Below, piece after piece: positions 1 to 64,000 of a stretch of 64,000 nucleotides of DNA. Under the pieces are notes generated by a model. The model worked only from the letters and a program-made list of their open reading frames with translations, had not been told where the DNA came from and did no database searches. This DNA comes from Klebsormidium nitens (taxonomy: Eukaryota > Plantae > Klebsormidiophyceae). A program made the translations under genes and the position numbers. The stretch's first letter is position 1; each line of letters starts with the position of its first letter. Where the stretch lies: the NCBI GenBank assembly GCA_000708835.1, contig DF237223.1, positions 51,269 through 115,268 on the forward strand. The letters are read 5' to 3'.

Positions 1-460
1 GTATTCTGACCAAGTCCTTCCCCTCTCCTTCCTCAGCATCCCAGACCGCTTCTACGGTTTCGGTTTTCCCCCAGCTTCATTGAGACACTTCAGTGGCCAC
101 ACGCAACCTCAGGGCACATCTGGAGTCATCAGAGCCCATTTTGGGACGCCTCTGTTCAGGTGCGCTCAGTTGAAAATAGTCACCGGCTCCAAGGTCCTTC
201 CAGTCCAATGTTTGGCACACCAGTAGCGGCAGTTGCTTGCCGTGCCTGGGTGGAAAATAAGGGGGAAAGCCTGCCCCGTGCGCTTATGCAAGTCATTTTT
301 CGTTCATATGCACTGTCCCGCTTGACGCCCCTTTCACATTGTCCCACTTCATGCCCCTTTCAATCGTGTGCATGTGTCAGTTGCTGGTCTTTAACGCAGT
401 CTTCTGACAAGTCCTGGAAACATACAAGTTATTAACTACTCCCTACAGGAAGGAGAGCCC

Positions 461-2593
461 ATGGATACTCCGACGGTGCATCTCGAGCACCCCCCCCCTC
501 CTGCGCTCTGCGAGACCCCCCCCCAGCAGCGCCTGCCTCCCTTTGCCCACGAGCAGCCAGAGACACCCCCGAATCAGTTCCCAGTCCTCACGTCCCCCCC
601 CCAAAGCAATGCACTTCTTTCCCAGACCCCAACACTTACCCCTCAAAGCCAGGAAACCCCCACCCATAGCCAAGCTGCCCTCTCCCCAGAATATGCAAAC
701 CTGCCTCAGGCGCGTGCGATCCTCCCAGCGCCGACATTAGCGGAGCAGAGCCCTTCAGTACAAAGTGCGGGCGAGTCGCAGGTTAACATCGTCAATGGGG
801 TAAGACATCACTCTGCCTGCGAATATGTAGGTGGAGTGGCGGTGTGTCTGCGCTTGTGTTACTGCAGAAGGCTCGTTTGAGTTCAAGGTTGCCCTTCAAG
901 TGGGGGCTAAAAGCGGCTCTCTTTAGGGGGGGCCAGACAGCTGCAATGCCCCCATCCATTGACGCCTGGGTTCCGGGACTGGTTTTTGTTGCTTCAATTG
1001 CACATCCATGTGGATCGCAAGATGTCGAGATGACAAGCTGGTCAAGTTTCACCTGGTGTTTTTGTTTTTCTTGCATCTGAACTGCAAAGATAGCATTCTC
1101 GAATCTGCATAAGCCCACTTGCTCCGATTTCGTGCACTTTTCCTGTCCGCCTTCTCACAATCCAAGCAGCTTCGCTCTCGGTTATCAAGCCTCAAGACAC
1201 TTAGGAAACACTTCACCGCGCGGGTCTCACCAGGTGATTAAAAATACACGTTCCGCTGACATGCGCCCTTTTCCCCGCCAGGTGGACATCCTGCGCGAGA
1301 TTCAGCGGCTGGCGTCCCGCGTGGACAGCGTCATGAACGAGGTGTCCCAGGTGAAGCAAGTCCAGTACACGCTAGAGTCGCTCATCCGCAGCTCCGCCGC
1401 TTCCCCTGGGCGCAAAACCCCCAAGACCACCCCCAAGAAACGACAGCGGAAAAAGGCCCCCCCAAAAGAGCCCCAGGCGCAGGCCCCCCCAGCCCCTCCC
1501 GTAGTTGCTCCCCCACCCCCCGAGCCGCCTGCCGAGGCAGAGGAATCGGAGGGGCTGTATGACTGGCCTCCCGTGAAGACGGTGGAGGAGTGCTGGCGCG
1601 AGATGTACGAGGGGCTCGACGGGCGGCCCTCGCTGATGCAGCTCGAGGAGCAGCACGCCAGCGGGTGGCGCCGGAAGAAGGGCCAGCGGCAGCGCTTCTG
1701 CGAGAAGAAGCAGGTGGGGAAGGGCGCAATTGACGCGCATGGTGGATGATCTGATTGTCTCTCGTTAACCCATTCTTACATGATGAACCTCGTTTTACCA
1801 ATATTGCTTTGACGTTGATTGCTTTAATTCTTGTCAGGTGTTTGCTCGTTCGATTCCAGTTGGATCAGACACGCTGAAGTCGTCTTCAACTGTTACTTAA
1901 GTAGAGCAATATGCACTTGCATATCGTCAACATTTACCCCCCAGAATCAGCTGGCTTTGAGTTTATGCCAAGCTCAAGTTGATGTAACTCCGGCAGGTCT
2001 GCGAGTACGTGAAGCACCTGGCGATCGAGAACCGGTGCTCGCACCAGGCGGCCATCCAGCACCTGGCCAACAAGAAGGAGAGCTTGTGCAAGCTGCTGCT
2101 GCGGCTGCGGCAGTACAAGAAGTCGGCCAGGGAGATGGAGGCGCAACAGGCGGCCAACACGATCCGGAGCGGGGGGGCTGGCGGCCCACAGCATATGCAG
2201 GGGATGCAGGGCGGGTTCCAAAACGGTATGGTCATGGCTATGCAGCCAGGCATGCAGCTTGGCGGGCAGAGCGGAATGGACAGCGGAATGCAGCCTGCCA
2301 TGCCGGCCGGAATGCAACCGGGCATGCAGGCGGGCATGATGCAGCCAGGAATGCAGGACGGAATGCAACCGGGGATGCACCCTGGGATGCAACCCGGGAT
2401 GCAGACTGGGATGCAGATGGTTATGGAGCCGGTGATGCAGCCCGGAGTGCAGAACGGAGTGCAGAACGGAGCAGTGCAGTCTGGGTTGCCGTCGGGGATG
2501 GAAGGAGAAATGCACGACGGGATGTCAACGGAGATGCAGTCGGGGAGGCAGAACGGTACACCGAGTGCCCTCCAAGAACCTGCGCAGGGATAA
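461..2593 (+). CDS. GCR1_C (Gcr1/Hot1/Msn1-type DNA-binding) domain protein with Pro-rich N-terminus and Met/Gln/Pro/Gly low-complexity C-terminus; 3 predicted exons 461-781, 1282-1713, 1997-2593
   Basis: Three phase-0-compatible GT-AG exons. Translation VKTVEECWREMYEGLDGRPSLMQLEEQHASGWRR...RFCEKKQ|VCEYVKHLAIENRCSHQAAIQHL matches the GCR1_C pattern (TVxexWxEWxxGxxgxPsixxLexxxgxxWR), recognised by eye. Confidence 0.7.
2240..2470 (+). repeat. Coding 12-nt-period repeat (MQPG/MQAG/MQDG/MHPG tetrapeptide)
   Basis: Tandem atgcagcc(a/g)gg(a/c/g)-like units inside ORF 2009-2593. They also explain the antisense HxxLHP and CIPG ORFs. Confidence 0.85.
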
Positions 2594-3442
2594 AGCACCA
2601 AATTCGGCAAGGGAAGGGGTGTACTCGTTTTAGATACAGGGTGGATCTGCTGACCGCCCACAGGCGTCAAACTTGGGCCAAAACAATGGTCAACTTGCAC
2701 GAGTCAGTTCAGAAGTTGGCGTCACCGTGTATGAGTTAGGACTGCTCATTGACTTGGAATGTAACTCGCATCTTATATTGTTGCGGTTAGATGCGTGTCT
2801 TGTTTCGTAAGCTCATCATCCGGAACTTAGCCTTCTTCCAAAAGTTTTCAGCGGATGAAGTGGCTATGGCAACATAGCTAGGGCGTGCATCATTTAACGG
2901 TGATGCATTCATTTCATTGATCACTCAGTGCTTGCATTTGATTTGCACGGTTCATAAATTCGGCATGCATGAGTCACGCACATGCACGTTGTGCAGGCCC
3001 CCTGAGACGGCCTTGATTATACAGCCATGCATGCTTCGCCATAATGATACCGGATTGTGCCGGCATGATCACATTTTTGTACAGTGAAGACCCAGCTTTT
3101 GCATAGTGAAGACCCAGCTTTTGCATGCTGTGGTATGATCCCCTCTCATGGTTTGCATGAAACGATTAACACCAAAAATGCAGAACTCTGCATAGATTGA
3201 CAATGCATGATGGGCATATACCTGCCACCATGCGGGACTCTTGAGACGTACACAAGAAAAGTCATTGTCAGGACCACCTTGTGTCATCTCAAGTTCTATT
3301 CTGGGGCGGATGTCATTGGTATATGTCATTGGACTGTAGTATATGTCTAGGCCTCGATGAATTGACACGACAACCGCAATCATGACTAGCGCTCTTTGAA
3401 TTACAAGCAAAGTTGCAAGCAACAAACAAAACAAGCCCTCTA

Positions 3443-6400
3443 TCAGTCGACGTCCGCATCGAAAGATCTCGTGAAAGATACTCTCGGCTCAGCTGCCTCT
3501 TCTAGCGGAGTGCCGGATAGCATGCCAACATTCTGCTCAAGAGCACGGAGAAGTGCCGCCTCAAGCCAGATCTGCTTCTCAAGAGACCGTCGCTGTTGGC
3601 GCTCGAGACGAGACTGAAGCGCCGTAAACTCCTGTGGAAACCAGATTAAGATGACATTGGGAGGCTGGACCTTACGTACTACTTAATTCTAAACGAGGAA
3701 AGAAAAAGAAGTTTTCTGAATGAAATGGGGGGCGCTAGTCCAGAAGGTAAAAGCAAGAAGTAGAGAGACACATCCTTCGCCTATGCGATCTTAGAACGGA
3801 TCCCTCAACTTTCGCTGCAAGCACTAAGGACAAGTTGCATTAGCAGTGGCACAGCCTTCGAGGTTACTCTATTTCAAGATGCCCGACAAATGTCTCGTTC
3901 ACAAGATGTAAAACGGAGAGAATTGGGTTTGATAAGCTCACACTGGTCACACGTTCGATCCAGTCGAATCCGACCAAGAAGTGCTGTCCGCGAGAACTTG
4001 CTGGTGAAACGTGGATTGGGCCGTCGAGAAGAGAAGACGGAGTTTGTAGCTGGTCGCAAGAGCTGCGCAGAAAGGCGAACCAACCAACTTAGACGGTTGT
4101 GGTAAAGAGGGATGCGGTGTTCGATAACCAATTAGATCTGATCCCATGGTTTTGGGAAAAGGTTGCTCCCGATCAAGTCGCCACACGAGAATCTCCACAG
4201 ATGTAGTCAATAGCAGGGTTGCTTGCGAACGATGTCAACAGGCCTTAAAAAAGGAACGAAGTGCCAGAAAACTACATCTGAGAAGTATGAGAGGAGAGGT
4301 TGACCTTCATCGCCTACGTACCTGCTTCGGAGGGCTGCAAATTCTCGGAGCTTTGACAGAGAAGCAGACTCTTGCTGCTCTCCACCTCCGTGCAAGCTGC
4401 CCTTGTCCGAAGGCGAGCGCGTTTCTGTTCTGCCGAACCCGAACAAGAGCTGCCTGCCCGACAGACGCCGCTGCGCTTCTTCTCGGATGGAAAACCCTTG
4501 CGCGGGGCTTGACGCTGCCGACCCGGAGGGCGAGCCCCGGTGAGCTCCGCTCAGTCTAGCGCGTGCCCGCCCGAGCGCCCGGTTTGCGACGACCCCTTTG
4601 GCTCCTTTTGCCCCAGACTGCGACAAGCGACGCTGAATCTCTACAAGGGCCGAGTCGAGCGCCGCCTGGCACTCTATCAGGGAGTCTCCTCCCGACTGGT
4701 CTGAGAACGTCGGTCCGTCAGGGGAAGGGAAAGCAAAGTGACTGGTCGGCGAAGCATCGTAGTCGTCGCCTAAGAGGCATGCAGGGCCCAGCTGATGCGG
4801 CAACCCTGCTGTGGCTGCCGAACTGAGACCCCGGTTGAATCTCTCGTCCCCTAGGTCGATCGTGCTGCCAAAACCGAGCGGTTCTGAAGGCTGCCACTGC
4901 GGCCGCGCGCGCTCTGACGGCCGCAGCGGGGATAGCGAGATGATGGGCGAGCCGGGGTGTCCGTCAGAGAACGCAGATGGTGAGGAAAGCACTGCTGTTT
5001 GGTCAGGTTCTCTCTCCGTTACCGCACATTCTGGGGCTGGATCATCCGAAGCGGGAGGGTTGTTGAAGAACGGCTCGGGAGGCTTCTCGTACGACTCTCC
5101 GGCGGGTGTTCCTGCCGGGAAACTGGGAGACCTCTCCTCTTCCAAGGCCGCCGCTAAACGGTTAATGTCGTCCATCTTGTGCTCCTGATCCTGCGAGGAC
5201 CAAGAAGATTCACAATAAGGAGGACAGACAACAGTAAACTTTCTCGTAATGCGTGAAAGATCAGACGAGAGGACCACTTCTCTTCGACGACCTCTGATCC
5301 ATCCACAGGAGCATCACATGCTTGGAAGCAAATTTAGCTTGGCTGGAGAGACAGCTTGGTCAAACCCCAGAAAAAGGCACTTTGAGTGATGCAGATTATC
5401 TACAAAAAGCTACTGAAGTTTCATGCATCAGTCTCAGAGAATGGTTCGCGTACCTCCAAAAGCTTTTTTAGCGCAAAGAAGTCCGCAGCTTTCACAGTGA
5501 CAAAGTCCGCCTCCGCGCCCTTTTCCTGATCGCTCGGGTGGTCATTCAACACGCGGAACGTGATTGGCTCAAGCTGGGGAGAATTCAAACGGGCCTCTCC
5601 TCTCCTCCCCAGCTCGAGACGCTCTCGGCTGAGCTCTTGGATCGTTTCCTCGCGTTTCGCCAGCTCCGCCCGCGTCTCTTCGAGCCGCCTGACCGTTGCG
5701 CTTAGCTCCTGCTTGATCTCCTTTGCTGCGTCTCTCCTTGCTCGTGCGAAGTCCCGCTCGCGCGCGTCCCAGCGCATCTTCATCTCCCTGACGATCCCCA
5801 GCAGAACGGCGTTCTTCTTCTGCTCCGCCTGCACGTCCAGGGTGCGGCCCGAAAGCTCGTCTTTAACCTTCTGCATCTGCGACCGTAGGGACTCTACCAA
5901 GCCCTCCAGGCCTTGCCTTGCGCGATTCCCCTCTGCTGGCTCCCCCTCCCCGCTGTGCTCTCGGTTTAGTCCACCGGCTGTCTCACCGGCAGAGCGTCTC
6001 AGGTCTACGGTTGGATCCTCTCTCATGGCTTCTGGACGTTTCCCTGCGGTCTCTTGCCTTTCCAGGCCGCCGCTGAGAATTGTCTGGAGCTGGCGGAGCT
6101 CGCTTTCAATGTGCGCTTCCCTTTCCCTGCGAAAGAAGCACGCAAGCAGCTGGTTTGCAAGGCCTTTCTAGAAGCAGGAACCCGATCAGGTACTTACAAT
6201 AACGACAGGTGACTGGATACAGAATGCAACAGATCCTTGAGTCAGACCCGAAGAAGAAGAAACTTTGTTGGAAACAAATCAAACGACTTGTCTCAGAAGA
6301 TATCGAGCTCAAGTATTCCAGAACGACGTTTCCGGAATAAACAAACCTGAAATTAAGCTTAAGAGGAACTTGAATGAAAGTGTCTATACCTGAAGATGCT

Positions 6401-9400
6401 GTTCATCTGCTCCATCTCCTCCTCGTGCCATCCTTCTGCCTCCTGGAACCGCAGCCTCGCGTCCTCGAGCGCCAGCTCCAGCTCTTCCTTATCTCTTTGC
6501 AGAATGCTGCGCTGCAGGGCGAACTCTGCCGCTTTCTCCCGCAGGGCGGTCGGCCACTTCTGAAGCTCATCTTTCAGGCCCGCCAATTCTGTTTCGTAGA
6601 TTTGAAGCTCCGTTCTCAACCTGACAGTATAAGAATGTATTGGAGCTGAGCAACCGGGCACCCTGCGGATTGCACTAATGCACGTTTTTCAGAGTAAACA
6701 GACCGGGAGCTGCTCTGCCGTTTCGATCACCGATCCGAAATCTTTCTCTTGTCGTAAAGATAGACAAATCTGGTTCTCGGACTTGTTGAGATTGATTTTC
6801 ATGGTTGGAAGGCTATCGACTCATCAAAAGCGTTGAATACAAAAAAACAGGTTTAGCTCCTTCGTATGTTCTTTCGGTCTGCCCACAGCTCTTTTGATCG
6901 GTGGACTCCCGTTTCATCTGTCTCCCACCTTTCACAGATCATGCTTACCTCGCCTCGTAAAGTTGGTGCTCTTCGATCCGAGCGTCCTTCAGAGTCAATT
7001 CTGCGTCCGTCTGGCTGGCCTTGGTCCTCAGCTCTTCAACGAGCCTCTCGAGGTTTTCAATCTGAGTGCGGAAGAAAGACTCATTTCAATGCCGAACAGA
7101 GCCGATAAAGCAGTCCTATAAAAATGGAGATGAACTTCATTGGCAGCCTTCTGGACCTACTGGGGCACATGCAGATCTACTGAGCAAGATCTGCAGATAG
7201 AAGTATCGGACACCTTACGCTTTGGCGGACTCTTTACAAAGCTTCGTTGAACGATATCCTGGTGTTAGGGTCCCGTCCAATCGCTGTTTCCATCTTTTGC
7301 CAAAAGAAGCTATTGGCATCGAAAGGCTAGCACAGAAGATTGCCTCAATTCTCACCTTGAGAGGATCCGGCGGCTGCTCCTGCTCACCGACCACCGGTAC
7401 TTTCTCTTCAGTTGCAGCCTTCTGCGTAAAGCCGGATCTCCAGTCTTCCGCAGCGAGGCTCTCGTTTCGCTGCAGCTTTTCTGAGAGAATGTCCACTTGA
7501 CCCTCTTTTTCAAACAGCTTCAGCTGCATCTCCTCGACTTCCACCTTCTGAGCAGCTGCTTCTCGGTCACGCTCCGCCTTCATCTCTTCCACCTGCCGGC
7601 GAGAATGACTCAGCTCTATCTGCACAGCCTTCAAGTCCTCCTGCAGCCGCGTCACCACAGTTACAAGGCTTTCCTTTTCCCTCTTTACAAGGTCGTTCGT
7701 CGTTTCCTGTCGTTTCAATCTCTCGCTGAGCTCTACGATCTGCTTCAGCTCCGCCTCCCGCGCTGCTTGACGTCTTGAGAGCTCAGACTCCAGTCTGGAG
7801 CACTGATTCTCCAGCTTGTTGACCTCTGCCAAAGCATTGCTTCCCTGTTCTACAGCCGCCTCCTTCGTTCGTTTCCATCTCTCGAGCTCCTCCATCAGAG
7901 CGTGCAACGCATCTGCTTCCTGTCTCCCGTGCTCGGGGCTTGCATTGTTGTCGCCCGCCGGCAGCTTCTTGAACTGTTTCATGATGCCTGATAAGTCTGT
8001 CTCGCGCTCAATGACAAGCTTTTGGGCGCTCTCTAGCATTCTCTTGAGCTCAGCAATGCGCTCCTTCTGATCCCTTGCCTCTCGTTCGAGACTGCCACCG
8101 GTCTCCGCGCAAACTTCTTTTTTAGCTGCTTCTAAAGTCACTTTGGCGGAATCATGGTCACCTTCTAAGCGCTCCAAAGCGGCAGACAGATTTGCCCGTT
8201 CTTCCTGTTCCATTCCAAGCTGAAGCTCAACCATCTGCAACTGTGCTTCTAATTCCTCAATCCTGATTTGAGAAGCCCTCTTGGTCACTTCCGCTGCATC
8301 TTCGGCTTTCCGATGCTTCTCTTTCAAATTTCTCAGCGCTTTCTCCATCTCTTTCGACTGCGTAGAGACACAAGATTTGCATGTCAGAGAATGCTTGGAC
8401 TGGAAGCCGGCTTTTCCAGTTCGACAAATGGCAAGCCGGATGTCAACAACTCTGCTTCGAAGGATGGAACACAGGGAAACTATGTTGACAGCATGAACGC
8501 ATTCCATTCCCATCCGATGTGCAATATTTTCCACTACAGAAGTTTTCCACTACTTTCTGGCAGTTAGGTATGGATCAGCCGCAAATGAGAGCGGCTAGAT
8601 TTTGGAGATTTTGAGCCTGATTGGTCTGACCTTAGCAGCCACTGCCATCTCCCTCGCTCTCCGCATCTCCTCCTCTCCTTCTCGCATCTCCACCATCACG
8701 CCGCGAATGACTTCGTCCATCTCCTCCTGTTTTGCGGCCAACACGCGATCCAGTTCCTTCCGCATGCTCTGCTTCTCATGCTCTGCTCGCCGGCGATCCT
8801 CCTTCGATGCTCGCAATCCCTGCCGGAGGGCGTCCACTTCGAACTTTAAGGCCCTCAGATGCTCTGGGTCTGTGCTGGTCTCCTGCAAATCAAACACGTC
8901 ACTTCAGCTATCTTCGAGCAGGCAGCAGGTCCTTACAATGTTGCATTCCTTCTACGTTTCCTCGTTGAGGCGCGAATGCTACAGAGTCAAATAAGCTTTG
9001 CAGATTGGAATTAAGCAGATCCAAGAGAGATTTCCAAGATCTAACAACAGATTGGAATTAAGCATACAAGATCCAAGAGAGATTTTCGATCTCACGTATT
9101 TTTCTTTGGTCTTTGGGATCTTACCTCTTGCAGGCGCCGCTCCGACGCTGTCTTCTGACCGCTTAGAGGTTGGTCGAACTTCCGCCCGCTCTTGAGGTTC
9201 CGGTTGTGCTTCTCGTGAAGGGGACTCCTCAAATCCTCACTTGCTGAAGAGTATCTATGCTGCGTTTCGGAAGAATCGACGCCGAAGCTCTCCAGAGAGC
9301 CCAAGCTGGCGGTTGACAGACGTCCTTCACCTTCTCTACCAATTTGTCTTTCGAACTGAGATGTTGCTTTCACAGAAGATACGCTTCCTCCGGTAAGAAC

Positions 9401-10350
9401 CGGTTGCTCAAATACACCAATTTCTGGAGCACAGTCTGGAACAGAGTGTTTCTCGAAAGGTAAAGGAGGTCCAGGACCACTCGCAACCCTGCTCTCAATG
9501 ACCTCTTGATTCAGCCTGATACTCGGTCCTTTGTCCAACTGGTCATTTCTCTGGACCTCTGTCAAAGGATCACCGCGATTCGAGGCGGCAAGTTGGGAGC
9601 CTTCGGCAGATTCGGACAGGTGTGATCCGGTGTCCAAAAACGCTTCGTCGTGCTCGCTGAGGTTCTCAAGAAGCTGCAAAGGACGTGAAACTGGATAAAG
9701 ACAACCGATCGAAACCAACGTCTGCATTGAAGCCGTATCCAGCAGTATCCTTGCTTAGTTCCTCGGGAGTCGGAATTCAAAATCGAGACTCCTAATAATC
9801 TACAGTTGCTGCACATCTAAGGTTACTCCAGATTGTTGTTGAATGCCCTAATCTTGACGGCAGAGAGAATACAGGTTGGCAATACCATCTTTGGACGTCT
9901 TTCCCGCATGATCTTACCGAAGCACAATATTAAGCTTTACACTCGCTCTATTTCGAATTCTATCTTCGTCATCAAGACCTTTTAGGATGACGAAGTTCGC
10001 TTACCTCCGATGGAGGCTCTCCCGGTTCCGAGGATGCCATGGAGCCAGGATTTTCAACACCTTGTGACCTCTTCAGAAACTCACGAACTGTAAGAGACTT
10101 GCCCTGCAAAGAAAAGTAAAGCCTGTCAATGTAGTTCCCAGCACTCCAGATGTCCTGCAAGAAACTGGCTGCCCAACTCCTATCATCCTTGATCCATGAT
10201 TCACGGATTATGTCGCATCGAGAAATCCACAACAACGGATAGACGCAGGAAGATTGGCATTCTCTGGGCATCTGGCCGGTCTCATCCCAAAAAATGTCTG
10301 CTCTGAGCCCCAGTGTATCAAAGCAAAGCCGAAGCAAAAGACTCAAAACA
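3443..10350 (-). CDS. Large multi-exon coiled-coil protein of unknown function; the 5' end is uncertain and may extend to about 11.5 kb
   Basis: Chain of minus-strand E/K/R/L/A-rich heptad exons (about 8595-8897, 7215-8350, 6950-7060, 6400-6620, 5421-6200, 4300-5250, 3970-4060). The last exon 3443-3631 reads EFTALQSRLERQQRRSLEKQIWLEAALLRALEQ...DVD*. GT-AG boundaries are visible. Confidence 0.6.
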
Positions 10351-12744
10351 AGTAAGGTGGTTTACAAACGAAGTACGCACCTTGCCGTGGTGAAATTCAC
10401 ACTGAACTGACGGCTTCTCAGACAAGACTTTCACTCTGTTGTCTCCTGCCTTCAGCCCACAGTCTCTACCGGCAGAGGAATGAGCGATGGTTGAAGATTC
10501 TAGTGAGTATGTTCCTGGGCCTGCATCGGATGAAGTCGCAGGGGTCATAACAAGCTCCTCCTTCCAGGCACGCCCTGCAAACCCGTGTACAGACTTACTT
10601 CAGAACAAGATTCTGCGAATCACCAGCAGAACACTCAGGATGCTTACCTATACCCTGAAGGCATACCGAAGGAGAGTAATGAGGTTTAAGGCCCGCATAC
10701 CTGGAATGTCATTGTCCGCCACAGGAACATCCCATGGATCACCCCGTTTTGACCTTCCGAATGACATTGGCTCGAGGACAATGCGCAGTCATATCAGCTG
10801 CATGCAATGGCGCCACTTAGACAGGTCAGAATTATTACTCGCAGATCCAACATGCAAGTACTTTTATTCACATATAAGGGAAACGCCACGAGAAAAAGCA
10901 ACGCCAATGACAGCTCGTGTTATCTATGTCTTTCATCCGAAGCTCCTCATGTCAATGCTTTCTCATCTTGTCTTCTGTCTGGCTGACCAGCAAAGGACGG
11001 TCTATCTGGCCCCCAGCAACAAGGATGGTTTAGGCAAGATATGCTGTGGTTGATCTGATAAGAGACAAGACCATGATTCTGGACGAAGGGATTGATCGCA
11101 AGGTCTTCGAAACGCTCCTCCTAGACTTCCGTTCGACTTTAGATCCTTCAACCTCATCATGCCTATCTTACGCGGAATTGCAGAATTTGACTCTCAAATC
11201 TCAGTCTTCCGCCGACTTCTCGAAGCTGCCTTCTAACCAGCGTGGCGCCATGCTGATGAAAGCTGAGAGTCACCGCTCACCTGGACAGATCCCAAGCACC
11301 ACTATGATTCTTACAAGAGTGAATTGCCATCGCTTTCAAGAAACACTTGCGCTTGAGCTGCTCTCTTCAGCTGGTTCACCTGTCCGCATGACTCGTAAGC
11401 TGTTTCTCCTGGTGCTTCAGCCTCGATTGCTTTGATCAGCAAGGGTGAGCGCATCTAAATCGTCTGTGACTCCCATCCAGCTTCACAGCCGACGATCTCC
11501 ATGATCGGACGGTCTGCATAAGCTTACACTCTGTCTGAGACAGTACCACAGGTTGACTTGACAATCAAGTTGCCTCGTACAATCTTATCTGAGCAAGAGT
11601 GCGCACGATCAGACACTGCTCGAAGATTGACCGATGATGACGACAAGCCCTGAGCGCATAAACTGTCATGTCACAGCCGTCGACACGGGGATAGCTCTCT
11701 TTCAGCATTCCGACCGCAGCCCTTTCAATTGTGCAGGTCATCCTTTCAAGATATGAGGTTTGCGAACTGCAGCTCTTACGCATTGCTTGCATGGTAGGTT
11801 TGCACTTCAAAGGCTAGCTATAGATATAGTGCTAACTATAAAGAGGTCAGGGTCAGTGATGGAACGCAGTCATTGAATCTACAAAGGTAAGTACAGCATT
11901 ACTACTTTGCAAAGGCGTGTTACGATCATTAGTCTTCTATTTACAACGGCTGGAATTAGCGTTCTGCAACCAAACTCCATATATGCGCCCCAAAAAATTA
12001 TTTGCTGGACTACGTTGATTTGTACAGGTAAAGCTAAACGCAAGTATGTTGATTGCATGGAACTCGCTATTCTTATGATTATGTGTGCAGTGGATAGAAG
12101 CTTCAAAAAGGACCCCGAAAAGACACGTAGCTACGCATCTGGCCGGCCCTCAAATAATAGGGATTCGGAGACGAGGCCGGAATATGTCAAAGCATCAGAA
12201 GAGATCCCACTGCACATTACTAACACCAGTCACGAAGCACGCTTTCTGTACGAGGACAATAAGCATGGCCGATTTTGTGTTCGAAGCACACGACCAGCGC
12301 ATGTGCATGTTGTTTGATCTAGTATACGATGGATGCTGCTTGACTTGGCCTTTAATACGAGGTACTTCTGCATGAAACAATGTCCATCCATGTCGACCTT
12401 CAACGCGGAAAGCATGTAATCGGCGATCTACCGCCAAATATGGCTCATGTAACGGCAGCGTCTCTAAAAGGCCCTACATCGGCTGCAAGATCCGAAACTT
12501 CGTCACAAAACAGTCAATCATATGCGCAAATGTAATGAAGGCTCACTAGAAGCGAACATGCATGATCTCTGGTGCAAAAATGTTCCGCTACTTCGCGCAT
12601 ACCAGGACTCTAAAAGCGGACCGATATTCTACAAATCACGAAGCATCAGCCCATCTCACGTCGGAAGAGTCAATCAGTCAGTGCTAATTCATGCAGTCCA
12701 CTATAATTGTCAGCTTAAATGTATCTAAACCCATACGGTGTCCA

Positions 12745-15700
12745 TCACTTCTTCGCATGCTTGCCCGACTTGTGCGCATGGCCCTGCTTCCCCTCCCAGT
12801 GCGCCGCCTGGTTCAGGCTGCAGAAGTCCATCCCGCGCAAGGCCTCCTGCAGCCGCGCCTGCCGGTCGTGCCGCTCCTCGCACAGCACCGCCTTGGCCCA
12901 CGCACCGCCGAACGCGCCCGTGTCATCTCGACTCCCGCCGCAGCCGTAGCCCCACTCCTCCTTGTACAGCGCAGCCACCGAGGTCGCCTTTTCGTTGAGG
13001 TAGCACAGCTGGCGGAAGCCGGCGATGCTGGGCGGGTCGACCAGGAGCCGGTTCTCGAGGCCGTCCTTAAGGGCGACCAGCTCCGGCTCGCTGCCGAAGC
13101 CGTTGGTCACGTACAGCGACGCGCGGTCCACCAGGCACGCGTAGCGCTCGAACGCGGCGGCGAACATGCGGTGCGACCGCAGCTGCGCCTCGATGGGCAC
13201 GCCGCGGCCGGTCAGGATGGCGCGCCTGCCACAGGAGAGGCGTGCAGAGAATCAGCTTCGCTGATCCTAGGGAGCCCTCAGTACGGCACTGGCTTCGAGC
13301 GGATAGTGGCAGGGTCTCTCATGAAATTTCAGACTTCCAACAAAATCCGAAGGACGGCTTCGCAGATCCACTGAGATACACGACAGTGGACGGTAGTAGC
13401 TGTGACCCTGCTAACTACTTCGAGCTCCCTTCGGCGTCGAAGACGTTTCTGCATCACCTGAGTGCGGCGCTACCTGTGAAATCGAGCATCTCGATTTTCA
13501 CCTGATAGATACAAAGAGCAGATGCAAAAGCTTTGGTTGAATTCTCCAGCACTGTCTACACCGGCGTGCCACACAGAGGCGAGCTGAACTTGGCACCTGT
13601 CTCACCTCATCCCCCTGACCACCGACAGCCCTGCATCGCAGGCCACGCCCACCATCTCCACTCGATAGGGCCTCCTTTTCTGCACGCCATTTCTAGCGCC
13701 AGTCTGCACCAGCCCGGGCCGATGGCCTGCATCGTTGGTTGCGGGGCCTTGCTGCTTCTCTGCATGGTCCAAATCTGGACCGGCAGACGGTCCGGCTTTC
13801 CTTGGCGCTGCCCCGTTTCTTTTCGAGAACCCGGACGGCCCCTGAGACGGCTGATTCGACCGGAGGGTGGTGCCCTCGACGTGCGCCCAATGGCCCGACG
13901 ATCTTCGTAAAGAGTCTTGACCCTCCTTTGAGTCCCCCTGCTCACCAGACACCACTTCGTCACCGTCTTGCCTGCTCTCAGAGTCCTCAGCACCGTTCGC
14001 TTCACTCTGACCGTCTCTATCAGCATGTTTCACTTCTCGATCGCTGCTCCGAGTGCCGTTTCCCGCGCCGTTCTCTCCGCTCTCCGCTTGACCTTCGCTA
14101 TATCCCCCGGTGCTTCTAAAGCTGCTGCCCCTCATCCCCGCCGCGGCCTCCGAGAAGCCGCTCAAGCTCTGGCTCGACTGTGACGCTTTCATGGCGCTTT
14201 CGCTCTCTGTCGGCTCGCTAGCCGACTCCTCCCCATTGTCGTCCTCCCCGTTGGAGCCGCGCGACTCGGCCTGCGTCTTGTCGTACGCGCGCACGTGGCT
14301 CTGCTGCTGCGCGCGCATCTCCTCCATGATGTCCGCGTCCTCCGGCATCGCCTCCCAGTACTGCTCCTGCATCGCCGAACAGCAAAGGGCAGGACGCCTT
14401 CAGACTCCAGCCAAAGGGTGCAGCGATGATTTCTGATAACGTCGATGCTATCGCGTGCACGAATGCAATCGGCCATCTCGATGTGGAACTTTCAATCTCG
14501 CAGCCAGGTTGTTGACAAGTGCATGAAAGGTTTTCCTCTCTCAAAAGATATCTCTACTTGAGCGGAGCCGTCAACCCAAACGTCAAGACAACCAGACGTC
14601 AAGACGACTGTCGATGCAAAGAACTGCAGCCCGCAACAGCATGCAAACCTCTCGCATGTCCGAATCTGGCCAATCAAACAGGTCGTTCCGCAGCGACCAA
14701 GACAACGATAAACTCTCTGTGCGTCCAATTGACAAACCGGAAGAACCAAGCAGCGAGAAAAGGGAACCGACAACACTCACCAAGGGCTTCTTCTGATATC
14801 CTGGCCCCAGGCGGTAGCGCCGCAGGTGCGCATCACGGACCATGTCGATCGTCTGCGCCACGAAAGGCTCCCAGCTCATGGTTCCGTCGAAGATGATGTC
14901 ACGCCCCTCGTTGATGGCCGCCACCAGCAACGACAGCGCGGCTTTCACGCTCGACGAGTGGACCAGGGCCGCAGTCTCGGGATCCACTCCTGTAGGCAAG
15001 GGGACGGCTTCGTCCGCGAGTTGGCAAAAAATCGAAAGTTTTTGACTTCATTCTGCGAGGTTCCGATCTGAGAGTAGAACATCATCCCAGAATGTCGTCG
15101 ATCCATAGATTCGTCGTCAGCATCCTTGAAAGAGGTTGACGTGTCAAATAAAGTTTCTGCCTCAACGGGGAATTTGACAGCGATTCATCAACCGAAAATA
15201 GGACTCCCAGGTGTCCGGGGAATGTTCAGAGGCCTAATCAATCGAAGGACGGCTGAGGGGATTCTCCGCACCTCCCTCTTGCTCGCTGAGCGCCTGGAAG
15301 ACCACATCTGTCTCTTTGAACGCGTCCGCCTCCACGACCACTGCCCGGGGCGCAAACTTTCTCCAGAATGTCCCCTGCATCAGCTCCTGCCTGCATCGCC
15401 ACAGAGCCGGGCCCTCAGGCTGGGCCAAAAACCAATTCCTCAGTAGTTTAGAACGCCTTGATAACGAGGGTAAACGAGGGTAGGGCGGACTTGACTTCGT
15501 CAAATGCTTGCATTACTGTTAGGTCAGGGAAACCGATGGACTATGGGATCGGAGCAACGATCGAAGTGGACCTCAGACTGGCCCGATATGAAACTGACGA
15601 CAACCGTGCTCAGAGTGCTGAAACGACACGACAATCACTGAAGATGTCACCTGAGACCGAAGACAAAGGGCGAAGACCACAGACACCCTGCGGGTCTTTG

Positions 15701-17131
15701 TGCTGCTCACCTGACCGTGCTCTTCCCGGCTCCCATCCCCCCCGCCATGAACAAGATGACTGGGCTACGATGACCTTCCTCCACAGGCGCCGCCACTTCC
15801 TTGTCGCTGACGTGATCCAAGTCCGCAGGTTCACCGGTGCGCAGCCGCTTGAGCTGCTGGACCAGGGTCGTGAACTGGCGCTGAGGACCCAGCGAGCGCA
15901 GCAGCTGCTTGTAGCGCTGGGTGCGGGTCGCGCTCAGAACCGCGCGCTTCAGGCTGTGCCGCTTCGGCTCCCTGCAACGACGATTTGGGGCTAGGATGGG
16001 GCAGTGCGCGAGAATTTGACGACCACCGCTTGAGTATGTAACAAAAGCAGGTCGCCCATCGACTCCGTTCTTGCAATGGTTCTTCAATGATCAACCACTC
16101 ATGCTGATTACAAAGACTAAACAAGCAAGTGTCTCGTACACTCACCCACAAACTGGTCCCCTCCTCTATCACCAGATGCAACATCGCGGCATACGTCGCT
16201 CAAAGAAGAAGCTACGGAAGCGCGCAATTCCCTAGCCAACCATATCAAGGGAACTCACACTGCGCTGGCAGCCGCAAGGAGCATGTCGGCGTGGTCCCAA
16301 TGGAAAGCAAAGAACGACAGGATGCACGCGTCCAGCTCCTTGACCAGGTCCTGCGTGAGCCCGCCAATCATGTCCTCTTTCAAGCACGAGCACGCGTCGA
16401 CCGCCAGCGCCATCAGCTCGTCGCGGCTTGTATCACCCTTGCTCTTGTTGCCCTGCACGTAGTGCTCCGCCACCTTCTTGAAGGCGTCGTAGCACACGTC
16501 GCACGGCTGGAGGCCCACCTGGCGCGCTGTAACAACAGGGACATGCGGGGATAAGAGCGCTTGTGGCCTGCATGAAGATACTTTGCGCATGGGGGGCTGG
16601 ATCCTTTATGCACAAATTGCATACTCCTATGACCAGAATTTCTTGAGAAGTAAACCAGATTCTCTCGGACGTAGTGACAACGTAGTGACATCATATTCTG
16701 GTCGGACGTGACCTTTGGTTGAAAAAGTCATGACCTCGGAAGCATGCGGGCGATGAGTAGTTTCCAAGTTCGTCTTAGCACACGTTATTTTCAGAGACTC
16801 TTACACAAGATGGGGCTTTGGCTCTACCAAAAATTGCGAAACATATAGAAAATAGCAACCAGCTCTATAACCACTTGGCCCTTCCACCCAGGGCTATAAA
16901 TATTGCCTATTTCAGCTCACCTGCATACTCCCCAAAGGGCTCGATGCCGCTCACGCTCCCATTGTGTTGGTACTGCAAGATGGGTGCCAGCCCCCGCAGC
17001 CGCTGGCGCCTCTTTGCCCTGGCTTTCGTCTTCCGCAATTGGGCAATGGCTGTGACTGCCAGCAGGCCCGCAGCCCCTGTTCCCAGGGCCAACCGGGTGA
17101 CAGTCCACAGCACCAGAGTCTCACGCTCCAT
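12745..17131 (-). CDS. NADKc: Zeta-toxin-fold P-loop kinase of the plant calmodulin/Ca2+-dependent NAD kinase family, with N-terminal membrane anchor
   Basis: Exons encode an N-terminal hydrophobic helix (LALGTGAAGLLAVTAIAQL), ILSFFAFHW, ATRTQRY, RSPVILFMAGGMGAGKSTV (Walker A), VVVEADAFKETDVV, EGRDIIFDGTMSW, RYRLGPGY, PYRVEMVGVACD and QLRSHRMFA. These motifs are in the order known for Arabidopsis At1g04280-type proteins. Confidence 0.85.
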
Positions 17132-18443
17132 GTGTCTGCAATGTTGAAAGTGACGCATTGTGAAGACAGAGGGGCCCTAGGTTGTACGGCTGAGTAGTGG
17201 CATGGAGTCAGTCCAGTTACAATCCTGCATGAATATAGTATTAAAGAACACCATCAGAGAATCAAGAGGCACTTGTTGCCAAAAAGTGCGGCCGAGCATA
17301 TAGGTAATTGAGAGGGCTTTCCACTTTGGACTCTGCCAAGTGTTAGACGCGCATACTGGCACCAAGTGACATTGTCCTTGAGTTAAGCAAGGGACAAAAA
17401 CCTTATGGCAGCTGGAAGAATTTGTTGCCAGGTCGCTCAATTCAGCGCCTGAGTACGAATTAAGCCACCAGCTGTATCAGGAGTGCACCAGACTTTCTCG
17501 CCACAAATCGCCCCATCAAAACCCAACAATTGTATGCAGGGGCTGCTCTTAACAATGCCGGCACACTCACAGCCAACATTGAGAAGCGCTGTTTGAAAAA
17601 ATCTTATGAAGGCATTCCACTACTCAACACACCAGCTCACTCATTTGTGAGACAAAATGTTCGACCAACAAAGGATGTGCAGCTTCCAATATCTCGCCTC
17701 CAGTATCCAGCTTTTTGTTGAAAGACGCCAGCTGCACAAGGCCCAGCAGAGTGTAAGTGGTGTGGTACATGAGATCACAGGGGACTCGTCGACTCACCTC
17801 TAAACCAGTTTATAGCTAGTAAGAAGTCAGAGCCGGCGGTGGTGTCCAGCATTGCCTTTGCACACGCCTTTTGTTGAGCGCAACTCCATCCTGGTCAGCT
17901 TCTAGCGACGTGCAAAAGCATTCAAACATGCACACCATCTACATTAGCAGAGAATCCTGCAACAATTGGCGGTGGTCCTCCCCGTCCTCCCTCCCCTCAA
18001 TGGCTACGTATCTGCTCTAGATGCTCTTTTCAGCTTAGACGCCCATGCAAACTCAGTAGGTAGCTAGCAAAACTTGAAGCAAGCTGCAATCTCAAAGCGC
18101 TCCCTCATGCAGTGCAGTCGGCTAGGCTAACTAGAGCGAGCTCAACCACGGAGTCAGCATTTTGCGCGCAAGTGCTGCAGCGTGCACGTCACGTGGCCCG
18201 CTGTGCACACTTGGCGGACAAGCTGACGTCAAGGAACGGAAGTGCAGCTTCATGGCGGACCGCGAGCTCGGAACTTGCTCTCCTGCAATGCAGAGGTCAT
18301 GCAGGCGCCGTTTGCCGTGGTGTCCTCATGTGTTCATCGCAAGCTTGGCACCATTCGAAGGCGGAGGTACTGCCCGTATGAGGTAGCTTGCACCTTGGCC
18401 TTCGGGAGAGGCGTGAGAGTGGTGCAGCTAAGTTTCTGTGTAC

Positions 18444-21400
18444 ATGATCCTTGGATTATTTAACTTTGTCACAAACTTGATGTGTGCTGCACCAGCTTTG
18501 GTGGTGTTGGCTGCCGGCATTGCAGCAGGAATCGTGCACAGCCGACGGGGAAACATGAAAGGCTCTTTTCCGGAGGTCTGGACGGTGGAGGTGGCTGGCG
18601 GGGAGCCTGCGAGAAGCAATCGGCCAGCAGTGGGTCCAACTTATCGCCACTTGTCGGTGGGGAAGGGAGATTTTCCTGAGCTGGGGAGCGCAGCCACTTT
18701 GTATGAGCTCTTCAGGTGAGCCATGACCGGATGTTCCTGCTGTCGATGGCGTAATTGCATGCATTGCAAACACTGATTCTGCAGATCTCAGAAGAGCTTT
18801 AGGTGACTCTGCCGAGACTTGTCATCAATCGCCGTGTACGTATTTGATTCATCAGAAGTGCAATGCATTGTGGAGCCTCGTTCATTGAGTGTAGGCTGTA
18901 AGACCAGCAAGAATCTATTAGTAGATGCAGGAGGCATGCAGATAATCCTGAAAGGAGCTCTGAAAAGTCTAATTTCACGCTGCTTAGCCGCTTATTGAAC
19001 GTTAGAAACTGCCTTATCATCCCTTGCAGCAACTCTGCAATGAAATATGCCGACATGCCGTGTCTTGGGCAGAGGAAAGTGGTGGACGGAAAGGCAAGCC
19101 ATCATCACAGAAGTTTTCTGCTTGGGGCATTGAATATTGCGCATCATTCAAGTCTCATATGTTGTAATGCTTCCCGGTTGCGCTGATGGGCATCAGCCTT
19201 ATGGTACTTGTCAATGACCTTAGGAGTATGGATTTGAATGCAATTTGAGTTTGTTCTCATGGGGTGATGACATAGGCCAACATACTGCAGGCTGGCCCAT
19301 TTGAGTACCTGTCATACAAGGAGGCCTTCCGACAAGCAATCGTGCTGGCAGGGTCCTTGGAGTACATCGGCGTTCAACCTGTAAGCCATACAATCTGACT
19401 TCTGTCTGCGCCATCAGAAATCCCACAAGCTTCAAACGCTGGATCTACAGTGCTATCTTGAGGAACACCCTATGTGACAGTATGCATGTTGGGTGACTAG
19501 CTACTTCGACCTTGGTTTGACAAAAGTGAGTAGTGGATGTGGAGCCTTTGAGAGTGGGCTGCTCTGACGATGGCTTGGTTGGGTATGAACTCAGACCTAC
19601 ATCGTTTCGTTTGCAGCACAGCACGTGTGGCATTTATGGAGTCAACACCCCCACCTGGATGCTGGCCATGCAAGCGTGCAATGCGCTCACTGTTTACTCT
19701 GTCCCGCTCTATGACACGTTGGGTAAGCGGGTCACCAGGCATAGAGAAGCTAGTGAGGAGTCTGAGCGATGGCCACAATATTGCAGTTGTATGACTTGGA
19801 CTCACACGGGAATTGTCTTTTTAAAAACCAGAAGATGCCCCGGTGGCGACTTGTTGTCAGCGGCATTGACTGGGTGACAGCTGAATAGATGGAACTCTTT
19901 TTTGTGTAGGCCCTCAAGCCATCGAGTTTATCATCAACCATGCCGAGATTAGCACCATCTTCATCCAGGAGAGCAGTCTGTCCAAGGTGAGGTTATTCGG
20001 ATGCCTTTGAACCAAAGGCAACAATCTTGCCAACAAATCCTGAGCTGGGGCCGTCAAGTTTCCAGACACTGTACAGGTATGAGACGCATAGTCTGCGAGG
20101 AGGGTCAGAGAAATTCTGCTACAGGCTTGTTTTGCTGATCTGCTCTGGTTGCTGTGCGCAGTTATTGGAGGCCCTGCCAAAGTGCAACAACCACGTGAAA
20201 GGTAGGGACATCCCTGTGCGACCATAGATTGAGAAGGACGTGCGTTGCGCAGATTACATTTGTTGGTCATTTGATTGTCTCGTTCTCAGGAAAGATATCA
20301 TGAAAGTCTTTTTTACAACCATACCTCTACAGATTGTTCTCCCGTTTCTCAGCGGTGCCAAACAGGGAAAGACGATTCGAAGTCAATGTATGCATGAGCG
20401 CCATTCTGTCTATGCAGTTGTGATCAGCTTGGGCAGTTTCAGTGCGGAGGCAAAGAGCACTCTCGAGGCAAGAGGACTGAAGGCATATGCGTTTGACGAC
20501 CTTCTGGTCATGGTGAGTAGGCTGGCTGAGCCCGTCAAGAGGAACTTACTTTGTCGGGGAATGCAACGTTGTTCAAAACGTGGTCTTTTAGTGGATGATT
20601 TCCATAGGATGTTAAGCGTTGCAGTCGTGTTCCTACAACTCGAAGAACTCACATTAGCACTTTCGTTGTGGTGACTTTTAAGCTTTACTGGCTGCAGGGA
20701 AGGGAGAAGCCTTTTGAGCCCCACGCTCCAAATCCGGACGACATCGCAACTATCATGTACACCAGCGGAACAACAGGAGAGCCGAAAGTGAGCCCGTTTG
20801 GCTGTAGAGAAGCTTCCCTCTTTCGAGTCGCCTGAGCCGTTTCTGCACATGTGAAGGCAGTGGATCACGACCGCTACTCTAGAGGGACACGAGAGAGCGA
20901 GCTTATGACACGAAAGAGCGAGCCTATGATGCCGTTGCTTGTTTTGTATGTATTTCTTCCATCGTAGTGGGCGTGCTCATAGAGGTGCTTGCAGTGCCGC
21001 CAATTTAACGGATGTTATTTCCGCCATTGCAGGGCGTGGTTCTAAAGCACTCCAACCTGGTGTCGACGATTGCGGGGCTCACCAAAGACCTCCAGTATGC
21101 CAAGTTCTTCGTGAGATTCGCCCCTTGGACCTTTTCATTTGCTTTCCTGAGTTAGAGTCCCCTCGACGGCTTTCGCATTTGAAAGTAGAACCTTTGCTTT
21201 CTGGCCATCTGGACCTCTGTTGCCTTAAAACATGCCGATTTGCGTGTATCCATGGCTGTCGATCTATCGTCATCGTCCGATCCTGCGACCTGCTCTTTTT
21301 GACGAAGCTTGGCCGAAGCTTCGCCGCCGACTCCCGCAAGCCGTTTCAAACCGACTGCAGTAATTTGTCCGGTTTCGAGAAGTGAGTGCTGTGTGAGTTA

Positions 21401-24400
21401 CCTCCCTTCCCCCAGTATCTCAGAATCGTTGTTGCCCTCTCGACTCGGCCTCGACTCATTCGCCCCGCTATTGGTGTACAGCTGTCGGAGCGTGACCTGT
21501 ACTTGTCGTATCTGCCGCTGGCGCACATCTTCGGGCGGGTCGTCGAGGAGGCCATGCTCTACCACGGGGCCGCCATAGCGTATTGGCAGGGTGACGTCAA
21601 GCTGCTGCTGGATGACGTGGATGCGGCCAAGCCCACCGTCTTCTGCGGAGTCCCCCGCGTGTTTGACCGCGTGTACAACGGTGAGGAGCCGGAGGCTGGC
21701 TGAGACGCTGAAATTGGCAGAGAATTGGTCGTAAAAATCTGTTCGGACCTTTTTCGTGGACGAGATGTCGCTTCGACGAGAAGCTCTGGAAAGGTGTTTT
21801 GAGGAGTGCACTGCTTGGCATTGTTGCTGCTTTGAGTGGTGAGACTCGCAAATCCGTTTTGCAAATGGGACTTCCCCGATCTTGAAGCTCGGGGGCCCCT
21901 TTTGCGCCACGCTGGCTATACGTGCATATCTTGTGCAGGAGCTACGGCGAAGGTGCAGGCGGGCAGCTTCATCACAAAGCTACTGTACAAGTTTGGGTTT
22001 TCAAGGTGATTCCATGCCCTCATGACCGGACCCGATCGGCAGCTGCGCTTACATGCAATATGCTCCTCGACTGGGTTGTCTGGTAAAGACGGCTCTCAGC
22101 ATAAATAATGAATCCGTTGCCCAGTATCTGCTGGACGAGACTGACTGAGTGGAATGGAGCAATCATTGGAGAGCCTTTGAAAGCCCGTGGACTCAGCAAC
22201 GAAGCTTGTGTCTTCGTGCAGGAAAAAGGCGGCCCTTGATGGCGGCAGCAGCTTCGAGAAAGCGACGCCCTTTCTAGATCACCTCGTCTTCTCGAAAGTG
22301 AGCAACTCAACGACGTTTTAGCATGCGCGATATAGGCTGTTCCACCTGTAGTTCAGAAGCAGCAGTGCCTCTCTGAAACACGTCGATGCTTCGCCGCCTA
22401 CTTGTCGCAGATGCATCATTGAAGGGGTCGAAGTCTTGTCCAAGTGCTCAAAGTTGGGCTGCGGATTGGATACGGCGTGGCTGCAGTTGTGCTGCTGGTG
22501 TATCAAAAGCTACTGCCGCCAGGAGCTTGTACTTCGTATCCTCCCGCCGCATTCGCGAGACGAGCGACCGGCTGATGCAGCGTTCGCTTTTGCTTTGCTG
22601 ACGCAGTTTAAGCAGCGCCTCGGTGGCCGAGTACGTGTCATCCTGTCAGGAGGAGCTCCCCTGGCACGCCACGTGGAGGATTTCCTGCGGGTGACCATGT
22701 GCTGCCCGGTCGTGCAGGGCTACGGTGCGCAGCGCTTTTCCGATAGACCCTCGCTTGCACTACTCGAAATAGCACCGTCTTGTGCGACGATACCCGGATC
22801 GTCGAGCTTGGTTTAACAGAGTAACTTGGTTCACTGTGGTTCAGGTCTTTACCTGACGGCGCAGACACCCATGCGGATTTGGAACGACGTTTGTCAGGGC
22901 TGATGTCGCTGGTGCAGCGCTTACGAATCTGCTCATATTTGCCAATTTCCTAACTTGCAACATTAGTGAGCTTCACGAGGCGGGGATGTTGAGAGGCCTC
23001 ACGGACGTCTGTACCTTTAATCCATCTGCTGAACAGGGTTGGAAGTGTCCGTCAAGGACCAAAAAGATTCCGTATCTGATGCCGGCCCTTCTTCACTCAC
23101 GACACCTTTTCAGTGGCAGCCCTGTTCCTGACCCGCTCTCCGTTGCCTGCCAGGCCTGACCGAGTCGTGCGCCGGCAGTTTCGTGGCGATCCCCAACGCC
23201 AACCAGACGGGCACGGTGGGCGTGGTGTTCCCCAACCAGGAGTGCCGCCTCGAGGCCGTCCCCGACATGGAATACGACCCGCTCGGCACGCCCCCCCGGG
23301 GGGAGGTCTGCCTGCGGGGGCCCCCGATCTTCACCGGGTACTACAAGCGGCCGGACCTGACCAAGGACGCGCTCGACGAAGAGGGTTGGCTGCACACTGG
23401 TGCGTCCCAGACACCCTTGTGCTAACCTGCGGTGCGTTGCAGTATTGTGTTAGGCCAGGAGGACGCAGACCGTGACTTTAAGGGTCCCCTCAAAAACAAT
23501 TTCTCGCTGCAGGATTATCGTGGTGGGCTTGTGACGAATTGCGGGTCGCTTGGCTGTTTCGGTTTGGTGAGGGAATGTCGCTGGAGCTGACGTGGTGCGC
23601 TGCATGCAGGCGACGTGGGCGAGTGGCAGGCGGACGGCACGATGAAGATCATCGACCGCAAGAAGAACATGTTCAAGCTGGCGCAGGGCGAGTACGTGGC
23701 CGCCGAGAACCTGGAGAACGTCTACGGCTCCACCCCGGGGGTGGAAGCGGTACGCACCGGCCGCCCGCACTTTGTAGTTTCTGGTTTTTAAACCATCGTC
23801 AAAGCAGGATCCCCCTGCCATATAGCGGGTGACTGTTGTTCCCAGGACTTTTGCAATGACGTTGACAAATGTGGCGGTGAGACCATTGTTGGCCAGAGTT
23901 TTGGTCCACAGTATTTGGAATCAAGTTGGAAACGAGGTGTCTGTCTTCGACCAGGGCGTCGCCTGTGGGTTCCATTTCTAGCTCCCGCTAGAGAAGCGTT
24001 TAGACAACGTGTTATCCGGAAGAGGGCTCACCGCTCTCCGCTTGGCGCAGATCTGGGTGTACGGCAACAGTTACGAGTACGCATTGGTGGCGGTGGTGGT
24101 CCCCCTGCAAGGTCCCCTCCAAGACTGGGCCGAGTCGCAGGGAATCTCGCTCGAGTGGGAGCAGCTGTGCAGGGACCCCCGCACGAAGAAACACATACTC
24201 GAGCAGCTGAAAACGACAGCGCAGGCGAAGAAGGTAAGCTGATTGTGACAGGAAACTGAACATCCTCCGCGAGCGATGAGCGGAGGATTCGGTCCATCTT
24301 GTGCCTCTTTCTTTGGATGAGCTTTGCGATAAAGGTAGCTCAAGTTGTCTATGGGGCGATCGTCAGCAGTCTTTTTTAGCATTGCACCAAAGTTGTCAAG

Positions 24401-24656
24401 CTGCGTCCTTAAAAAGCTCACAGAGCCGCTCCTTCAAAGAGAGGATATAGTGGTAAGCACTTCGTCTTGGTTGCCTGTGCAGCTGAAGGGGTTCGAGTTC
24501 ATCAAAAATCTCGTCGTTGAGCCTACGCCCCTCGATATGGAAAGGGATCTATTGACACCCACCTATAAAATCAAGCGACCTAAGATGTTGAAGTATTACC
24601 AGAAAGAGATTGACAGCTTGTATCAAGAAATCAGGAACGAAGGCGCGAAGAAGTAG
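18444..24656 (+). CDS. LACS: Long-chain acyl-CoA synthetase (plant LACS family), multi-exon
   Basis: Exons encode [141 protein letters not shown] and [12 protein letters not shown]...GAKK*. Confidence 0.95.
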
Positions 24657-25844
24657 GTACCGTTGGAAATGCGACATGTATAGATTCTAGGGGTAGACGT
24701 TGCTCGCAGTTGCCGACATTTGTAGACTCGTAGAATAAACCTCGGTAGAAGTCGTCTCATTAATAAGTGAAGTTGCAATTGTCTTTGATACGGCTTGATC
24801 TCTGTTATCGAGAACCTGGCATGTATCCTTCCTGGACGAGAGGAAGGGTCACGCGAGGAAAGCCGGCCTTGTATGCATGAAAGGCCGCTGCATGAGATAT
24901 CCAATTGTTACGCACGGCCGTTCCTTCCTTTGATGACGTGAACAAGCGTGTAAGGTGCCGGTTAGGGCACATGGCAGCCCGGAATTGCATTGATTGAAAA
25001 CGCACGTCATTTTGAACGTGCATGCTATAATCGAAATTTGTCATGAAATATTATGTAAGATTGTGGCCGAATAGCGTCCTGTTAACTGGGACGGCGTGCG
25101 CTCCCATTGCAAATTTCCCTGCCAGCCAAGCTCGTGGCAAGACTTCGTGGATGGACAGTTGTAGCGCGCCTACTAGTTTTGTTGTCTCATGTACTTTTCG
25201 ACTGTGCGCGCATGCAGCGAATCGTACTGCATATACGCAACTCATCAACCATGTGGAATGCGTTTGCAATGGCAGATATTTGCAAGCAATGATACGTACC
25301 CCGCAAGAGATGCACGTCTGGTTCTATAAGCACAGACGGTCCCAATCTGACGTGAACAGAGTGCAGAGTGTTACATTGCAAATGTATGTTTAGACGTTCA
25401 CCTCAAGTTGCCGTCAGTGCATAGAACGTGGTGTATATTGAAGCTTTCAAGATCTTTGATTGCTGCAATTCAGGACATTGCACATCGGAACCACACAAGT
25501 AGCACGGTCGGATTGCACTGGCTGCTGCAGACTTAAAAATGATGATACGGTCGCCCCGCTTATGCGCTCGATGTTTGATCTGCGCAGCTTGAGATGTGAG
25601 ATCTACTGACAAACAAATTTCGCAGAACCAAAATAAAGTGGGGAGGAGGATCCTACTGTGGTTGACCTAGAGTATTAGCGCAGCCACCTCGTGAAGTAAA
25701 ATGCCTATCCAAGGGAAAACCAACCAGTGTCCTCTGAACCTAAGTCTTTGGACCTACAGCTTCCATCTTCAAACTAAGCTGATTTGGACAAATCTAGACT
25801 GATGCAAACGATGATAGGGCAATTACTGCGCACTTCTAGTGCGA

Positions 25845-28800
25845 TTAGATGCTCTTCAACAAGCTGTTGCCATCTACTTTGAAGGACACTTTCCTTGAAA
25901 GAACTACCTTGCTCTGGATAGGCGACTTGATTGCCGAACGACTTATGTTGGCCTTTGCAGGTGATGTGATGGACCCGTCGCCGGCTGAGTTTTTTGTTGG
26001 AGAGCGTGCCGGGTCAATCTCCACATCGTCATCAGGCCGCGGCTTCTTTCTTGCTTGAGAAGAGGTAGTAGATGCGCCCATCGCTTTTGCAACCGAACGC
26101 CCGGGCTTGTTGGGGCTGCCACTGCTCAGGTTAGAAGCAGCCAAAGCGCCGAATTCAATATGCTCGATAGGCGCGTCCGAATTGCGAAGCAAGGCTCCCT
26201 TCAGATTTACGTCATCACGTGAGTCAGCCGGCTTCTCGTCTGCCTCTGGTTCCTGACTCGTTTCCGGAAGCCCCGTTCCTGTGTCCATCAATTCCTCTCT
26301 CTTCGCGTCTTTGTCACCCTCGTTCCGCTCGGCACTGTCCTCCGCCGCTTTCTCCTCCTCTGCCATCTCCACAACAGGCTGGGAGAGCTGCTCGCGCTGA
26401 ACATTTTCCTCTGCCCCCTTCTTCAGCGCAAGCTCCCCGCCTCCAACAAGATCATCGTCGGCCCCCTCCAGCGCGATCGGGTCCACGTCAGCTAAGTTGA
26501 GCTCTTCCGCGAGGGCCACACCAACCTCGGAGAAAGACGCCACCGTTGCAGGCTCAGACCCGCCCTTGAGACCCGTTGCGCCTTCCCAGGTCTGCGCCTC
26601 TGCCGAAAAGACCAGCTGCCGCTTTGCCGAGGACCCGCTCTCCTCTTCCAGGTTAGGCTCCGTGACCAGGAACTTTGCAGGGGTGGGGGTGATCATCGGG
26701 TTGGGGCTCGCGCACTCCTGCATCTCCGACAGAGCCGTCTCCAGGCTCAAGCCCTCCTCTTCCGGTTCTGGGGAACACGGGTTGGAGTACCTTCCGCTTG
26801 AGTCGATTCTGACCGTCTTCGCCACTCGCACCGCGGCCGGCTGCGCGGCTATGCTCTCCTTGGGGCTTGGATTCGACCGAACTGGCTCGCTTCTTGCCGG
26901 ACGTCCGAAGCCCTGAGACCCCTCCACGGCGGCGGTCGGTTCCCCGTTGCGGACGTTCTTCCTGCCGCTGCCAAATGGCGCGGTTCTGGGCGCACTTGGA
27001 GGCAAGTTGCGGGTGGGTGACATCACGCTTGCGTGTGGGGGGGATGTCGGCGGAGTGCGCGCGCTGACCGGGGTGCGCTTTGAGGCCGATCCGGGCGACA
27101 GCGGGTCTCCGCTCGCGCGCTTCTTGCCTGGGCCAAACTCGACTGCGCGAGCTCGCCCGGCGAACGTCAGGGAGCAGATGGACTCTGCACAGAAAGCGGA
27201 CGAAAAAGAACCGTCAGTCTATCGCCGATTGGCATCCTTCTTGCCATATTTGGAGTTGAAAATCCCTGAAAGAGTCAGCTTCTTACTTCGAACAACAGTT
27301 CGATGAGGACAATGCTTATCACATCTGACCAAATTGCATGTCGAGCAATCTGGGCGCAGATAAGGACAAAAAGCGTCAACGGCTTGGCTAGAGAAGAGCA
27401 TTCTCTTCGTAAATATCTCTCATACAGTTATCTCGTTCAACTTACCAGCAGCATCGTCGGCGGCGGGACTTGCTTGCACCATCATGATCACTTTTGCATC
27501 CCTGCTCAGAGAGTCCTGCGTTCCAAAGACATAGATTAGAATCGGTGGGAGGCCATCCCAACTAGACCGCTACCTGATTTGCTCGTGTTTCAGGACCACA
27601 GCTGTAATACCACAGAACATTTCCAAAAGTTTATCCTTCTCCAGATACAAATGAGCGGTCCTTTTGAAGCAACGTGCATCAAATCTCATGAAAAAATCCC
27701 GGTCTTGTCATGGGGCCTGCTCAGGAGGATTTTGATGTCGCAAACACCGCAATGTAGATCAGCCGCAGGACGCTATCACCCAGCTCAGACTTTCTTTACC
27801 GACTCGAAAATATAGATCTGCTTGTTCACCTGGAGCAGGAAGGTGAGGGCGCTGTTCCGGTACGGCACGTGCTTGGCCTTCCTCGCAAGCGCATGGATGA
27901 CGTCACCGAGCGCGGAAAGTGACTTGTTGATGGCCAGCGTCTCCTTCAACTGCAGGGCCTCCGACACGGCCGTCCTGTGGAAAGAATTTCGTCATGATTT
28001 GAAACCCATCCCGTCTGGATGCTTCTCATGCCTCTTCGGTTTGCAAAGAAAAAATATTCTAAAGAGTGTCATTCCACGTGAGCACAGGGCGAAGCTGCTA
28101 GAGACGTTAACTCAAGTTGGTAAGATGGTGCCTATGAATTTTTTTGCATACCGAGTTGGAATACGACGTGAAATCCTACCGGTGGGGCTAGGCTTACCTG
28201 TTGAGCCGCTCACTGCCAGCCAAGTCGACGAGGACAAGCCTCCCGTGAGTTTGCTGGCTGCCGTCGCTACTACTTCCAACGACGGAGACGAGGAGGATTG
28301 CGTGAGAGCGGCTGCTCTGTTCATTCATCCTGCATAGATGGGTAGATCCGTCTGTCGGATCTGCATGCTATCTTGGCTCGAGCAAGTTTGAGAAGGTGGA
28401 ACTAGAAATTCATGAGGCCTCGAGATTCCACCAGTACGTTTTTCAAGAGGCAGAGTACCACAAGCTCTTACGCACCGGAACCAAGTCACTCGACAGATCG
28501 ACGCGAAGAAGCTTCTCTCCGCTCAGACTTCTTGCCAGTCTCACCCTGTTGCCGTGGTGGTGCGCGCGGCCATGCTGTGGTGCAGGACCTTCAGGACGTC
28601 TCTCAGATCCTGGGCCTCCAGGCGCGTCGCTCCCGGCACGTGCACTCCCTCGGGGCCCTGCCTGATCTCCAGCGCGTGCTCCTGAGAGTTTCCCTTCTTC
28701 GGCGCCAGCAGGTCGCGGACGCTCTCGTTGTAGATCTCCAGCGCAGACACCTCGATCTTGTACTCCCAGCTTGGGGCGCGCTCGAGGGCCTTCTCAAAGA

Positions 28801-31800
28801 GGCACGTCAGCGCGCGCGGGTTGATGCCCGGGTCGGAAGACGAGCCGGTCATGGTGAACGTCTTGCCGGAGCCGGTCTGCAAGTTGGACGAGAAGGAACG
28901 TGCTGACCTCACGAAATGAGCATGTTGACGTCGCTCATGATTCTCTAGCTGATTTACAACAACAGACGTCTGCAAGATTTGACAAGAGGAGATGTCGAGT
29001 TTTCGTTCTTCTGAATGCCTCAGAACACCTCAGCTCTGTAGGGCGCTCCGGACAAGTTACAAGGCCCAAAAAATGATGCCGAGAAAGGCGGGTACGCAAT
29101 ATTTATGTACTTTACCTGTCCGTAGGCAAAGATGCACACGTGGAAGCCGTCCAAGACCGACGTGAGAACCCCTTCCACCTCCTCAAATACTTGGGCCTGG
29201 GATGAGTGCTCGCCCAACACCCGATCGAAGTCGAACGTCTGGCTGCGGGTGGTGGCGGGATTGAGCACGGCGACGCTGTGGCCTTCCAGCAGCGTCACCG
29301 AGGACGGCTGCTTCTTCGTCACTTCGTCCGGAAGCAGGGGCCGGATGCGACAGAAGACGCGGATGTTGCCGCGGAGTTCTTGCAGCTGCAGGGGGTTAAT
29401 GAGGACTCTGTCACGAAACGGGTGACAGATAGCCGCTTCAACTCTATTGGGAAGGATTGAGTTGACAAATCTAGCAGCTCTTCGAAGAAGAGGCGCACTC
29501 ATATGAGAGACTCAACGTAAGTCATACGTACACTATGTTCGAGCTTTCTGCTAGACTCGCTTTTAAGATCACTTATGAAAATGGAATGTCTTCTGGCCGT
29601 CAAAAGATTCAGGCGAAGTCCGAGTATCTGAGAGAGAGGGTGGCATGAAATCTCATATGCCGCAGTGATCCAAGTAGAACAATATTCTGGACGGAGGGTT
29701 CTTTCCGCTCACCTGGTTGTAGATCCTCTTCCTCTCGTTCCATTCGGCCTTGTACTTCTCAACTGCCGCCGCAAGCTCTCCCTCCGCCTTCTGTGCAGCT
29801 TCTTCTGCGGTCTTCCTGGCAATCGCGAGGGTGATCATGTCGGCTTCAAGACGAGACAGCTTCCTCTGCAAGGAAACGTCAAAGTCAGGCGCAGTGGTAA
29901 CTTGAACCACGAGTCCATGAAATCCACGTCAGTCACTCAATGCATTGAGAGTCTTACTTGAGTTAAGCTTCATTGAGTAGTCAGCTGACGCAATGATATC
30001 TTGCAAAAGAGCCGTGAGCTTTCAGTGCTGCAAACTCAAATTTTCCCCCGCCGTTCGCATTCTGCCGATTGAAGCATCTATTGTAGGCGAACTACAAATC
30101 ACCTGGTAAACATTTCAGGCAACCGAATGTGCTCACCTGCATGGCAGCTTGCATTGCACTTTTCCTCTCGACGTCGTCGCTCAAGGTTCTCGCCAGCCTT
30201 TGCGACTGCTGTGCCCGGTCCTCTAGATTTTCCCGCTCCCTCCACCACTCTCCTCTCAGGCGGGCAGTAGCCTCCGTGACGGCTTGTGACAGTTCCTTCT
30301 GACGCTTCTCTAGCAGCAGCGCTTTTTCCTGCTTCCACTCCTCCGCTTCGGCACGTGCCTCTTCAAGAGCGCGCGCATGCTCCGCCAGCATCTCTCGCTT
30401 CTCTTGTTCGTGGTTCGAGATCGTACTCTCCAGCGCCTCTTGAGCAGCAAGAACGACCCGTGTCTGTTCCGCCAGCATTGTCTGTCTCTCGTCCTCCCAG
30501 TTGGCTGCCTCAAAAGAGGTCACTGAGGCTGCATCCGGAATGGAATCTTTGCCCGCCTCTTCTCTTGCGCCTCGGCCTCTGAGTTCAGCCAGCTCTGCCT
30601 CCAGCTCTTGCTCCCGTTTGCTCCACCGCCCCTTCATCTTCTCGACTTGCTCCTCTTGCATGTCTTTCTTCATGTACAGTTCGTCCGCTTCTGCACGGGC
30701 AGCCGCTCGGAGGGCTTCTTTGGTCTTCAGCTCTGCCTCCTTCGTGCTGACGAGAAGGCCGAGCCTCTTCACCTCCTCACGGAGCTCCCCTTGCAGCTGT
30801 TCCGTCATCCGCGCCTTTTCGGTCTCCACCGACTCCATCGCTTTGATTGCAAAAGCTTGATCCGTCTGCAGCTTCTGGACCGTCGCTTCCCATTTGCTTT
30901 CTGCTTCAGCTTCCGCCTGCAGCTTTGACTGTTGCGCCGCCTTCTTCAGCTGCTCGGACTCCTGCTGGTGCGCTCTCACGAGTTGGTAATCTGCAAGCTT
31001 CCACTGAGCTTCTCGTTCTTCGCTATACTTCGCCAAATTCTCCCTTAGTGCTCTTTCACACTCTTCCTCCAGCGGAAACAAGGCATCGGACGAGGTCTGA
31101 GTCTCTTCATCCTTCGCTTGCCTCCTGCACAAGGCGGAGGTTGAGGCAAGAAACAAGCAGAAAAGCGCGGCTCTTCCTGCTTGCAGATGGTGCTGTTCAT
31201 TCAGCTTCTCGGCGTTCTGCTTGAGGAACAGCCGCGTCTCTAGCTGACTCAGTCTCCAACTGGCTAATCTCATTGCTATTTGGCAGAGAGTCTCTGATGA
31301 AGTGAGACGCTGACAAACTGATTCAAAATCACCGTCAGAACCAGCCTTGGTCTCCAGCTGCCCACTGGAATGGAGTTTTTTTGGCGGTCCGCTGAAAGCT
31401 GGCGGAGTTTGGAGAAAGATTCCTTGAGCTTCTTGAGCGTAGTGCTGCGTGAAGTCCCCACTTCCGGTAAGCATACATGCCGGACTGACAGCACTCGCTT
31501 CAGGACCGTTTTGAGAAAGGGTCTCCTGCACCACATGTCTAATCTCGTTTCCAAGATGGCTGGAACGATGGAGCGTCGGATGCTTGACCGAGGGAAGGAC
31601 TCTCTTCCTTTCCTCTTCGAATGCAACCATGAGGGCTTCTCTTTCGCTTTGGGCAGCTCTTAACAGCTCTTGTCTTGTCTGAAGAAGCTCATCATCTTTC
31701 TTCCGCATGCTTGTCAGCAACTCCATCTTCTGGGACTGCAGTTTCGCAAACTCCTTGACGTGCCAAGATTCTATCTCGTGCAGTCTCCTCTCGACGTCTA

Positions 31801-33801
31801 CCGCCTCAACTACCCCTGGACCAATTTGAGGACTTCTTGGGGGTGTGCAAAGTCTTTCGCTTGGAGTGTCCATCTGCTCGTCTTCCTGAACAGTGACGAT
31901 GTCTTCCTTCCTGGTCGTAACACGAAGCTCTTTCCGCTTCCTGCTCGACAGAGTGGGCCCTTCTTGCTGATTGCTTTCTGCTGAAGCTCCCTGCTCTATC
32001 TCTCGAACAGACTCGAATCTTATCAAGAGTTGAGCCTCAAAGCCTTTCTCACAAGATTGTGATGCAGGAACTTTTTGCGGGGAAGCAATCAGTTTCTCTT
32101 CTGTTCCCACCTGCCTTTTCGTGTTGTGAGCACCCAACTCCTGCTCTTCCTCCGAAGTCGAACTTTCACTTCCAACGTTCAATCTCTTACAGGCGGCAAG
32201 CTTCTCAGGGGAGACTTCGAGAGAGTCGGCTGAAAGAGCGCGCTGGACGGATCGCAAAGCTGGAGGCGCTGTCGAGGTTGCTGAGAAGCCATGATCTTGA
32301 GGCTCCTGTCCAAGCAAGGCAGCAGTTGAAAACTGCATGCTGGCACGTTCATTCAGACCCGCTCGTTTGTCCAGGGCCTGCTGAGAAACAACACAGTGTG
32401 ATCAGCTCAGTCCTTATCAAGCAGGGCGGAACGACGTGCTCCTGATCACGTTGGGAGCCTTGTCCTGAAATCTACAAGGTCCTTGGAAACGACAATCAGA
32501 AGAAGCTGACCTCATACGTTTTAATAGCTTGCAAGCACCATCGCTTAAAATGAGAACGACCGACGATCCTTTCCTTGGATACGGAGCTTACACTTTTCAA
32601 GAAGTTGAAGGAGCTGCGCAGAAAAGTGTTGCTCTGAGACAGTGCTCGCCTCAACTTGGCTATCTGCAGGATGAGCAGACTGCATAAGTTGTTTCATCAA
32701 GGAAGGACTTTGTAGTTGTCTGATCGAACGCACTGAATTTGAGAAAAAACAAACAAGAACAGAGAATAATGATGTAGACTTGTCAGCTTTCACCAATTGT
32801 ACGATTGTACGATTGCACTTACCTCCACCGAGCTAGAGCTTGTACGCCTGACCGATGCCAACTTTGCAGAATCTTCCAGAAGCTTGGCCGTGTCCATCGT
32901 GCTTCTTGCTGGTCCATGTGCAGCTGTTGAGATTGCTGAAGCATCTGTTGCGCCTTGGCCTTTCTCATCAGAGGAAGATTCAGAACACTTTTTCAAGGAG
33001 TTCAAAGAAGCATGGGTTACTTTCCTCAGGGCTTCTTCTTGCGGATGTGTGTTGAAGCCTTTTTCGAAAGATATTTTCGGATAAGCGTCCATCACTTCTT
33101 TCTCGACCTCAGCACCGCCGCCTTCTGCAGCAACCCCAAATCCAAAATGCTCTTCCCTGAGAGGGGAAAAGATTGGAACTCCGCTATTCTCAGTTTCTGC
33201 CCCTTTAGCAATGTCCAGTGGAAGTTGGTTCAGAGGCAGTTCTGCAAGGGGATGACGAAGAGGTTCTATGCGCAGTGGTGACGTGTTCTCAGGAGCACTG
33301 GTCGCTCCACTTTGGACGCTGCATATGGAATGCTGCTCAAGCTTCTGCATTGGATCCGAACTGATGCCCTCCAGAAGAGCTTGCGTTGCTTGACCAGGCT
33401 TGGGAGGGGCAGTAGCATCCGAGCATGAGTCCACCTGCATGTTTGAAGTATAGTTCTATGGTAAGTGTTGATCAGAATCACGGCGTTCGTATGGAATTTT
33501 CAATCAGCAACAGAGAGTTTTAGCAACCAGGAGAACGGGTAAAAGGAGCAGCTTTGTAGCTTTCTCACGTTTGCACTTGACGGTTCATCCGAGTCCCATC
33601 GACCAGGAAATCCTACATTTTTAAGTTTGATTTCTGCAAGACGCCTTTCCATTGAAGCATCCGCAGTCAGCAGTAGAGAGAGGTCACCTTTGCGCCTACA
33701 GCAACAACGTCGCAACTTGGTGAAAAGAAGCTCACCCGTTCCTTGACGTCGTTGGACACAGAACCATCCTGCGCATTCTCATCCACTCCAAGGCGATCCA
33801 T
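25845..33801 (-). CDS. KIN14: Kinesin-14 family motor: long N-terminal coiled coil, motor domain, long Ser/Pro/Glu-rich C-terminal tail
   Basis: Kinesin-14 neck [27 protein letters not shown]|TGSGKTFTM (P-loop), [12 protein letters not shown], switch I NEQSSRSH (about 28300), switch [38 protein letters not shown] and [11 protein letters not shown]. The candidate ATG at 33801 is tentative. Confidence 0.9.
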
Positions 33802-34689
33802 GCCTATCTACTGCTATCGCATCAGCAGTGTTGACGTCCCTTCCTTCCCCTCTCATATCACTTAACATGTTTGCTGTTGTGAGGCCTCCATTCTGGGGCA
33901 GTCGCCGCCACAAAAGGGACGCCTAGGACTAGGACTGGTTCCTTTGCCTCTTGAGAGTAAGCCAGCAACTGCGCTTCAAACGATCAAACCTCAGGCTGGA
34001 ACCGGCGCCGCGCGTCACGACTCACAAGTTACAATAAACTGCTTCTATAAGCTAGCTTGATCGCTCCGGCCGCCCGCGCGGCCGCTGACCGTGCCGGGCG
34101 GGCGGCAGCGCGTGGCCAGGGGTTGGGGTTTGCCGCCCGGCCATGTCATTGCTTGGCGCGCGCGCGGACGCATGATCCAGTGAGTGGGGGGCGGCGCGAG
34201 GACGAAATCCCACCCAACTCTCTCGGCCGTCCGATGAGCAGGGTTTAGCCGAGTGCCGTCGATCTGAGATTCGGCTGGAATGAACAGAAAGTGCCCGGTT
34301 CGGCCCTAACACCCATAAGCTATGCACCCAACTGCTACAGTCGCACGACTCCGGGGGCTCTTAGGTGAAGTTCAGGGCACTGAGGTTTCCCAGTATGGCG
34401 AATTGGGCGCTGTAGGCACCGGCAACGTTAAGTGGGCGAGCTGCAACGACACGAGCATACCCTTTGGATCCATAAAGAGGCTTATACGTGAGGTGAGACG
34501 TTACGCAGCTTAAGGAGTCACTCACAATGAGCGGCTTACTACCTAGTGAACAGTGAATCCAGCATTGACAGCTCGGGTTTATCTTTGAAACCTGCCAAGT
34601 GATCAGCAGCTTGGTTTGATAGATCTGCAATTTCGACATTGCCATGCGCTCAGTGGCCTGGCCTGTTCTCCGTATCTCCTACTTTTCCG

Positions 34690-35390
34690 AGTGGTATGGT
34701 TGGTCTCCCACTCTCACAACAGTGTACCAGTGATGTTTACTTTTCCTTAGACTCCAAATGCCCACGAGTGGGTACACTCCATTGTAAGTGGTATGGCGGG
34801 TCTTGATGGGATATCGACCCCATTCACATAGTGTACCCAGTGATGTTTACTTTTCCTTGGACTCCAAATGCCCGTCAGTGGGTACGCTCCATTTCTGGTG
34901 GTATGGCGAATCTTGATGGGATAATCGTCCCCATTCACATAGTGTACCCAGTGATGTTTAGTTTTCCTTAGACTCCAAATGCCTGGCAGTGGGTACGGTC
35001 CATCAATTACAACGGAAATATGACCTGGCGTCCCCATTCACATAGTGTACCCAGTGATGTTTACTTTTCGTTAGACTCCAAATGCCCGTCAGTGGGTACG
35101 CTCCATCAATTACAGCGGAAAGACGCCGTCGGCCAATTGCTTTCTAGATTTTTAATGCCTGGCAGTGGGTACGGCCCATCAATCACAACGGAAATATGAC
35201 CTGGCGAGGTCGAACGTTGTTGACAGGTACCCGCTGTCGGCCGATTGCTTTTTAGATCCTTAATGCCTGGCAGTGGGTACGGCCCATCAGTTACAACGGA
35301 AGTATGGCGGCGTGGTTGTAGGTCGTTGACGGGTACCCGCTGTCGGCCGATTGTTTTCTAGACCCTTAATGACTGGCAGTGGGTACGCGC
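34690..35390 (-). repeat. Palindromic cassette array A (7 units, opposite orientation to arrays B-E)
   Basis: (C/G)AGTGGGTAC arms at 34766, 34876, 34987, 35090, 35163, 35271 and 35377, with partner arms GTACCCAGTG/GTACCCGCTG upstream. Period is 103-111 bp, with one 73-bp unit that lacks its left arm. Confidence 0.9.
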
Positions 35391-35622
35391 CATCAAACGC
35401 AACGCAAAAGGTGTTGGAATGGTCGTTGCCAAGGGACCGACTCACAAAAAGGGCTTCCCGTAAACTTGATATATTTTGAACGAGGCGCTTTTACTCGCAG
35501 GTCACTTGAAATGTGCAAATGTCCGTCACAAAGAGCCCTAGTCACAACCTTCCGCACACGGCGTATCTCGAGATCCTCGAAGCAGTCTTATGGCGTGGGG
35601 TCATTACCTACAAGCCGTGAGG

Positions 35623-36147
35623 TCAGTCTTCCCCAACCACACACGGACACCCTGAATGATTGCACACATCATCCATCGGCTCCAAATACATGCAAACCTC
35701 GTCGATGGACCTTGCTTCAGCATCAATATTGGTGTCGGCATCAGCTGCAGCTTCGGGGTCGACGGGATGGAAGAGCATGTCATGAAATTCAGTGACTATG
35801 GTGGCAAAGTCCTGGCGCTCAAAGCCGCCCTTGCTCATGAAGTCTCGGAATAGACGAGGCCAATTCAGATTGGTCGTCTTGCAACATCTGCCCGTCTCGC
35901 GAAGATGGCGGATGGTGAGATCTGCTATATCGTAGAAGAGCTTTGCATCACTGCAGATGCTTAGGTTGTTGATGTCGAGCGTAAAGAGATGCTTGATTGC
36001 CCCCATAACATAGTCGGCAATGAAATCCCACTGAATAGTGCGGTTGGCTGCTAGTGGCATCCCCAGATAGTCCTTGCTATCCGAGGTCTCATGCTTGAAG
36101 TCAGTGATGGTGTCACACGGAAGCGCCATGGGAAAAAAGTTGCCCAT
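35623..36147 (-). CDS. Hypothetical protein (174 aa), intronless
   Basis: ATG-initiated ORF with globular-like composition inside the accessory region; no motif recognised. Confidence 0.4.
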   Translation of the reverse strand: MGNFFPMALPCDTITDFKHETSDSKDYLGMPLAANRTIQWDFIADYVMGAIKHLFTLDINNLSICSDAKLFYDIADLTIRHLRETGRCCKTTNLNWPRLFRDFMSKGGFERQDFATIVTEFHDMLFHPVDPEAAADADTNIDAEARSIDEVCMYLEPMDDVCNHSGCPCVVGED

Positions 36148-36315
36148 CTAGGGGCACGTTTTTCCCTGAGTACGTCATTGAATGGCACTTGGAGCGGCTT
36201 GTACGAGCTTAAGAATTTACTACTTGCCCTTAGAATCAAATCAAAAGACGTCAAGACATGATCTCAGGGAAACCGAGGTGTGCTCAAATCAGCAAATCTG
36301 TTCCTTGTCAGAAGG

Positions 36316-36789
36316 ATGGACCATTCAACGTTGCTCAAAGCTTTCGAAGACGTCACGAGCACCGTGCTACTCGCCTCAACCACTCCAACAGCCTCAGCCA
36401 CCCTGCACGAGACCCTGAAGGCCGGTCAAGCCGTCAGAAGGTATGCGGCAGTCCACTTCCACGGCCCGGCTCCGGTCTTTGACGACATCAGAAGCGTTCC
36501 GGCGGCCGTCCCTCCGTTGCCAAATGCTGGGGGCGTGCGAGGGGGCCGCCCCTCCTATGTGGCCAAGCAAGGAGGCGCCGACTTTGCGTTTGACTACGGG
36601 CTCGCATTTAGTCTGCGGCCTGCAGGGGCCTTTGCACGGGGCGGATTCGGTTCAACGTGCATCGAGCGCACGTGCGGCGGAAAGGGGTTAGTTTATGCTC
36701 GAGGGTGCGATCCTTTCATCTGGGAGCGGAAACGAAACCGGGGCGGGGCCCTAATTTGCCGAGGCGGTGGGGGGCATCTTTTGTGCTTG
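36316..36789 (+). CDS. Hypothetical ORF running into the assembly gap; may be the N-terminus of the KDZ gene
   Basis: Open frame from ATG 36316 (MDHSTLLKAF...) to the N-run, on the same strand as the downstream transposase. Confidence 0.3.
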
Positions 36790-37241
36790 NNNNNNNNNNN
36801 NNNNNNNNNNNNNNNNNNNNNNNNNNNNNNNNNNNNNNNNNNNNNNNNNNNNNNNNNNNNNNNNNNNNNNNNNNNNNNNNNNNNNNNNNNNNNNNNNNNN
36901 NNNNNNNNNNNNNNNNNNNNNNNNNNNNNNNNNNNNNNNNNNNNNNNNNNNNNNNNNNNNNNNNNNNNNNNNNNNNNNNNNNNNNNNNNNNNNNNNNNNN
37001 NNNNNNNNNNNNNNNNNNNNNNNNNNNNNNNNNNNNNNNNNNNNNNNNNNNNNNNNNNNNNNNNNNNNNNNNNNNNNNNNNNNNNNNNNNNNNNNNNNNN
37101 NNNNNNNNNNNNNNNNNNNNNNNNNNNNNNNNNNNNNNNNNNNNNNNNNNNNNNNNNNNNNNNNNNNNNNNNNNNNNNNNNNNNNNNNNNNNNNNNNNNN
37201 NNNNNNNNNNNNNNNNNNNNNNNNNNNNNNNNNNNNNNNNN
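36790..37241. other. Assembly gap (about 450 N)
   Basis: Run of n characters. Confidence 1.
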
Positions 37242-37453
37242 NCACAGATAAGCTTGGCTGCATCGAACGGCGAAGCCGAACACAACTTATCCTGAACGGT
37301 AACATCGGCTCACTGAAGCCGATCCATCCGGGATATTACGGCGTCTTGCAGACAGCCACGCAGTGCGTCGTTAAGACGTAACCACCGCCGTTTCGCTAAC
37401 CCGCAGGTCAACGAAATCCTGTCGAGAACGAGGTTAGGCTTAACCAGTCGTAA

Positions 37454-40400
37454 TCGTTACACTTGCGGTGCGTGGAGGCCGAGTACGAAGCTGGGCGCCC
37501 CTTTGTTTCGAGCGCCACTGGACGCCCCGTTCCTCAGCAAGAGCTCTTTACCAAGTACGAAGTGTTTCCAGAGACGTCGGAGCTTCAGGAAGTACGGTCA
37601 CGGGAGGCGGCAAGCGAGGGCGGCTACCAGTTCTTTGTCTAGAGGAGGGACCTCGCCTCGTGTTTGTACTGCCGCGAGTCAAAGGCACACAGTGCTCTCT
37701 CGAGGCGCGGAGTCAAGAGGGCGCTCGAGGAGGGGCCGAGCCCACGGGAGCTCGGCACGGTGGCCCTCCTCTCGGAGCTCCACCGGAGCAAGATCCCTCC
37801 AATCGCCGTTGCACCCGGCCTCTTCCTCGTGCCCCTCCTCGACGCCCGCACTGGGCGCCTTCTGGACATCTCTGCAACGGAGCGGGGTTTTGTCACTGTC
37901 CCACGGCTCGTCAAGGTCGACCACACGGGCAGCTTTCAATGCCTCTGTAGTCAGAAGGCGTGCCGGGACACGACATGTCGTTTCTGGAGGCGACGCGTCT
38001 TATGGGCGGCTGGTGGCAGGGAGGGGAGGCCATCTTCGGCCTTTGACGGCAGCAGATCGTTCGCGCGGGAGGTCACGCACGGCGTGCCTTGGGTATTGCC
38101 GTTGGAACAAGGGGGGTGCGTGGGAGGTGTTCTCTATGGGCTAGACGCATTTGCGTGGAAACGGGGCCCGCACCTCCGAGTGATTGTTGCGAGCAACCCC
38201 GGAGAGGAGCCCGTGGTTTGCGTGCTTGGAGGAGAGGTTGCGCACTGTAGCAGTATCAACTGCACGGGTCCTGAGCGGTGCCGGCACCTGTTGAGTGTGC
38301 TCTCGGAGCAGAACTTGCCTCTGATCGAGCGATGAAGGCAAGAGCGAGGCAACTCGGGTTTATGCTGAGAGACGCGCCGAGAGGGTTGCACAGCGAGAAG
38401 CGGGGGCGAGGAGGCTCTTGGTCTGCAACGATCCCTTTTGCCGGCGGCCGGACTCAAAAGCTGCATGCACGCACCGAAGGACGCTGGAGTCGTGGGAGTG
38501 CCTTCCGGCGGCAGCCCTTGACACGGGGCACAGCCACAAGAAGGTCGATACGGTCATGAGCCGGGGTGGAGGGAGCGTCGCGAGCCTCTGTGAGCGATGG
38601 GGCGAAGAGGGGGTGCGGCAGCGAGATAAGGCAGAGCACTTTTGCGCATCTCGACCTTTGGATGCGCTCTCTCCCTGCGGCCGCCCATGGCAGGTGAAGA
38701 GCAAGAAGGGGGTTCTGACGACGGCGGGAGCACGCTACGAGGTCACAACCTATCGGAGGGTTTGTCGGCTAGCGCCGGGACGCGAGTCAGCTTGTTGCAT
38801 GGTAGCCTACGACGGCCGGGTGAGACATAACATCGTCATCACACGGACTGATTCGTTGATAAAGAACGGATTCCTTGTACCGCTTGTACGCTGCTTCAGA
38901 AGGTAAAGGAGCATTGGCCTTGAGGTAGTCAATGTTGCACTTGGCTTTGACAGCGGGCGGGTAGTCTGGTTCGGACCACAACAATGAATACTTCAATGGA
39001 GACTCCAAGGGCACCATACGACGGAGAAGTGAGAGTTGGTGAATCGCTTCCTCCCAAAAGACGCACTTGGATTCTTCCTCGGGGCTCTCGAGCTTTGCTC
39101 GAAGGTCAATGCACTCTGGTAGATTGAGACCAGCTAGTACGGCTTGCGTCTAGAAACACCTCCCCAGGTTTGCAAGGTCCTCATAATGCTTGACGAACCT
39201 TTTCCTCCGTTGCATTACGACCTTTGTTTGTCGAGCTTCTTGAGCCTCACGAAAGCCCACCGGACCTCCTCGCTCCCGGATAGCAAGCACACGTACGTCG
39301 ACTTCCCGATAGTAACGGGTTTGAACCGTGTTCAAAGGATGAGAGGTCCACTGAAGCGGAGTGAGGTCTTTTATCTCGTACTTCTTTCGTGCCTCGGTTG
39401 TGGTCAGGCAATCAAGTGCGCTGTGCAGTCCAAGATCCAGACATTTTAGACATGTTGGCAACCCTTTGTGGGGGTGCATGGGCCATCGCAGATCAGTCCA
39501 CGCACTGCTGCATATTGCGCAACATTCTTGCGGCAAGATCGACTCGACGTAAAGTGGGCCGGGTGAATTGTTGCTCGAAAGCGGAAAGTCGTGCATCATT
39601 GTTCCGATACCAGCTTGAGTATCTTTACAGGTACAGGCTGAAGCGGCCAGATCTGGAAGATTGAGCAAGCCCTCCTGACCGACAACACTCAAAGCGGAGG
39701 CAAACTTCTCGTTTAAAGACATCGTCTGCTGTAGTCAAGCCTTGGAAAGAATGAAGGCTCTCCTGAACGCATATCCACGATGATGTTGTTCCGTTTTGCA
39801 GGAGGACGGCATCTTCAACTTCTCCGGCACCAACCTCATCTCGCACGGACTCCTCTTGCGCAACCACTTTGCCGCAGCTCTGGGGGCGGCCCACAGTCTC
39901 AACTTTGAGGCCGGTGACATGGCGACAAGGTGCCTCGAGGGGCCTAGCGTTTCTAGGATGGACGACCGGGTCTTCGACTCGGCCATGCAAGCCTTCAACG
40001 ACCTGGCGGCACGGCCTCGGATCCAACACGTCTGCTCGCGTGTCGACTGCGCGCACTTGTACACGAGCGAGGTGGAGGCGGCCGAGGCGGAGGCCCAAAC
40101 GGCTGGCAACTCTCTGAGGCCGGAGCGAACGGAGGGGGCGAGCTCCGAGCTGGCCACATATATTTTTGGGCGGGACAAGGTCATCACCTTTGATGGCACC
40201 TTCTTTGCCAACTCGAGTGCGATGAGGGATTCCAGCATCGAGGCATCCTTGCACAGCATCTGCGAGCCCGATCCGAAAGCGCCGAGGGTGGCTGGGGGCT
40301 TCACTCCTCTGAGCGTGGGCGGGGTGCGGCCATCTGACGTGCCGCTGGAGGGAATCGACTGCCCTTGGAAGTACCGGAACGGCCTCTCAGAGCTACGGCC

Positions 40401-41888
40401 GGCCGTGCGGGCGCTGGCCCTTCGTTGGTGCAACTTTCGCAAGGCCCCGGCCCACGGGAGCAACGCGCCTCTGACGCCGGACGAGTTCGTGGCCATGCGG
40501 GAGGAGCTTCCGGCCAACGTTGCCGCTCTGGTCGACTTTGTGATCGAGTCGGGGGCTTGTGCCAATCCCACCACGTGTGCGGTCTGCCTGGGGGTGCCAC
40601 GGCGGCCGTGGATGCAAGGGTTTCTCAAGGAGGGGCCCGTGGGGCCGACCGGCTGGTGCCCCACGCACTTCCAGCCATACGGAGCCCTCCTCCACGCGCT
40701 GCTCATCCCTCGCTACTCCTGGGTGTTTGGGCGCATCGTCACCCTGAAGTTGCTGAGACACGTGTTGCTGGAGGGTCCTCTCGATGCGCGAGGGATGGCA
40801 TTTCTCTCCAATGACGGCCCCATGCTAGCGGCCGTCCTGCGCCTCCATCCAGTTGCCGGCGGACAGTACGCATTTCCAGCAACGCTGCGGCCGCTCGTGC
40901 GTGACATCTATGCCACGAACCTCCTCTGCTTCGAGCCCAGCGCAAACCGGCCGGGTCCAGCCTTGCGATCGCCACTGGCCGCCCTCCATGATGCGACCGA
41001 GCACCTCTGGGCAATCGAAGGCGAGAAGCTGAGGCTTGCGGGTCAGCTAGAGGGGGCGGCCATGGAGTATGCCGAGCAACGTGGGGCGGCATTGAAGGGG
41101 GCTGCCAACTCGCTTCTGTTCGAGCTCGAGGTTTGAGAGCCTTTGTGCTACGGAGAGGGCGGCTTCCTTCAGGCGCCGTCGGCGGCCTATACTGAGCGGG
41201 TCGGCGCCGTCTCGTCCTACTCCTTTCACCCCCTGCTGTACGGCCGGCCTCGGTTCGTCGACTGGGAGGACGAGGAGGGCCGGGGGAAGAGGGGGTCAGA
41301 GGAGCGCCCAACCCAACATTGCAGTGCGCCAAACCCTCTGTCATCAAAAGGGCGGGCCGGGATCTTCATTGCGTGCTGCCAAGACCGGGCGCCCCTTGGG
41401 TACCACTGGCTGAAGGGGACCGAGTCGGTGTCGGACCTTGGTACGGTGCTCCTGACGCGGTTCCATTCAAGACGCTGCGGGGCATGACCGTCGTGGAGGA
41501 CGCTTCGTGCAACGCGCAAGAGTGGTTGCTGAACCGGGTGCCCTCGATGGCCAAGTATGTCTGTTTTGTTGTGGACAGATTCCATAGTGGGCCCGTGAGC
41601 TGCGCGCGGTCTGGCGCGAAGCGCTACGCGACGCACACGTGTGCCCCGACACTCTTCATCGACTCGTTCCCACAACACAGCCACACGATCACGACGGCCT
41701 CGGAAGGCATCAACTCGGGGCTAAAGAGATGCGCGGCCAGCCTCCAGCAGATCACGAGCATCAAGCGGCTATTGAGCAGGGTTACAACGATCCTCGACAC
41801 GTTGTTTGAGCGATCAAAATACGCAGTGTATTGGAGCAATACTAGCAATCCTTTGAGAGACTCGATCAAGAGGGGGCGAAGTCAATGA
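37454..41888 (+). pseudogene. KDZ (Kyakuja-Dileera-Zisupton)-type transposase with SWIM-like and CxC-type Cys clusters; disrupted
   Basis: SWIM-like CSSINC..RCRH. CCMVAYDGR|EDGIFNFS is joined by a GT-AG intron at 38820-39801. Catalytic-type motifs are VITFDGT, GIFIACC...GYHW...ESVSD...LLTRF, VVEDASC...LLNRVP, FVVDRFH and ASEGINS. Stops at 37640 (TAG) and 41134 (TGA); frameshifts near 38328 and 41463. Confidence 0.75.
38787..39722 (-). pseudogene. XPA/Rad14-like Zn-finger plus C-terminal-domain protein, nested antisense in the transposase intron; one in-frame TAG at 39150-39152
   Basis: CAIC-x17-CLKC followed by LTTTEARKKYEIKDL...RYYREVDVRVLAIRERGG...EARQTK...RRKR resembles XPA (CxxC..CxxC..ITKTEAKxxYLL..KLYL..V...A...WG..E.R). 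ORFs 39150-39722 and 38787-39017 share one frame. Confidence 0.6.
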
Positions 41889-41898
41889 GGTTGTTCTG

Positions 41899-42456
41899 TA
41901 TTACTCTATTACTCATTACCCACCTCATCAAGTTCCTTTTGTGTTTTAACATCTGTCATGTGGTGAGGAGTGCATCGAGAGGGCTTCATATCCGTAAAAA
42001 GAACGGGTAATAGGGTAATAGGGTAATAGGATGTATGGTTCAAGGCTTTATTCATGGGTACTGTCATGTGTGTGTTGTGTTGTGATGAGGGTAATAAGAG
42101 GGTAATAAGCTGTTCTGTACTCACACACTTCGAAAATTTGTCCCTATTACTTCTCACGACACTACATGCTTCTTCCAATCCCTCTTTTTACACCCACACA
42201 TGAAAGTTAGAGCCGTTGGTAGATTCATGATGGGCCGCAGTTGAGGTTCTCCTTTATTACCCTATTACTCATTACCCACCGCCTCAAGTCTGTTTGTACA
42301 TCTGTCATGTGGTGATGGAAGCTTCAAGGGGTTCCATATTTTAAAAAACAATGGGTCATAGAGTAATAGGGTAATGGAATGTCTGGTTTAAGGCTTCGTT
42401 CATGGGTACTGTCATGTGTGTGTGTTGTTGTAATAAGGGTAATAAGAAGGTAATAA
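41899..42456. repeat. Two copies of a roughly 210-bp module carrying inverted triplets of TATTAC(C/T)C / GGGTAATA octamers (iteron-like)
   Basis: Copy 1: TATTACTC-TATTACTC-ATTACCC at 41899-41921, (GGGTAATA)x3 at 42005-42028, plus two more at 42089 and 42100. Copy 2: 42255-42277, 42353-42376, 42437 and 42448. Confidence 0.85.
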
Positions 42457-42468
42457 GCTATTTGGTAC

Positions 42469-45294
42469 TCAATCTCTTTGGAAAGAATCATCTTCTGGCC
42501 TTTCTCGAGTCTGTACTTTCCCGTCCTCACCTCGTCTCACTTCCCACATATGACGGTTGGAGCAGAACGAGCATTTTTGATCCGCAACGGTTTTTCGCGA
42601 CCTTCCCAAAGCATCAACCAGCTCTTGAAGAGCCGTCGGTTCCGTCATCCATGGGCCTTCCTTGTCTTCCACGTACTCGAGTCGTTGCCAGGTATCAACC
42701 CACTCCACGGTCGAGCTCAGAAGCTTCCCTTTGTGCAGGGCCTCGCAGATAGCGCCCTGTGGGGCGAACCACCATCCCTTGTGGGTTCGAACCTTCTCAA
42801 TGGAGCGTGCCTGCGGTCGCATCTTGAAAACGGCATTTAAAGAGCGCATCAAGAGATTAATGTCGGTATGGCGGTCTTCTTTGATGTCCATCTGATGCAA
42901 AAATGTGTCATAAGTCCGCTTGATGTCCGCTGATGCTACCCACGTCTCCAAGGACGGGTGAAAGCACCCGTTCTCAAGCAACGCTTGCATCATGTTGACA
43001 TGGGGTGGAATCGAATGTTCCTTTAGGCCTTCCCCCCAAGCTGTAATTGGCATCTTTTGAGGATTCCAGTCGGAGATGTCAATGGATGAAAGATACCGAT
43101 ACATGTAATATGCGGTCATGGGTTTTTCCAACTCTTCCACAAGTGCATCAAAGTACTCTTTGTCGCCCATTTTGGTATCTGATACTTGCTGACAAGAGTA
43201 TCGTCGGTCGTCGGCCTCCCGTTTCACTGGCGAGTAATTATTGGTCGTAAAAACGAGGTTGCTCTTGTCCTGCACGCTGATCGGATCTTGGCCTTTACGC
43301 TCCAAGCACGTCGTCTCCTGAGTGATTTGCGACTTCATCCGATCATTCATCCGGAACGCCCCTCCCCAATTTCCTGCCTCGTCAAAAGTAATGAGAAGCT
43401 TATTGGCTCCCAATGAATTGAATTTTCCAATGACCGTGTCGATGTTGTTGCAATAAAGATAGTACTTGGCACCAAGAATCTCGCGTCCAATGAAGTCCCA
43501 CACTACAGACTTTCCGCACCCTTGCCCACTGCGGAAAACAAGAGCCACTCCAACCTTCCTCCAAGGCTTCTGCACGGCGTGCGCCATCCAACTGATGTTA
43601 TCGGTGAATCGTTCGTTTGAGCCATCGCACACGATGTTGCGAAGGTGCCACATAAGCTTTGGCATCTGTACCTCGCACTCCATGAACTCCGCCTCCGTCA
43701 ACTTGTGGTCGAGCGGTTTGAATCTCAGCCCGGAAAACAGATTGAAATGTCGCGGGGACCCCTTTGATGGGTCCGGCTCGAACACGATCTGATCGTATTC
43801 CCGCCGCTTAGGGTTGCTCTCCCAAAACCTGGCAACCTCTTTGTTCTTCCCAGGTAGGCTCTCGAGCTGGAAGTTTCTGCAGACCTCCAGAAAGTCCCGG
43901 CCGGACCGATGGATGGTCTCGTCGGACTCAAGCTTCCCGTTTGCGTCTCTTGAGTAGATTGTCTTTAGGTAAACCGCCTTTGTCGAACGCACAACGGCAA
44001 AGTAATGGTTCATGATCTGCAAAGTGAGATCGTGTAAGTGCATCTTTGCTCTCTTTGTTCGCTCGTCATCTTCCTTGCTCTTCTGTTTCCCGACGCTTTC
44101 ATCTGCGGGCGGCACAAAGGGGAAAATGTAGCTTTCGCAAGTTTTGAAAAGTTGTCCTTCCGCTCTCAAAGGCAAACACTAGGGCCAAAAGTACACGCCT
44201 AGCAAAGGCTTCGGTCGATCAATGCAATCCGGAGACAGACAACGGTACACGAAGACGCACCCGTTACTCAAGACGCTGAATTGATTTGAATGGTGTTGGT
44301 GGCCGTTCAAGCACGTTCGCGAGCCGTTGGTTCTAAACTTGAGGATCTGCCACCCGTTCGGGGTCCTTTTTCCAACGCCATTGAAAATGCTAGAGTCGCC
44401 TGGCACTCTAGCACGCAGCAACCTCTCAATCTCTTCACGCGCTTGTTCCAGTCCCGGCAATTGATTCCATTCCGTATCAGGACGTGCGGTGCTACATGGT
44501 GCCGCATCTTCTGCTCCGGGTGTTGACATTGGAGCTTGTGGCTTTGCAATTCGTGGTTTCTCATGGAACGCAGCGTCGTTCAAGAATTGGACCAACCAGT
44601 CTGGCATCCCATTGCGAGGTGCCGTTTCGTCCGATCCGCTCCAATGGTAGCCATACTCTCTTCCCGCTTCGTCAAAGTACTTTGAGGGAGAGGCATAAAC
44701 TATCCCATCCCGGCCTCTTCCATCCAAGGCCCATGTGCACCCCTCGTAAACGACCGTTGCAAAGTTTGTATCTTTGAGCAGACCAGAGGTCTTGCTTCGG
44801 CTAAAATATATGTGCAATCCAAATCCCAATCCAGTGGTTGCCTTTAGGGTCTCAACGGCTCCGTGCTGCTCCACCAATCAACTCCAGAGCATTGTGCCTG
44901 CCTCTTTGCGCCCACCCTCATCCTTTGAAGATCTTGCGGTGGCATCGCAATCGACGACATAGAGGTCGGATACGCCACAGAGCACCGCCAGAGCATTAAC
45001 ATCCAAGGCGGCCTTGTTTATGTAAGAGTTGATACCTTTCTTCCAATCTGCTAACGACTTTGTCAACGGGGTATAATTGCCACCACTGAAGCTTGTTTTC
45101 TTCTTCCCTGCAACAATTTCTAGCCGGAGCGGGATGGTGTACATGCCCTGTTTATACAGAGATCGCATGCCTTCAACGATACAATACTTGTGCTGAAAAC
45201 GTGATTCGACTGGAGCATCAGGGCTGGGCTCGTAGAGCTCGCCGTCTTCGGTGATGAGCCTGAGCCTCTTAGGGCGTTTCAAACGCGTGCTCAA
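42469..45294 (-). pseudogene. Bifunctional primase-polymerase (Prim-Pol) + Zn finger + NrS-1/D5-like SF3 helicase; 942-codon frame with 2 internal stops
   Basis: NALAVLCGVSDLYVVDCD, TTGLGFGLHIYF, LDGRGRDGIVYASPS, MPDWL, then CLNGHQHHSN..YRCLSPDC. Helicase motifs: FNLFSG, Walker A SGQGCGKS, Walker B LITFDEAG, motif C FTTNN and DDRRY. In-frame TGA at 44878-80 and TAG at 44179-81 split one frame. No introns. Confidence 0.85.
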
Positions 45295-45322
45295 ATTTTC
45301 TCACCACGATAGTAATAGCGGG

Positions 45323-45706
45323 ATGAAAATGCACAATGAATCGGCATTGAACGACAATTGTGAATGCGGAACGTGCTTGTCCGTTAAGCATTTCTATGAA
45401 AGGCATCCAAACGCTCGAAAGACTTACACCCGACGGCATTATTTGAAACATAGAGACAGTATCCTCTTGACACAAGCATTTGAGCGCTATATGAACGGAC
45501 ATGCATCTCAACAAAGGACTTTGAAGCGGCTCTTTGAAGCAGGCTTTCCAGTTAAGATTTCAAAACGTGCATGGCATCATGATGATCCGCCAATAACGCT
45601 CTCTCCCAATCATGACGTGCCTCAAACGGCGTCTTGGAGCATGCCAGATAATGCCACCGCGTCAGCTTTTCCTTTGGGTGCATACACGAGCATCGAAGTA
45701 TCCTAA
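45323..45706 (+). CDS. Small hypothetical protein with a CECxxC and a basic YTRRHYLKHRDSIL segment
   Basis: ATG ORF filling the space between the Prim-Pol and recombinase genes. The basic/aromatic stretch resembles small viral DNA-binding ORFs. Confidence 0.35.
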   Translation: MKMHNESALNDNCECGTCLSVKHFYERHPNARKTYTRRHYLKHRDSILLTQAFERYMNGHASQQRTLKRLFEAGFPVKISKRAWHHDDPPITLSPNHDVPQTASWSMPDNATASAFPLGAYTSIEVS

Positions 45707-45753
45707 AAGGATTTGACAGAGGTGTTGAGCGAGTGGAGAAATGTGCATCTTCG

Positions 45754-46797
45754 TCAAAACTGGATTTTGGATCCGTCATGATTATAATGCTTTTCATAGA
45801 ATTTCTGAGCAATAGATGCCGTATGGAGCATTTGTTGTGCCACTCGCAAGCTTGGCGCATCTTTCATCGCATTTGACACGCAGATTTTCCGCAAAAGGCA
45901 ACTTCCAACTGCTGCATCTTTGAAGAGATTGGTCGAGCAGAACTTGCTCATGTAAATCTTGGTCATTGGCTGATCGGGAGATCTCATCCTCGATAAAAGG
46001 TACTTGCGTGGAAATGCGTGAAGGCTTTCAGCAATCACATTGATGGACCGCGTCGACATATCAATGTTTGTCGCGCCATGGTGTCGGATCGTTTTGAAGT
46101 CCTTTAGGACGAGACGAAACTGGTCCTTCTCGTATTCTACCATGTAGTTCTTAGACGATGACATGAGCTCCCGCGCCTCAGTGGTCTTGATGTCCCCGTG
46201 ACGGACGACCGGGCACTCTGAGTAATCATTACGAACGGCCGGCTGGTAGGTGAACAGACACAGGATGAGGTGCTGGATCAAAATGATCTTGTCTTTGATG
46301 GTCAGATCCTCTGGTTTCTGTGGTAGGATCCTGCGATTCACGTATCGTTGCAGCTCTACCCGGCGTTCATTGATCTGATCGAACGTCTTCCAATTGGCTG
46401 CCTCTTGCACCGTTAGCTGTTGGGGCGGAGGCCGTGCTTCGTCCATCATTTTGCGGACCGCTGTGAACCGTTGGTAGTACGCATCATAGAGTCGTTTGTC
46501 ATTTGGGAATGCTTTTTTGCACACGACCAGCAGCGGATTAAGGCCAGTGCTCTGCATACTGAGTTTAACGGGATACGTCTCTTGAAAGTACTTGATGACC
46601 GCATCGGAGTCCTCGATCCACTCAAGATCATTTTAGTCGTTCCTTTTGTGCAAGCCCTCAAACAAGCGCATCACGTGCTTCACGTATTGCGCGATCGTGT
46701 TTTGGTTGCGATCGCCGTCATCAAAGACCTGGCGCAACAGCCGTTCCCCGTTGGTTACGGAGGTTACACGTTTCGTGCTTCCGCTGGGGTCCTGCAT
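45754..46797 (-). pseudogene. Tyrosine recombinase of the type seen in Polinton-like viruses and virophages; one in-frame TAA at 46633-46635
   Basis: Catalytic-type motifs in order: LFTYQPAVRNDY (R), DFKT (K), LLRKI (R), QMLHT (H), QKFY (Y). ORF 46633-46836 is in frame with 45754-46557 (HKRND*NDLEWIED...). Confidence 0.75.
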
Positions 46798-46853
46798 CTT
46801 CAATTTTTCTAGATAATGCAGATAAATTTTCAACAAGACAAACGCTCATCTCC

Positions 46854-47025
46854 CCAGATAATGTGATTATTCACGTTTCAAAAATTGTCGAACGAATTCA
46901 TCATGCAGAGTCGCTTTTGTCGATTTTCTGGTTACAAAAGCTTCTATAAGCCGGTGTCATAGCCAGACGGGGCGTCACTTTTCGTACGAAAAGTTACTAG
47001 CTCCAGATAACGTGATTAAGCACGT
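46854..47025. promoter_or_regulatory. Two 23-bp direct repeats with dyad symmetry and an 18-bp perfect palindrome upstream of the recombinase gene
   Basis: CCAGATAATGTGATTATTCACGT (46854-46876) and CCAGATAACGTGATTAAGCACGT (47003-47025) are 20/23 identical. ACTTTTCGTACGAAAAGT lies at 46977-46994. Confidence 0.45.
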
Positions 47026-47618
47026 ACATAATTAAAAAATCGGGCTTTTTGGCATATTCCGTTTTCTATACCAAGCCGATTCGGGTCACTCGCGAGGTCT
47101 TCGAACCTTAATTCTCGATTTACGAGTTCCTCCAGGCCCAAAATCGGCTCGTTATCATCCGCCCAAATCACACTCGGTGGACGAGATGAACAAGATGGAG
47201 ACATTGCTCGTGGCGCCATGTGGTCTACGGGGGGGAACACTCGAGCATTTTGCACATTTTCCTTGGATATCACGCCTTGCAGTTTGCGGGCTCGTCGCCG
47301 TGCTTGAGTTGCATTCTTTAGGGCGGCTCTCCTAGCTAACCTTTACAGTGTACGGGCAATCCTCGTTGCTTTTATCCCAGAGGCATTGAAACCTTCCGCA
47401 ATCAACGAGCGCACCAGAGCTCTGCAGATGTGATTAAGATTGAATGGCTCTGCTAAAGATCGGATGCCACCCAACGCAACAGCATCCAACGTCGTCTCGA
47501 GAGATCCGTACTCTTGATAAGCCCTCACAATTGCAGAACGAGCACTTTCAAGGATCTGCTTGTCCATGTCAATAATTGCGACGCGTGCATGAGGACGGAA
47601 GCCAAGGATCGCATCCAT
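47016..47618 (-). pseudogene. Hypothetical protein (about 200 codons) split by one in-frame TAA at 47343-47345
   Basis: ORFs 47343-47618 and 47016-47273 are in the same frame: ...IARTL*RLARRALKNATQARRRARKLQGVISKE... Confidence 0.5.
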
Positions 47619-47699
47619 ACAATCTGTTCAACTATCGTCCATAGAGAAAAATGATGACAACCGTTGCACTACCGCGGTGATGACAAATCGTCCTTCAAA

Positions 47700-48134
47700 C
47701 TATGATCGCTCTCTTCTAATGATCTCGCAGAGCGTGTCGTCCAAAGCAGGGTTGTAGCTTGTACTCGAGCTTGAATCGTTAAGAATCTTCACCTCAAACC
47801 CACACGGTCCATAGCGGCCCCAATTAACGCGGTGCACTCGTGCTCGCATCTCTAACCCTCTCCGAATTGGGCCGAACACTCTATGGTACTTGAATTCGCG
47901 CCCAATAAAGCCCAAAGACGACCCCGGGGAGCCGCAATCCGTAGGGTCAAAGATGCCAATACCATATGCGCTATATCCATCCATCAAATACTTGCGAAGT
48001 ATGAGCTCCTGACCGGGTTGAAGCATGCGTATACGGTTCCGGCGGCCTAGCTTCGAAAGTGACCCCCACGGCTCGGCATAGTGTACGTCCATCAGCAAGC
48101 TCCTCCATTGCGCAAGCTGGCAAATTCGATACAA
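47700..48134 (-). CDS. HIRAN-like domain protein
   Basis: VHY...LQPGQELILRKYLMDGYSAYGIGIF...LGFIGRE...RRGLEMRARVHRV fits the HIRAN pattern (LxxGxxlxLxre.xNxyDxxAIxv..lGyipr); by-eye match only. Confidence 0.5.
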   Translation of the reverse strand: MYRICQLAQWRSLLMDVHYAEPWGSLSKLGRRNRIRMLQPGQELILRKYLMDGYSAYGIGIFDPTDCGSPGSSLGFIGREFKYHRVFGPIRRGLEMRARVHRVNWGRYGPCGFEVKILNDSSSSTSYNPALDDTLCEIIRRERS

Positions 48135-48394
48135 TCATCAGCACAAACCCTTTCCCTAAGTACGTACGGAACCCTCGCCGAGCTCAGTGAAGAAGCGGGC
48201 CCCACCATGCTTTACAAGCACAAGGTCTCTATGATCGTATGCATACTATCAGCTTCGTTCAGTTTGGCTTCTACAACTCCAGTGAACGATGCTTGTTACA
48301 TGTGCAGTCTATAGAGAGTAATTAACACCGCGTGGCCCATCCGACAATGATCCGAGACGACCATACCCATCACAATCCCGATTTATGATTGACT

Positions 48395-48740
48395 GCGCGT
48401 ACCCACTAGCGGGCGTTTGAAGTCTATTAGAATTTGGTCACGACTGGGTTCACGCGACGAACACGCCACTGGATATCCTTGCAATTGATAGCGCGTACCC
48501 ACTAGCGGGCATTTGGAGTCTATTAGAATTTGGTCACGGCTGGGTACACGCGACGAACACGCCACTCAATATCCTTGCGATTGATAGCGCGTACCCACTA
48601 GCAGGCATGAGGATCTCTAGAAAGAATCGAAAGCTGNNNNNNNNNNNNNNNNNNNNACCACTCAATTTCCTTGCGATTGATAGCGCGTACCCACTAGCAG
48701 GCATGAGGATCTCTAGAAAGAATCGAAAGCTGCCGGGTAC
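48395..48740 (+). repeat. Palindromic cassette array B (4 units, exact 96-bp period; contains a 20-N gap)
   Basis: GCGCGTACCCACTAGC left arms at 48399, 48495, 48591 and 48687, with (C)TGGG(T)TAC-type right arms. The unit is the reverse complement of array A units (gggcatttggagtct versus agactccaaatgccc). Confidence 0.9.
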
Positions 48741-48911
48741 ATGTGCAAAGGGGGGGTGGTGCGTGATTTCGAATTACAGAAGCATCCGCTAGTTGTTGCA
48801 TCCTAATGAGCACTCGGATTACAATTCAACACCTCGTGTGTGCCTTAGGGCAATAACTGATGATGATGTGAGCAGCCTGTGTAGCCTCAGGATAAATACC
48901 TTAAAGGCCTG

Positions 48912-51900
48912 CTAAGACTCGTTGCTACGCCGGGGCGCCGGAATGCTAAGCTCACACTTCACGACTGGGTCGGGCTCCGGGTCGGTCACCTCTGCCAAAA
49001 GGGGGTGGCCCGACGGTCGGGCCAGGAGAGGATCGAAGCTGGACACATCAACCGAATCTAGAAACTCGCGAACCCTGGGCTCGAGCTCAAGCCGATGCTT
49101 CCACCAGATGTGCACTTCCCGGAACTGCAGCTTGGCGAGCTTGCCCATGCGGTCCACCCCGTCAGCGTCCAAAACGAGGGTGTGGTCCTTCTTACCCGCT
49201 CGTGACACCCCCTTCTTGTAGCGCCCCCGGCTCCCCTTGACCTCCCGCAGCCTCACTTGAAGGCCCATGCGACCCCACAGCTTGTTCAGCGCGTCTTGCA
49301 ACCTCTCCCCCGTCCACTCCTCGTTCCGCGGAGGGAATTTGATCCCGCCAAACAGCTCGGACGCCCACTTGCCCGCAATCGAGTCCGCTTCCCGCTTGAA
49401 AAAGGCCGTCTGGAGGAGAGCGTCCCGAAGCCCATCCTTTTTCAACGAACGTGTGGGGTTCGTGTCAAAGGGGTGCTCCAACCCCATCGCTTTGATGACC
49501 TCCCGTGCGACCTTCGCCATCAGCCGGTCGTGCATGACCTTCCCATGCCCCCCCTCCTCAAAATTCTGGTCCACCAGAACCTTGAGGAGAAAGGTCAGCT
49601 CGCCGTAGAAGGGTTGCTTGACACGCTTGCAAGCCAGCGTCACAAAGAAGTCACTGAAGTCCGTCCAGCTCGAGACCTGCTTGAGGCCGTAGAATTTAAG
49701 GCACTCGTATCGCGCGACCGCCAGCTTCTCATCTCCCTCGTCCCGGCCAAAGTTCCGCTTTTCCCTAAGCTCGCTGTACTCGTCAGCCCGGAGAGCCCTG
49801 GCAGAAAACAGCCTCTGAAGGTCGAAAGTGGAGGGGAGGAGCCGCGTCGAGGCACCCTCCTCTTTTGGGAGGACGATCTCGAGCGTGTGACCAGCCTTTG
49901 CGATCTGCGCTCGGAACTCGTGCACGAACCGGGTGTTCGAGTTGCGCCTTTCAACCTCAGTGTGCGCAAGCGTGCGTAGAAAGTCGTGGTCCCTGATGTG
50001 GACAGGTCCCACGTCTTGCGCCCGGACCTTGACAGTCCGCATGAGCTCCGTCCGCTTGGTGTCGCAGAAGGAAAGGTACGCCAGCGTCTCCCGAAGGTAC
50101 ACAGGTCGGGGTGGCCGGAACATGCCCTGCGTAATGAACGAAGGGGCGCTTAATCAAACCAGATCTTTACAACAATTCGACATGAGGACATGTTATGAGC
50201 CTCGTCTCTATGCAACTGTCTGAGCGCACTACTTCAAGCGTCCAATATCATTCGCTCAAAGCCCTCCACTAAAGAGAAAGACCCGGTCAAAAAGCAGACG
50301 CGTGTTGTACCCACAAATACCAGAAGGGATTTTAAGCCAGAGCTTTGGGTTAAACGGGTAATGTACTTTCCTGCTCGAGGGAAGTTGTAATCAGTCCGAC
50401 TGAGGTGCGCATTGATGACACTTGGGCGAAAAAAAAAAAATCAGGTCTTTGAAGTCGCTGCTCCTGGGCGGTTTCATCAGCAGAAAGAGCATGCCAACAC
50501 CGTTGACAAGAATGTCCTGAACGAACGAGCTCACCTTTCGTGTGGGAGCGGGTCGCGACTCCTGGAGCTCCGTTGCAGGGCCAACCCCGATGGTCCCAGC
50601 CTGCGCAGTCGAGAGAGTTACGAATCAGTCTTGCATACAAGCAAGCTCATGAAACACTCAGACCCCAAAGTTCAAGCAGTTGGGGCCTGTCTTGGTCTGT
50701 TTGAAGAGGCTCTGAAGGATGCCCTACAGATGCGGAAAGTGTGACGGCAATCCCACTCGATATAGCGCGTACCCACTGGCGGGCATCGAGATTAGAGGGA
50801 ATCAATGGCCGGCAGTGGGTACACCGTGCTGAAAAGTGTTGGCCATACCACTTAAGATAGCACGTACCCATTGACAGGCATTAGGATTTTAAGAACAAGC
50901 CGCAACAACTGGGTACACTGCGCCGAAAGTGCTGTGAACAAACTCGCAACCAATCTGCATTCTGGCAGCAGTTTGGCACCCGCCACTGACAAGGCTTGCA
51001 CTGAATTGGACAGAGTAGCCGCAATGAGGTCGTGACGAGCACGCCCACCTCTCTCGAAGCACCTGGTGCCGCTTCCGGATCCTCGAGCTCCGTCCCCTCT
51101 TCAAGCTCACCAACCTCGGGCTGCGCGAACTGCACAACAAACAAACAGATATAAGCGCGTAAGCGACTCGACTGCAGAGATCAAGCACTCTAGGCTTGTC
51201 ATGATCGATTTGAAAAAAAGGCATTGAAGGATGCCGACAGACAAAACCGAAGCCACAATTGCATGCGAGAACTAGCTTGGCACTGTCACTGGACGGTTTT
51301 GCACGCGCCAGACCAGAGAAGCCGATACGGGGACGCCCACCTCTCCCAAGGCGCCTGGTGCCGCATCCGAAGCCTCTGCTGCCATGCGCATCTTGATTCG
51401 ACCATCTCCAGGCTGCGCGGAGGGACCAGCCTGCGCAATCGAGGACACAGACTGCAGTGATCGATGAAAGCCAAGCAACCTAGGCCCGTCTTTGTCAGCT
51501 CAAAAGCTCGAAGGCTCTAAAACAATGACGGCAGTCAAAAATTGCAGGCTATTATCCACGAGAACAGCGGAGGGTCAACGCCCGCCAGTCGGTTGCTAAC
51601 AGGGTGCACACGACACTTGAGCTTACCTCTTTCAAAGGATCCGATTCTACCAAAGCCTCAGTTCCCGTCCGCTCCTGGTTCTCATTGTCTCCAGGCTGTG
51701 CGGATGGGCAAGCCTGCGCCAGATCTAGGCACAGGTCATCAAACTTCAGGTGGGGGCCAAACGGCCTGGACCTATCCAGTCAAGTTGCAAGACTCTACGC
51801 TTCGCAGCAGGCATGTTAACAACAACGCTTCACAAATTGATAGCGGGCAGTATTTCTCAAAGCTTGCAGTCGTGAGATGAGGCTAATCTACCTGGATTTG

Positions 51901-54900
51901 CAACAGAGGAGCTTACCTCTTCTGGTCGTCTGACAGCTTCCGGGGGCTCTGCTACCGTGCGCTCCGAGGACAGCCCACCTCTAGAGGCCGCGGCCTGCAG
52001 GAAGGGAAAGAGAACAATTCAAAGGACCTCACACGCGTTCCTTTAAAACAGCTGGAAAGATGAACGCCGAATTGGCAGTTGAATGGAGGTGTGCGCCAGA
52101 TTCTTGAGCCTGCGATTGAAGTTGGCCTTGGTCGATCCACCGACCTGCTCAAAGGGAAGACCCAGGCTCTCGAAAGGGACGTAGACAGCGTCCTCCACCA
52201 GCAGGGAGATGCCCCCCTGAGCGTAGCACAGGATCAGGGGCCGCTCGACGCGTCGCACGCGCAGAGAGGCCTGCCACAGTGCCCGGGCCGTCGTGCTCTT
52301 GAGGCACATGTACAGGTACATTGCGTGGAACCAGTCGTGGTCAAAATTGACCCCGGCCTCGATGCTGGGGCTGTACATGAGGAGCCGCACTTTCCAGTGC
52401 ATGCCCACGTTCTCCAGCTTTCGCATGTCGTCGCCAGAACTGAGGGCCGTATGCACCAAGATGTCGCGCTCCTCAAGGAGCCCCAACTCGAGAACGCGCT
52501 CCCGGATGCTGTTAATCGCATTGGACGACATGCTTGCCACCGCCACGTTTCGCCCTTGCCGGAGATCCTCGAGCAGCTGAGCCTGCCAGGCGTTCGCATC
52601 ACTGCACACCCGGTAGGTCCGGGGCACGGCCGCCCCTCTATCATTGATGACCAACTTTCTGCGGAGGCCTGCCATCTCAAAGAAGTCGTGCTCTCGTTGC
52701 GCATAGCCGTCATCCAGAGCGAGAACCCTGCGGGCGTTCGGGATCAGCTCAAGGAGAAATTCGCTGGTTTCTTGCCCGCGGCGGAGAGTGCTGGAGGAGA
52801 GATGGGCCAAGATGCTCGCAATCTCGTCTACGACCACGAGGTCAAAGGGAGGCACCGGGCCGAAACCGTGCGGCCGAAGCTGGAGCAGACTGTCGACCTG
52901 AACGACGATGTGAGGAAAGAGCTGCCGGTTCTGCAGAGCCGTAAGACTCCACTGCCTGTCAGGGCTGTCCCAACGCTGGTGTTGAAAGTCCGCTTTAAGA
53001 TCGAGGTAGTTGCGGAAACCAGGAAAGCGCTCCTTCAAATCCTTTGCCTGGGCTACGCGGTACGAGATGAAAAGGATTGTCGGAGGACGCCCAGGGTGAG
53101 CACCATTCAGCTCGTGGTAGATGAGATGGCTGGTGAGGCCGGTTTTGTTGGTGCCGACAGTGGAGCGGATGGAGAGCAAGGGGAATTCCGGGACCCAGTC
53201 TCCTCCCAATGAGGGCGGAGACCCAAGCCACCTGTGGAGAAGAGCAGTGGAGTGTCGGAGGACTCTCGAAGATGGCACGACTTGCAGCATATCTCCTTGC
53301 AAGAAAGCCTGGCGTCAGAGCAATCTGGACCCTTAAATTTGGCATCAATTGGCTAGCGGGCGCGTACATCGCAGCCAGACAACGACAACGACGATATGAG
53401 CACGAATGGACTGGTGTTCCGTTCTTCCATCCGCCCCACGAACCGAATTGAAACATAAAAGTTCGACAACCCGAGAACCTAGAAACCCAAGAGAAGCTCT
53501 TCAGCAGACAGGTTTTACCTGGAGGAGAAACGGGAAGACGGGCCGCCTTTGAAGGAGCAAAAGACGTGTTCAAATTGCCTGTCCTCCTGCCAAATTGCAG
53601 ATTGCAATAGTAGAACACTTACTGGTCAATGACGGCGTTCAGCTTTAGCTCGTCAGTTGGGGCAGAGCGCCCCGCTTCCACCGCCGCCAGCTTCTCAGGC
53701 GAGCTTGCGTCCTTGTTTCTCTGCAGAAACGGCACGTCGATGACGACTGCCCCGGCTCGGAAGGTCTCCTCCTCCTCGTACAGGTTGCCCAGAAAGAAGG
53801 CCTTCGAGCGACAGGTGTCGCTCGTGTGCCCCCCCTCCGGGTTCACGCTGAAGCAGAGCGCAAAGATCCGGTTGCCGTCTGGTCCCAGGTGCAGCGTGAG
53901 GTTTTGGTTGTTGTCATGGAGACGCCCGGTGTAGCAGGGCTCCAACCGGTCGGTGTAGTTGTACCGGTCAGGCCCCTCGCGGTATGCGGTGGGGTGCAGC
54001 TTCTCACGAAGAAGGACCAGCATGCGCTCCCGAACGAAGTCGGTGTAGCGCTCGCCCTGCGCTCCAAGTTCTGTCAGCGCGCGCGGCCCTTGCGGCGCCC
54101 GGAGTGCACGAGGCAAGCCAGCGGGTACGACGCACGGCAATTTGATGACCTGCCGCGCCTGCCAAGGGAACAAAAGAGGGTCAGGTCTCCACTTTGTGCG
54201 CATAGGTGCATTGAAGCGCGGCCAAGCATATAGCAAACGCTGAGTCGATCGTCGCACACCACTTTTCTGGTCAGAACGCTCTACAATCTGATCCGAGGAG
54301 CACCTTTTTAGCCGGGAACTCAAAGCAGAATTCTGAGTAGAGCGGACAGGACCAGAGAACTTTAAGCAGCCCTCACCTCGCCGGAGGCAGCCTGTTGTCA
54401 GCCGAAACGAAAGACAATTGGGCAATTGAAGACAAGGACCACCTTTTTGAACGGATACATAAAGAAGACTCCTAATTAGAGCAGACACGACCACAGAAGG
54501 GGCAGACCTCGGCTTGCTGACGGCTTGCAACCGAAATGAAGAAAGTCGGACGGTTTGGAAATCGGTCAAGGCTGAAGCTGCAGCTGCCAAGACGGTAGGA
54601 AATCAGGCGGGAACCTTCGAGGAAAGTGACTGCTTTTCAAAACAATCACAGTCGCTTCTTGAAGGACGAAACAACCGCTTACCCTCGGAGGCTCGAGCCA
54701 CGTCACCAGTCCGTCCCGCCAGGTATGCGCCAGGTTGATGAACTGCAAGGTGCTCTCAGGTTTCTCAACCTTTGAGCACCCAGGGGCGCGCCAATCCCGG
54801 TCCTTGGAGTAGACGCTCAGGTCGATCATCGCCGCCAGATCCGGCGACCACGGCTTGATCTTCTCCTTCAGGCGCTCCGCCAGATGCTTCGCCCCGTCCT

Positions 54901-55432
54901 CGAGATTTGAAGCAAAAACGAACTGGGGGGAAGGTGTGCTTATGACCAGGTGCAGGCTGAACTTTGTCTGGTTCCCACTTGTCAGCCAGACGAAGCTCTT
55001 GCTCGGCAAGGTCAGCCCATAATCGGACTCAAAGCGCGAAGAGATCCACTCTTCCAAGGCGCGAATCACTGCCTCGGTGCTCATCTGCTCCCTGACTCCG
55101 TCGGCTCCGGTCCTGAAGGGATGCCCGTCCTTGCCATCTATGTCCAAGTACGGCTTGCACGGGAAGCCGTGACGGACGATCTCAAAGACGTGCTTATGCC
55201 CTTGAAGATGGGGCTCAGCAATTTCCCAGCTTGGGTACGAGGCAAAGCTGCGGTAAGGGATTGGCCGACCAAGCTCATCGAGCTTCTGAGATGGGGAGTG
55301 CAACACGACCTGCGCTTCGTGATTGAAGAGGCTGGCATGCTGCTGCATGAAGTGCTTGGGACCTGGCAGCGACTTATCCTCCTTTGAGCTTGTCGCATGG
55401 AACAGGGTCGTGCCATGCTTTGCCTTGCGCAC
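48912..55432 (-). CDS. Multi-exon AEP primase - Zn finger - UL9-like origin-binding SF2 helicase - C-terminal domain fusion (core part)
   Basis: Exons: AEP up to donor 54683, Zn exon 54158-53623, helicase 53308-52145, short phase-0 exons 51994-51956, 51451-51341, 51129-51049 and 50600-50535, and last exon 50126-48912. The junction between the Zn exon and the helicase exon is unresolved. Confidence 0.65.
50760..50920 (+). repeat. Palindromic cassette array C (2 units), intronic
   Basis: GTACCCACTG 50769 with CAGTGGGTAC ending at 50822 (54 bp); second unit 50864-50916. Confidence 0.85.
52145..53308 (-). CDS. Herpes UL9/NCLDV origin-binding-protein-like SF2 helicase exon
   Basis: LLSIRSTVGTNKT (variant Walker A), ILFISYRV, IVVQVDSLLQL, FDLVVVDEIASIL (Walker B), VLALDD, LLMYSPSIEAGVNFD and WQASLRVRRV. 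This motif order is typical of the Herpes_ori_bp family. Confidence 0.8.
54683..55432 (-). CDS. AEP (PrimPol/herpes UL52-like) primase catalytic exon
   Basis: HVFEIVRHGFPCKPYLDID (motif I DxD), KFSLHL (motif II SxH), MIDLSVYSKDRDWRAPGCSK (motif III); donor AGG|GTAAGC. Confidence 0.85.
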
Positions 55433-55449
55433 AACGCTGTAAGCCCCGG

Positions 55450-58400
55450 ACTTGAAGACCTCGTTTCCAGTGCAAGCTTCAGATCAGGGCGGGCGGAGGC
55501 ACCCGTATTCCGTCAAAGGAAGCGCTGAGGTCAATCAGGCTGGGCGCTGCGGCGACTCGAGTTGGCGCTGCTGCTGTTGGGGTCGGTTCTTGGACCGGCT
55601 CTTGCTCTTGAGCCTCGGCTCCGTCGCTGCGCAAAATTACAAAGAGAGCCGTTAAAGATTGCTCCCACAGCAGAAAAGCGATTAAAACTAATCAAGAAGC
55701 TAACCCACAACTACATGTGAGCATATGCAGAGGCAATCTGACACAATCTGTGGTCAGAAACAAAGAAACAAGGCACACTGCCAAGAATTGTAATTGAAAC
55801 ACGGTTCTTGATCATTGCTGAAGGACTTCATTGATTGCAGCAACTTCAGTGCTCATACAGTGCTCACATAAACATCAGCAGAAACAGAGTAGAGAAGACC
55901 AGGGGGTGATGGCAAAAGCTCACGTTTCCAAGGTCTCCAAAGCTTGAAAATCTGCAGCAAAGCCATGTCGAGTAGGCGGGGAGGGGGTATCGTGTCGAGC
56001 TGGAGAGGAGGGTGGGCCGAACGTCTCCTCCTCTCGGGCTGCCAAGGTAGCTCTTTGCTGCTGGCACTCCCCAAAGAAATCAGCAACCACCCGCTCCTTC
56101 ATTGCCCTGCGCCTGCTGCGACGGCTGCCCGTGGCCTGCTCGGACAAATCGCGTGCGACTCCAGCTCCTGTAGGACAGAATTGTGAAAAGATTATGATCC
56201 GGGTTTGGAGTAGTAAAGGTTCTGACGGGCTCAGGGAGCTTTTGAAAACTCTGAGGAGAAGCATTGCAAAGGTGTTTCGAACTCTTCTTTCACGCTCGTG
56301 CGCTCGCTCAGGCCCTTTGGCATCCGCGATTCCAGCACCTGCGGGACGAGTCCTGGGGATTTTACATTTTGGGCTCTTTTTGAGATGTGAACGGGGCTGC
56401 AGGTCGGGGCAGAGGAGCAGGACATCAAGGAGCTTTGACCAAGAGACGGCTTTTCAAGACCGAAGTGAAAAGAACAATCCTTCTTTCTCGCTCGCTCAGG
56501 CTGCTCATCTTATGAAGCACTGAATTATCCAGACTATCCAGAATCGACACGGACTTGCTGTAGTTCGCAACCCAACTTTGACCGCGAGTCGTGGCCGCTG
56601 CGAAAGTAAGCTACTCGGACACACTTTCCGAACCCACCCACAAGCTCTGAGGAGCAAAGCGCCCTTTGACAGGGATTTTAAATCTAATCGACCAACCAAC
56701 GTGAGTACTTCTTTTCAAGAAAGGCCAGGGCGGTGAAGCCACGGATCTGCATGCTGGTACCTGATTGGCTGAGAAACTCGGCGTTTCGATGAGGAATTCA
56801 AATCCCCCTGTAACGATAAGCAACTACTATCTTGGGCTAACACGAGACATTACTTAACGTGCTGTCCACCCCCCAGCGCCCTCACCTGCAGCTGGTCGAT
56901 CAGCAGGTTCTGCTCCTGCTTCTCCTTCTCCATCTTGGAGACGGCGTACGTCGTGCGCCGCGTGACCACGATCTCGCCCTTGACCCGCTCCTCCACCTGG
57001 CACAGCGTCGCCCCCAGCCGGTCCAACTGCTCCGCGCACGCGCTCCTCCAGGTCTTCACCGCTGAGCACGAGCAGAGCAAAGGTTGCATCATCTCATGGA
57101 CCACTAACGAGTTCTGCACAAACGATTGCTTTTAGGCGGCACGATGTCAATGTCTGTTGCACGGCAGGTCCGGCTCGTTGATGAGTGGCTTGACACGCAT
57201 TGCGTGTCCCAAAAAGTCAGCGCATGGGCTCACCCGATGCGAGAAGCGACTGTGCCTGCAGCTGGCTCGGCCGCAACGCCGCTGGTACTCTCTGAGACTT
57301 TCACGAGTCTTCTTCTTCTCTTCGAAGGGCCAGCTACCGGAGACACCTGCATAACCCTCTTTAATATCAGTACAAAGATCACGCATGAACAGACTCGGAG
57401 AGGTCAAATTGGCGGTCCATCTCAACGATTCGATCGCAAAGCGTAGATCACACCCTGCGTAGCTCGTACAGAATGAGGTACACTGAGCGCGAAGGAGCCT
57501 GACCCGCTCCGACAGCCTCTTAGTTCCTCCACTCGATGCGGGCGCGTTCATTTGAGCTTCGGCATGTGCAATCAAGGCCTCGAGCGCGGCGCCTACGTCC
57601 AGCCCCCGGGTTGCTGTCTGCAAGCTCAGAGCGAGTTAGCCTCCATCAAGGACTGCCCAGGGAAGTAACGGAAGGAAATGGGGGTTTATGAGATGTGACA
57701 AGTGAAGCGGGGGGAGGGAGGGGGGCGCGTGTTCAGGACTCTCGACTCTCAACCCGACATGATTGACCTATAGAGTTGACCCTGACATGTTTTGGTCAAC
57801 CAGACCTGCAAATCTGGCGCCAGATCCCCTAAACCCTTGAAAATTGCAAGCCAAAAAGCCTAAACTCCTAAAGATCATAAAACCTTGGACCCTAATCACA
57901 ATTGACCCGAAACTCGAGTCACGTGCAATTCGACCCTAAGCTACAACATGGATCCTAATGATGACGGGTAAAAGGGGAGTCAGATTCGCACTCAATTTCG
58001 TGCTCTAGCGACATGCAAAGCGAATCTACAATTAAGCAAAGGGCTGGGCCACACACTTCGTGAGGGATTTGCGTACCTCAGCTCCTAAAGCACCTTTGGA
58101 AAAGTCGGTCAGAGGCGGCATGGGCAGTTCTGCTGCAGGGGGGCCGTCAGCTGTTGGCAGCGCCGCGGCAGGTGCTTCCTGCGCACCATGCAAGGTCGAC
58201 AGTTGTGAGTGAGCTCTAGCTCGCGACCATGGGGCCAACCGAAGGTTGCTTGCACGATTGAAGACAAATTTCAGCCGTCTGGCAGCCGGCAAGTGGTTCC
58301 CAAGGTGGGTGGGCATCCCCAATCCCACTTAGAATGGCGCGTACCCACTGGCGAGCATTGGGATTCTTAGAAAGAGATGGCCGGCAGTGGGTACACCGAG

Positions 58401-61400
58401 CAGGAAGTGCCCAGGCTGTCATGTCTGTCAAGTCCCCACTAGAACGCATTAGGATACTCAAAAAGAAATGGCCGACAGTGGGTACACCAAGCAAAAAGCG
58501 AAAGGCCAGATTTGTGAGAACGGCGCGTACCCACTGGCGCACATTGGGATTCTTGAAAAGAGGTGGCCGGCAGTGGACCGTACACCAAGCAAAACACGGA
58601 CGGCCAGATTTGCGAAGACAGCGCGTACCCACTGGCGCGCATTGGGATTCTTCGAAAGAGATGGCTGGCAGTGGGTACGCTTTAGGTGTGCACCTGTAGG
58701 CGATTCTCAGAAACCCGTGAAAAGTACTCGTCAAAGGACTTCAAAAGTTGTCATCACGTGCGGCCCCCACACTCGAGCCAGAGCAGTTCTCACCATCACT
58801 TCGGGAGCCGCTTCAGTAGGGGCAGCCGACAACAATGGCTCTGTCAGCTGGAGTGCATCAGCCGTGCCGGGGGGGCGCAGGGGGCGCTTCTGCAACTCTG
58901 CCGGCGGGTTCGATCTGCGCACAAGCGAGACAAGCGCAGATGGGCATAAGTACGGCTTTCTGTCGCAATTTGCCAACTCGAAACGGACAGAGCGAGCATG
59001 CACGGTACAGAAAAAGAAGATTCGTACGCAGAGGTTGATGACAAGTCCATACTGCGCTTACTCGCTTTCGCGCATTTGGTCTAATTTTGGGCGCAAGGGC
59101 AAACCTTTGAAGGGACTGGCGCATAGATCCTGAAGAACTGACGAGTGGCAGGACATACCTGCGGATCCGAGGCGTGTTCAGGTAGAGCGGCGGACTGGAG
59201 CGGCTCCGAGGTAGGGGGGGCGTCAGCTGTTGGGAGAGCCGGGGAGGGTGCCAGTGCAGTGCCGCCCTGCGCGTGCGCGAGATGGCCGGCAATGAGTCCA
59301 GATGGAGGGAAAGAGTGACGACCATACCACCCGTCATAGAGCGTACCCACTGGTGGTCAATATGAGTCTAAGAACCAATTCGACAGCACTAGGTACACTG
59401 TGTGAAGGGGCGACGGCCATCCCAGGCAGGATAGAGCGTACCCACTGGCGGGTATTAGACTCTAAGAATCAATTCGTCAGTGCTGGGTACACTTGCAAAA
59501 AGGCCCTGTCGACGGCCATACCACCCGAGATAGAGCGTACCCACTGGCCGACGTTTGAATCTTATAAAGAATTGCCCGCCAATGGGTACACCATACCAGA
59601 CGACCATGCCCCGCAAAAGCTGCTTATACCTAATTGAGCATACCCACTGCGAAATTCTAAGAACGACGAAGAGGCCAGCACTGGGATCATGTGCGCTCAA
59701 ACTACGAACACTTGAGGCCAACGTTTCCACTCAGAAGCTGCTGAGGGCACTCGACACTGACCTGCTCGCCGTCCGGCTCGCCGCCGCCGCCTGACACAAG
59801 CAGCTGCTCCAGCTCCTGGGGCTGGGCCGGCTGGTCTGCAGAGCGGGTTGATGCCTCTGCCCCTTGATTGCGGTTCTGTGCATGAGAAAAGAATGTTCAA
59901 TTGCGACACATAGAAAGGTGCAAGTTTTGCAGTGCGCACGAGCACCATCAATCAGAAAATGCCACAGGCTTGAGGAATCATGCATGCAAAAGAACATTGC
60001 TGTAGACAAAGGCCATACCGACGAGCATTTACCTTCTTCCACTCTTCGAAGAAGCGCTGAGTGTCAGGAGGTTTTGGCCGGGCACTCTCCTGAACCTCCT
60101 GCATGACGAGGATGTCATGAGTGTTCGACGCAATCACTTTCGCTCTCACATACTCGTGAACAGTGACACGAGTGCATTACATGGGAGCACGTGACATGGC
60201 TCTCAGTTTACCGATAGATCGCTGCTTACCTGCCACGGCGGAATGTGGAACTTGGGTCCTTCTGCTAAGCCACTTGGGGTGTACGGCTTCTGATACATTC
60301 CCGGGTTGCTCTCAATTCCCCCAATCATGAGGAGGGTGTCTGCATGGCAGTGACACAACGCTCAAAAAGTGGACACGAGGATGCCCCACGGCCGACAGAT
60401 TTTTGATGCAGGTTTGGCAACATATGCTATTGGCAACATAGCGTGGGATGCCATGCGGTGACTGCGAAACTCTATCCAAGTCCTCACCTATTAGACCCTT
60501 GGTCAGTGGACCTGACGACCAGAACACCTCGGACTCGCCCCAGTAGGCCGGAGAAGCTACAAGAGCGGAGAAGAGCGGAATGGTCAGTCACAAGACTGAC
60601 TGACGCCGCTGATCATTCAATACGGGGCGTATGTAAGTAGGTATACTCAAGTTCAGTGGCTGAAAGAAAGTTAGGAAACAGCCCGCTGCATGCCCACTGA
60701 AAGAAAGTTGGAACACAGCCCGCTGCAAGCCCAAAGCAGGGGCGCTCATCTGAGTTGCAGTAATCTGGCCCAGCATCTTACCCGGCTTTGGATGTCCGAA
60801 AGGAAAAACATGCGCCTTCCCCAGCACCGCCAGATTCTAACACGAGATCAGACGTCGTTGAAAGGAGGGTTTGTCGCTCACCTTGCAATGCGCTCCTCAC
60901 CAGCACGCTCTTCGTGGCAGTCGGCTGAACCCCAAACCTGGCGCTCCCGCTTAAACAGCGCGCACAGGCCTTGTGCGCCGTGGACGGGAGGCTGCCCGGG
61001 CTGCGCCTCGTCATTGGCGGTGTGCTGATGGCAGGCTGCGCCAAGATCGCAGTCCGAGTGAGAGTCGCTGGCGGTCGCACGGGGGACAGTTGCGGTGGGA
61101 CTGTGCTGGGCACTGCGGTCAGCGCACGCGGACTCTGGAAAGGAGGCGCTCAAAGGGGTCAGATGCCAGCAGGGAACCTGCAGTAGTCCTCCGAATCGTG
61201 CGACATGTCAAGGGCATGCACTCTGCCCCGGCCATAGCTGACAAGATCTGTGTATCAAGAAACACCCATTAAAATTCTTAACAAGCAAGAGGTGGTTTCT
61301 TGGTACACGTCCGTGATAAGCTGCAGAGTTGACGTTCCACAAAACGTTCTTCCTTGGAACACTGCTTTTGGGGCGCCGCTTGGAAGACCTCCCAATGTTG

Positions 61401-62717
61401 CGCAAACCAGAAGAATCACCTTCCATTTGCAAGCCAACCAGTCTGACAGCAGCTGGCCTGGCACTCTGCAAAAGCAGGCTTCTTGTTGACATTCTGAGCA
61501 CTTACCTGCCGCTGCTGTCCATGACCAAGGAGCAGCAGGTGATTTGGCTCCCATCTGGTTGCTCGTCATCAGGACAGGCATGGTTCGCTTTCCCTCGCGC
61601 CTTCTCGCGCCCCTGAACCCATGCTGCAACAGGAGAAGGGGGCAATCAGCGTCCTGATCCCATGCTGTAATAGGAGAAGGGGGCGATCAGCGTGAGGGCT
61701 GCCGCCATGTAAAGGCCTGAACGATCAGGTCGAGCGATAGCTGCACACAGAGTGTGTGTGTGTGTCCTCTCACCTGCGCGGTCCCCATCGATCTTGAAAC
61801 AACCCTTTGATGGGCCGTGGCTCTCGTAGAAGTATGTAACAGCCCCTCCCCTCTTGCTCCCGCAGAGCCCATATTCTGCGGTCGTGTCGCACTCGCGGCA
61901 GTGAATGGCATGCGGGTCTGGAAAGAGAAGAGGGGAATCATGCAGGGCCCATCCGACTACCCCACACCCCTGCATGCAGGACCGGTCATGCCACCAAGTT
62001 TTGGCGCTATCCTTAAGGAAAGGGTTGGCCAGACCTCGGTTCACCTCCCAGCCATGCCATCAGACTTTTGGCAATGTACCATGAAATGGCCAATTGTCAT
62101 CTTAAGAATCAAGTGGTCAAAACTTGGTACACTTTCCCCCCCGCACGCCCAGGCATGCCATTCAAGAATCTGCTTGTCGATGTTCATGAAAGATAAGCGA
62201 TCCGCTGTTCAATTTGGGATGTACTCTTTTCCTGAAACAGTGGTATGTTTGATGGGCTGATGTTTGTCTGTTTTTTGAAAGCGAAACAGAATGATCCTTG
62301 GTCCTCCTGCTTGCAGGGCCAGCAACCACAGGTTCCCTGACCTTAAGAAGAGCTGGCTTTTGAAAAAGCAAACAGACAGTCTTTTTGCTCACTGCGTTCT
62401 GCAGCCCAATCCAAAGCTTCTTTGAGCACCCGCGCATTCTGCCGCTTCGCTTTCTGATCAGCAGCGCTGAAGAATTGGCCTTGTGGGGACTTGCGAGCAG
62501 GCTTCCCCTCATGCTTCAGTCCCTTTGACTGCTGGCACCGCCGGCGACGAGGGGCAGGTGCATCATCGCTCTGCGCATTGACAGCAGCGATCAGAATCTC
62601 TTGCCTTTCTGCACTGATTGTGATGCGCTCCCTATACTCTGCAGCGCGTGCGAAGCGTGCAGCCTGGCAGTCCCTATGATCAGACTTGGACCTGCCACAA
62701 GGCCGGCTTCTTGCCAT
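55450..62717 (-). CDS. Upstream exons (low-complexity, coiled-coil, Cys-rich) probably belonging to the same transcript as the AEP-helicase gene
   Basis: Series of GT-AG exon candidates, several phase-compatible: about 55490-55620, 55925-56170, 56885-57060, from 57617 (3' end unresolved), 58077-58180, 58790-58890, 59159-59270, 59710-59790, 60030-60150, 60880-61170, 61505-61620, 61774-61917 and 62343-62717. Confidence 0.45.
58335..58680 (+). repeat. Palindromic cassette array D (4 units), intronic
   Basis: Cassettes 58341-58394, 58432-58485, 58527-about 58584 and 58625-58678. Units 1 and 4 are perfect GTACCCACTG-34 nt-CAGTGGGTAC. Confidence 0.9.
59320..59690 (+). repeat. Palindromic cassette array E (4 units), intronic
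   Basis: GAGCGTACCCACTG at 59343, 59438 and 59537, plus GAGCATACCCACTG at about 59640. Right arms are (A/G)GGTAC. Period is 95-102 bp. Confidence 0.9.
61774..61917 (-). CDS. Exon encoding an EsV-1-7-like Cys/His motif
   Basis: HCRECDTTAEYGLCGSKRGGAVTYFYESHGPSKGCFKI resembles CxxCxxxAxyG...fCxxH..Gm.v, except that the third Cys position is F. Confidence 0.35.
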
Positions 62718-63240
62718 TACTTATCACGCATTAGCTCCGCTGGTCACAGCTGCAAACACACATAAGAGAGGAATCAATTTGCCCACAGCAACTGAAGCAC
62801 AAACCAATTCAGAGCAGACCCACAGCTTCGAAATTTTGAAGCAGAGCAAAGCAGATTGGTTGGCCCCAAAGATTGGTTGGCCCCAAAAGCTCAAGCACCT
62901 CCGGAAACATGCTTTTGTTAGATTTCAACTCGCGAGTATGAAAAACTGCCATGACGCAATCACTTACCCCATGCCTAAACCACTTGGCGCTTGGTGCTTG
63001 CAGCACTTTCCTGCGGGCATGCTGGCAGCTGTCAAGCTAGAGACTAGAAGGGGCAGCTTCCGTCTTAGGTTCGAGGGAACGGTCCGGTCCGGAGTGGTAA
63101 TGGTGCCTTTACGACTGGTCCTGGCCGCCCCGTGTGCGCGCATAGGCTACGCTCGAGGGGCTGACCTCCGGGTGCCCGGTAGACTCAAGTTACGGCAGCT
63201 GCATGGGGACCGGAACGGTCTGCGTCAGCGCGGTAAGGGT

Positions 63241-63413
63241 ACCGTGACGTCACGGTCGGGCTGAGTGTTTTACTACTGAAGTTGGCCGCTGACGTCATCC
63301 AGAGGAGCCTTCTTTCGACCCCATGTCAAATGGTTGCATGGACACCTTGTGTGTTGGACATGTTTGCACTATCAAATTGAACGCGTAATGCTTGGTTACG
63401 TCTGATGACGTCA
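63241..63413. promoter_or_regulatory. Cluster of three TGACGTCA (bZIP C-box/CRE) motifs
   Basis: TGACGTCA at 63245 (inside the 16-bp palindrome ACCGTGACGTCACGGT), 63290 and 63406, upstream of the minus-strand gene. Confidence 0.35.
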
Positions 63414-63900
63414 TCGATTTGGAGGTCAAGACGACTGTTCCCCAAACCCTCGAATTGCTTGGACACTCTAGATTCGTATGCACTATCAACAGCTTGCAAG
63501 GGTGCCCTATCAATAACAGCACATTAAAGATAGTATGGGGGATCCTGCCATTGGATTGAGGGGCGAGAAGTGCGCTTCCATAAGCTTGGAAAGCTTGACT
63601 ATTTTGCATGAAGAGGTTTGTAGCGCATAATGTTTGGTATAGTTGATGCCACTGTCATCCAATGGGGGTCGAAATGCATGACAGGTCCCCATAGAATTGA
63701 ACTTACACTTTGGACAGGTTCGCGCTCTCAATCGTAGCGCGAATAATTGGTATGGTTGACAGCGTCATTGATTTGGGGGTTGAGACGACTTGTTCCGAAA
63801 CCTTGGATAGCTTGGACGGATTTGCGCTGTTAATAGCTCAAACACCTTGGACAATTGTGCCCTATCAATTATAGGGCATAATGTTTGGTATGTTTGGTGA
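63400..63900. repeat. Degenerate direct repeat, period about 355 bp
   Basis: Shared blocks cgtcat(c/t)gatttgg(a/g)ggt..agacgact..gttcc at about 63409 and 63764, gtgccctatcaat at about 63502 and 63857, and gcataatgtttggtat at about 63625 and 63876. Confidence 0.55.
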
Positions 63901-64000
63901 GGTCGTTAATCCGGGAGTCGAACAGAAGTACCTACTAATAGCCTAAACAATCTGACGACTATAGCCGTGAGCAAGGGTATTCTAAGTATGATACCACTAT

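What the first reader, a model, noticed from the sequence alone, without database searches (positions are those of the whole stretch)
34690..59690. Five dispersed arrays of a fixed-length palindromic cassette around a UL9-like origin-binding gene: candidate multi-origin replicon
Seen: about 21 units in 5 arrays (A 34.7-35.4 kb, B 48.4-48.7, C 50.8-50.9, D 58.3-58.7, E 59.3-59.7). Each unit has 10-bp inverted arms GTACCCACTG...CAGTGGGTAC. In the units measured the cassette is 53-54 bp, while the 33-34 nt interior (AT-rich core, e.g. ggattcttagaaagagat, gactctaagaatcaatt) and the inter-cassette linkers diverge. None occur in the 34 kb of host genes. B lies about 170 bp past the stop of the AEP-UL9-like gene, and C, D and E lie in its predicted introns. 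Known: HSV UL9 binds inverted boxes flanking an AT-rich spacer in oriS, and baculovirus hrs are dispersed tandem palindromes that act as origins and enhancers. Inference: conserved arms and spacing with a free interior suggest a dimeric protein-binding site. The adjacent primase/origin-binding helicase is the obvious cognate, making this a possible undescribed self-amplifying algal element.
Basis: partly seen in the sequence, partly recalled or inferred. Interest (0 to 1): 0.9.

Follow-up and report, generated by a model that had tools for sequence, protein, structure and literature searches.

The report
Palindromic repeat arrays in algal element
The green alga Klebsormidium nitens carries many partly decayed copies of a roughly 30-kb element built from giant-virus-type replication genes. 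Its non-coding stretches hold arrays of a 54-bp palindrome laid out like the origin/enhancer repeats of baculoviruses, but what binds them is unknown.

Summary
There are 21 units in five arrays at the stated places, plus two single cassettes at 61.25 and 62.07 kb. None lie in the 34 kb of host DNA, and none in 1.2 Mb of giant-virus contigs.

The units are tandem repeats of 95-110 bp. Each holds a 53-54-bp imperfect palindrome with an AT-rich core. Array A is inverted relative to B-E.

The window is K. nitens scaffold DF237223 and ends at the scaffold end. The arrays belong to an element of at least 28 kb. It encodes a primase-SF2 helicase of the mimivirus R8 / ASFV pF1055L type, a D5-like primase-helicase and two unknown genes.

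Eleven related loci (seven in K. nitens, four in metagenomes) keep the gene order in whole or part, and nine of them carry cassettes. Cassette length and array positions are kept, but the arm sequences differ (four classes). Complementarity is preserved by changes on both sides.

I read them as hr-like cis-acting repeats: origin, enhancer or both. The link to the UL9-like protein is unproven. Its C-terminal domain shows no convincing likeness to the UL9 DNA-binding domain, and two arm classes coexist in single elements. This copy is also decayed: three of its genes carry breaks.

The parts
34719..35408 (-). Array A: 7 tandem units in two subfamilies, period 103-110 bp, inverted relative to B-E. 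It lies about 0.9 kb upstream of gene g1.
48388..48743 (+). Array B: at least 4 units, period 96 bp, holding the 20-N gap. It ends 173 bp past the stop of the AEP-UL9 gene, on the 5' side of the primase-helicase gene. Its arms are partly decayed.
50760..50923 (+). Array C: 2 units in the intervening sequence between the helicase and C-terminal coding parts. L001, L007 and L002 carry cassettes at the same position.
58334..58684 (+). Array D: 4 units, period about 95-98 bp, in an intron between the N-terminal exons and the AEP domain.
59335..59692 (+). Array E: 3 clear units and 1 degenerate unit, period about 95-99 bp, in the same intron region as D.
61250..61313 (+). Single cassette with arms of another class (class II-like), in an intron between N-terminal exons.
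62069..62135 (+). Single 55-bp cassette with class II-like arms, in the first intron.
48912..62717 (-). AEP primase / zinc region / UL9-like SF2 helicase / DUF8368 gene, with introns. Domain ORFs: AEP 54569-55483, zinc region 53622-54602, helicase 52046-53314, C-terminal domain 48915-50153, N-terminal exons within 60230-62717. There are no stops or frameshifts inside the four domain ORFs. One substitution sits at a near-invariant P-loop position.
42469..46632 (-). D5-like / NrS-1-like primase-helicase gene (Prim-Pol + DUF5906), KFL_002740170. It has two in-frame stops relative to uninterrupted relatives.
38556..41885 (+). Gene g2 (KFL_002740165 and downstream ORFs). It is the most conserved protein of the element (81-87% identity between lineages for the 450-aa ORF) and its function is unknown. 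It has one in-frame stop and one frameshift relative to uninterrupted relatives.
36316..38335 (+). Gene g1, function unknown. It is interrupted once by an insertion or misjoin that holds the 453-N gap.
34188..34325 (.). Conserved non-coding block on the outer side of array A, 77% identical to L008:20658-20796. It marks the minimum left extent of the element.

Best explanation
The arrays are hr-like cis-acting repeats of a multicopy endogenous element family in Klebsormidium. The family is built around giant-virus-type replication genes.

Each unit carries a 53-56-bp imperfect palindrome: two inverted arms about 44 bp apart, centre to centre, around an AT-rich core.

I propose (inferred) that a dimeric or oligomeric factor docks on the duplex palindrome. 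The factor is most likely element-encoded. I propose that the AT-rich core is the region that melts.

I also propose (inferred) that the arrays serve as origin, enhancer or both. They sit on the 5' side of each transcription unit and in introns of the AEP-UL9 gene.

Shown: the arrays are specific to the element; cassette length and array positions are conserved; arm pairing is kept through changes on both sides; the far-end array is inverted.

Inferred: that a protein binds, which protein it is, and the origin/enhancer activity.
For: Specificity: 20 of 21 units plus 2 single cassettes are found by profile. There are 0 hits in 34 kb of host DNA and 0 in 1.2 Mb of giant-virus contigs.

Same architecture in other copies: L001, L002, L004, L005, L007, L008, L093 and L094 carry cassettes of 53-56 bp with invariant GTACC...GGTAC ends and different arms. 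L095 and L004 carry a fourth class with AGTCAAAA...TTTTGACT arms, 57-59 bp.

Pairing: 71.6% of cells are paired, against 34-39% when the partner is slid. 92 cells show changes on both sides, against 33-47 when slid.

Positions kept: a far-end array upstream of g1 in the window, L004, L008, L093 and L095; an array between the AEP-UL9 gene and the primase gene in the window, L001, L004 and L095; cassettes between helicase and C-terminal domain in the window, L001, L007 and L002.

Orientation: the far-end array is inverted relative to the B-like array in three lineages with three arm classes.

Composition: the core is 68-73% AT and the arms 41-51%.

Location: cassettes never overlap annotated coding segments.

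Genes: two primase-helicases are encoded.

Precedent: baculovirus hrs have the same design, 64-bp repeats each with a 24-bp imperfect palindrome, and act as origin and enhancer (PMC4535591).
Against: There is no binding or replication evidence of any kind.

No relative of baculovirus IE-1, and no recognisable DNA-binding domain, was found in the element's ORFs.

Two arm classes coexist in single elements. This fits selection for pairing better than sequence-specific recognition.

Half-sites 44 bp apart are far for a simple dimer.

Array B units have decayed arms (fold z-score -0.3).

This copy is decayed, so its arrays may be relics.

Orientation relative to the gene is not uniform in L005 and L008.
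Confidence: 0.45

Rival explanations
1. Each cassette is a UL9-type origin. The C-terminal domain of the AEP-UL9 protein binds the two arms as a dimer and the helicase opens the AT-rich core, giving a multi-origin self-replicating element.
For: The gene is a true AEP + UL9-like helicase. Its C-terminal domain is the most divergent part between lineages (34-41% identity, against 81-87% for g2), as the arms are. Cassettes sit in and around this gene in every lineage.
Against: Similarity to UL9 is confined to helicase motifs. The C-terminal model (pLDDT 75.7) has no match among solved structures and only a faint hit to a herpesvirus UL9 model. Arm classes coexist in one element. The D5-like primase-helicase is an equal candidate. 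The window copy has an altered P-loop position and three other broken genes.
Confidence: 0.2
2. Selfish or neutral repeats. A foldback or MITE-like minisatellite family colonises and expands by unequal crossing-over in the non-coding DNA of these elements, with no role for the element.
For: Units within an array are more alike than between arrays. Positions inside the AEP-UL9 gene's introns differ between lineages. Array copy numbers vary. Arrays break the assembly: a gap lies in B, and L004 ends inside an array.
Against: Array positions and the inverted far-end arrangement are kept across lineages whose arms have been wholly replaced. Cassette length is held at 53-59 bp. Pairing is kept by changes on both sides. 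No target-site duplication is seen at cassette ends. None occur in host DNA in hand.
Confidence: 0.2
3. Single-strand hairpins. The palindrome acts as a stem-loop on one strand. On unwound DNA it could be a primase or helicase loading signal, like plasmid single-strand initiation sites (recalled from memory). In intron or leader RNA it could be a processing or small-RNA signal.
For: Selection appears to act on pairing rather than sequence, and four arm classes exist. Most cassettes fold far better than shuffles (z -2.3 to -7.5). Wobble-type mismatches are twice as common on one cassette strand (67 against 38). Two primases are encoded. Arrays on the two sides of the g1-g2-primase block face opposite ways.
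Against: Stems are short (10-13 bp solid) with loops of 20-30 nt. The wobble asymmetry rests on related copies and could be a mutational strand bias. No RNA family matches, even at E up to 10. Orientation relative to the gene differs in L005 and L008.
Confidence: 0.15
4. Terminal or subterminal repeats for integration or transposition. The inverted arrays A and B bound a 13-kb mobile module (g1, g2, primase-helicase), and g2 is the recombinase.
For: A-like and B-like arrays are inverted in three lineages. g2 is highly conserved and cysteine-rich.
Against: No transposase or integrase domain was found in any ORF. The AEP-UL9 gene stays linked outside the 'module' in every copy. Further arrays in the same orientation lie beyond B. 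No copy shows a clean end against host DNA.
Confidence: 0.08

Closest known systems
Baculovirus homologous regions (hrs)
   Same: Several dispersed regions per genome. Each is a tandem array of direct repeats holding an imperfect palindrome with a restriction-site-like centre. Sequences are homogenised within a genome and differ between lineages. hrs have dual origin/enhancer roles (PMC4535591).
   Different: The units are longer (95-125 bp, palindrome 53-59 bp). The host is a streptophyte alga and the element is related to giant viruses. No IE-1 relative was found. Many cassettes lie in spliceosomal introns. No activity has been shown.
Herpesvirus origins with the UL9 origin-binding protein
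   Same: Inverted boxes flank an AT-rich centre, and a UL9-like SF2 helicase is encoded next to them.
   Different: The protein carries an N-terminal AEP primase that orthoherpesvirus UL9 lacks (10.1101/2024.02.29.582850). The C-terminal domain is not demonstrably the UL9 DNA-binding domain. There are many arrays rather than one to three origins. The box sequences were not compared, because no letters were taken from memory.
Giant-virus AEP-SF2 primase-helicases (mimivirus R8, ASFV pF1055L type)
   Same: Same domain order and a shared C-terminal fold.
   Different: Here the gene sits in a nuclear genome, carries introns and an extra N-terminal extension, and is multicopy. No origin is known for the viral proteins as far as I know (from memory).
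Bacterial REP/BIME palindromes and plasmid single-strand initiation hairpins
   Same: Short imperfect palindromes with conserved ends, clustered in non-coding DNA and sometimes in inverted pairs. Pairing is conserved more than sequence. (Recalled from memory, not tested.)
   Different: These are prokaryotic systems. No HUH or RAYT-type gene was found here.
Foldback elements / MITEs
   Same: Palindromic, repeated and confined to non-coding DNA.
   Different: No target-site duplications. Arranged as tandem arrays with homologous linkers. Confined to one element family, at conserved positions.

Membership tests
Herpesvirus-type origin / UL9 system | Initiator with a UL9-like SF2 helicase core | tested here: met
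   Pfam Herpes_ori_bp 1.9e-13. UL9 structures 1.8e-5 for the ORF and 1.7e-38 for the family profile. One near-invariant P-loop position is altered in this copy.
Herpesvirus-type origin / UL9 system | C-terminal sequence-specific origin-binding domain homologous to that of UL9 | tested here: not met
   The profile match covers UL9 residues 90-242 and 348-412 only. The best fold match among solved structures has E 0.38. The viral model library gives a herpesvirus UL9 only at E 7e-3, TM 0.24.
Herpesvirus-type origin / UL9 system | Origin made of inverted initiator boxes flanking an AT-rich spacer | tested here: inconclusive
   The architecture is present: inverted arms, core 68% AT. Box sequences were not compared and binding is untested.
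Baculovirus-type hrs | Several dispersed regions, each a tandem array of direct repeats with an imperfect palindrome | tested here: met
   Five arrays, period 95-110 bp, palindrome 53-54 bp.
Baculovirus-type hrs | Cognate IE-1-type dimeric binder encoded by the element | tested here: not met
   No such family appears in Pfam scans of the element's ORFs.
Baculovirus-type hrs | Origin and enhancer activity | not testable with these tools
   No functional data available.
Giant-virus AEP-SF2 primase-helicase (R8 / pF1055L type) | N-terminal AEP with catalytic motifs, zinc region, SF2 helicase and shared C-terminal domain, in that order | tested here: met
   hhalign of the four window ORFs to the family profile: 3.7e-40, 1e-21, 1.4e-64 and 2e-20, in order. 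PrimPol and poxvirus D5 primase hits. D.D and S.H motifs present. The C-terminal fold matches Bodo saltans virus, Indivirus, Samba virus, Marseillevirus and ASFV proteins.
D5-like primase-helicase | Prim-Pol domain followed by a DUF5906 / D5-type SF3 helicase with Walker A | tested here: met
   Pfam DUF5906 2e-18 and Prim-Pol 9e-4. Primase chain 6k9c 7.8e-11. Walker A present. Two in-frame stops in this copy.
MITE / foldback transposon | Target-site duplications and dispersal through the host genome | tested here: inconclusive
   No duplications at cassette ends. None in window 1-34000, and none in the flanking, non-element parts of L002 and L006. The whole genome could not be scanned.
Known RNA families (including 5S rRNA, snoRNA, miRNA) | Match to an Rfam covariance model | tested here: not met
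   No hit at gathering score in the window. Only chance-level hits at E 2.5-8 on arrays D and E, and none on A. No tRNA.

The most novel reading that the evidence does not exclude
These could be a new class of eukaryotic selfish element: intron-bearing nuclear replicons of about 30 kb or more, derived from giant viruses, with no polymerase or capsid gene recognised. They would persist in streptophyte algae by using their own two primase-helicases on arrays of hairpin-forming initiation sites whose stems turn over by compensatory change.
Probability: 0.12. Interest if true: 0.85.

Novelty: new variant of a known kind. Interest (0 to 1): 0.6.

Why it matters
Endogenous giant-virus DNA in K. nitens is already known (PMC5294986, PMC11244446, PMC12344493). 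I found no description of this compact multicopy element family or of its repeat arrays.

If the arrays are cis-acting sites, they would be the first origin- or enhancer-like repeats tied to the R8/pF1055L-type primase-helicase. That protein is widespread in giant viruses, and as far as I know (from memory) its DNA target is not known.

The comparative pattern gives a natural data set for finding that target by sequence and structure alone. Positions and length are fixed, the stems are replaced, and there are four arm classes.

The arrays also explain why the draft assembly breaks at these loci.

Tried and rejected
1. Derivation from 5S rRNA or another small RNA. The lead came from a linker box resembling something I recalled from memory. 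Rfam gave nothing on the arrays, even at E up to 10, and there is no tRNA. Dropped.

2. Exact-pattern scan of JGI metagenome contigs. It returned only two unrelated palindromes at contig ends.

3. Function of g2. Pfam, PHROGs and NCBIfam gave no hits, and neither did a profile search against solved-structure sequences. The AlphaFold model failed (pLDDT 33). There is no relative in IMG/VR.

4. Other ORFs: no Pfam, PHROGs or NCBIfam hits, where each was tried, for g1, the primase N-terminal ORF, 47.0-48.1 kb or 55.9-59.4 kb.

5. A generic scan for any 10-bp inverted repeat at 48-61 bp span was too noisy. I replaced it with end-anchored scans and a profile search.

6. Introner-type reading, in which cassettes define intron ends. 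Rejected, because cassettes lie in the middle of the intervening sequences.

7. Arrays D/E as the right terminus. Rejected, because homologous N-terminal exons lie further out, up to 62717.

8. Free-virus counterpart. The D5-like ORF has only a 29%-identical match in IMG/VR.

Slips, stated as required:
- In my reasoning, and in the outputs, alignment bounds next to discontinuities were worked out or printed.
Full report
OBSERVATION

The 10-mer GTACCCACTG, allowing one mismatch, occurs 32 times in the window against 2.2 expected. All but two hits fall in five clusters. Tandem Repeats Finder shows that the clusters are head-to-tail arrays with periods of 95-110 bp.

There are 21 units:
- A: 7 units, 34719-35408
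- B: 4 units plus a gap, 48388-48743
- C: 2 units, 50760-50923
- D: 4 units, 58334-58684
- E: 4 units, 59335-59692, the last one degenerate

Each unit holds a cassette of 53-54 bp (one of 57 bp) bounded by inverted arms. Only three units carry both arms exactly. Shuffled sequence gives 0-1 comparable cassettes.

Mean column shares over the 15 window cassettes in alignment A4 are 0.97 for the 5' arm and 0.89 for the 3' arm. They are 0.80 for the 8 nt inside the 5' arm and 0.56 for the core, which is 68% AT. Interiors are not free. Identity is 0.71 within arrays, 0.61 between arrays and 0.51 for shuffled interiors. Linkers are also homologous between arrays.

Array A is the reverse complement of the others. 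A profile built from cassette alignment A4 recovers 20 of the 21 units. It adds two single cassettes at 61250-61313 and 62069-62135. It gives no hit in window 1-34000 and none in 1.2 Mb of giant-virus contigs.

GAPS

The 20-N gap lies inside array B. The units on either side are 99% identical and the 96-bp register is kept (family D9). Only the copy number of B is in doubt.

The 453-N gap lies in gene g1, away from any array. Three relatives (L004, L008, L093) are continuous across this point with nothing homologous missing. The 0.2 kb beside the gap is unique to this copy. The gap is therefore part of an insertion or a misjoin, and frame and continuity across it cannot be established.

WHERE THE WINDOW COMES FROM

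The ORF at 42472-44178(-) is 100% identical to KFL_002740170 of Klebsormidium nitens, scaffold DF237223. Window position 64000 is the end of that scaffold.

The public annotation places a kinesin gene to the left, starting near 33.8 kb. It then places two unnamed genes on the + strand (g1 36316-38335, g2 38556-41136). Next come the primase-helicase on the - strand and a 1301-residue Herpes_ori_bp + DUF8368 gene at 48912-55348(-).

THE GENES

A search of 1.84 billion representatives with the helicase ORF finds 1619 relatives. Typical relatives are 1050-1100 residues long, with the helicase in the middle.

A profile of 30 relatives matches UL9 origin-binding protein structures at 1.7e-38, but only over UL9 residues 90-242 and 348-412. 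Its N-terminus matches human PrimPol (1.5e-18) and the poxvirus D5 primase domain.

The four window ORFs map in order onto this profile:
- AEP: 3.7e-40
- zinc region: 1e-21
- helicase: 1.4e-64
- C-terminal domain: 2e-20

Primase motifs are present. The family occurs in many giant-virus metagenome bins.

A model of the C-terminal domain (pLDDT 75.7) has no match among solved structures. It matches the C-termini of mimivirid, marseillevirus and ASFV 'origin-binding / helicase-primase' proteins (best E 5e-8). A herpesvirus UL9 model appears only faintly (E 7e-3, TM 0.24).

This is the architecture described for mimivirus R8, ASFV pF1055L and some mriyaviruses (10.1101/2024.02.29.582850).

Paralogue gene models begin with exons that match window 62717-62394 and further pieces down to about 60.2 kb. 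The gene therefore spans 48912-62717.

A second replication gene, Prim-Pol + DUF5906 (D5-like, NrS-1-like), lies at 42469-46632(-). No function could be assigned to g1 or g2.

STATE OF THIS COPY (COUNTS ONLY)

- g1: one insertion, which holds the large gap.
- g2: one in-frame stop and one frameshift.
- Primase-helicase: two in-frame stops relative to uninterrupted relatives.
- AEP-UL9 gene: no breaks within the domain ORFs, but one substitution at a near-invariant P-loop position, unique among 20 aligned members.

This copy is probably not active.

A MULTICOPY ELEMENT FAMILY

K. nitens has at least 13 AEP-UL9 paralogues and at least 7 primase-helicase paralogues.

I fetched eleven related loci:
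- Seven on other K. nitens scaffolds: L002, L004, L005, L006, L007, L094, L095.
- Four on metagenome contigs: L001, L008/L009, L010, L093.

They show the same gene order, in whole or in part. Protein identity to the window ranges from 34% to 94%, depending on gene and lineage.

The conserved block covers window 36.2-55.5 kb. Added to it are a 140-bp non-coding block at 34188-34325 and the N-terminal exons near 60-62.7 kb. The element is therefore at least 28 kb long and is cut by the scaffold end. All eight K. nitens copies, counting this window, touch a scaffold end.

THE KEY COMPARATIVE RESULT

An end-anchored scan (GTAC...GTAC, 50-59 bp, at least 10-11 of the 14 outer pairs) finds cassettes in L001, L002, L004, L005, L007, L008 and L093, with 0 in shuffles. 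The profile also finds them in L094.

The ends GTACC...GGTAC are invariant and the length stays at 53-56 bp. The arms differ by lineage. Examples as they stand:
- window 58341: GTACCCACTG
- L004 17796: GTACCAAAAAACG
- L008 19029: GTACCACAAAACG
- L007 12001: GTACCAAGGTTCTG

L095 and L004 also carry a fourth class with AGTCAAAA...TTTTGACT arms, 57-59 bp.

On 39 cassettes, 71.6% of cells in an 18-pair arm model are paired, against 34-39% with slid partners. 92 cells show changes on both sides, against 33-47.

Array positions recur:
- Upstream of g1: window A, L004:17530-17876, L008:17.2-20.5 kb, L093:557-1681, L095:39-1208.
- Between the AEP-UL9 gene and the primase gene: window B, L001:12019-12240, L004:5177-5465, L095:10448-11230.
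- Between helicase and C-terminal domain: window C, L001, L007, L002.

The far-end array is inverted relative to the B-like array in the window, L004 and L095, although each has a different arm class. In paralogues, cassettes lie within gene spans but never in annotated coding segments.

In the window, all five arrays have the same orientation relative to the direction of the gene they precede or sit in.

INTERPRETATION

Element-specificity, fixed length, conserved positions and pairing kept through arm replacement all argue that these are cis-acting parts of the element rather than chance or generic satellite DNA.

The design is dispersed tandem arrays of a direct repeat that holds an imperfect palindrome with an AT-rich, restriction-site-like centre. 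That is the design of baculovirus hrs, which act as origins and enhancers (PMC4535591). Inverted boxes around an AT-rich centre are also the classic origin layout.

I therefore favour hr-like docking sites for an element factor, serving as origin, enhancer or both (0.45).

- The C-terminal domain is not demonstrably the UL9 DNA-binding domain.
- A second primase-helicase is present.
- Different arm classes coexist in one element (L004, and the window's two single cassettes).
- This copy is decayed.

That coexistence, and the replacement of arms with pairing preserved, keep a single-strand hairpin reading alive (0.15). Most cassettes fold well as DNA (z -2.3 to -7.5; array B does not). Wobble-type mismatches are about twice as frequent on one cassette strand (67 against 38). 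However, those counts rest on related copies and could reflect a mutational strand bias.

Neutral selfish repeats (0.2) and transposition ends (0.08) remain possible.

NOVELTY AND LIMITS

Giant-virus endogenization in K. nitens is known (PMC5294986, PMC11244446, PMC12344493). In the paper searches I ran I found no description of this element family or of its arrays.

I could not scan the whole K. nitens genome, so confinement to the elements rests on about 50 kb of flanking host DNA and on the giant-virus control. No functional evidence exists.

Slips are recorded under 'tried and rejected'.

Noticed in passing
window 41886-42484: Two direct repeats of about 350 bp (81-88% identical) and a (GGGTAATA)x3 run at 42005-42030. 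They lie between the converging 3' ends of g2 and the primase-helicase gene.
   Followed up: no
window 63300-63950: Upstream of the AEP-UL9 gene start, at the scaffold end: a different family of short repeated palindromes (for example 63497-63537 and 63852-63892), and three TGACGTCA motifs within about 160 bp.
   Followed up: no
window 34188-34325; L008:20658-20796: A 140-bp non-coding block, 77% identical between two otherwise unalignable lineages, on the outer side of the far-end array. No Rfam match. A two-sequence fold is uninformative.
   Followed up: partly
L004:138-552, L004:4488-4545, L095:39-1208, L095:10448-11230: A fourth cassette class with quite different arms (AGTCAAAA...TTTTGACT, 57-59 bp, period about 120 bp). 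It occupies the same array positions as the other classes. In L004 it coexists with the GTACC class.
   Followed up: partly
all K. nitens loci: window, L002, L004, L005, L006, L007, L094, L095: Every copy fetched touches a scaffold end. L004 ends inside an array, and L094 has three long N gaps. The draft assembly appears to break at these elements.
   Followed up: partly
L010:768-9100: In this metagenome contig, chromodomain Ty3/gypsy-type LTR retrotransposon ORFs lie beside a rearranged copy of the element.
   Followed up: no
P0004 (KFL_005490050): A distant K. nitens AEP-UL9 paralogue model of 1693 residues also carries a ubiquitin domain.
   Followed up: no
L001:2156-2542: A histone-fold gene lies about 5 kb from the AEP-UL9 gene in the closest metagenome copy. 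Whether it belongs to the host or the element is unknown.
   Followed up: no
window 2228-2548: A run of 12-nt repeats (16 copies of a 51-nt register) inside a long ORF of the host part of the window.
   Followed up: no
window 51026-51084 and 51318-51376: A 59-nt direct repeat, 78% identical and 292 bp apart, in the intervening sequence that also holds array C.
   Followed up: no

Follow-up and report, generated by a model that had tools for sequence, protein, structure and literature searches.

The gene on the minus strand at 62717-48912 of the window, the 64,000-nucleotide stretch of Klebsormidium nitens DNA analyzed here, is best regarded, with slightly better than even confidence, as a transcribed but decaying copy of a replicase gene from a KDZ-linked mobile element of Klebsormidium. 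An archaeo-eukaryotic-type primase domain (AEP), a Zn module, a UL9-type SF2 helicase and a C-terminal domain follow each other in a single open frame of 1,346 codons, preceded by a long 5' extension. The parts of the gene are as follows.

62717-48912, minus strand: primase-helicase gene, 24 exons and 23 introns, from the joints of spliced contigs
55924..62717, minus strand: exons 1-15, 5' extension with basic N-terminus, Cys/His cluster, 2A-like motif and low-complexity duplicated exons (contig joints, translation)
60296..60322, minus strand: 2A-like motif GGIESNPG followed by M, of putative activity (translation)
54683..55626, minus strand: exon 16, end of the 5' frame (stop at 55481-55479), then PrimPol-type AEP in another frame (joints, translation, profile and fold of relatives)
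53623..54158, minus strand: exon 17, C..H..C..C Zn module (motif conservation across paralogues and outgroup, joints)
52145..53231, minus strand: exon 18, UL9-type SF2 helicase, Walker A Gly replaced by Asn (Pfam PF02399, E=2e-13; alignment)
50535..51994, minus strand: exons 19-23, acidic linker made up of short exons, some of them duplicated (78, 87, 90, 81 and 66 nt; joints, pairwise similarity)
48912..50126, minus strand: exon 24, C-terminal domain and probable DNA-binding part (alignment, model of the relative P0014)

The sequencing runs behind this gene model were taken as RNA because their contigs skip the introns exactly. Comparison of the joints with the window yields 23 introns of 131-718 nt (median 297), all bounded by GT and AG, including the junctions WLEPPR|ARQVIK and PFEQ|...|GMFRPP, which the first-pass annotation of this DNA had placed correctly. 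Twelve joints between 50126 and 57503 were recovered in all four runs, each inside a single contig of 4,890-5,396 nt, and those 5' of 57503 in three or four of the four, except for 61505-61135 (two of four runs in one set, three of four in another) and 61773-61624 (run X19 only). The doubtful junction at 53623-53308 is thereby settled as 53622-53232 (IDQ|WLG) in four of four runs, and the suspected link to exons up to 62717 is borne out by spliced joints spanning 62717-48912. Since the joints 54682-54159 and 53622-53232 both occur in every one of the four runs, the viral-type primase and the origin-binding-type helicase are, as had been proposed, encoded in one frame of one spliced transcript and not separately. 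Clean spliced contigs of the gene were present in six of six runs, from six studies, and the RNA contigs extend past exon 24 to 48702. The label "intron-rich" applies to the gene as a whole but not to its conserved domains: 15 introns lie in the 5' extension, six in or around the low-complexity linker and two at domain borders, and none of the 23 introns of the spliced model falls inside the AEP, SF2 or C-terminal domains. The introns of the viral gene thus seem to have come mainly with the expansion of linker exons, the catalytic domains staying whole.

The domain assignments of the first-pass annotation were largely upheld. AEP motifs I (DxD), II (SxH) and III (D) are present in the alignment, and so is the Zn module after the AEP, whose C, H and C align across outgroup and paralogues, the fourth ligand being aligned only within Klebsormidium. 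A profile of 23 full-length relatives matches UL9 (4e-35), human PrimPol (2.5e-13) and pox D5 primase (0.0014), and the helicase exon matches Pfam Herpes_ori_bp (PF02399) with E=2e-13 and 49.8 bits at a cut-off of 20; the sequence-profile match to UL9 is confined to the helicase part, with none over the C-terminal domain. All structural statements refer to a model of the relative P0014 (pLDDT 87.7, pTM 0.87, 47 sequences) and not to the window protein; an AlphaFold model of paralogue P0006 from eight sequences reached a pLDDT of 33 and was not used. The P0014 model agrees with the PrimPol fold (Z 22) and with UL9 residues 23-833 (Z 25, 535 residues aligned, rmsd 14.3, for the whole model, the C-terminal domain not being folded alone), and matches proteins of Bodo saltans virus, Indivirus, Samba virus and Marseillevirus over their length (E 1e-59 to 4e-39). 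The product of exon 24 is 38-41% identical to the paralogues and 22% to P0014, and a two-copy fold of this domain, made without the alignment, scored 0.00 and is no evidence either way. The term "one-protein replisome" was overstated because no replicative polymerase or single-strand binding domain is seen in the gene, although the fusion of primase and helicase stands. As to the N-terminal module, exon 1 is 59-62% identical to the N-termini of P0002, P0003 and P0013, and the 2A-like motif recurs in seven paralogues, four of them with NPGP, and in P0057. The canonical 2A (StopGo) motif, (G/H)D(V/I)ExNPGP (PMC8623073), is not matched, since the Asp is missing in all copies and the final Pro in the window copy. 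Both Klebsormidium lineages have this conserved module, and none was seen in the intronless relatives.

The gene had been described as apparently intact and free of stops, which does not hold for its 5' third. Three to four frame breaks are located there, at about 61560, 60960, 58870 and 55482, the last one also in RNA, and no single frame runs from the ATG at 62717 to the stop at 48912 in the spliced model. Exon 16 (55626-54683) matches the window letter for letter and shows no splicing in four of four runs. The upstream frame ends there with a stop at 55481-55479, and the AEP is read in another frame, whose first in-frame ATG is at 55348; an intron rescuing the frame within this exon was rejected because the exon is unspliced in all four runs. 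The paralogues read through the point at about 55482, further frame changes relative to them occur at about 61560 and 60960, and another break, at about 58870, is due to exon 10 (121 nt). The helicase carries the SF2 motifs, but its Walker A reads TNKT in the window copy, without difference in the RNA contigs; the GK is kept in 23 of 23 outgroup rows and eight of eight paralogues covering the site, so that, judged from the alignment, the non-canonical motif is a defect of this copy and not of the family. The window copy nevertheless keeps 94 of 116 outgroup-conserved columns, comparable to the paralogues (0.69-0.87). Because of the frame breaks, the Walker A change and the broken neighbors, the view of the window copy as intact or as part of an active element is not supported.

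The confinement of all three to four breaks to the 5' 2,320 of 6,358 nt, sparing the core (p 0.02-0.05; 0.05 or 0.018), also fits selection for a shortened protein. The gene may accordingly be a domesticated host gene, its 5' extension now an untranslated leader and its AEP-Zn-SF2-C-terminal core translated from 55348 as a PrimPol-like repair or restart enzyme, with an ATPase possibly weakened. The long terminal branch (0.33) combined with conserved catalytic motifs, the absence of a close paralogue (best 61% identical), the clean spliced contigs in every run and the host-like GC3 of 0.74-0.79 would agree with this. However, the full cDNA has 27 ATGs ahead of 55348, a start at 55348 loses the residues equivalent to P0014 15-28, which are part of the PrimPol-matching fold, and Walker A carries Asn in place of Gly. 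Moreover, a one-base gap at the exon-10 break in a single low-depth X19 contig (depth 2.9) hints at recent decay, but may be an error. Domestication is therefore rated as unlikely, and of the two origins offered earlier, replicase of an element or domesticated gene, the former fits the family better because ten other loci exist and because of the KDZ linkage.

A search for paralogues retrieved these ten other K. nitens loci, on scattered scaffolds, plus a sister type, with identities of 49-57% over the helicase for the eight scored. The K. nitens family forms one clade (100/100) with the window copy basal, and joins the sister type with 98/94. In this tree, which was calculated without herpesviruses or mirusviruses, the family is placed outside a clade (100/98) that unites the AT-rich NCLDV and virophage proteins, a group of different composition. 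Splicing and family tree together support the long nuclear residence postulated at the outset; the family probably propagated as nuclear DNA, and introns would therefore have been gained, partly by tandem exon-intron duplication in linkers, and kept. IMG/VR scans with the Klebsormidium alignment, P0014 and the box pattern described below found nothing, and no IMG/VR contig was closer than 31%.

The neighbors of the gene on the KDZ side are listed below; those at 42.5-46.8 kb contain stops, in line with their previous designation as pseudogenes.

36349..41879, plus strand: KDZ-family transposase gene, broken by frameshifts, an insert of about 0.9 kb and an assembly gap, 70-90% identical to a K. 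nitens family
41866..42484: GGGTAATA-rich repeats in the interval where the KDZ and SF3 genes converge (repeat scan)
42469..45300, minus strand: Prim-Pol + SF3 (DUF5906) primase-helicase pseudogene, stops at 44880 and 44181 (Pfam, translation)
45754..46797, minus strand: ORF with one stop (translation)

The last of these, tentatively tyrosine-recombinase-like by its motifs, gave no Pfam family and no locus match. The KDZ label comes from relatives (ESM Atlas 0.95, weak Pfam CxC4/KDZ), as Pfam and ESM Atlas left the window's own KDZ pieces unnamed. The broken KDZ gene lies 7 kb from the primase-helicase gene, and two of the ten paralogue scaffolds carry one of the 11 K. nitens KDZ matches two locus tags away (009560010/030 and 008920010/030; p 0.002-0.013, an optimistic value because both gene types may favor small repeat-rich scaffolds); the other eight showed none in a single search. 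A JGI primase piece and a KDZ protein also appear to share one contig of 77,436 bases. The window KDZ gene may itself not be the partner of the window primase-helicase, because, at up to 90% identity, it is young and faces the different, SF3-type primase-helicase in convergent orientation, whereas the primase-helicase copy is old (53-58%). Four flank comparisons revealed neither terminal repeats nor the defined ends with 7-8 bp target-site duplication by which a KDZ transposon is recognized; the right end may lie beyond 64000.

About as improbable as domestication is a viral relic, left by the insertion of a giant virus or Polinton-like element and amplified through segmental duplication, in which case KDZ proximity would merely reflect shared repeat-rich regions and the arrays listed below would be an unrelated small repeat. 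NCLDV core genes have indeed been described from K. flaccidum contigs (PMC5294986), the fusion is a typical NCLDV feature, the nearest intronless relatives are housed among D5/C962R-type genes, and a similar repeat is found in another transcript. Against such a relic argue the absence of capsid, polymerase and packaging genes from the 16 window ORFs scanned, the N-terminal module with its 2A-like motif in both Klebsormidium lineages, and the scaffold overlap with KDZ.

A further feature of the region is a family of inverted GTACCCAC boxes beside and inside the gene.

48388..48732: array of ~96-bp units with GTACCCAC boxes at the 3' end of the gene, including a 20-N gap (repeat and box scan)
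50734..50919: two inverted-box units in intron 51048-50601 (box scan)
58331..58691: four box units in intron 58793-58179 (box scan)
59309..59649: three to four box units in intron 59761-59267 (box scan)
34721..35408: further array of this box family, oriented the other way, some 0.9 kb upstream of the KDZ gene (box scan)

The window contains 32 box matches (2.2 expected), 30 of them in these five arrays, all beyond 34.7 kb, and one in the host-gene part at 1-34.6 kb. They form 12 inverted pairs 33-34 nt apart, with a spacer AT content of 0.41-0.61. The box shares 9 of 11 letters with HSV-1 oriS Box I (null 0.003), a likeness noticed post hoc, and hairpin folding was strong in three of five units tested, as expected of palindromes. 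No box arrays were found in 110 related loci, with at most two matches per locus. In L026, the closest of the intronless relatives, a repeat array and a palindromic contig end likewise come after the gene.

In the favored interpretation as an element replicase, the C-terminal domain of an intact copy would bind the paired candidate boxes of the 96-bp arrays, as UL9 does oriS, the SF2 motor would open the spacer between them, the AEP and Zn module would prime synthesis by host polymerases, and excision and integration of the element would fall to the KDZ transposase. Only tentatively can this be extended to a capsid-less, self-replicating DNA transposon combining a KDZ transposase with an intron-laden primase/origin-binding helicase that fires at herpes-oriS-like tandem arrays; if true, UL9-type origin recognition persists in a transposon of the plant lineage. 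If the KDZ link holds, it would document a virus-to-transposon route toward a replicating element lacking a capsid or polymerase of its own. With a spliced family in a cultivable alga and candidate boxes at hand, origin binding and priming are open to direct test.

The AEP-UL9 fusion itself is not new, being known from mimivirus R8, ASFV pF1055L, OsHV-1 AAS00940 and mriyavirus SF2_hel (bioRxiv 10.1101/2024.02.29.582850; NCVOG0024 in PMC3493329). The literature searched identifies no origin for the giant-virus fusions. These proteins share the domain order AEP, Zn module, UL9-type SF2 and C-terminal domain with the Klebsormidium gene, which differs by its 23 spliceosomal introns, the N-terminal module with 2A-like motif, the acidic linker (missing from intronless relatives), about 11 copies in a cellular genome and the KDZ linkage. 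HSV-1 UL9 and oriS (PMC13483431) are similar in helicase homology (4e-35), in the fold match of P0014 and in inverted boxes around a spacer (9 of 11 letters), but UL9 contains no primase, and the Klebsormidium boxes have a longer, only moderately AT-rich spacer (0.41-0.61) and are arranged in tandem arrays, with binding and dimer formation putative. The neighboring transposase family scores as one of the KDZ (Kyakuja-Dileera-Zisupton) DNA transposons, which are known to carry cargo such as TET/JBP (PMC12730594); no primase-helicase cargo was found in a literature search. GT-AG introns in virus-type genes resident in the nucleus are shared with punuivirus GEVEs (mean 2.5 introns per intron-bearing gene; 10.64898/2026.10.09.758095) and mirusviruses (terminase with 20 introns, enrichment in morphogenesis genes; PMC12768974), whereas in Klebsormidium a replication gene carries them, chiefly in its linkers, with no capsid gene seen. 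A latent intron-bearing virus with capsid genes beyond the window and this gene expressed in latency, for which spliceosomal introns in punuivirus latency genes, the intron-rich mirusviruses and primase-OBP fusions in virophage and PLV-like contigs might be cited, is very improbable in view of the intact-looking host-type genes over 1-34 kb, the pseudogene neighbors, the scattered paralogue scaffolds and a closest IMG/VR contig no nearer than 31%. The virophage and Polinton-like virus genes concerned (L006, L010, L011, L017, L024) likewise fuse a primase to a UL9-type helicase in small replicons, but are single ORFs beside capsid or packaging genes, with a Prim-Pol/PriCT-2 primase and 23-31% identity to the query relative.

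As judged from transcript-like contigs of six runs of six studies (none of the 24 runs carries an RNA label on its record), the AEP primase and helicase exons belong to one spliced transcript, as the first-pass annotation had proposed. The contigs skip 23 stretches of 131-718 nt, all GT-AG and on the minus strand, and the words of 48900-56200 are present at a share of at least half (0.57-0.64) in 18 of the 24 runs, which is close to the exon share of the region. A single contig of 4,890-5,396 nt, found in four of four runs, leads from about 48.7-48.9 kb to 57.3 kb or further and covers the C-terminal, linker, helicase, Zn and AEP exons; in run X8 the long contig extends past 59.2 kb. The junction previously left open near 53623-53308 is placed by the run contigs at 53622-53232. 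The proposed link to exons up to 62717 is also made by contigs, but the first exons are connected solely via a chain of short ones, the joint 61773-61624 occurring in run X19 only. Introns 57590-58106 and 60529-60911 are retained in some contigs alongside spliced forms, and at 61612-61693 a 41-bp stretch is duplicated in tandem, which supplies a second acceptor. The introns are distributed as follows:

5' extension, minus strand: 15 introns
In or around the linker, minus strand: 6 introns
Domain borders, minus strand: 2 introns

Every linker exon has a length divisible by three, and these exons show partial mutual similarity (82-88% over 32-50 nt), as do exons 9 and 11 (85% over 39 nt); this likeness suggests that some introns arose by tandem duplication of exon-intron units. 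The paralogue P0013 ends at the residue equivalent to the 53622 donor, a hint that this intron may be common to both.

The gene had been described as apparently intact, with no stops in its predicted exons, which has to be revised. Along the cDNA of 6,361 nt from the ATG at 62717, paralogue matches switch frame at ~61560 and ~60960, the frame changes at ~58870 in exon 10, and the upstream frame ends within exon 16 at a stop (55481-55479) across which the paralogues read continuously. An assembly error as cause of this stop is ruled out, because four of four runs read exon 16 unspliced and letter for letter identical to the window; at the exon-10 break, one X19 contig gives a weak indication of a one-base gap (depth 2.9). 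What remains open is a frame of 1,346 codons between 55483 and the stop at 48912; its first ATG is 55348, with 27 other ATGs upstream. All breaks lie within the 5' 36% of the cDNA (p 0.05 for three breaks, 0.018 for four). This copy is transcribed and spliced yet probably unable to make the full protein. In a frame that is not the gene's, exon 14 (56886-57061, minus strand) shows a GC3 of 1.0 across 58 codons and reads like a coiled-coil peptide; it is likely a captured host exon.

The helicase is the only part of the gene that Pfam names; a profile built from the full-length sequences of 23 relatives (22 from outside the family plus the paralogue P0006) matches UL9 (4e-35), PrimPol (2.5e-13) and pox D5 (0.0014), upholding the earlier AEP and UL9-like helicase calls. 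Of the 116 columns that 23 outgroup proteins conserve, this copy keeps 94, a share comparable to that of the paralogues (0.69-0.87); AEP motifs I-III are among those kept, as are SF2 motifs II, V and VI, and the Walker A Gly is replaced by Asn. In structure comparisons, an intronless relative, P0014, stands in for the protein of the window: its model (pLDDT 87.7) matches PrimPol over 216 residues with Z 22.1 (rmsd 2.9) and UL9 residues 23-833 over 535 residues with Z 25.0 (rmsd 14.3), and giant-virus origin-binding proteins also align along their length. That this copy encodes a shortened domesticated enzyme appears unlikely.

For both the gene and the neighbouring transposase, all close relatives that carry an organism name are from Klebsormidium nitens, so that the host of this eukaryotic window is likely Klebsormidium. 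Ten further K. nitens loci (P0001-8, P0013 and P0195; P0055 and P0068 represent the tails of two) were found, as was a sister type, P0032; the full set of listed motifs plus the C-terminal domain is present in two of nine aligned paralogues. The paralogue is the first gene of its scaffold in five of eight cases and the scaffold is shorter than 30 kb in six of eight, suggesting that adjacent repeats break the assembly. A search of 1.84 billion representatives yielded 80 proteins at E < 1e-30, among which single ORFs of 1,030-1,170 residues with 31-39% identity are frequent. In a tree of helicase domains (37 of 135 candidates), the members of the Klebsormidium family group together (100/100), with this copy in the basal position and the P0032 type as sister (98/94), both nested in a group of metagenomic proteins and separate from AT-rich giant-virus and virophage proteins (100/98); a 79-row FastTree is consistent with it. 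No donor is assigned, because the root is a midpoint only and composition differs among groups. Remoter fusions occur in viral contigs of 0.5-1.0 Mb, virophages and one PLV-like contig. We consider a duplicated viral relic improbable, and a latent virus hardly credible. Four virophage contigs with a Sputnik-type capsid (L006, L010, L017, L024) contain a primase/UL9-type helicase fusion. The intronless P0014 gene (AEP-OBP) is the last on a 28.5-kb contig; directly behind it, a repeat array and then a perfect palindrome of 50+50 nt (L026 13431-14007) close the sequence, possibly as a hairpin end of a linear replicon or an assembly artefact.

The neighbourhood includes the following:

36.3-41.9 kb: broken transposase gene, converging on a Prim-Pol/SF3 pseudogene across GGGTAATA repeats

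An ORF beyond this pseudogene (arrangement 36349-46797) is presumably recombinase-like. The broken transposase is 70-90% identical to its family, which scored as KDZ in the ESM Atlas (0.95; 20 of 30 hits within the top KDZ set) and gave Pfam matches below cut-off to CxC4 in six of nine members and to KDZ in one of nine. Two of the 11 K. nitens members share scaffolds with paralogues of the primase-helicase gene, each two tags away from the paralogue (p 0.002-0.013, assuming 1,415-600 scaffolds; the text of PMC4052687 gives 1,814).

A 10-bp box occurs 32 times in the window versus 2.2 expected, and 30 of these lie in five arrays, located in three introns, at the 3' end of the gene and, inverted relative to the others, at 34.7-35.4 kb. 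Twelve inverted box pairs are spaced by 33-34 nt; in HSV-1 oriS, as described in the text of PMC13483431, two boxes flank an AT-rich spacer, and Box I as printed there equals the box in 9 of 11 letters (null 0.003, noticed post hoc). The arrays could also be end repeats bound by the transposase, or an unrelated small repeat; one other transcript bears such a repeat as well.

On balance, the gene family is most likely the replicase of a KDZ-linked element, a reading we favour by a modest degree of confidence. The replicase would bind the boxes, melt the DNA there and prime synthesis, the primers would be extended by a host polymerase, and the transposase would integrate the element. The primase-helicase fusion itself is already known, as outlined for R8, pF1055L, OsHV-1 and mriyaviruses (10.1101/2024.02.29.582850), and its setting in Klebsormidium is new. 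NCLDV genes are recorded for K. flaccidum in the text of PMC5294986, related work is found in parts of PMC3493329, PMC11244446, PMC12768974, 10.64898/2026.10.09.758095, PMC12730594 and PMC8623073, and the accessible text of PMC4889955 does not mention UL9. Among the top 20 literature matches, in the main text of openly accessible papers, nothing concerned the Klebsormidium family or KDZ with a primase-helicase.

Small ORFs at 35623-36147 and 47700-48134 (minus strand) flank the arrays, with no Pfam family and no match in the fetched loci. The KDZ gene carries an insert of ~0.9 kb (38880-39783) with an opposite-strand ORF (39150-39734) lacking a Pfam family. Upstream of the gene, 63300-64000 contains degenerate repeats spaced 250-355 bp and may be close to an element end; a 25-nt inverted match connects 63314-63338 with 42986-43010.
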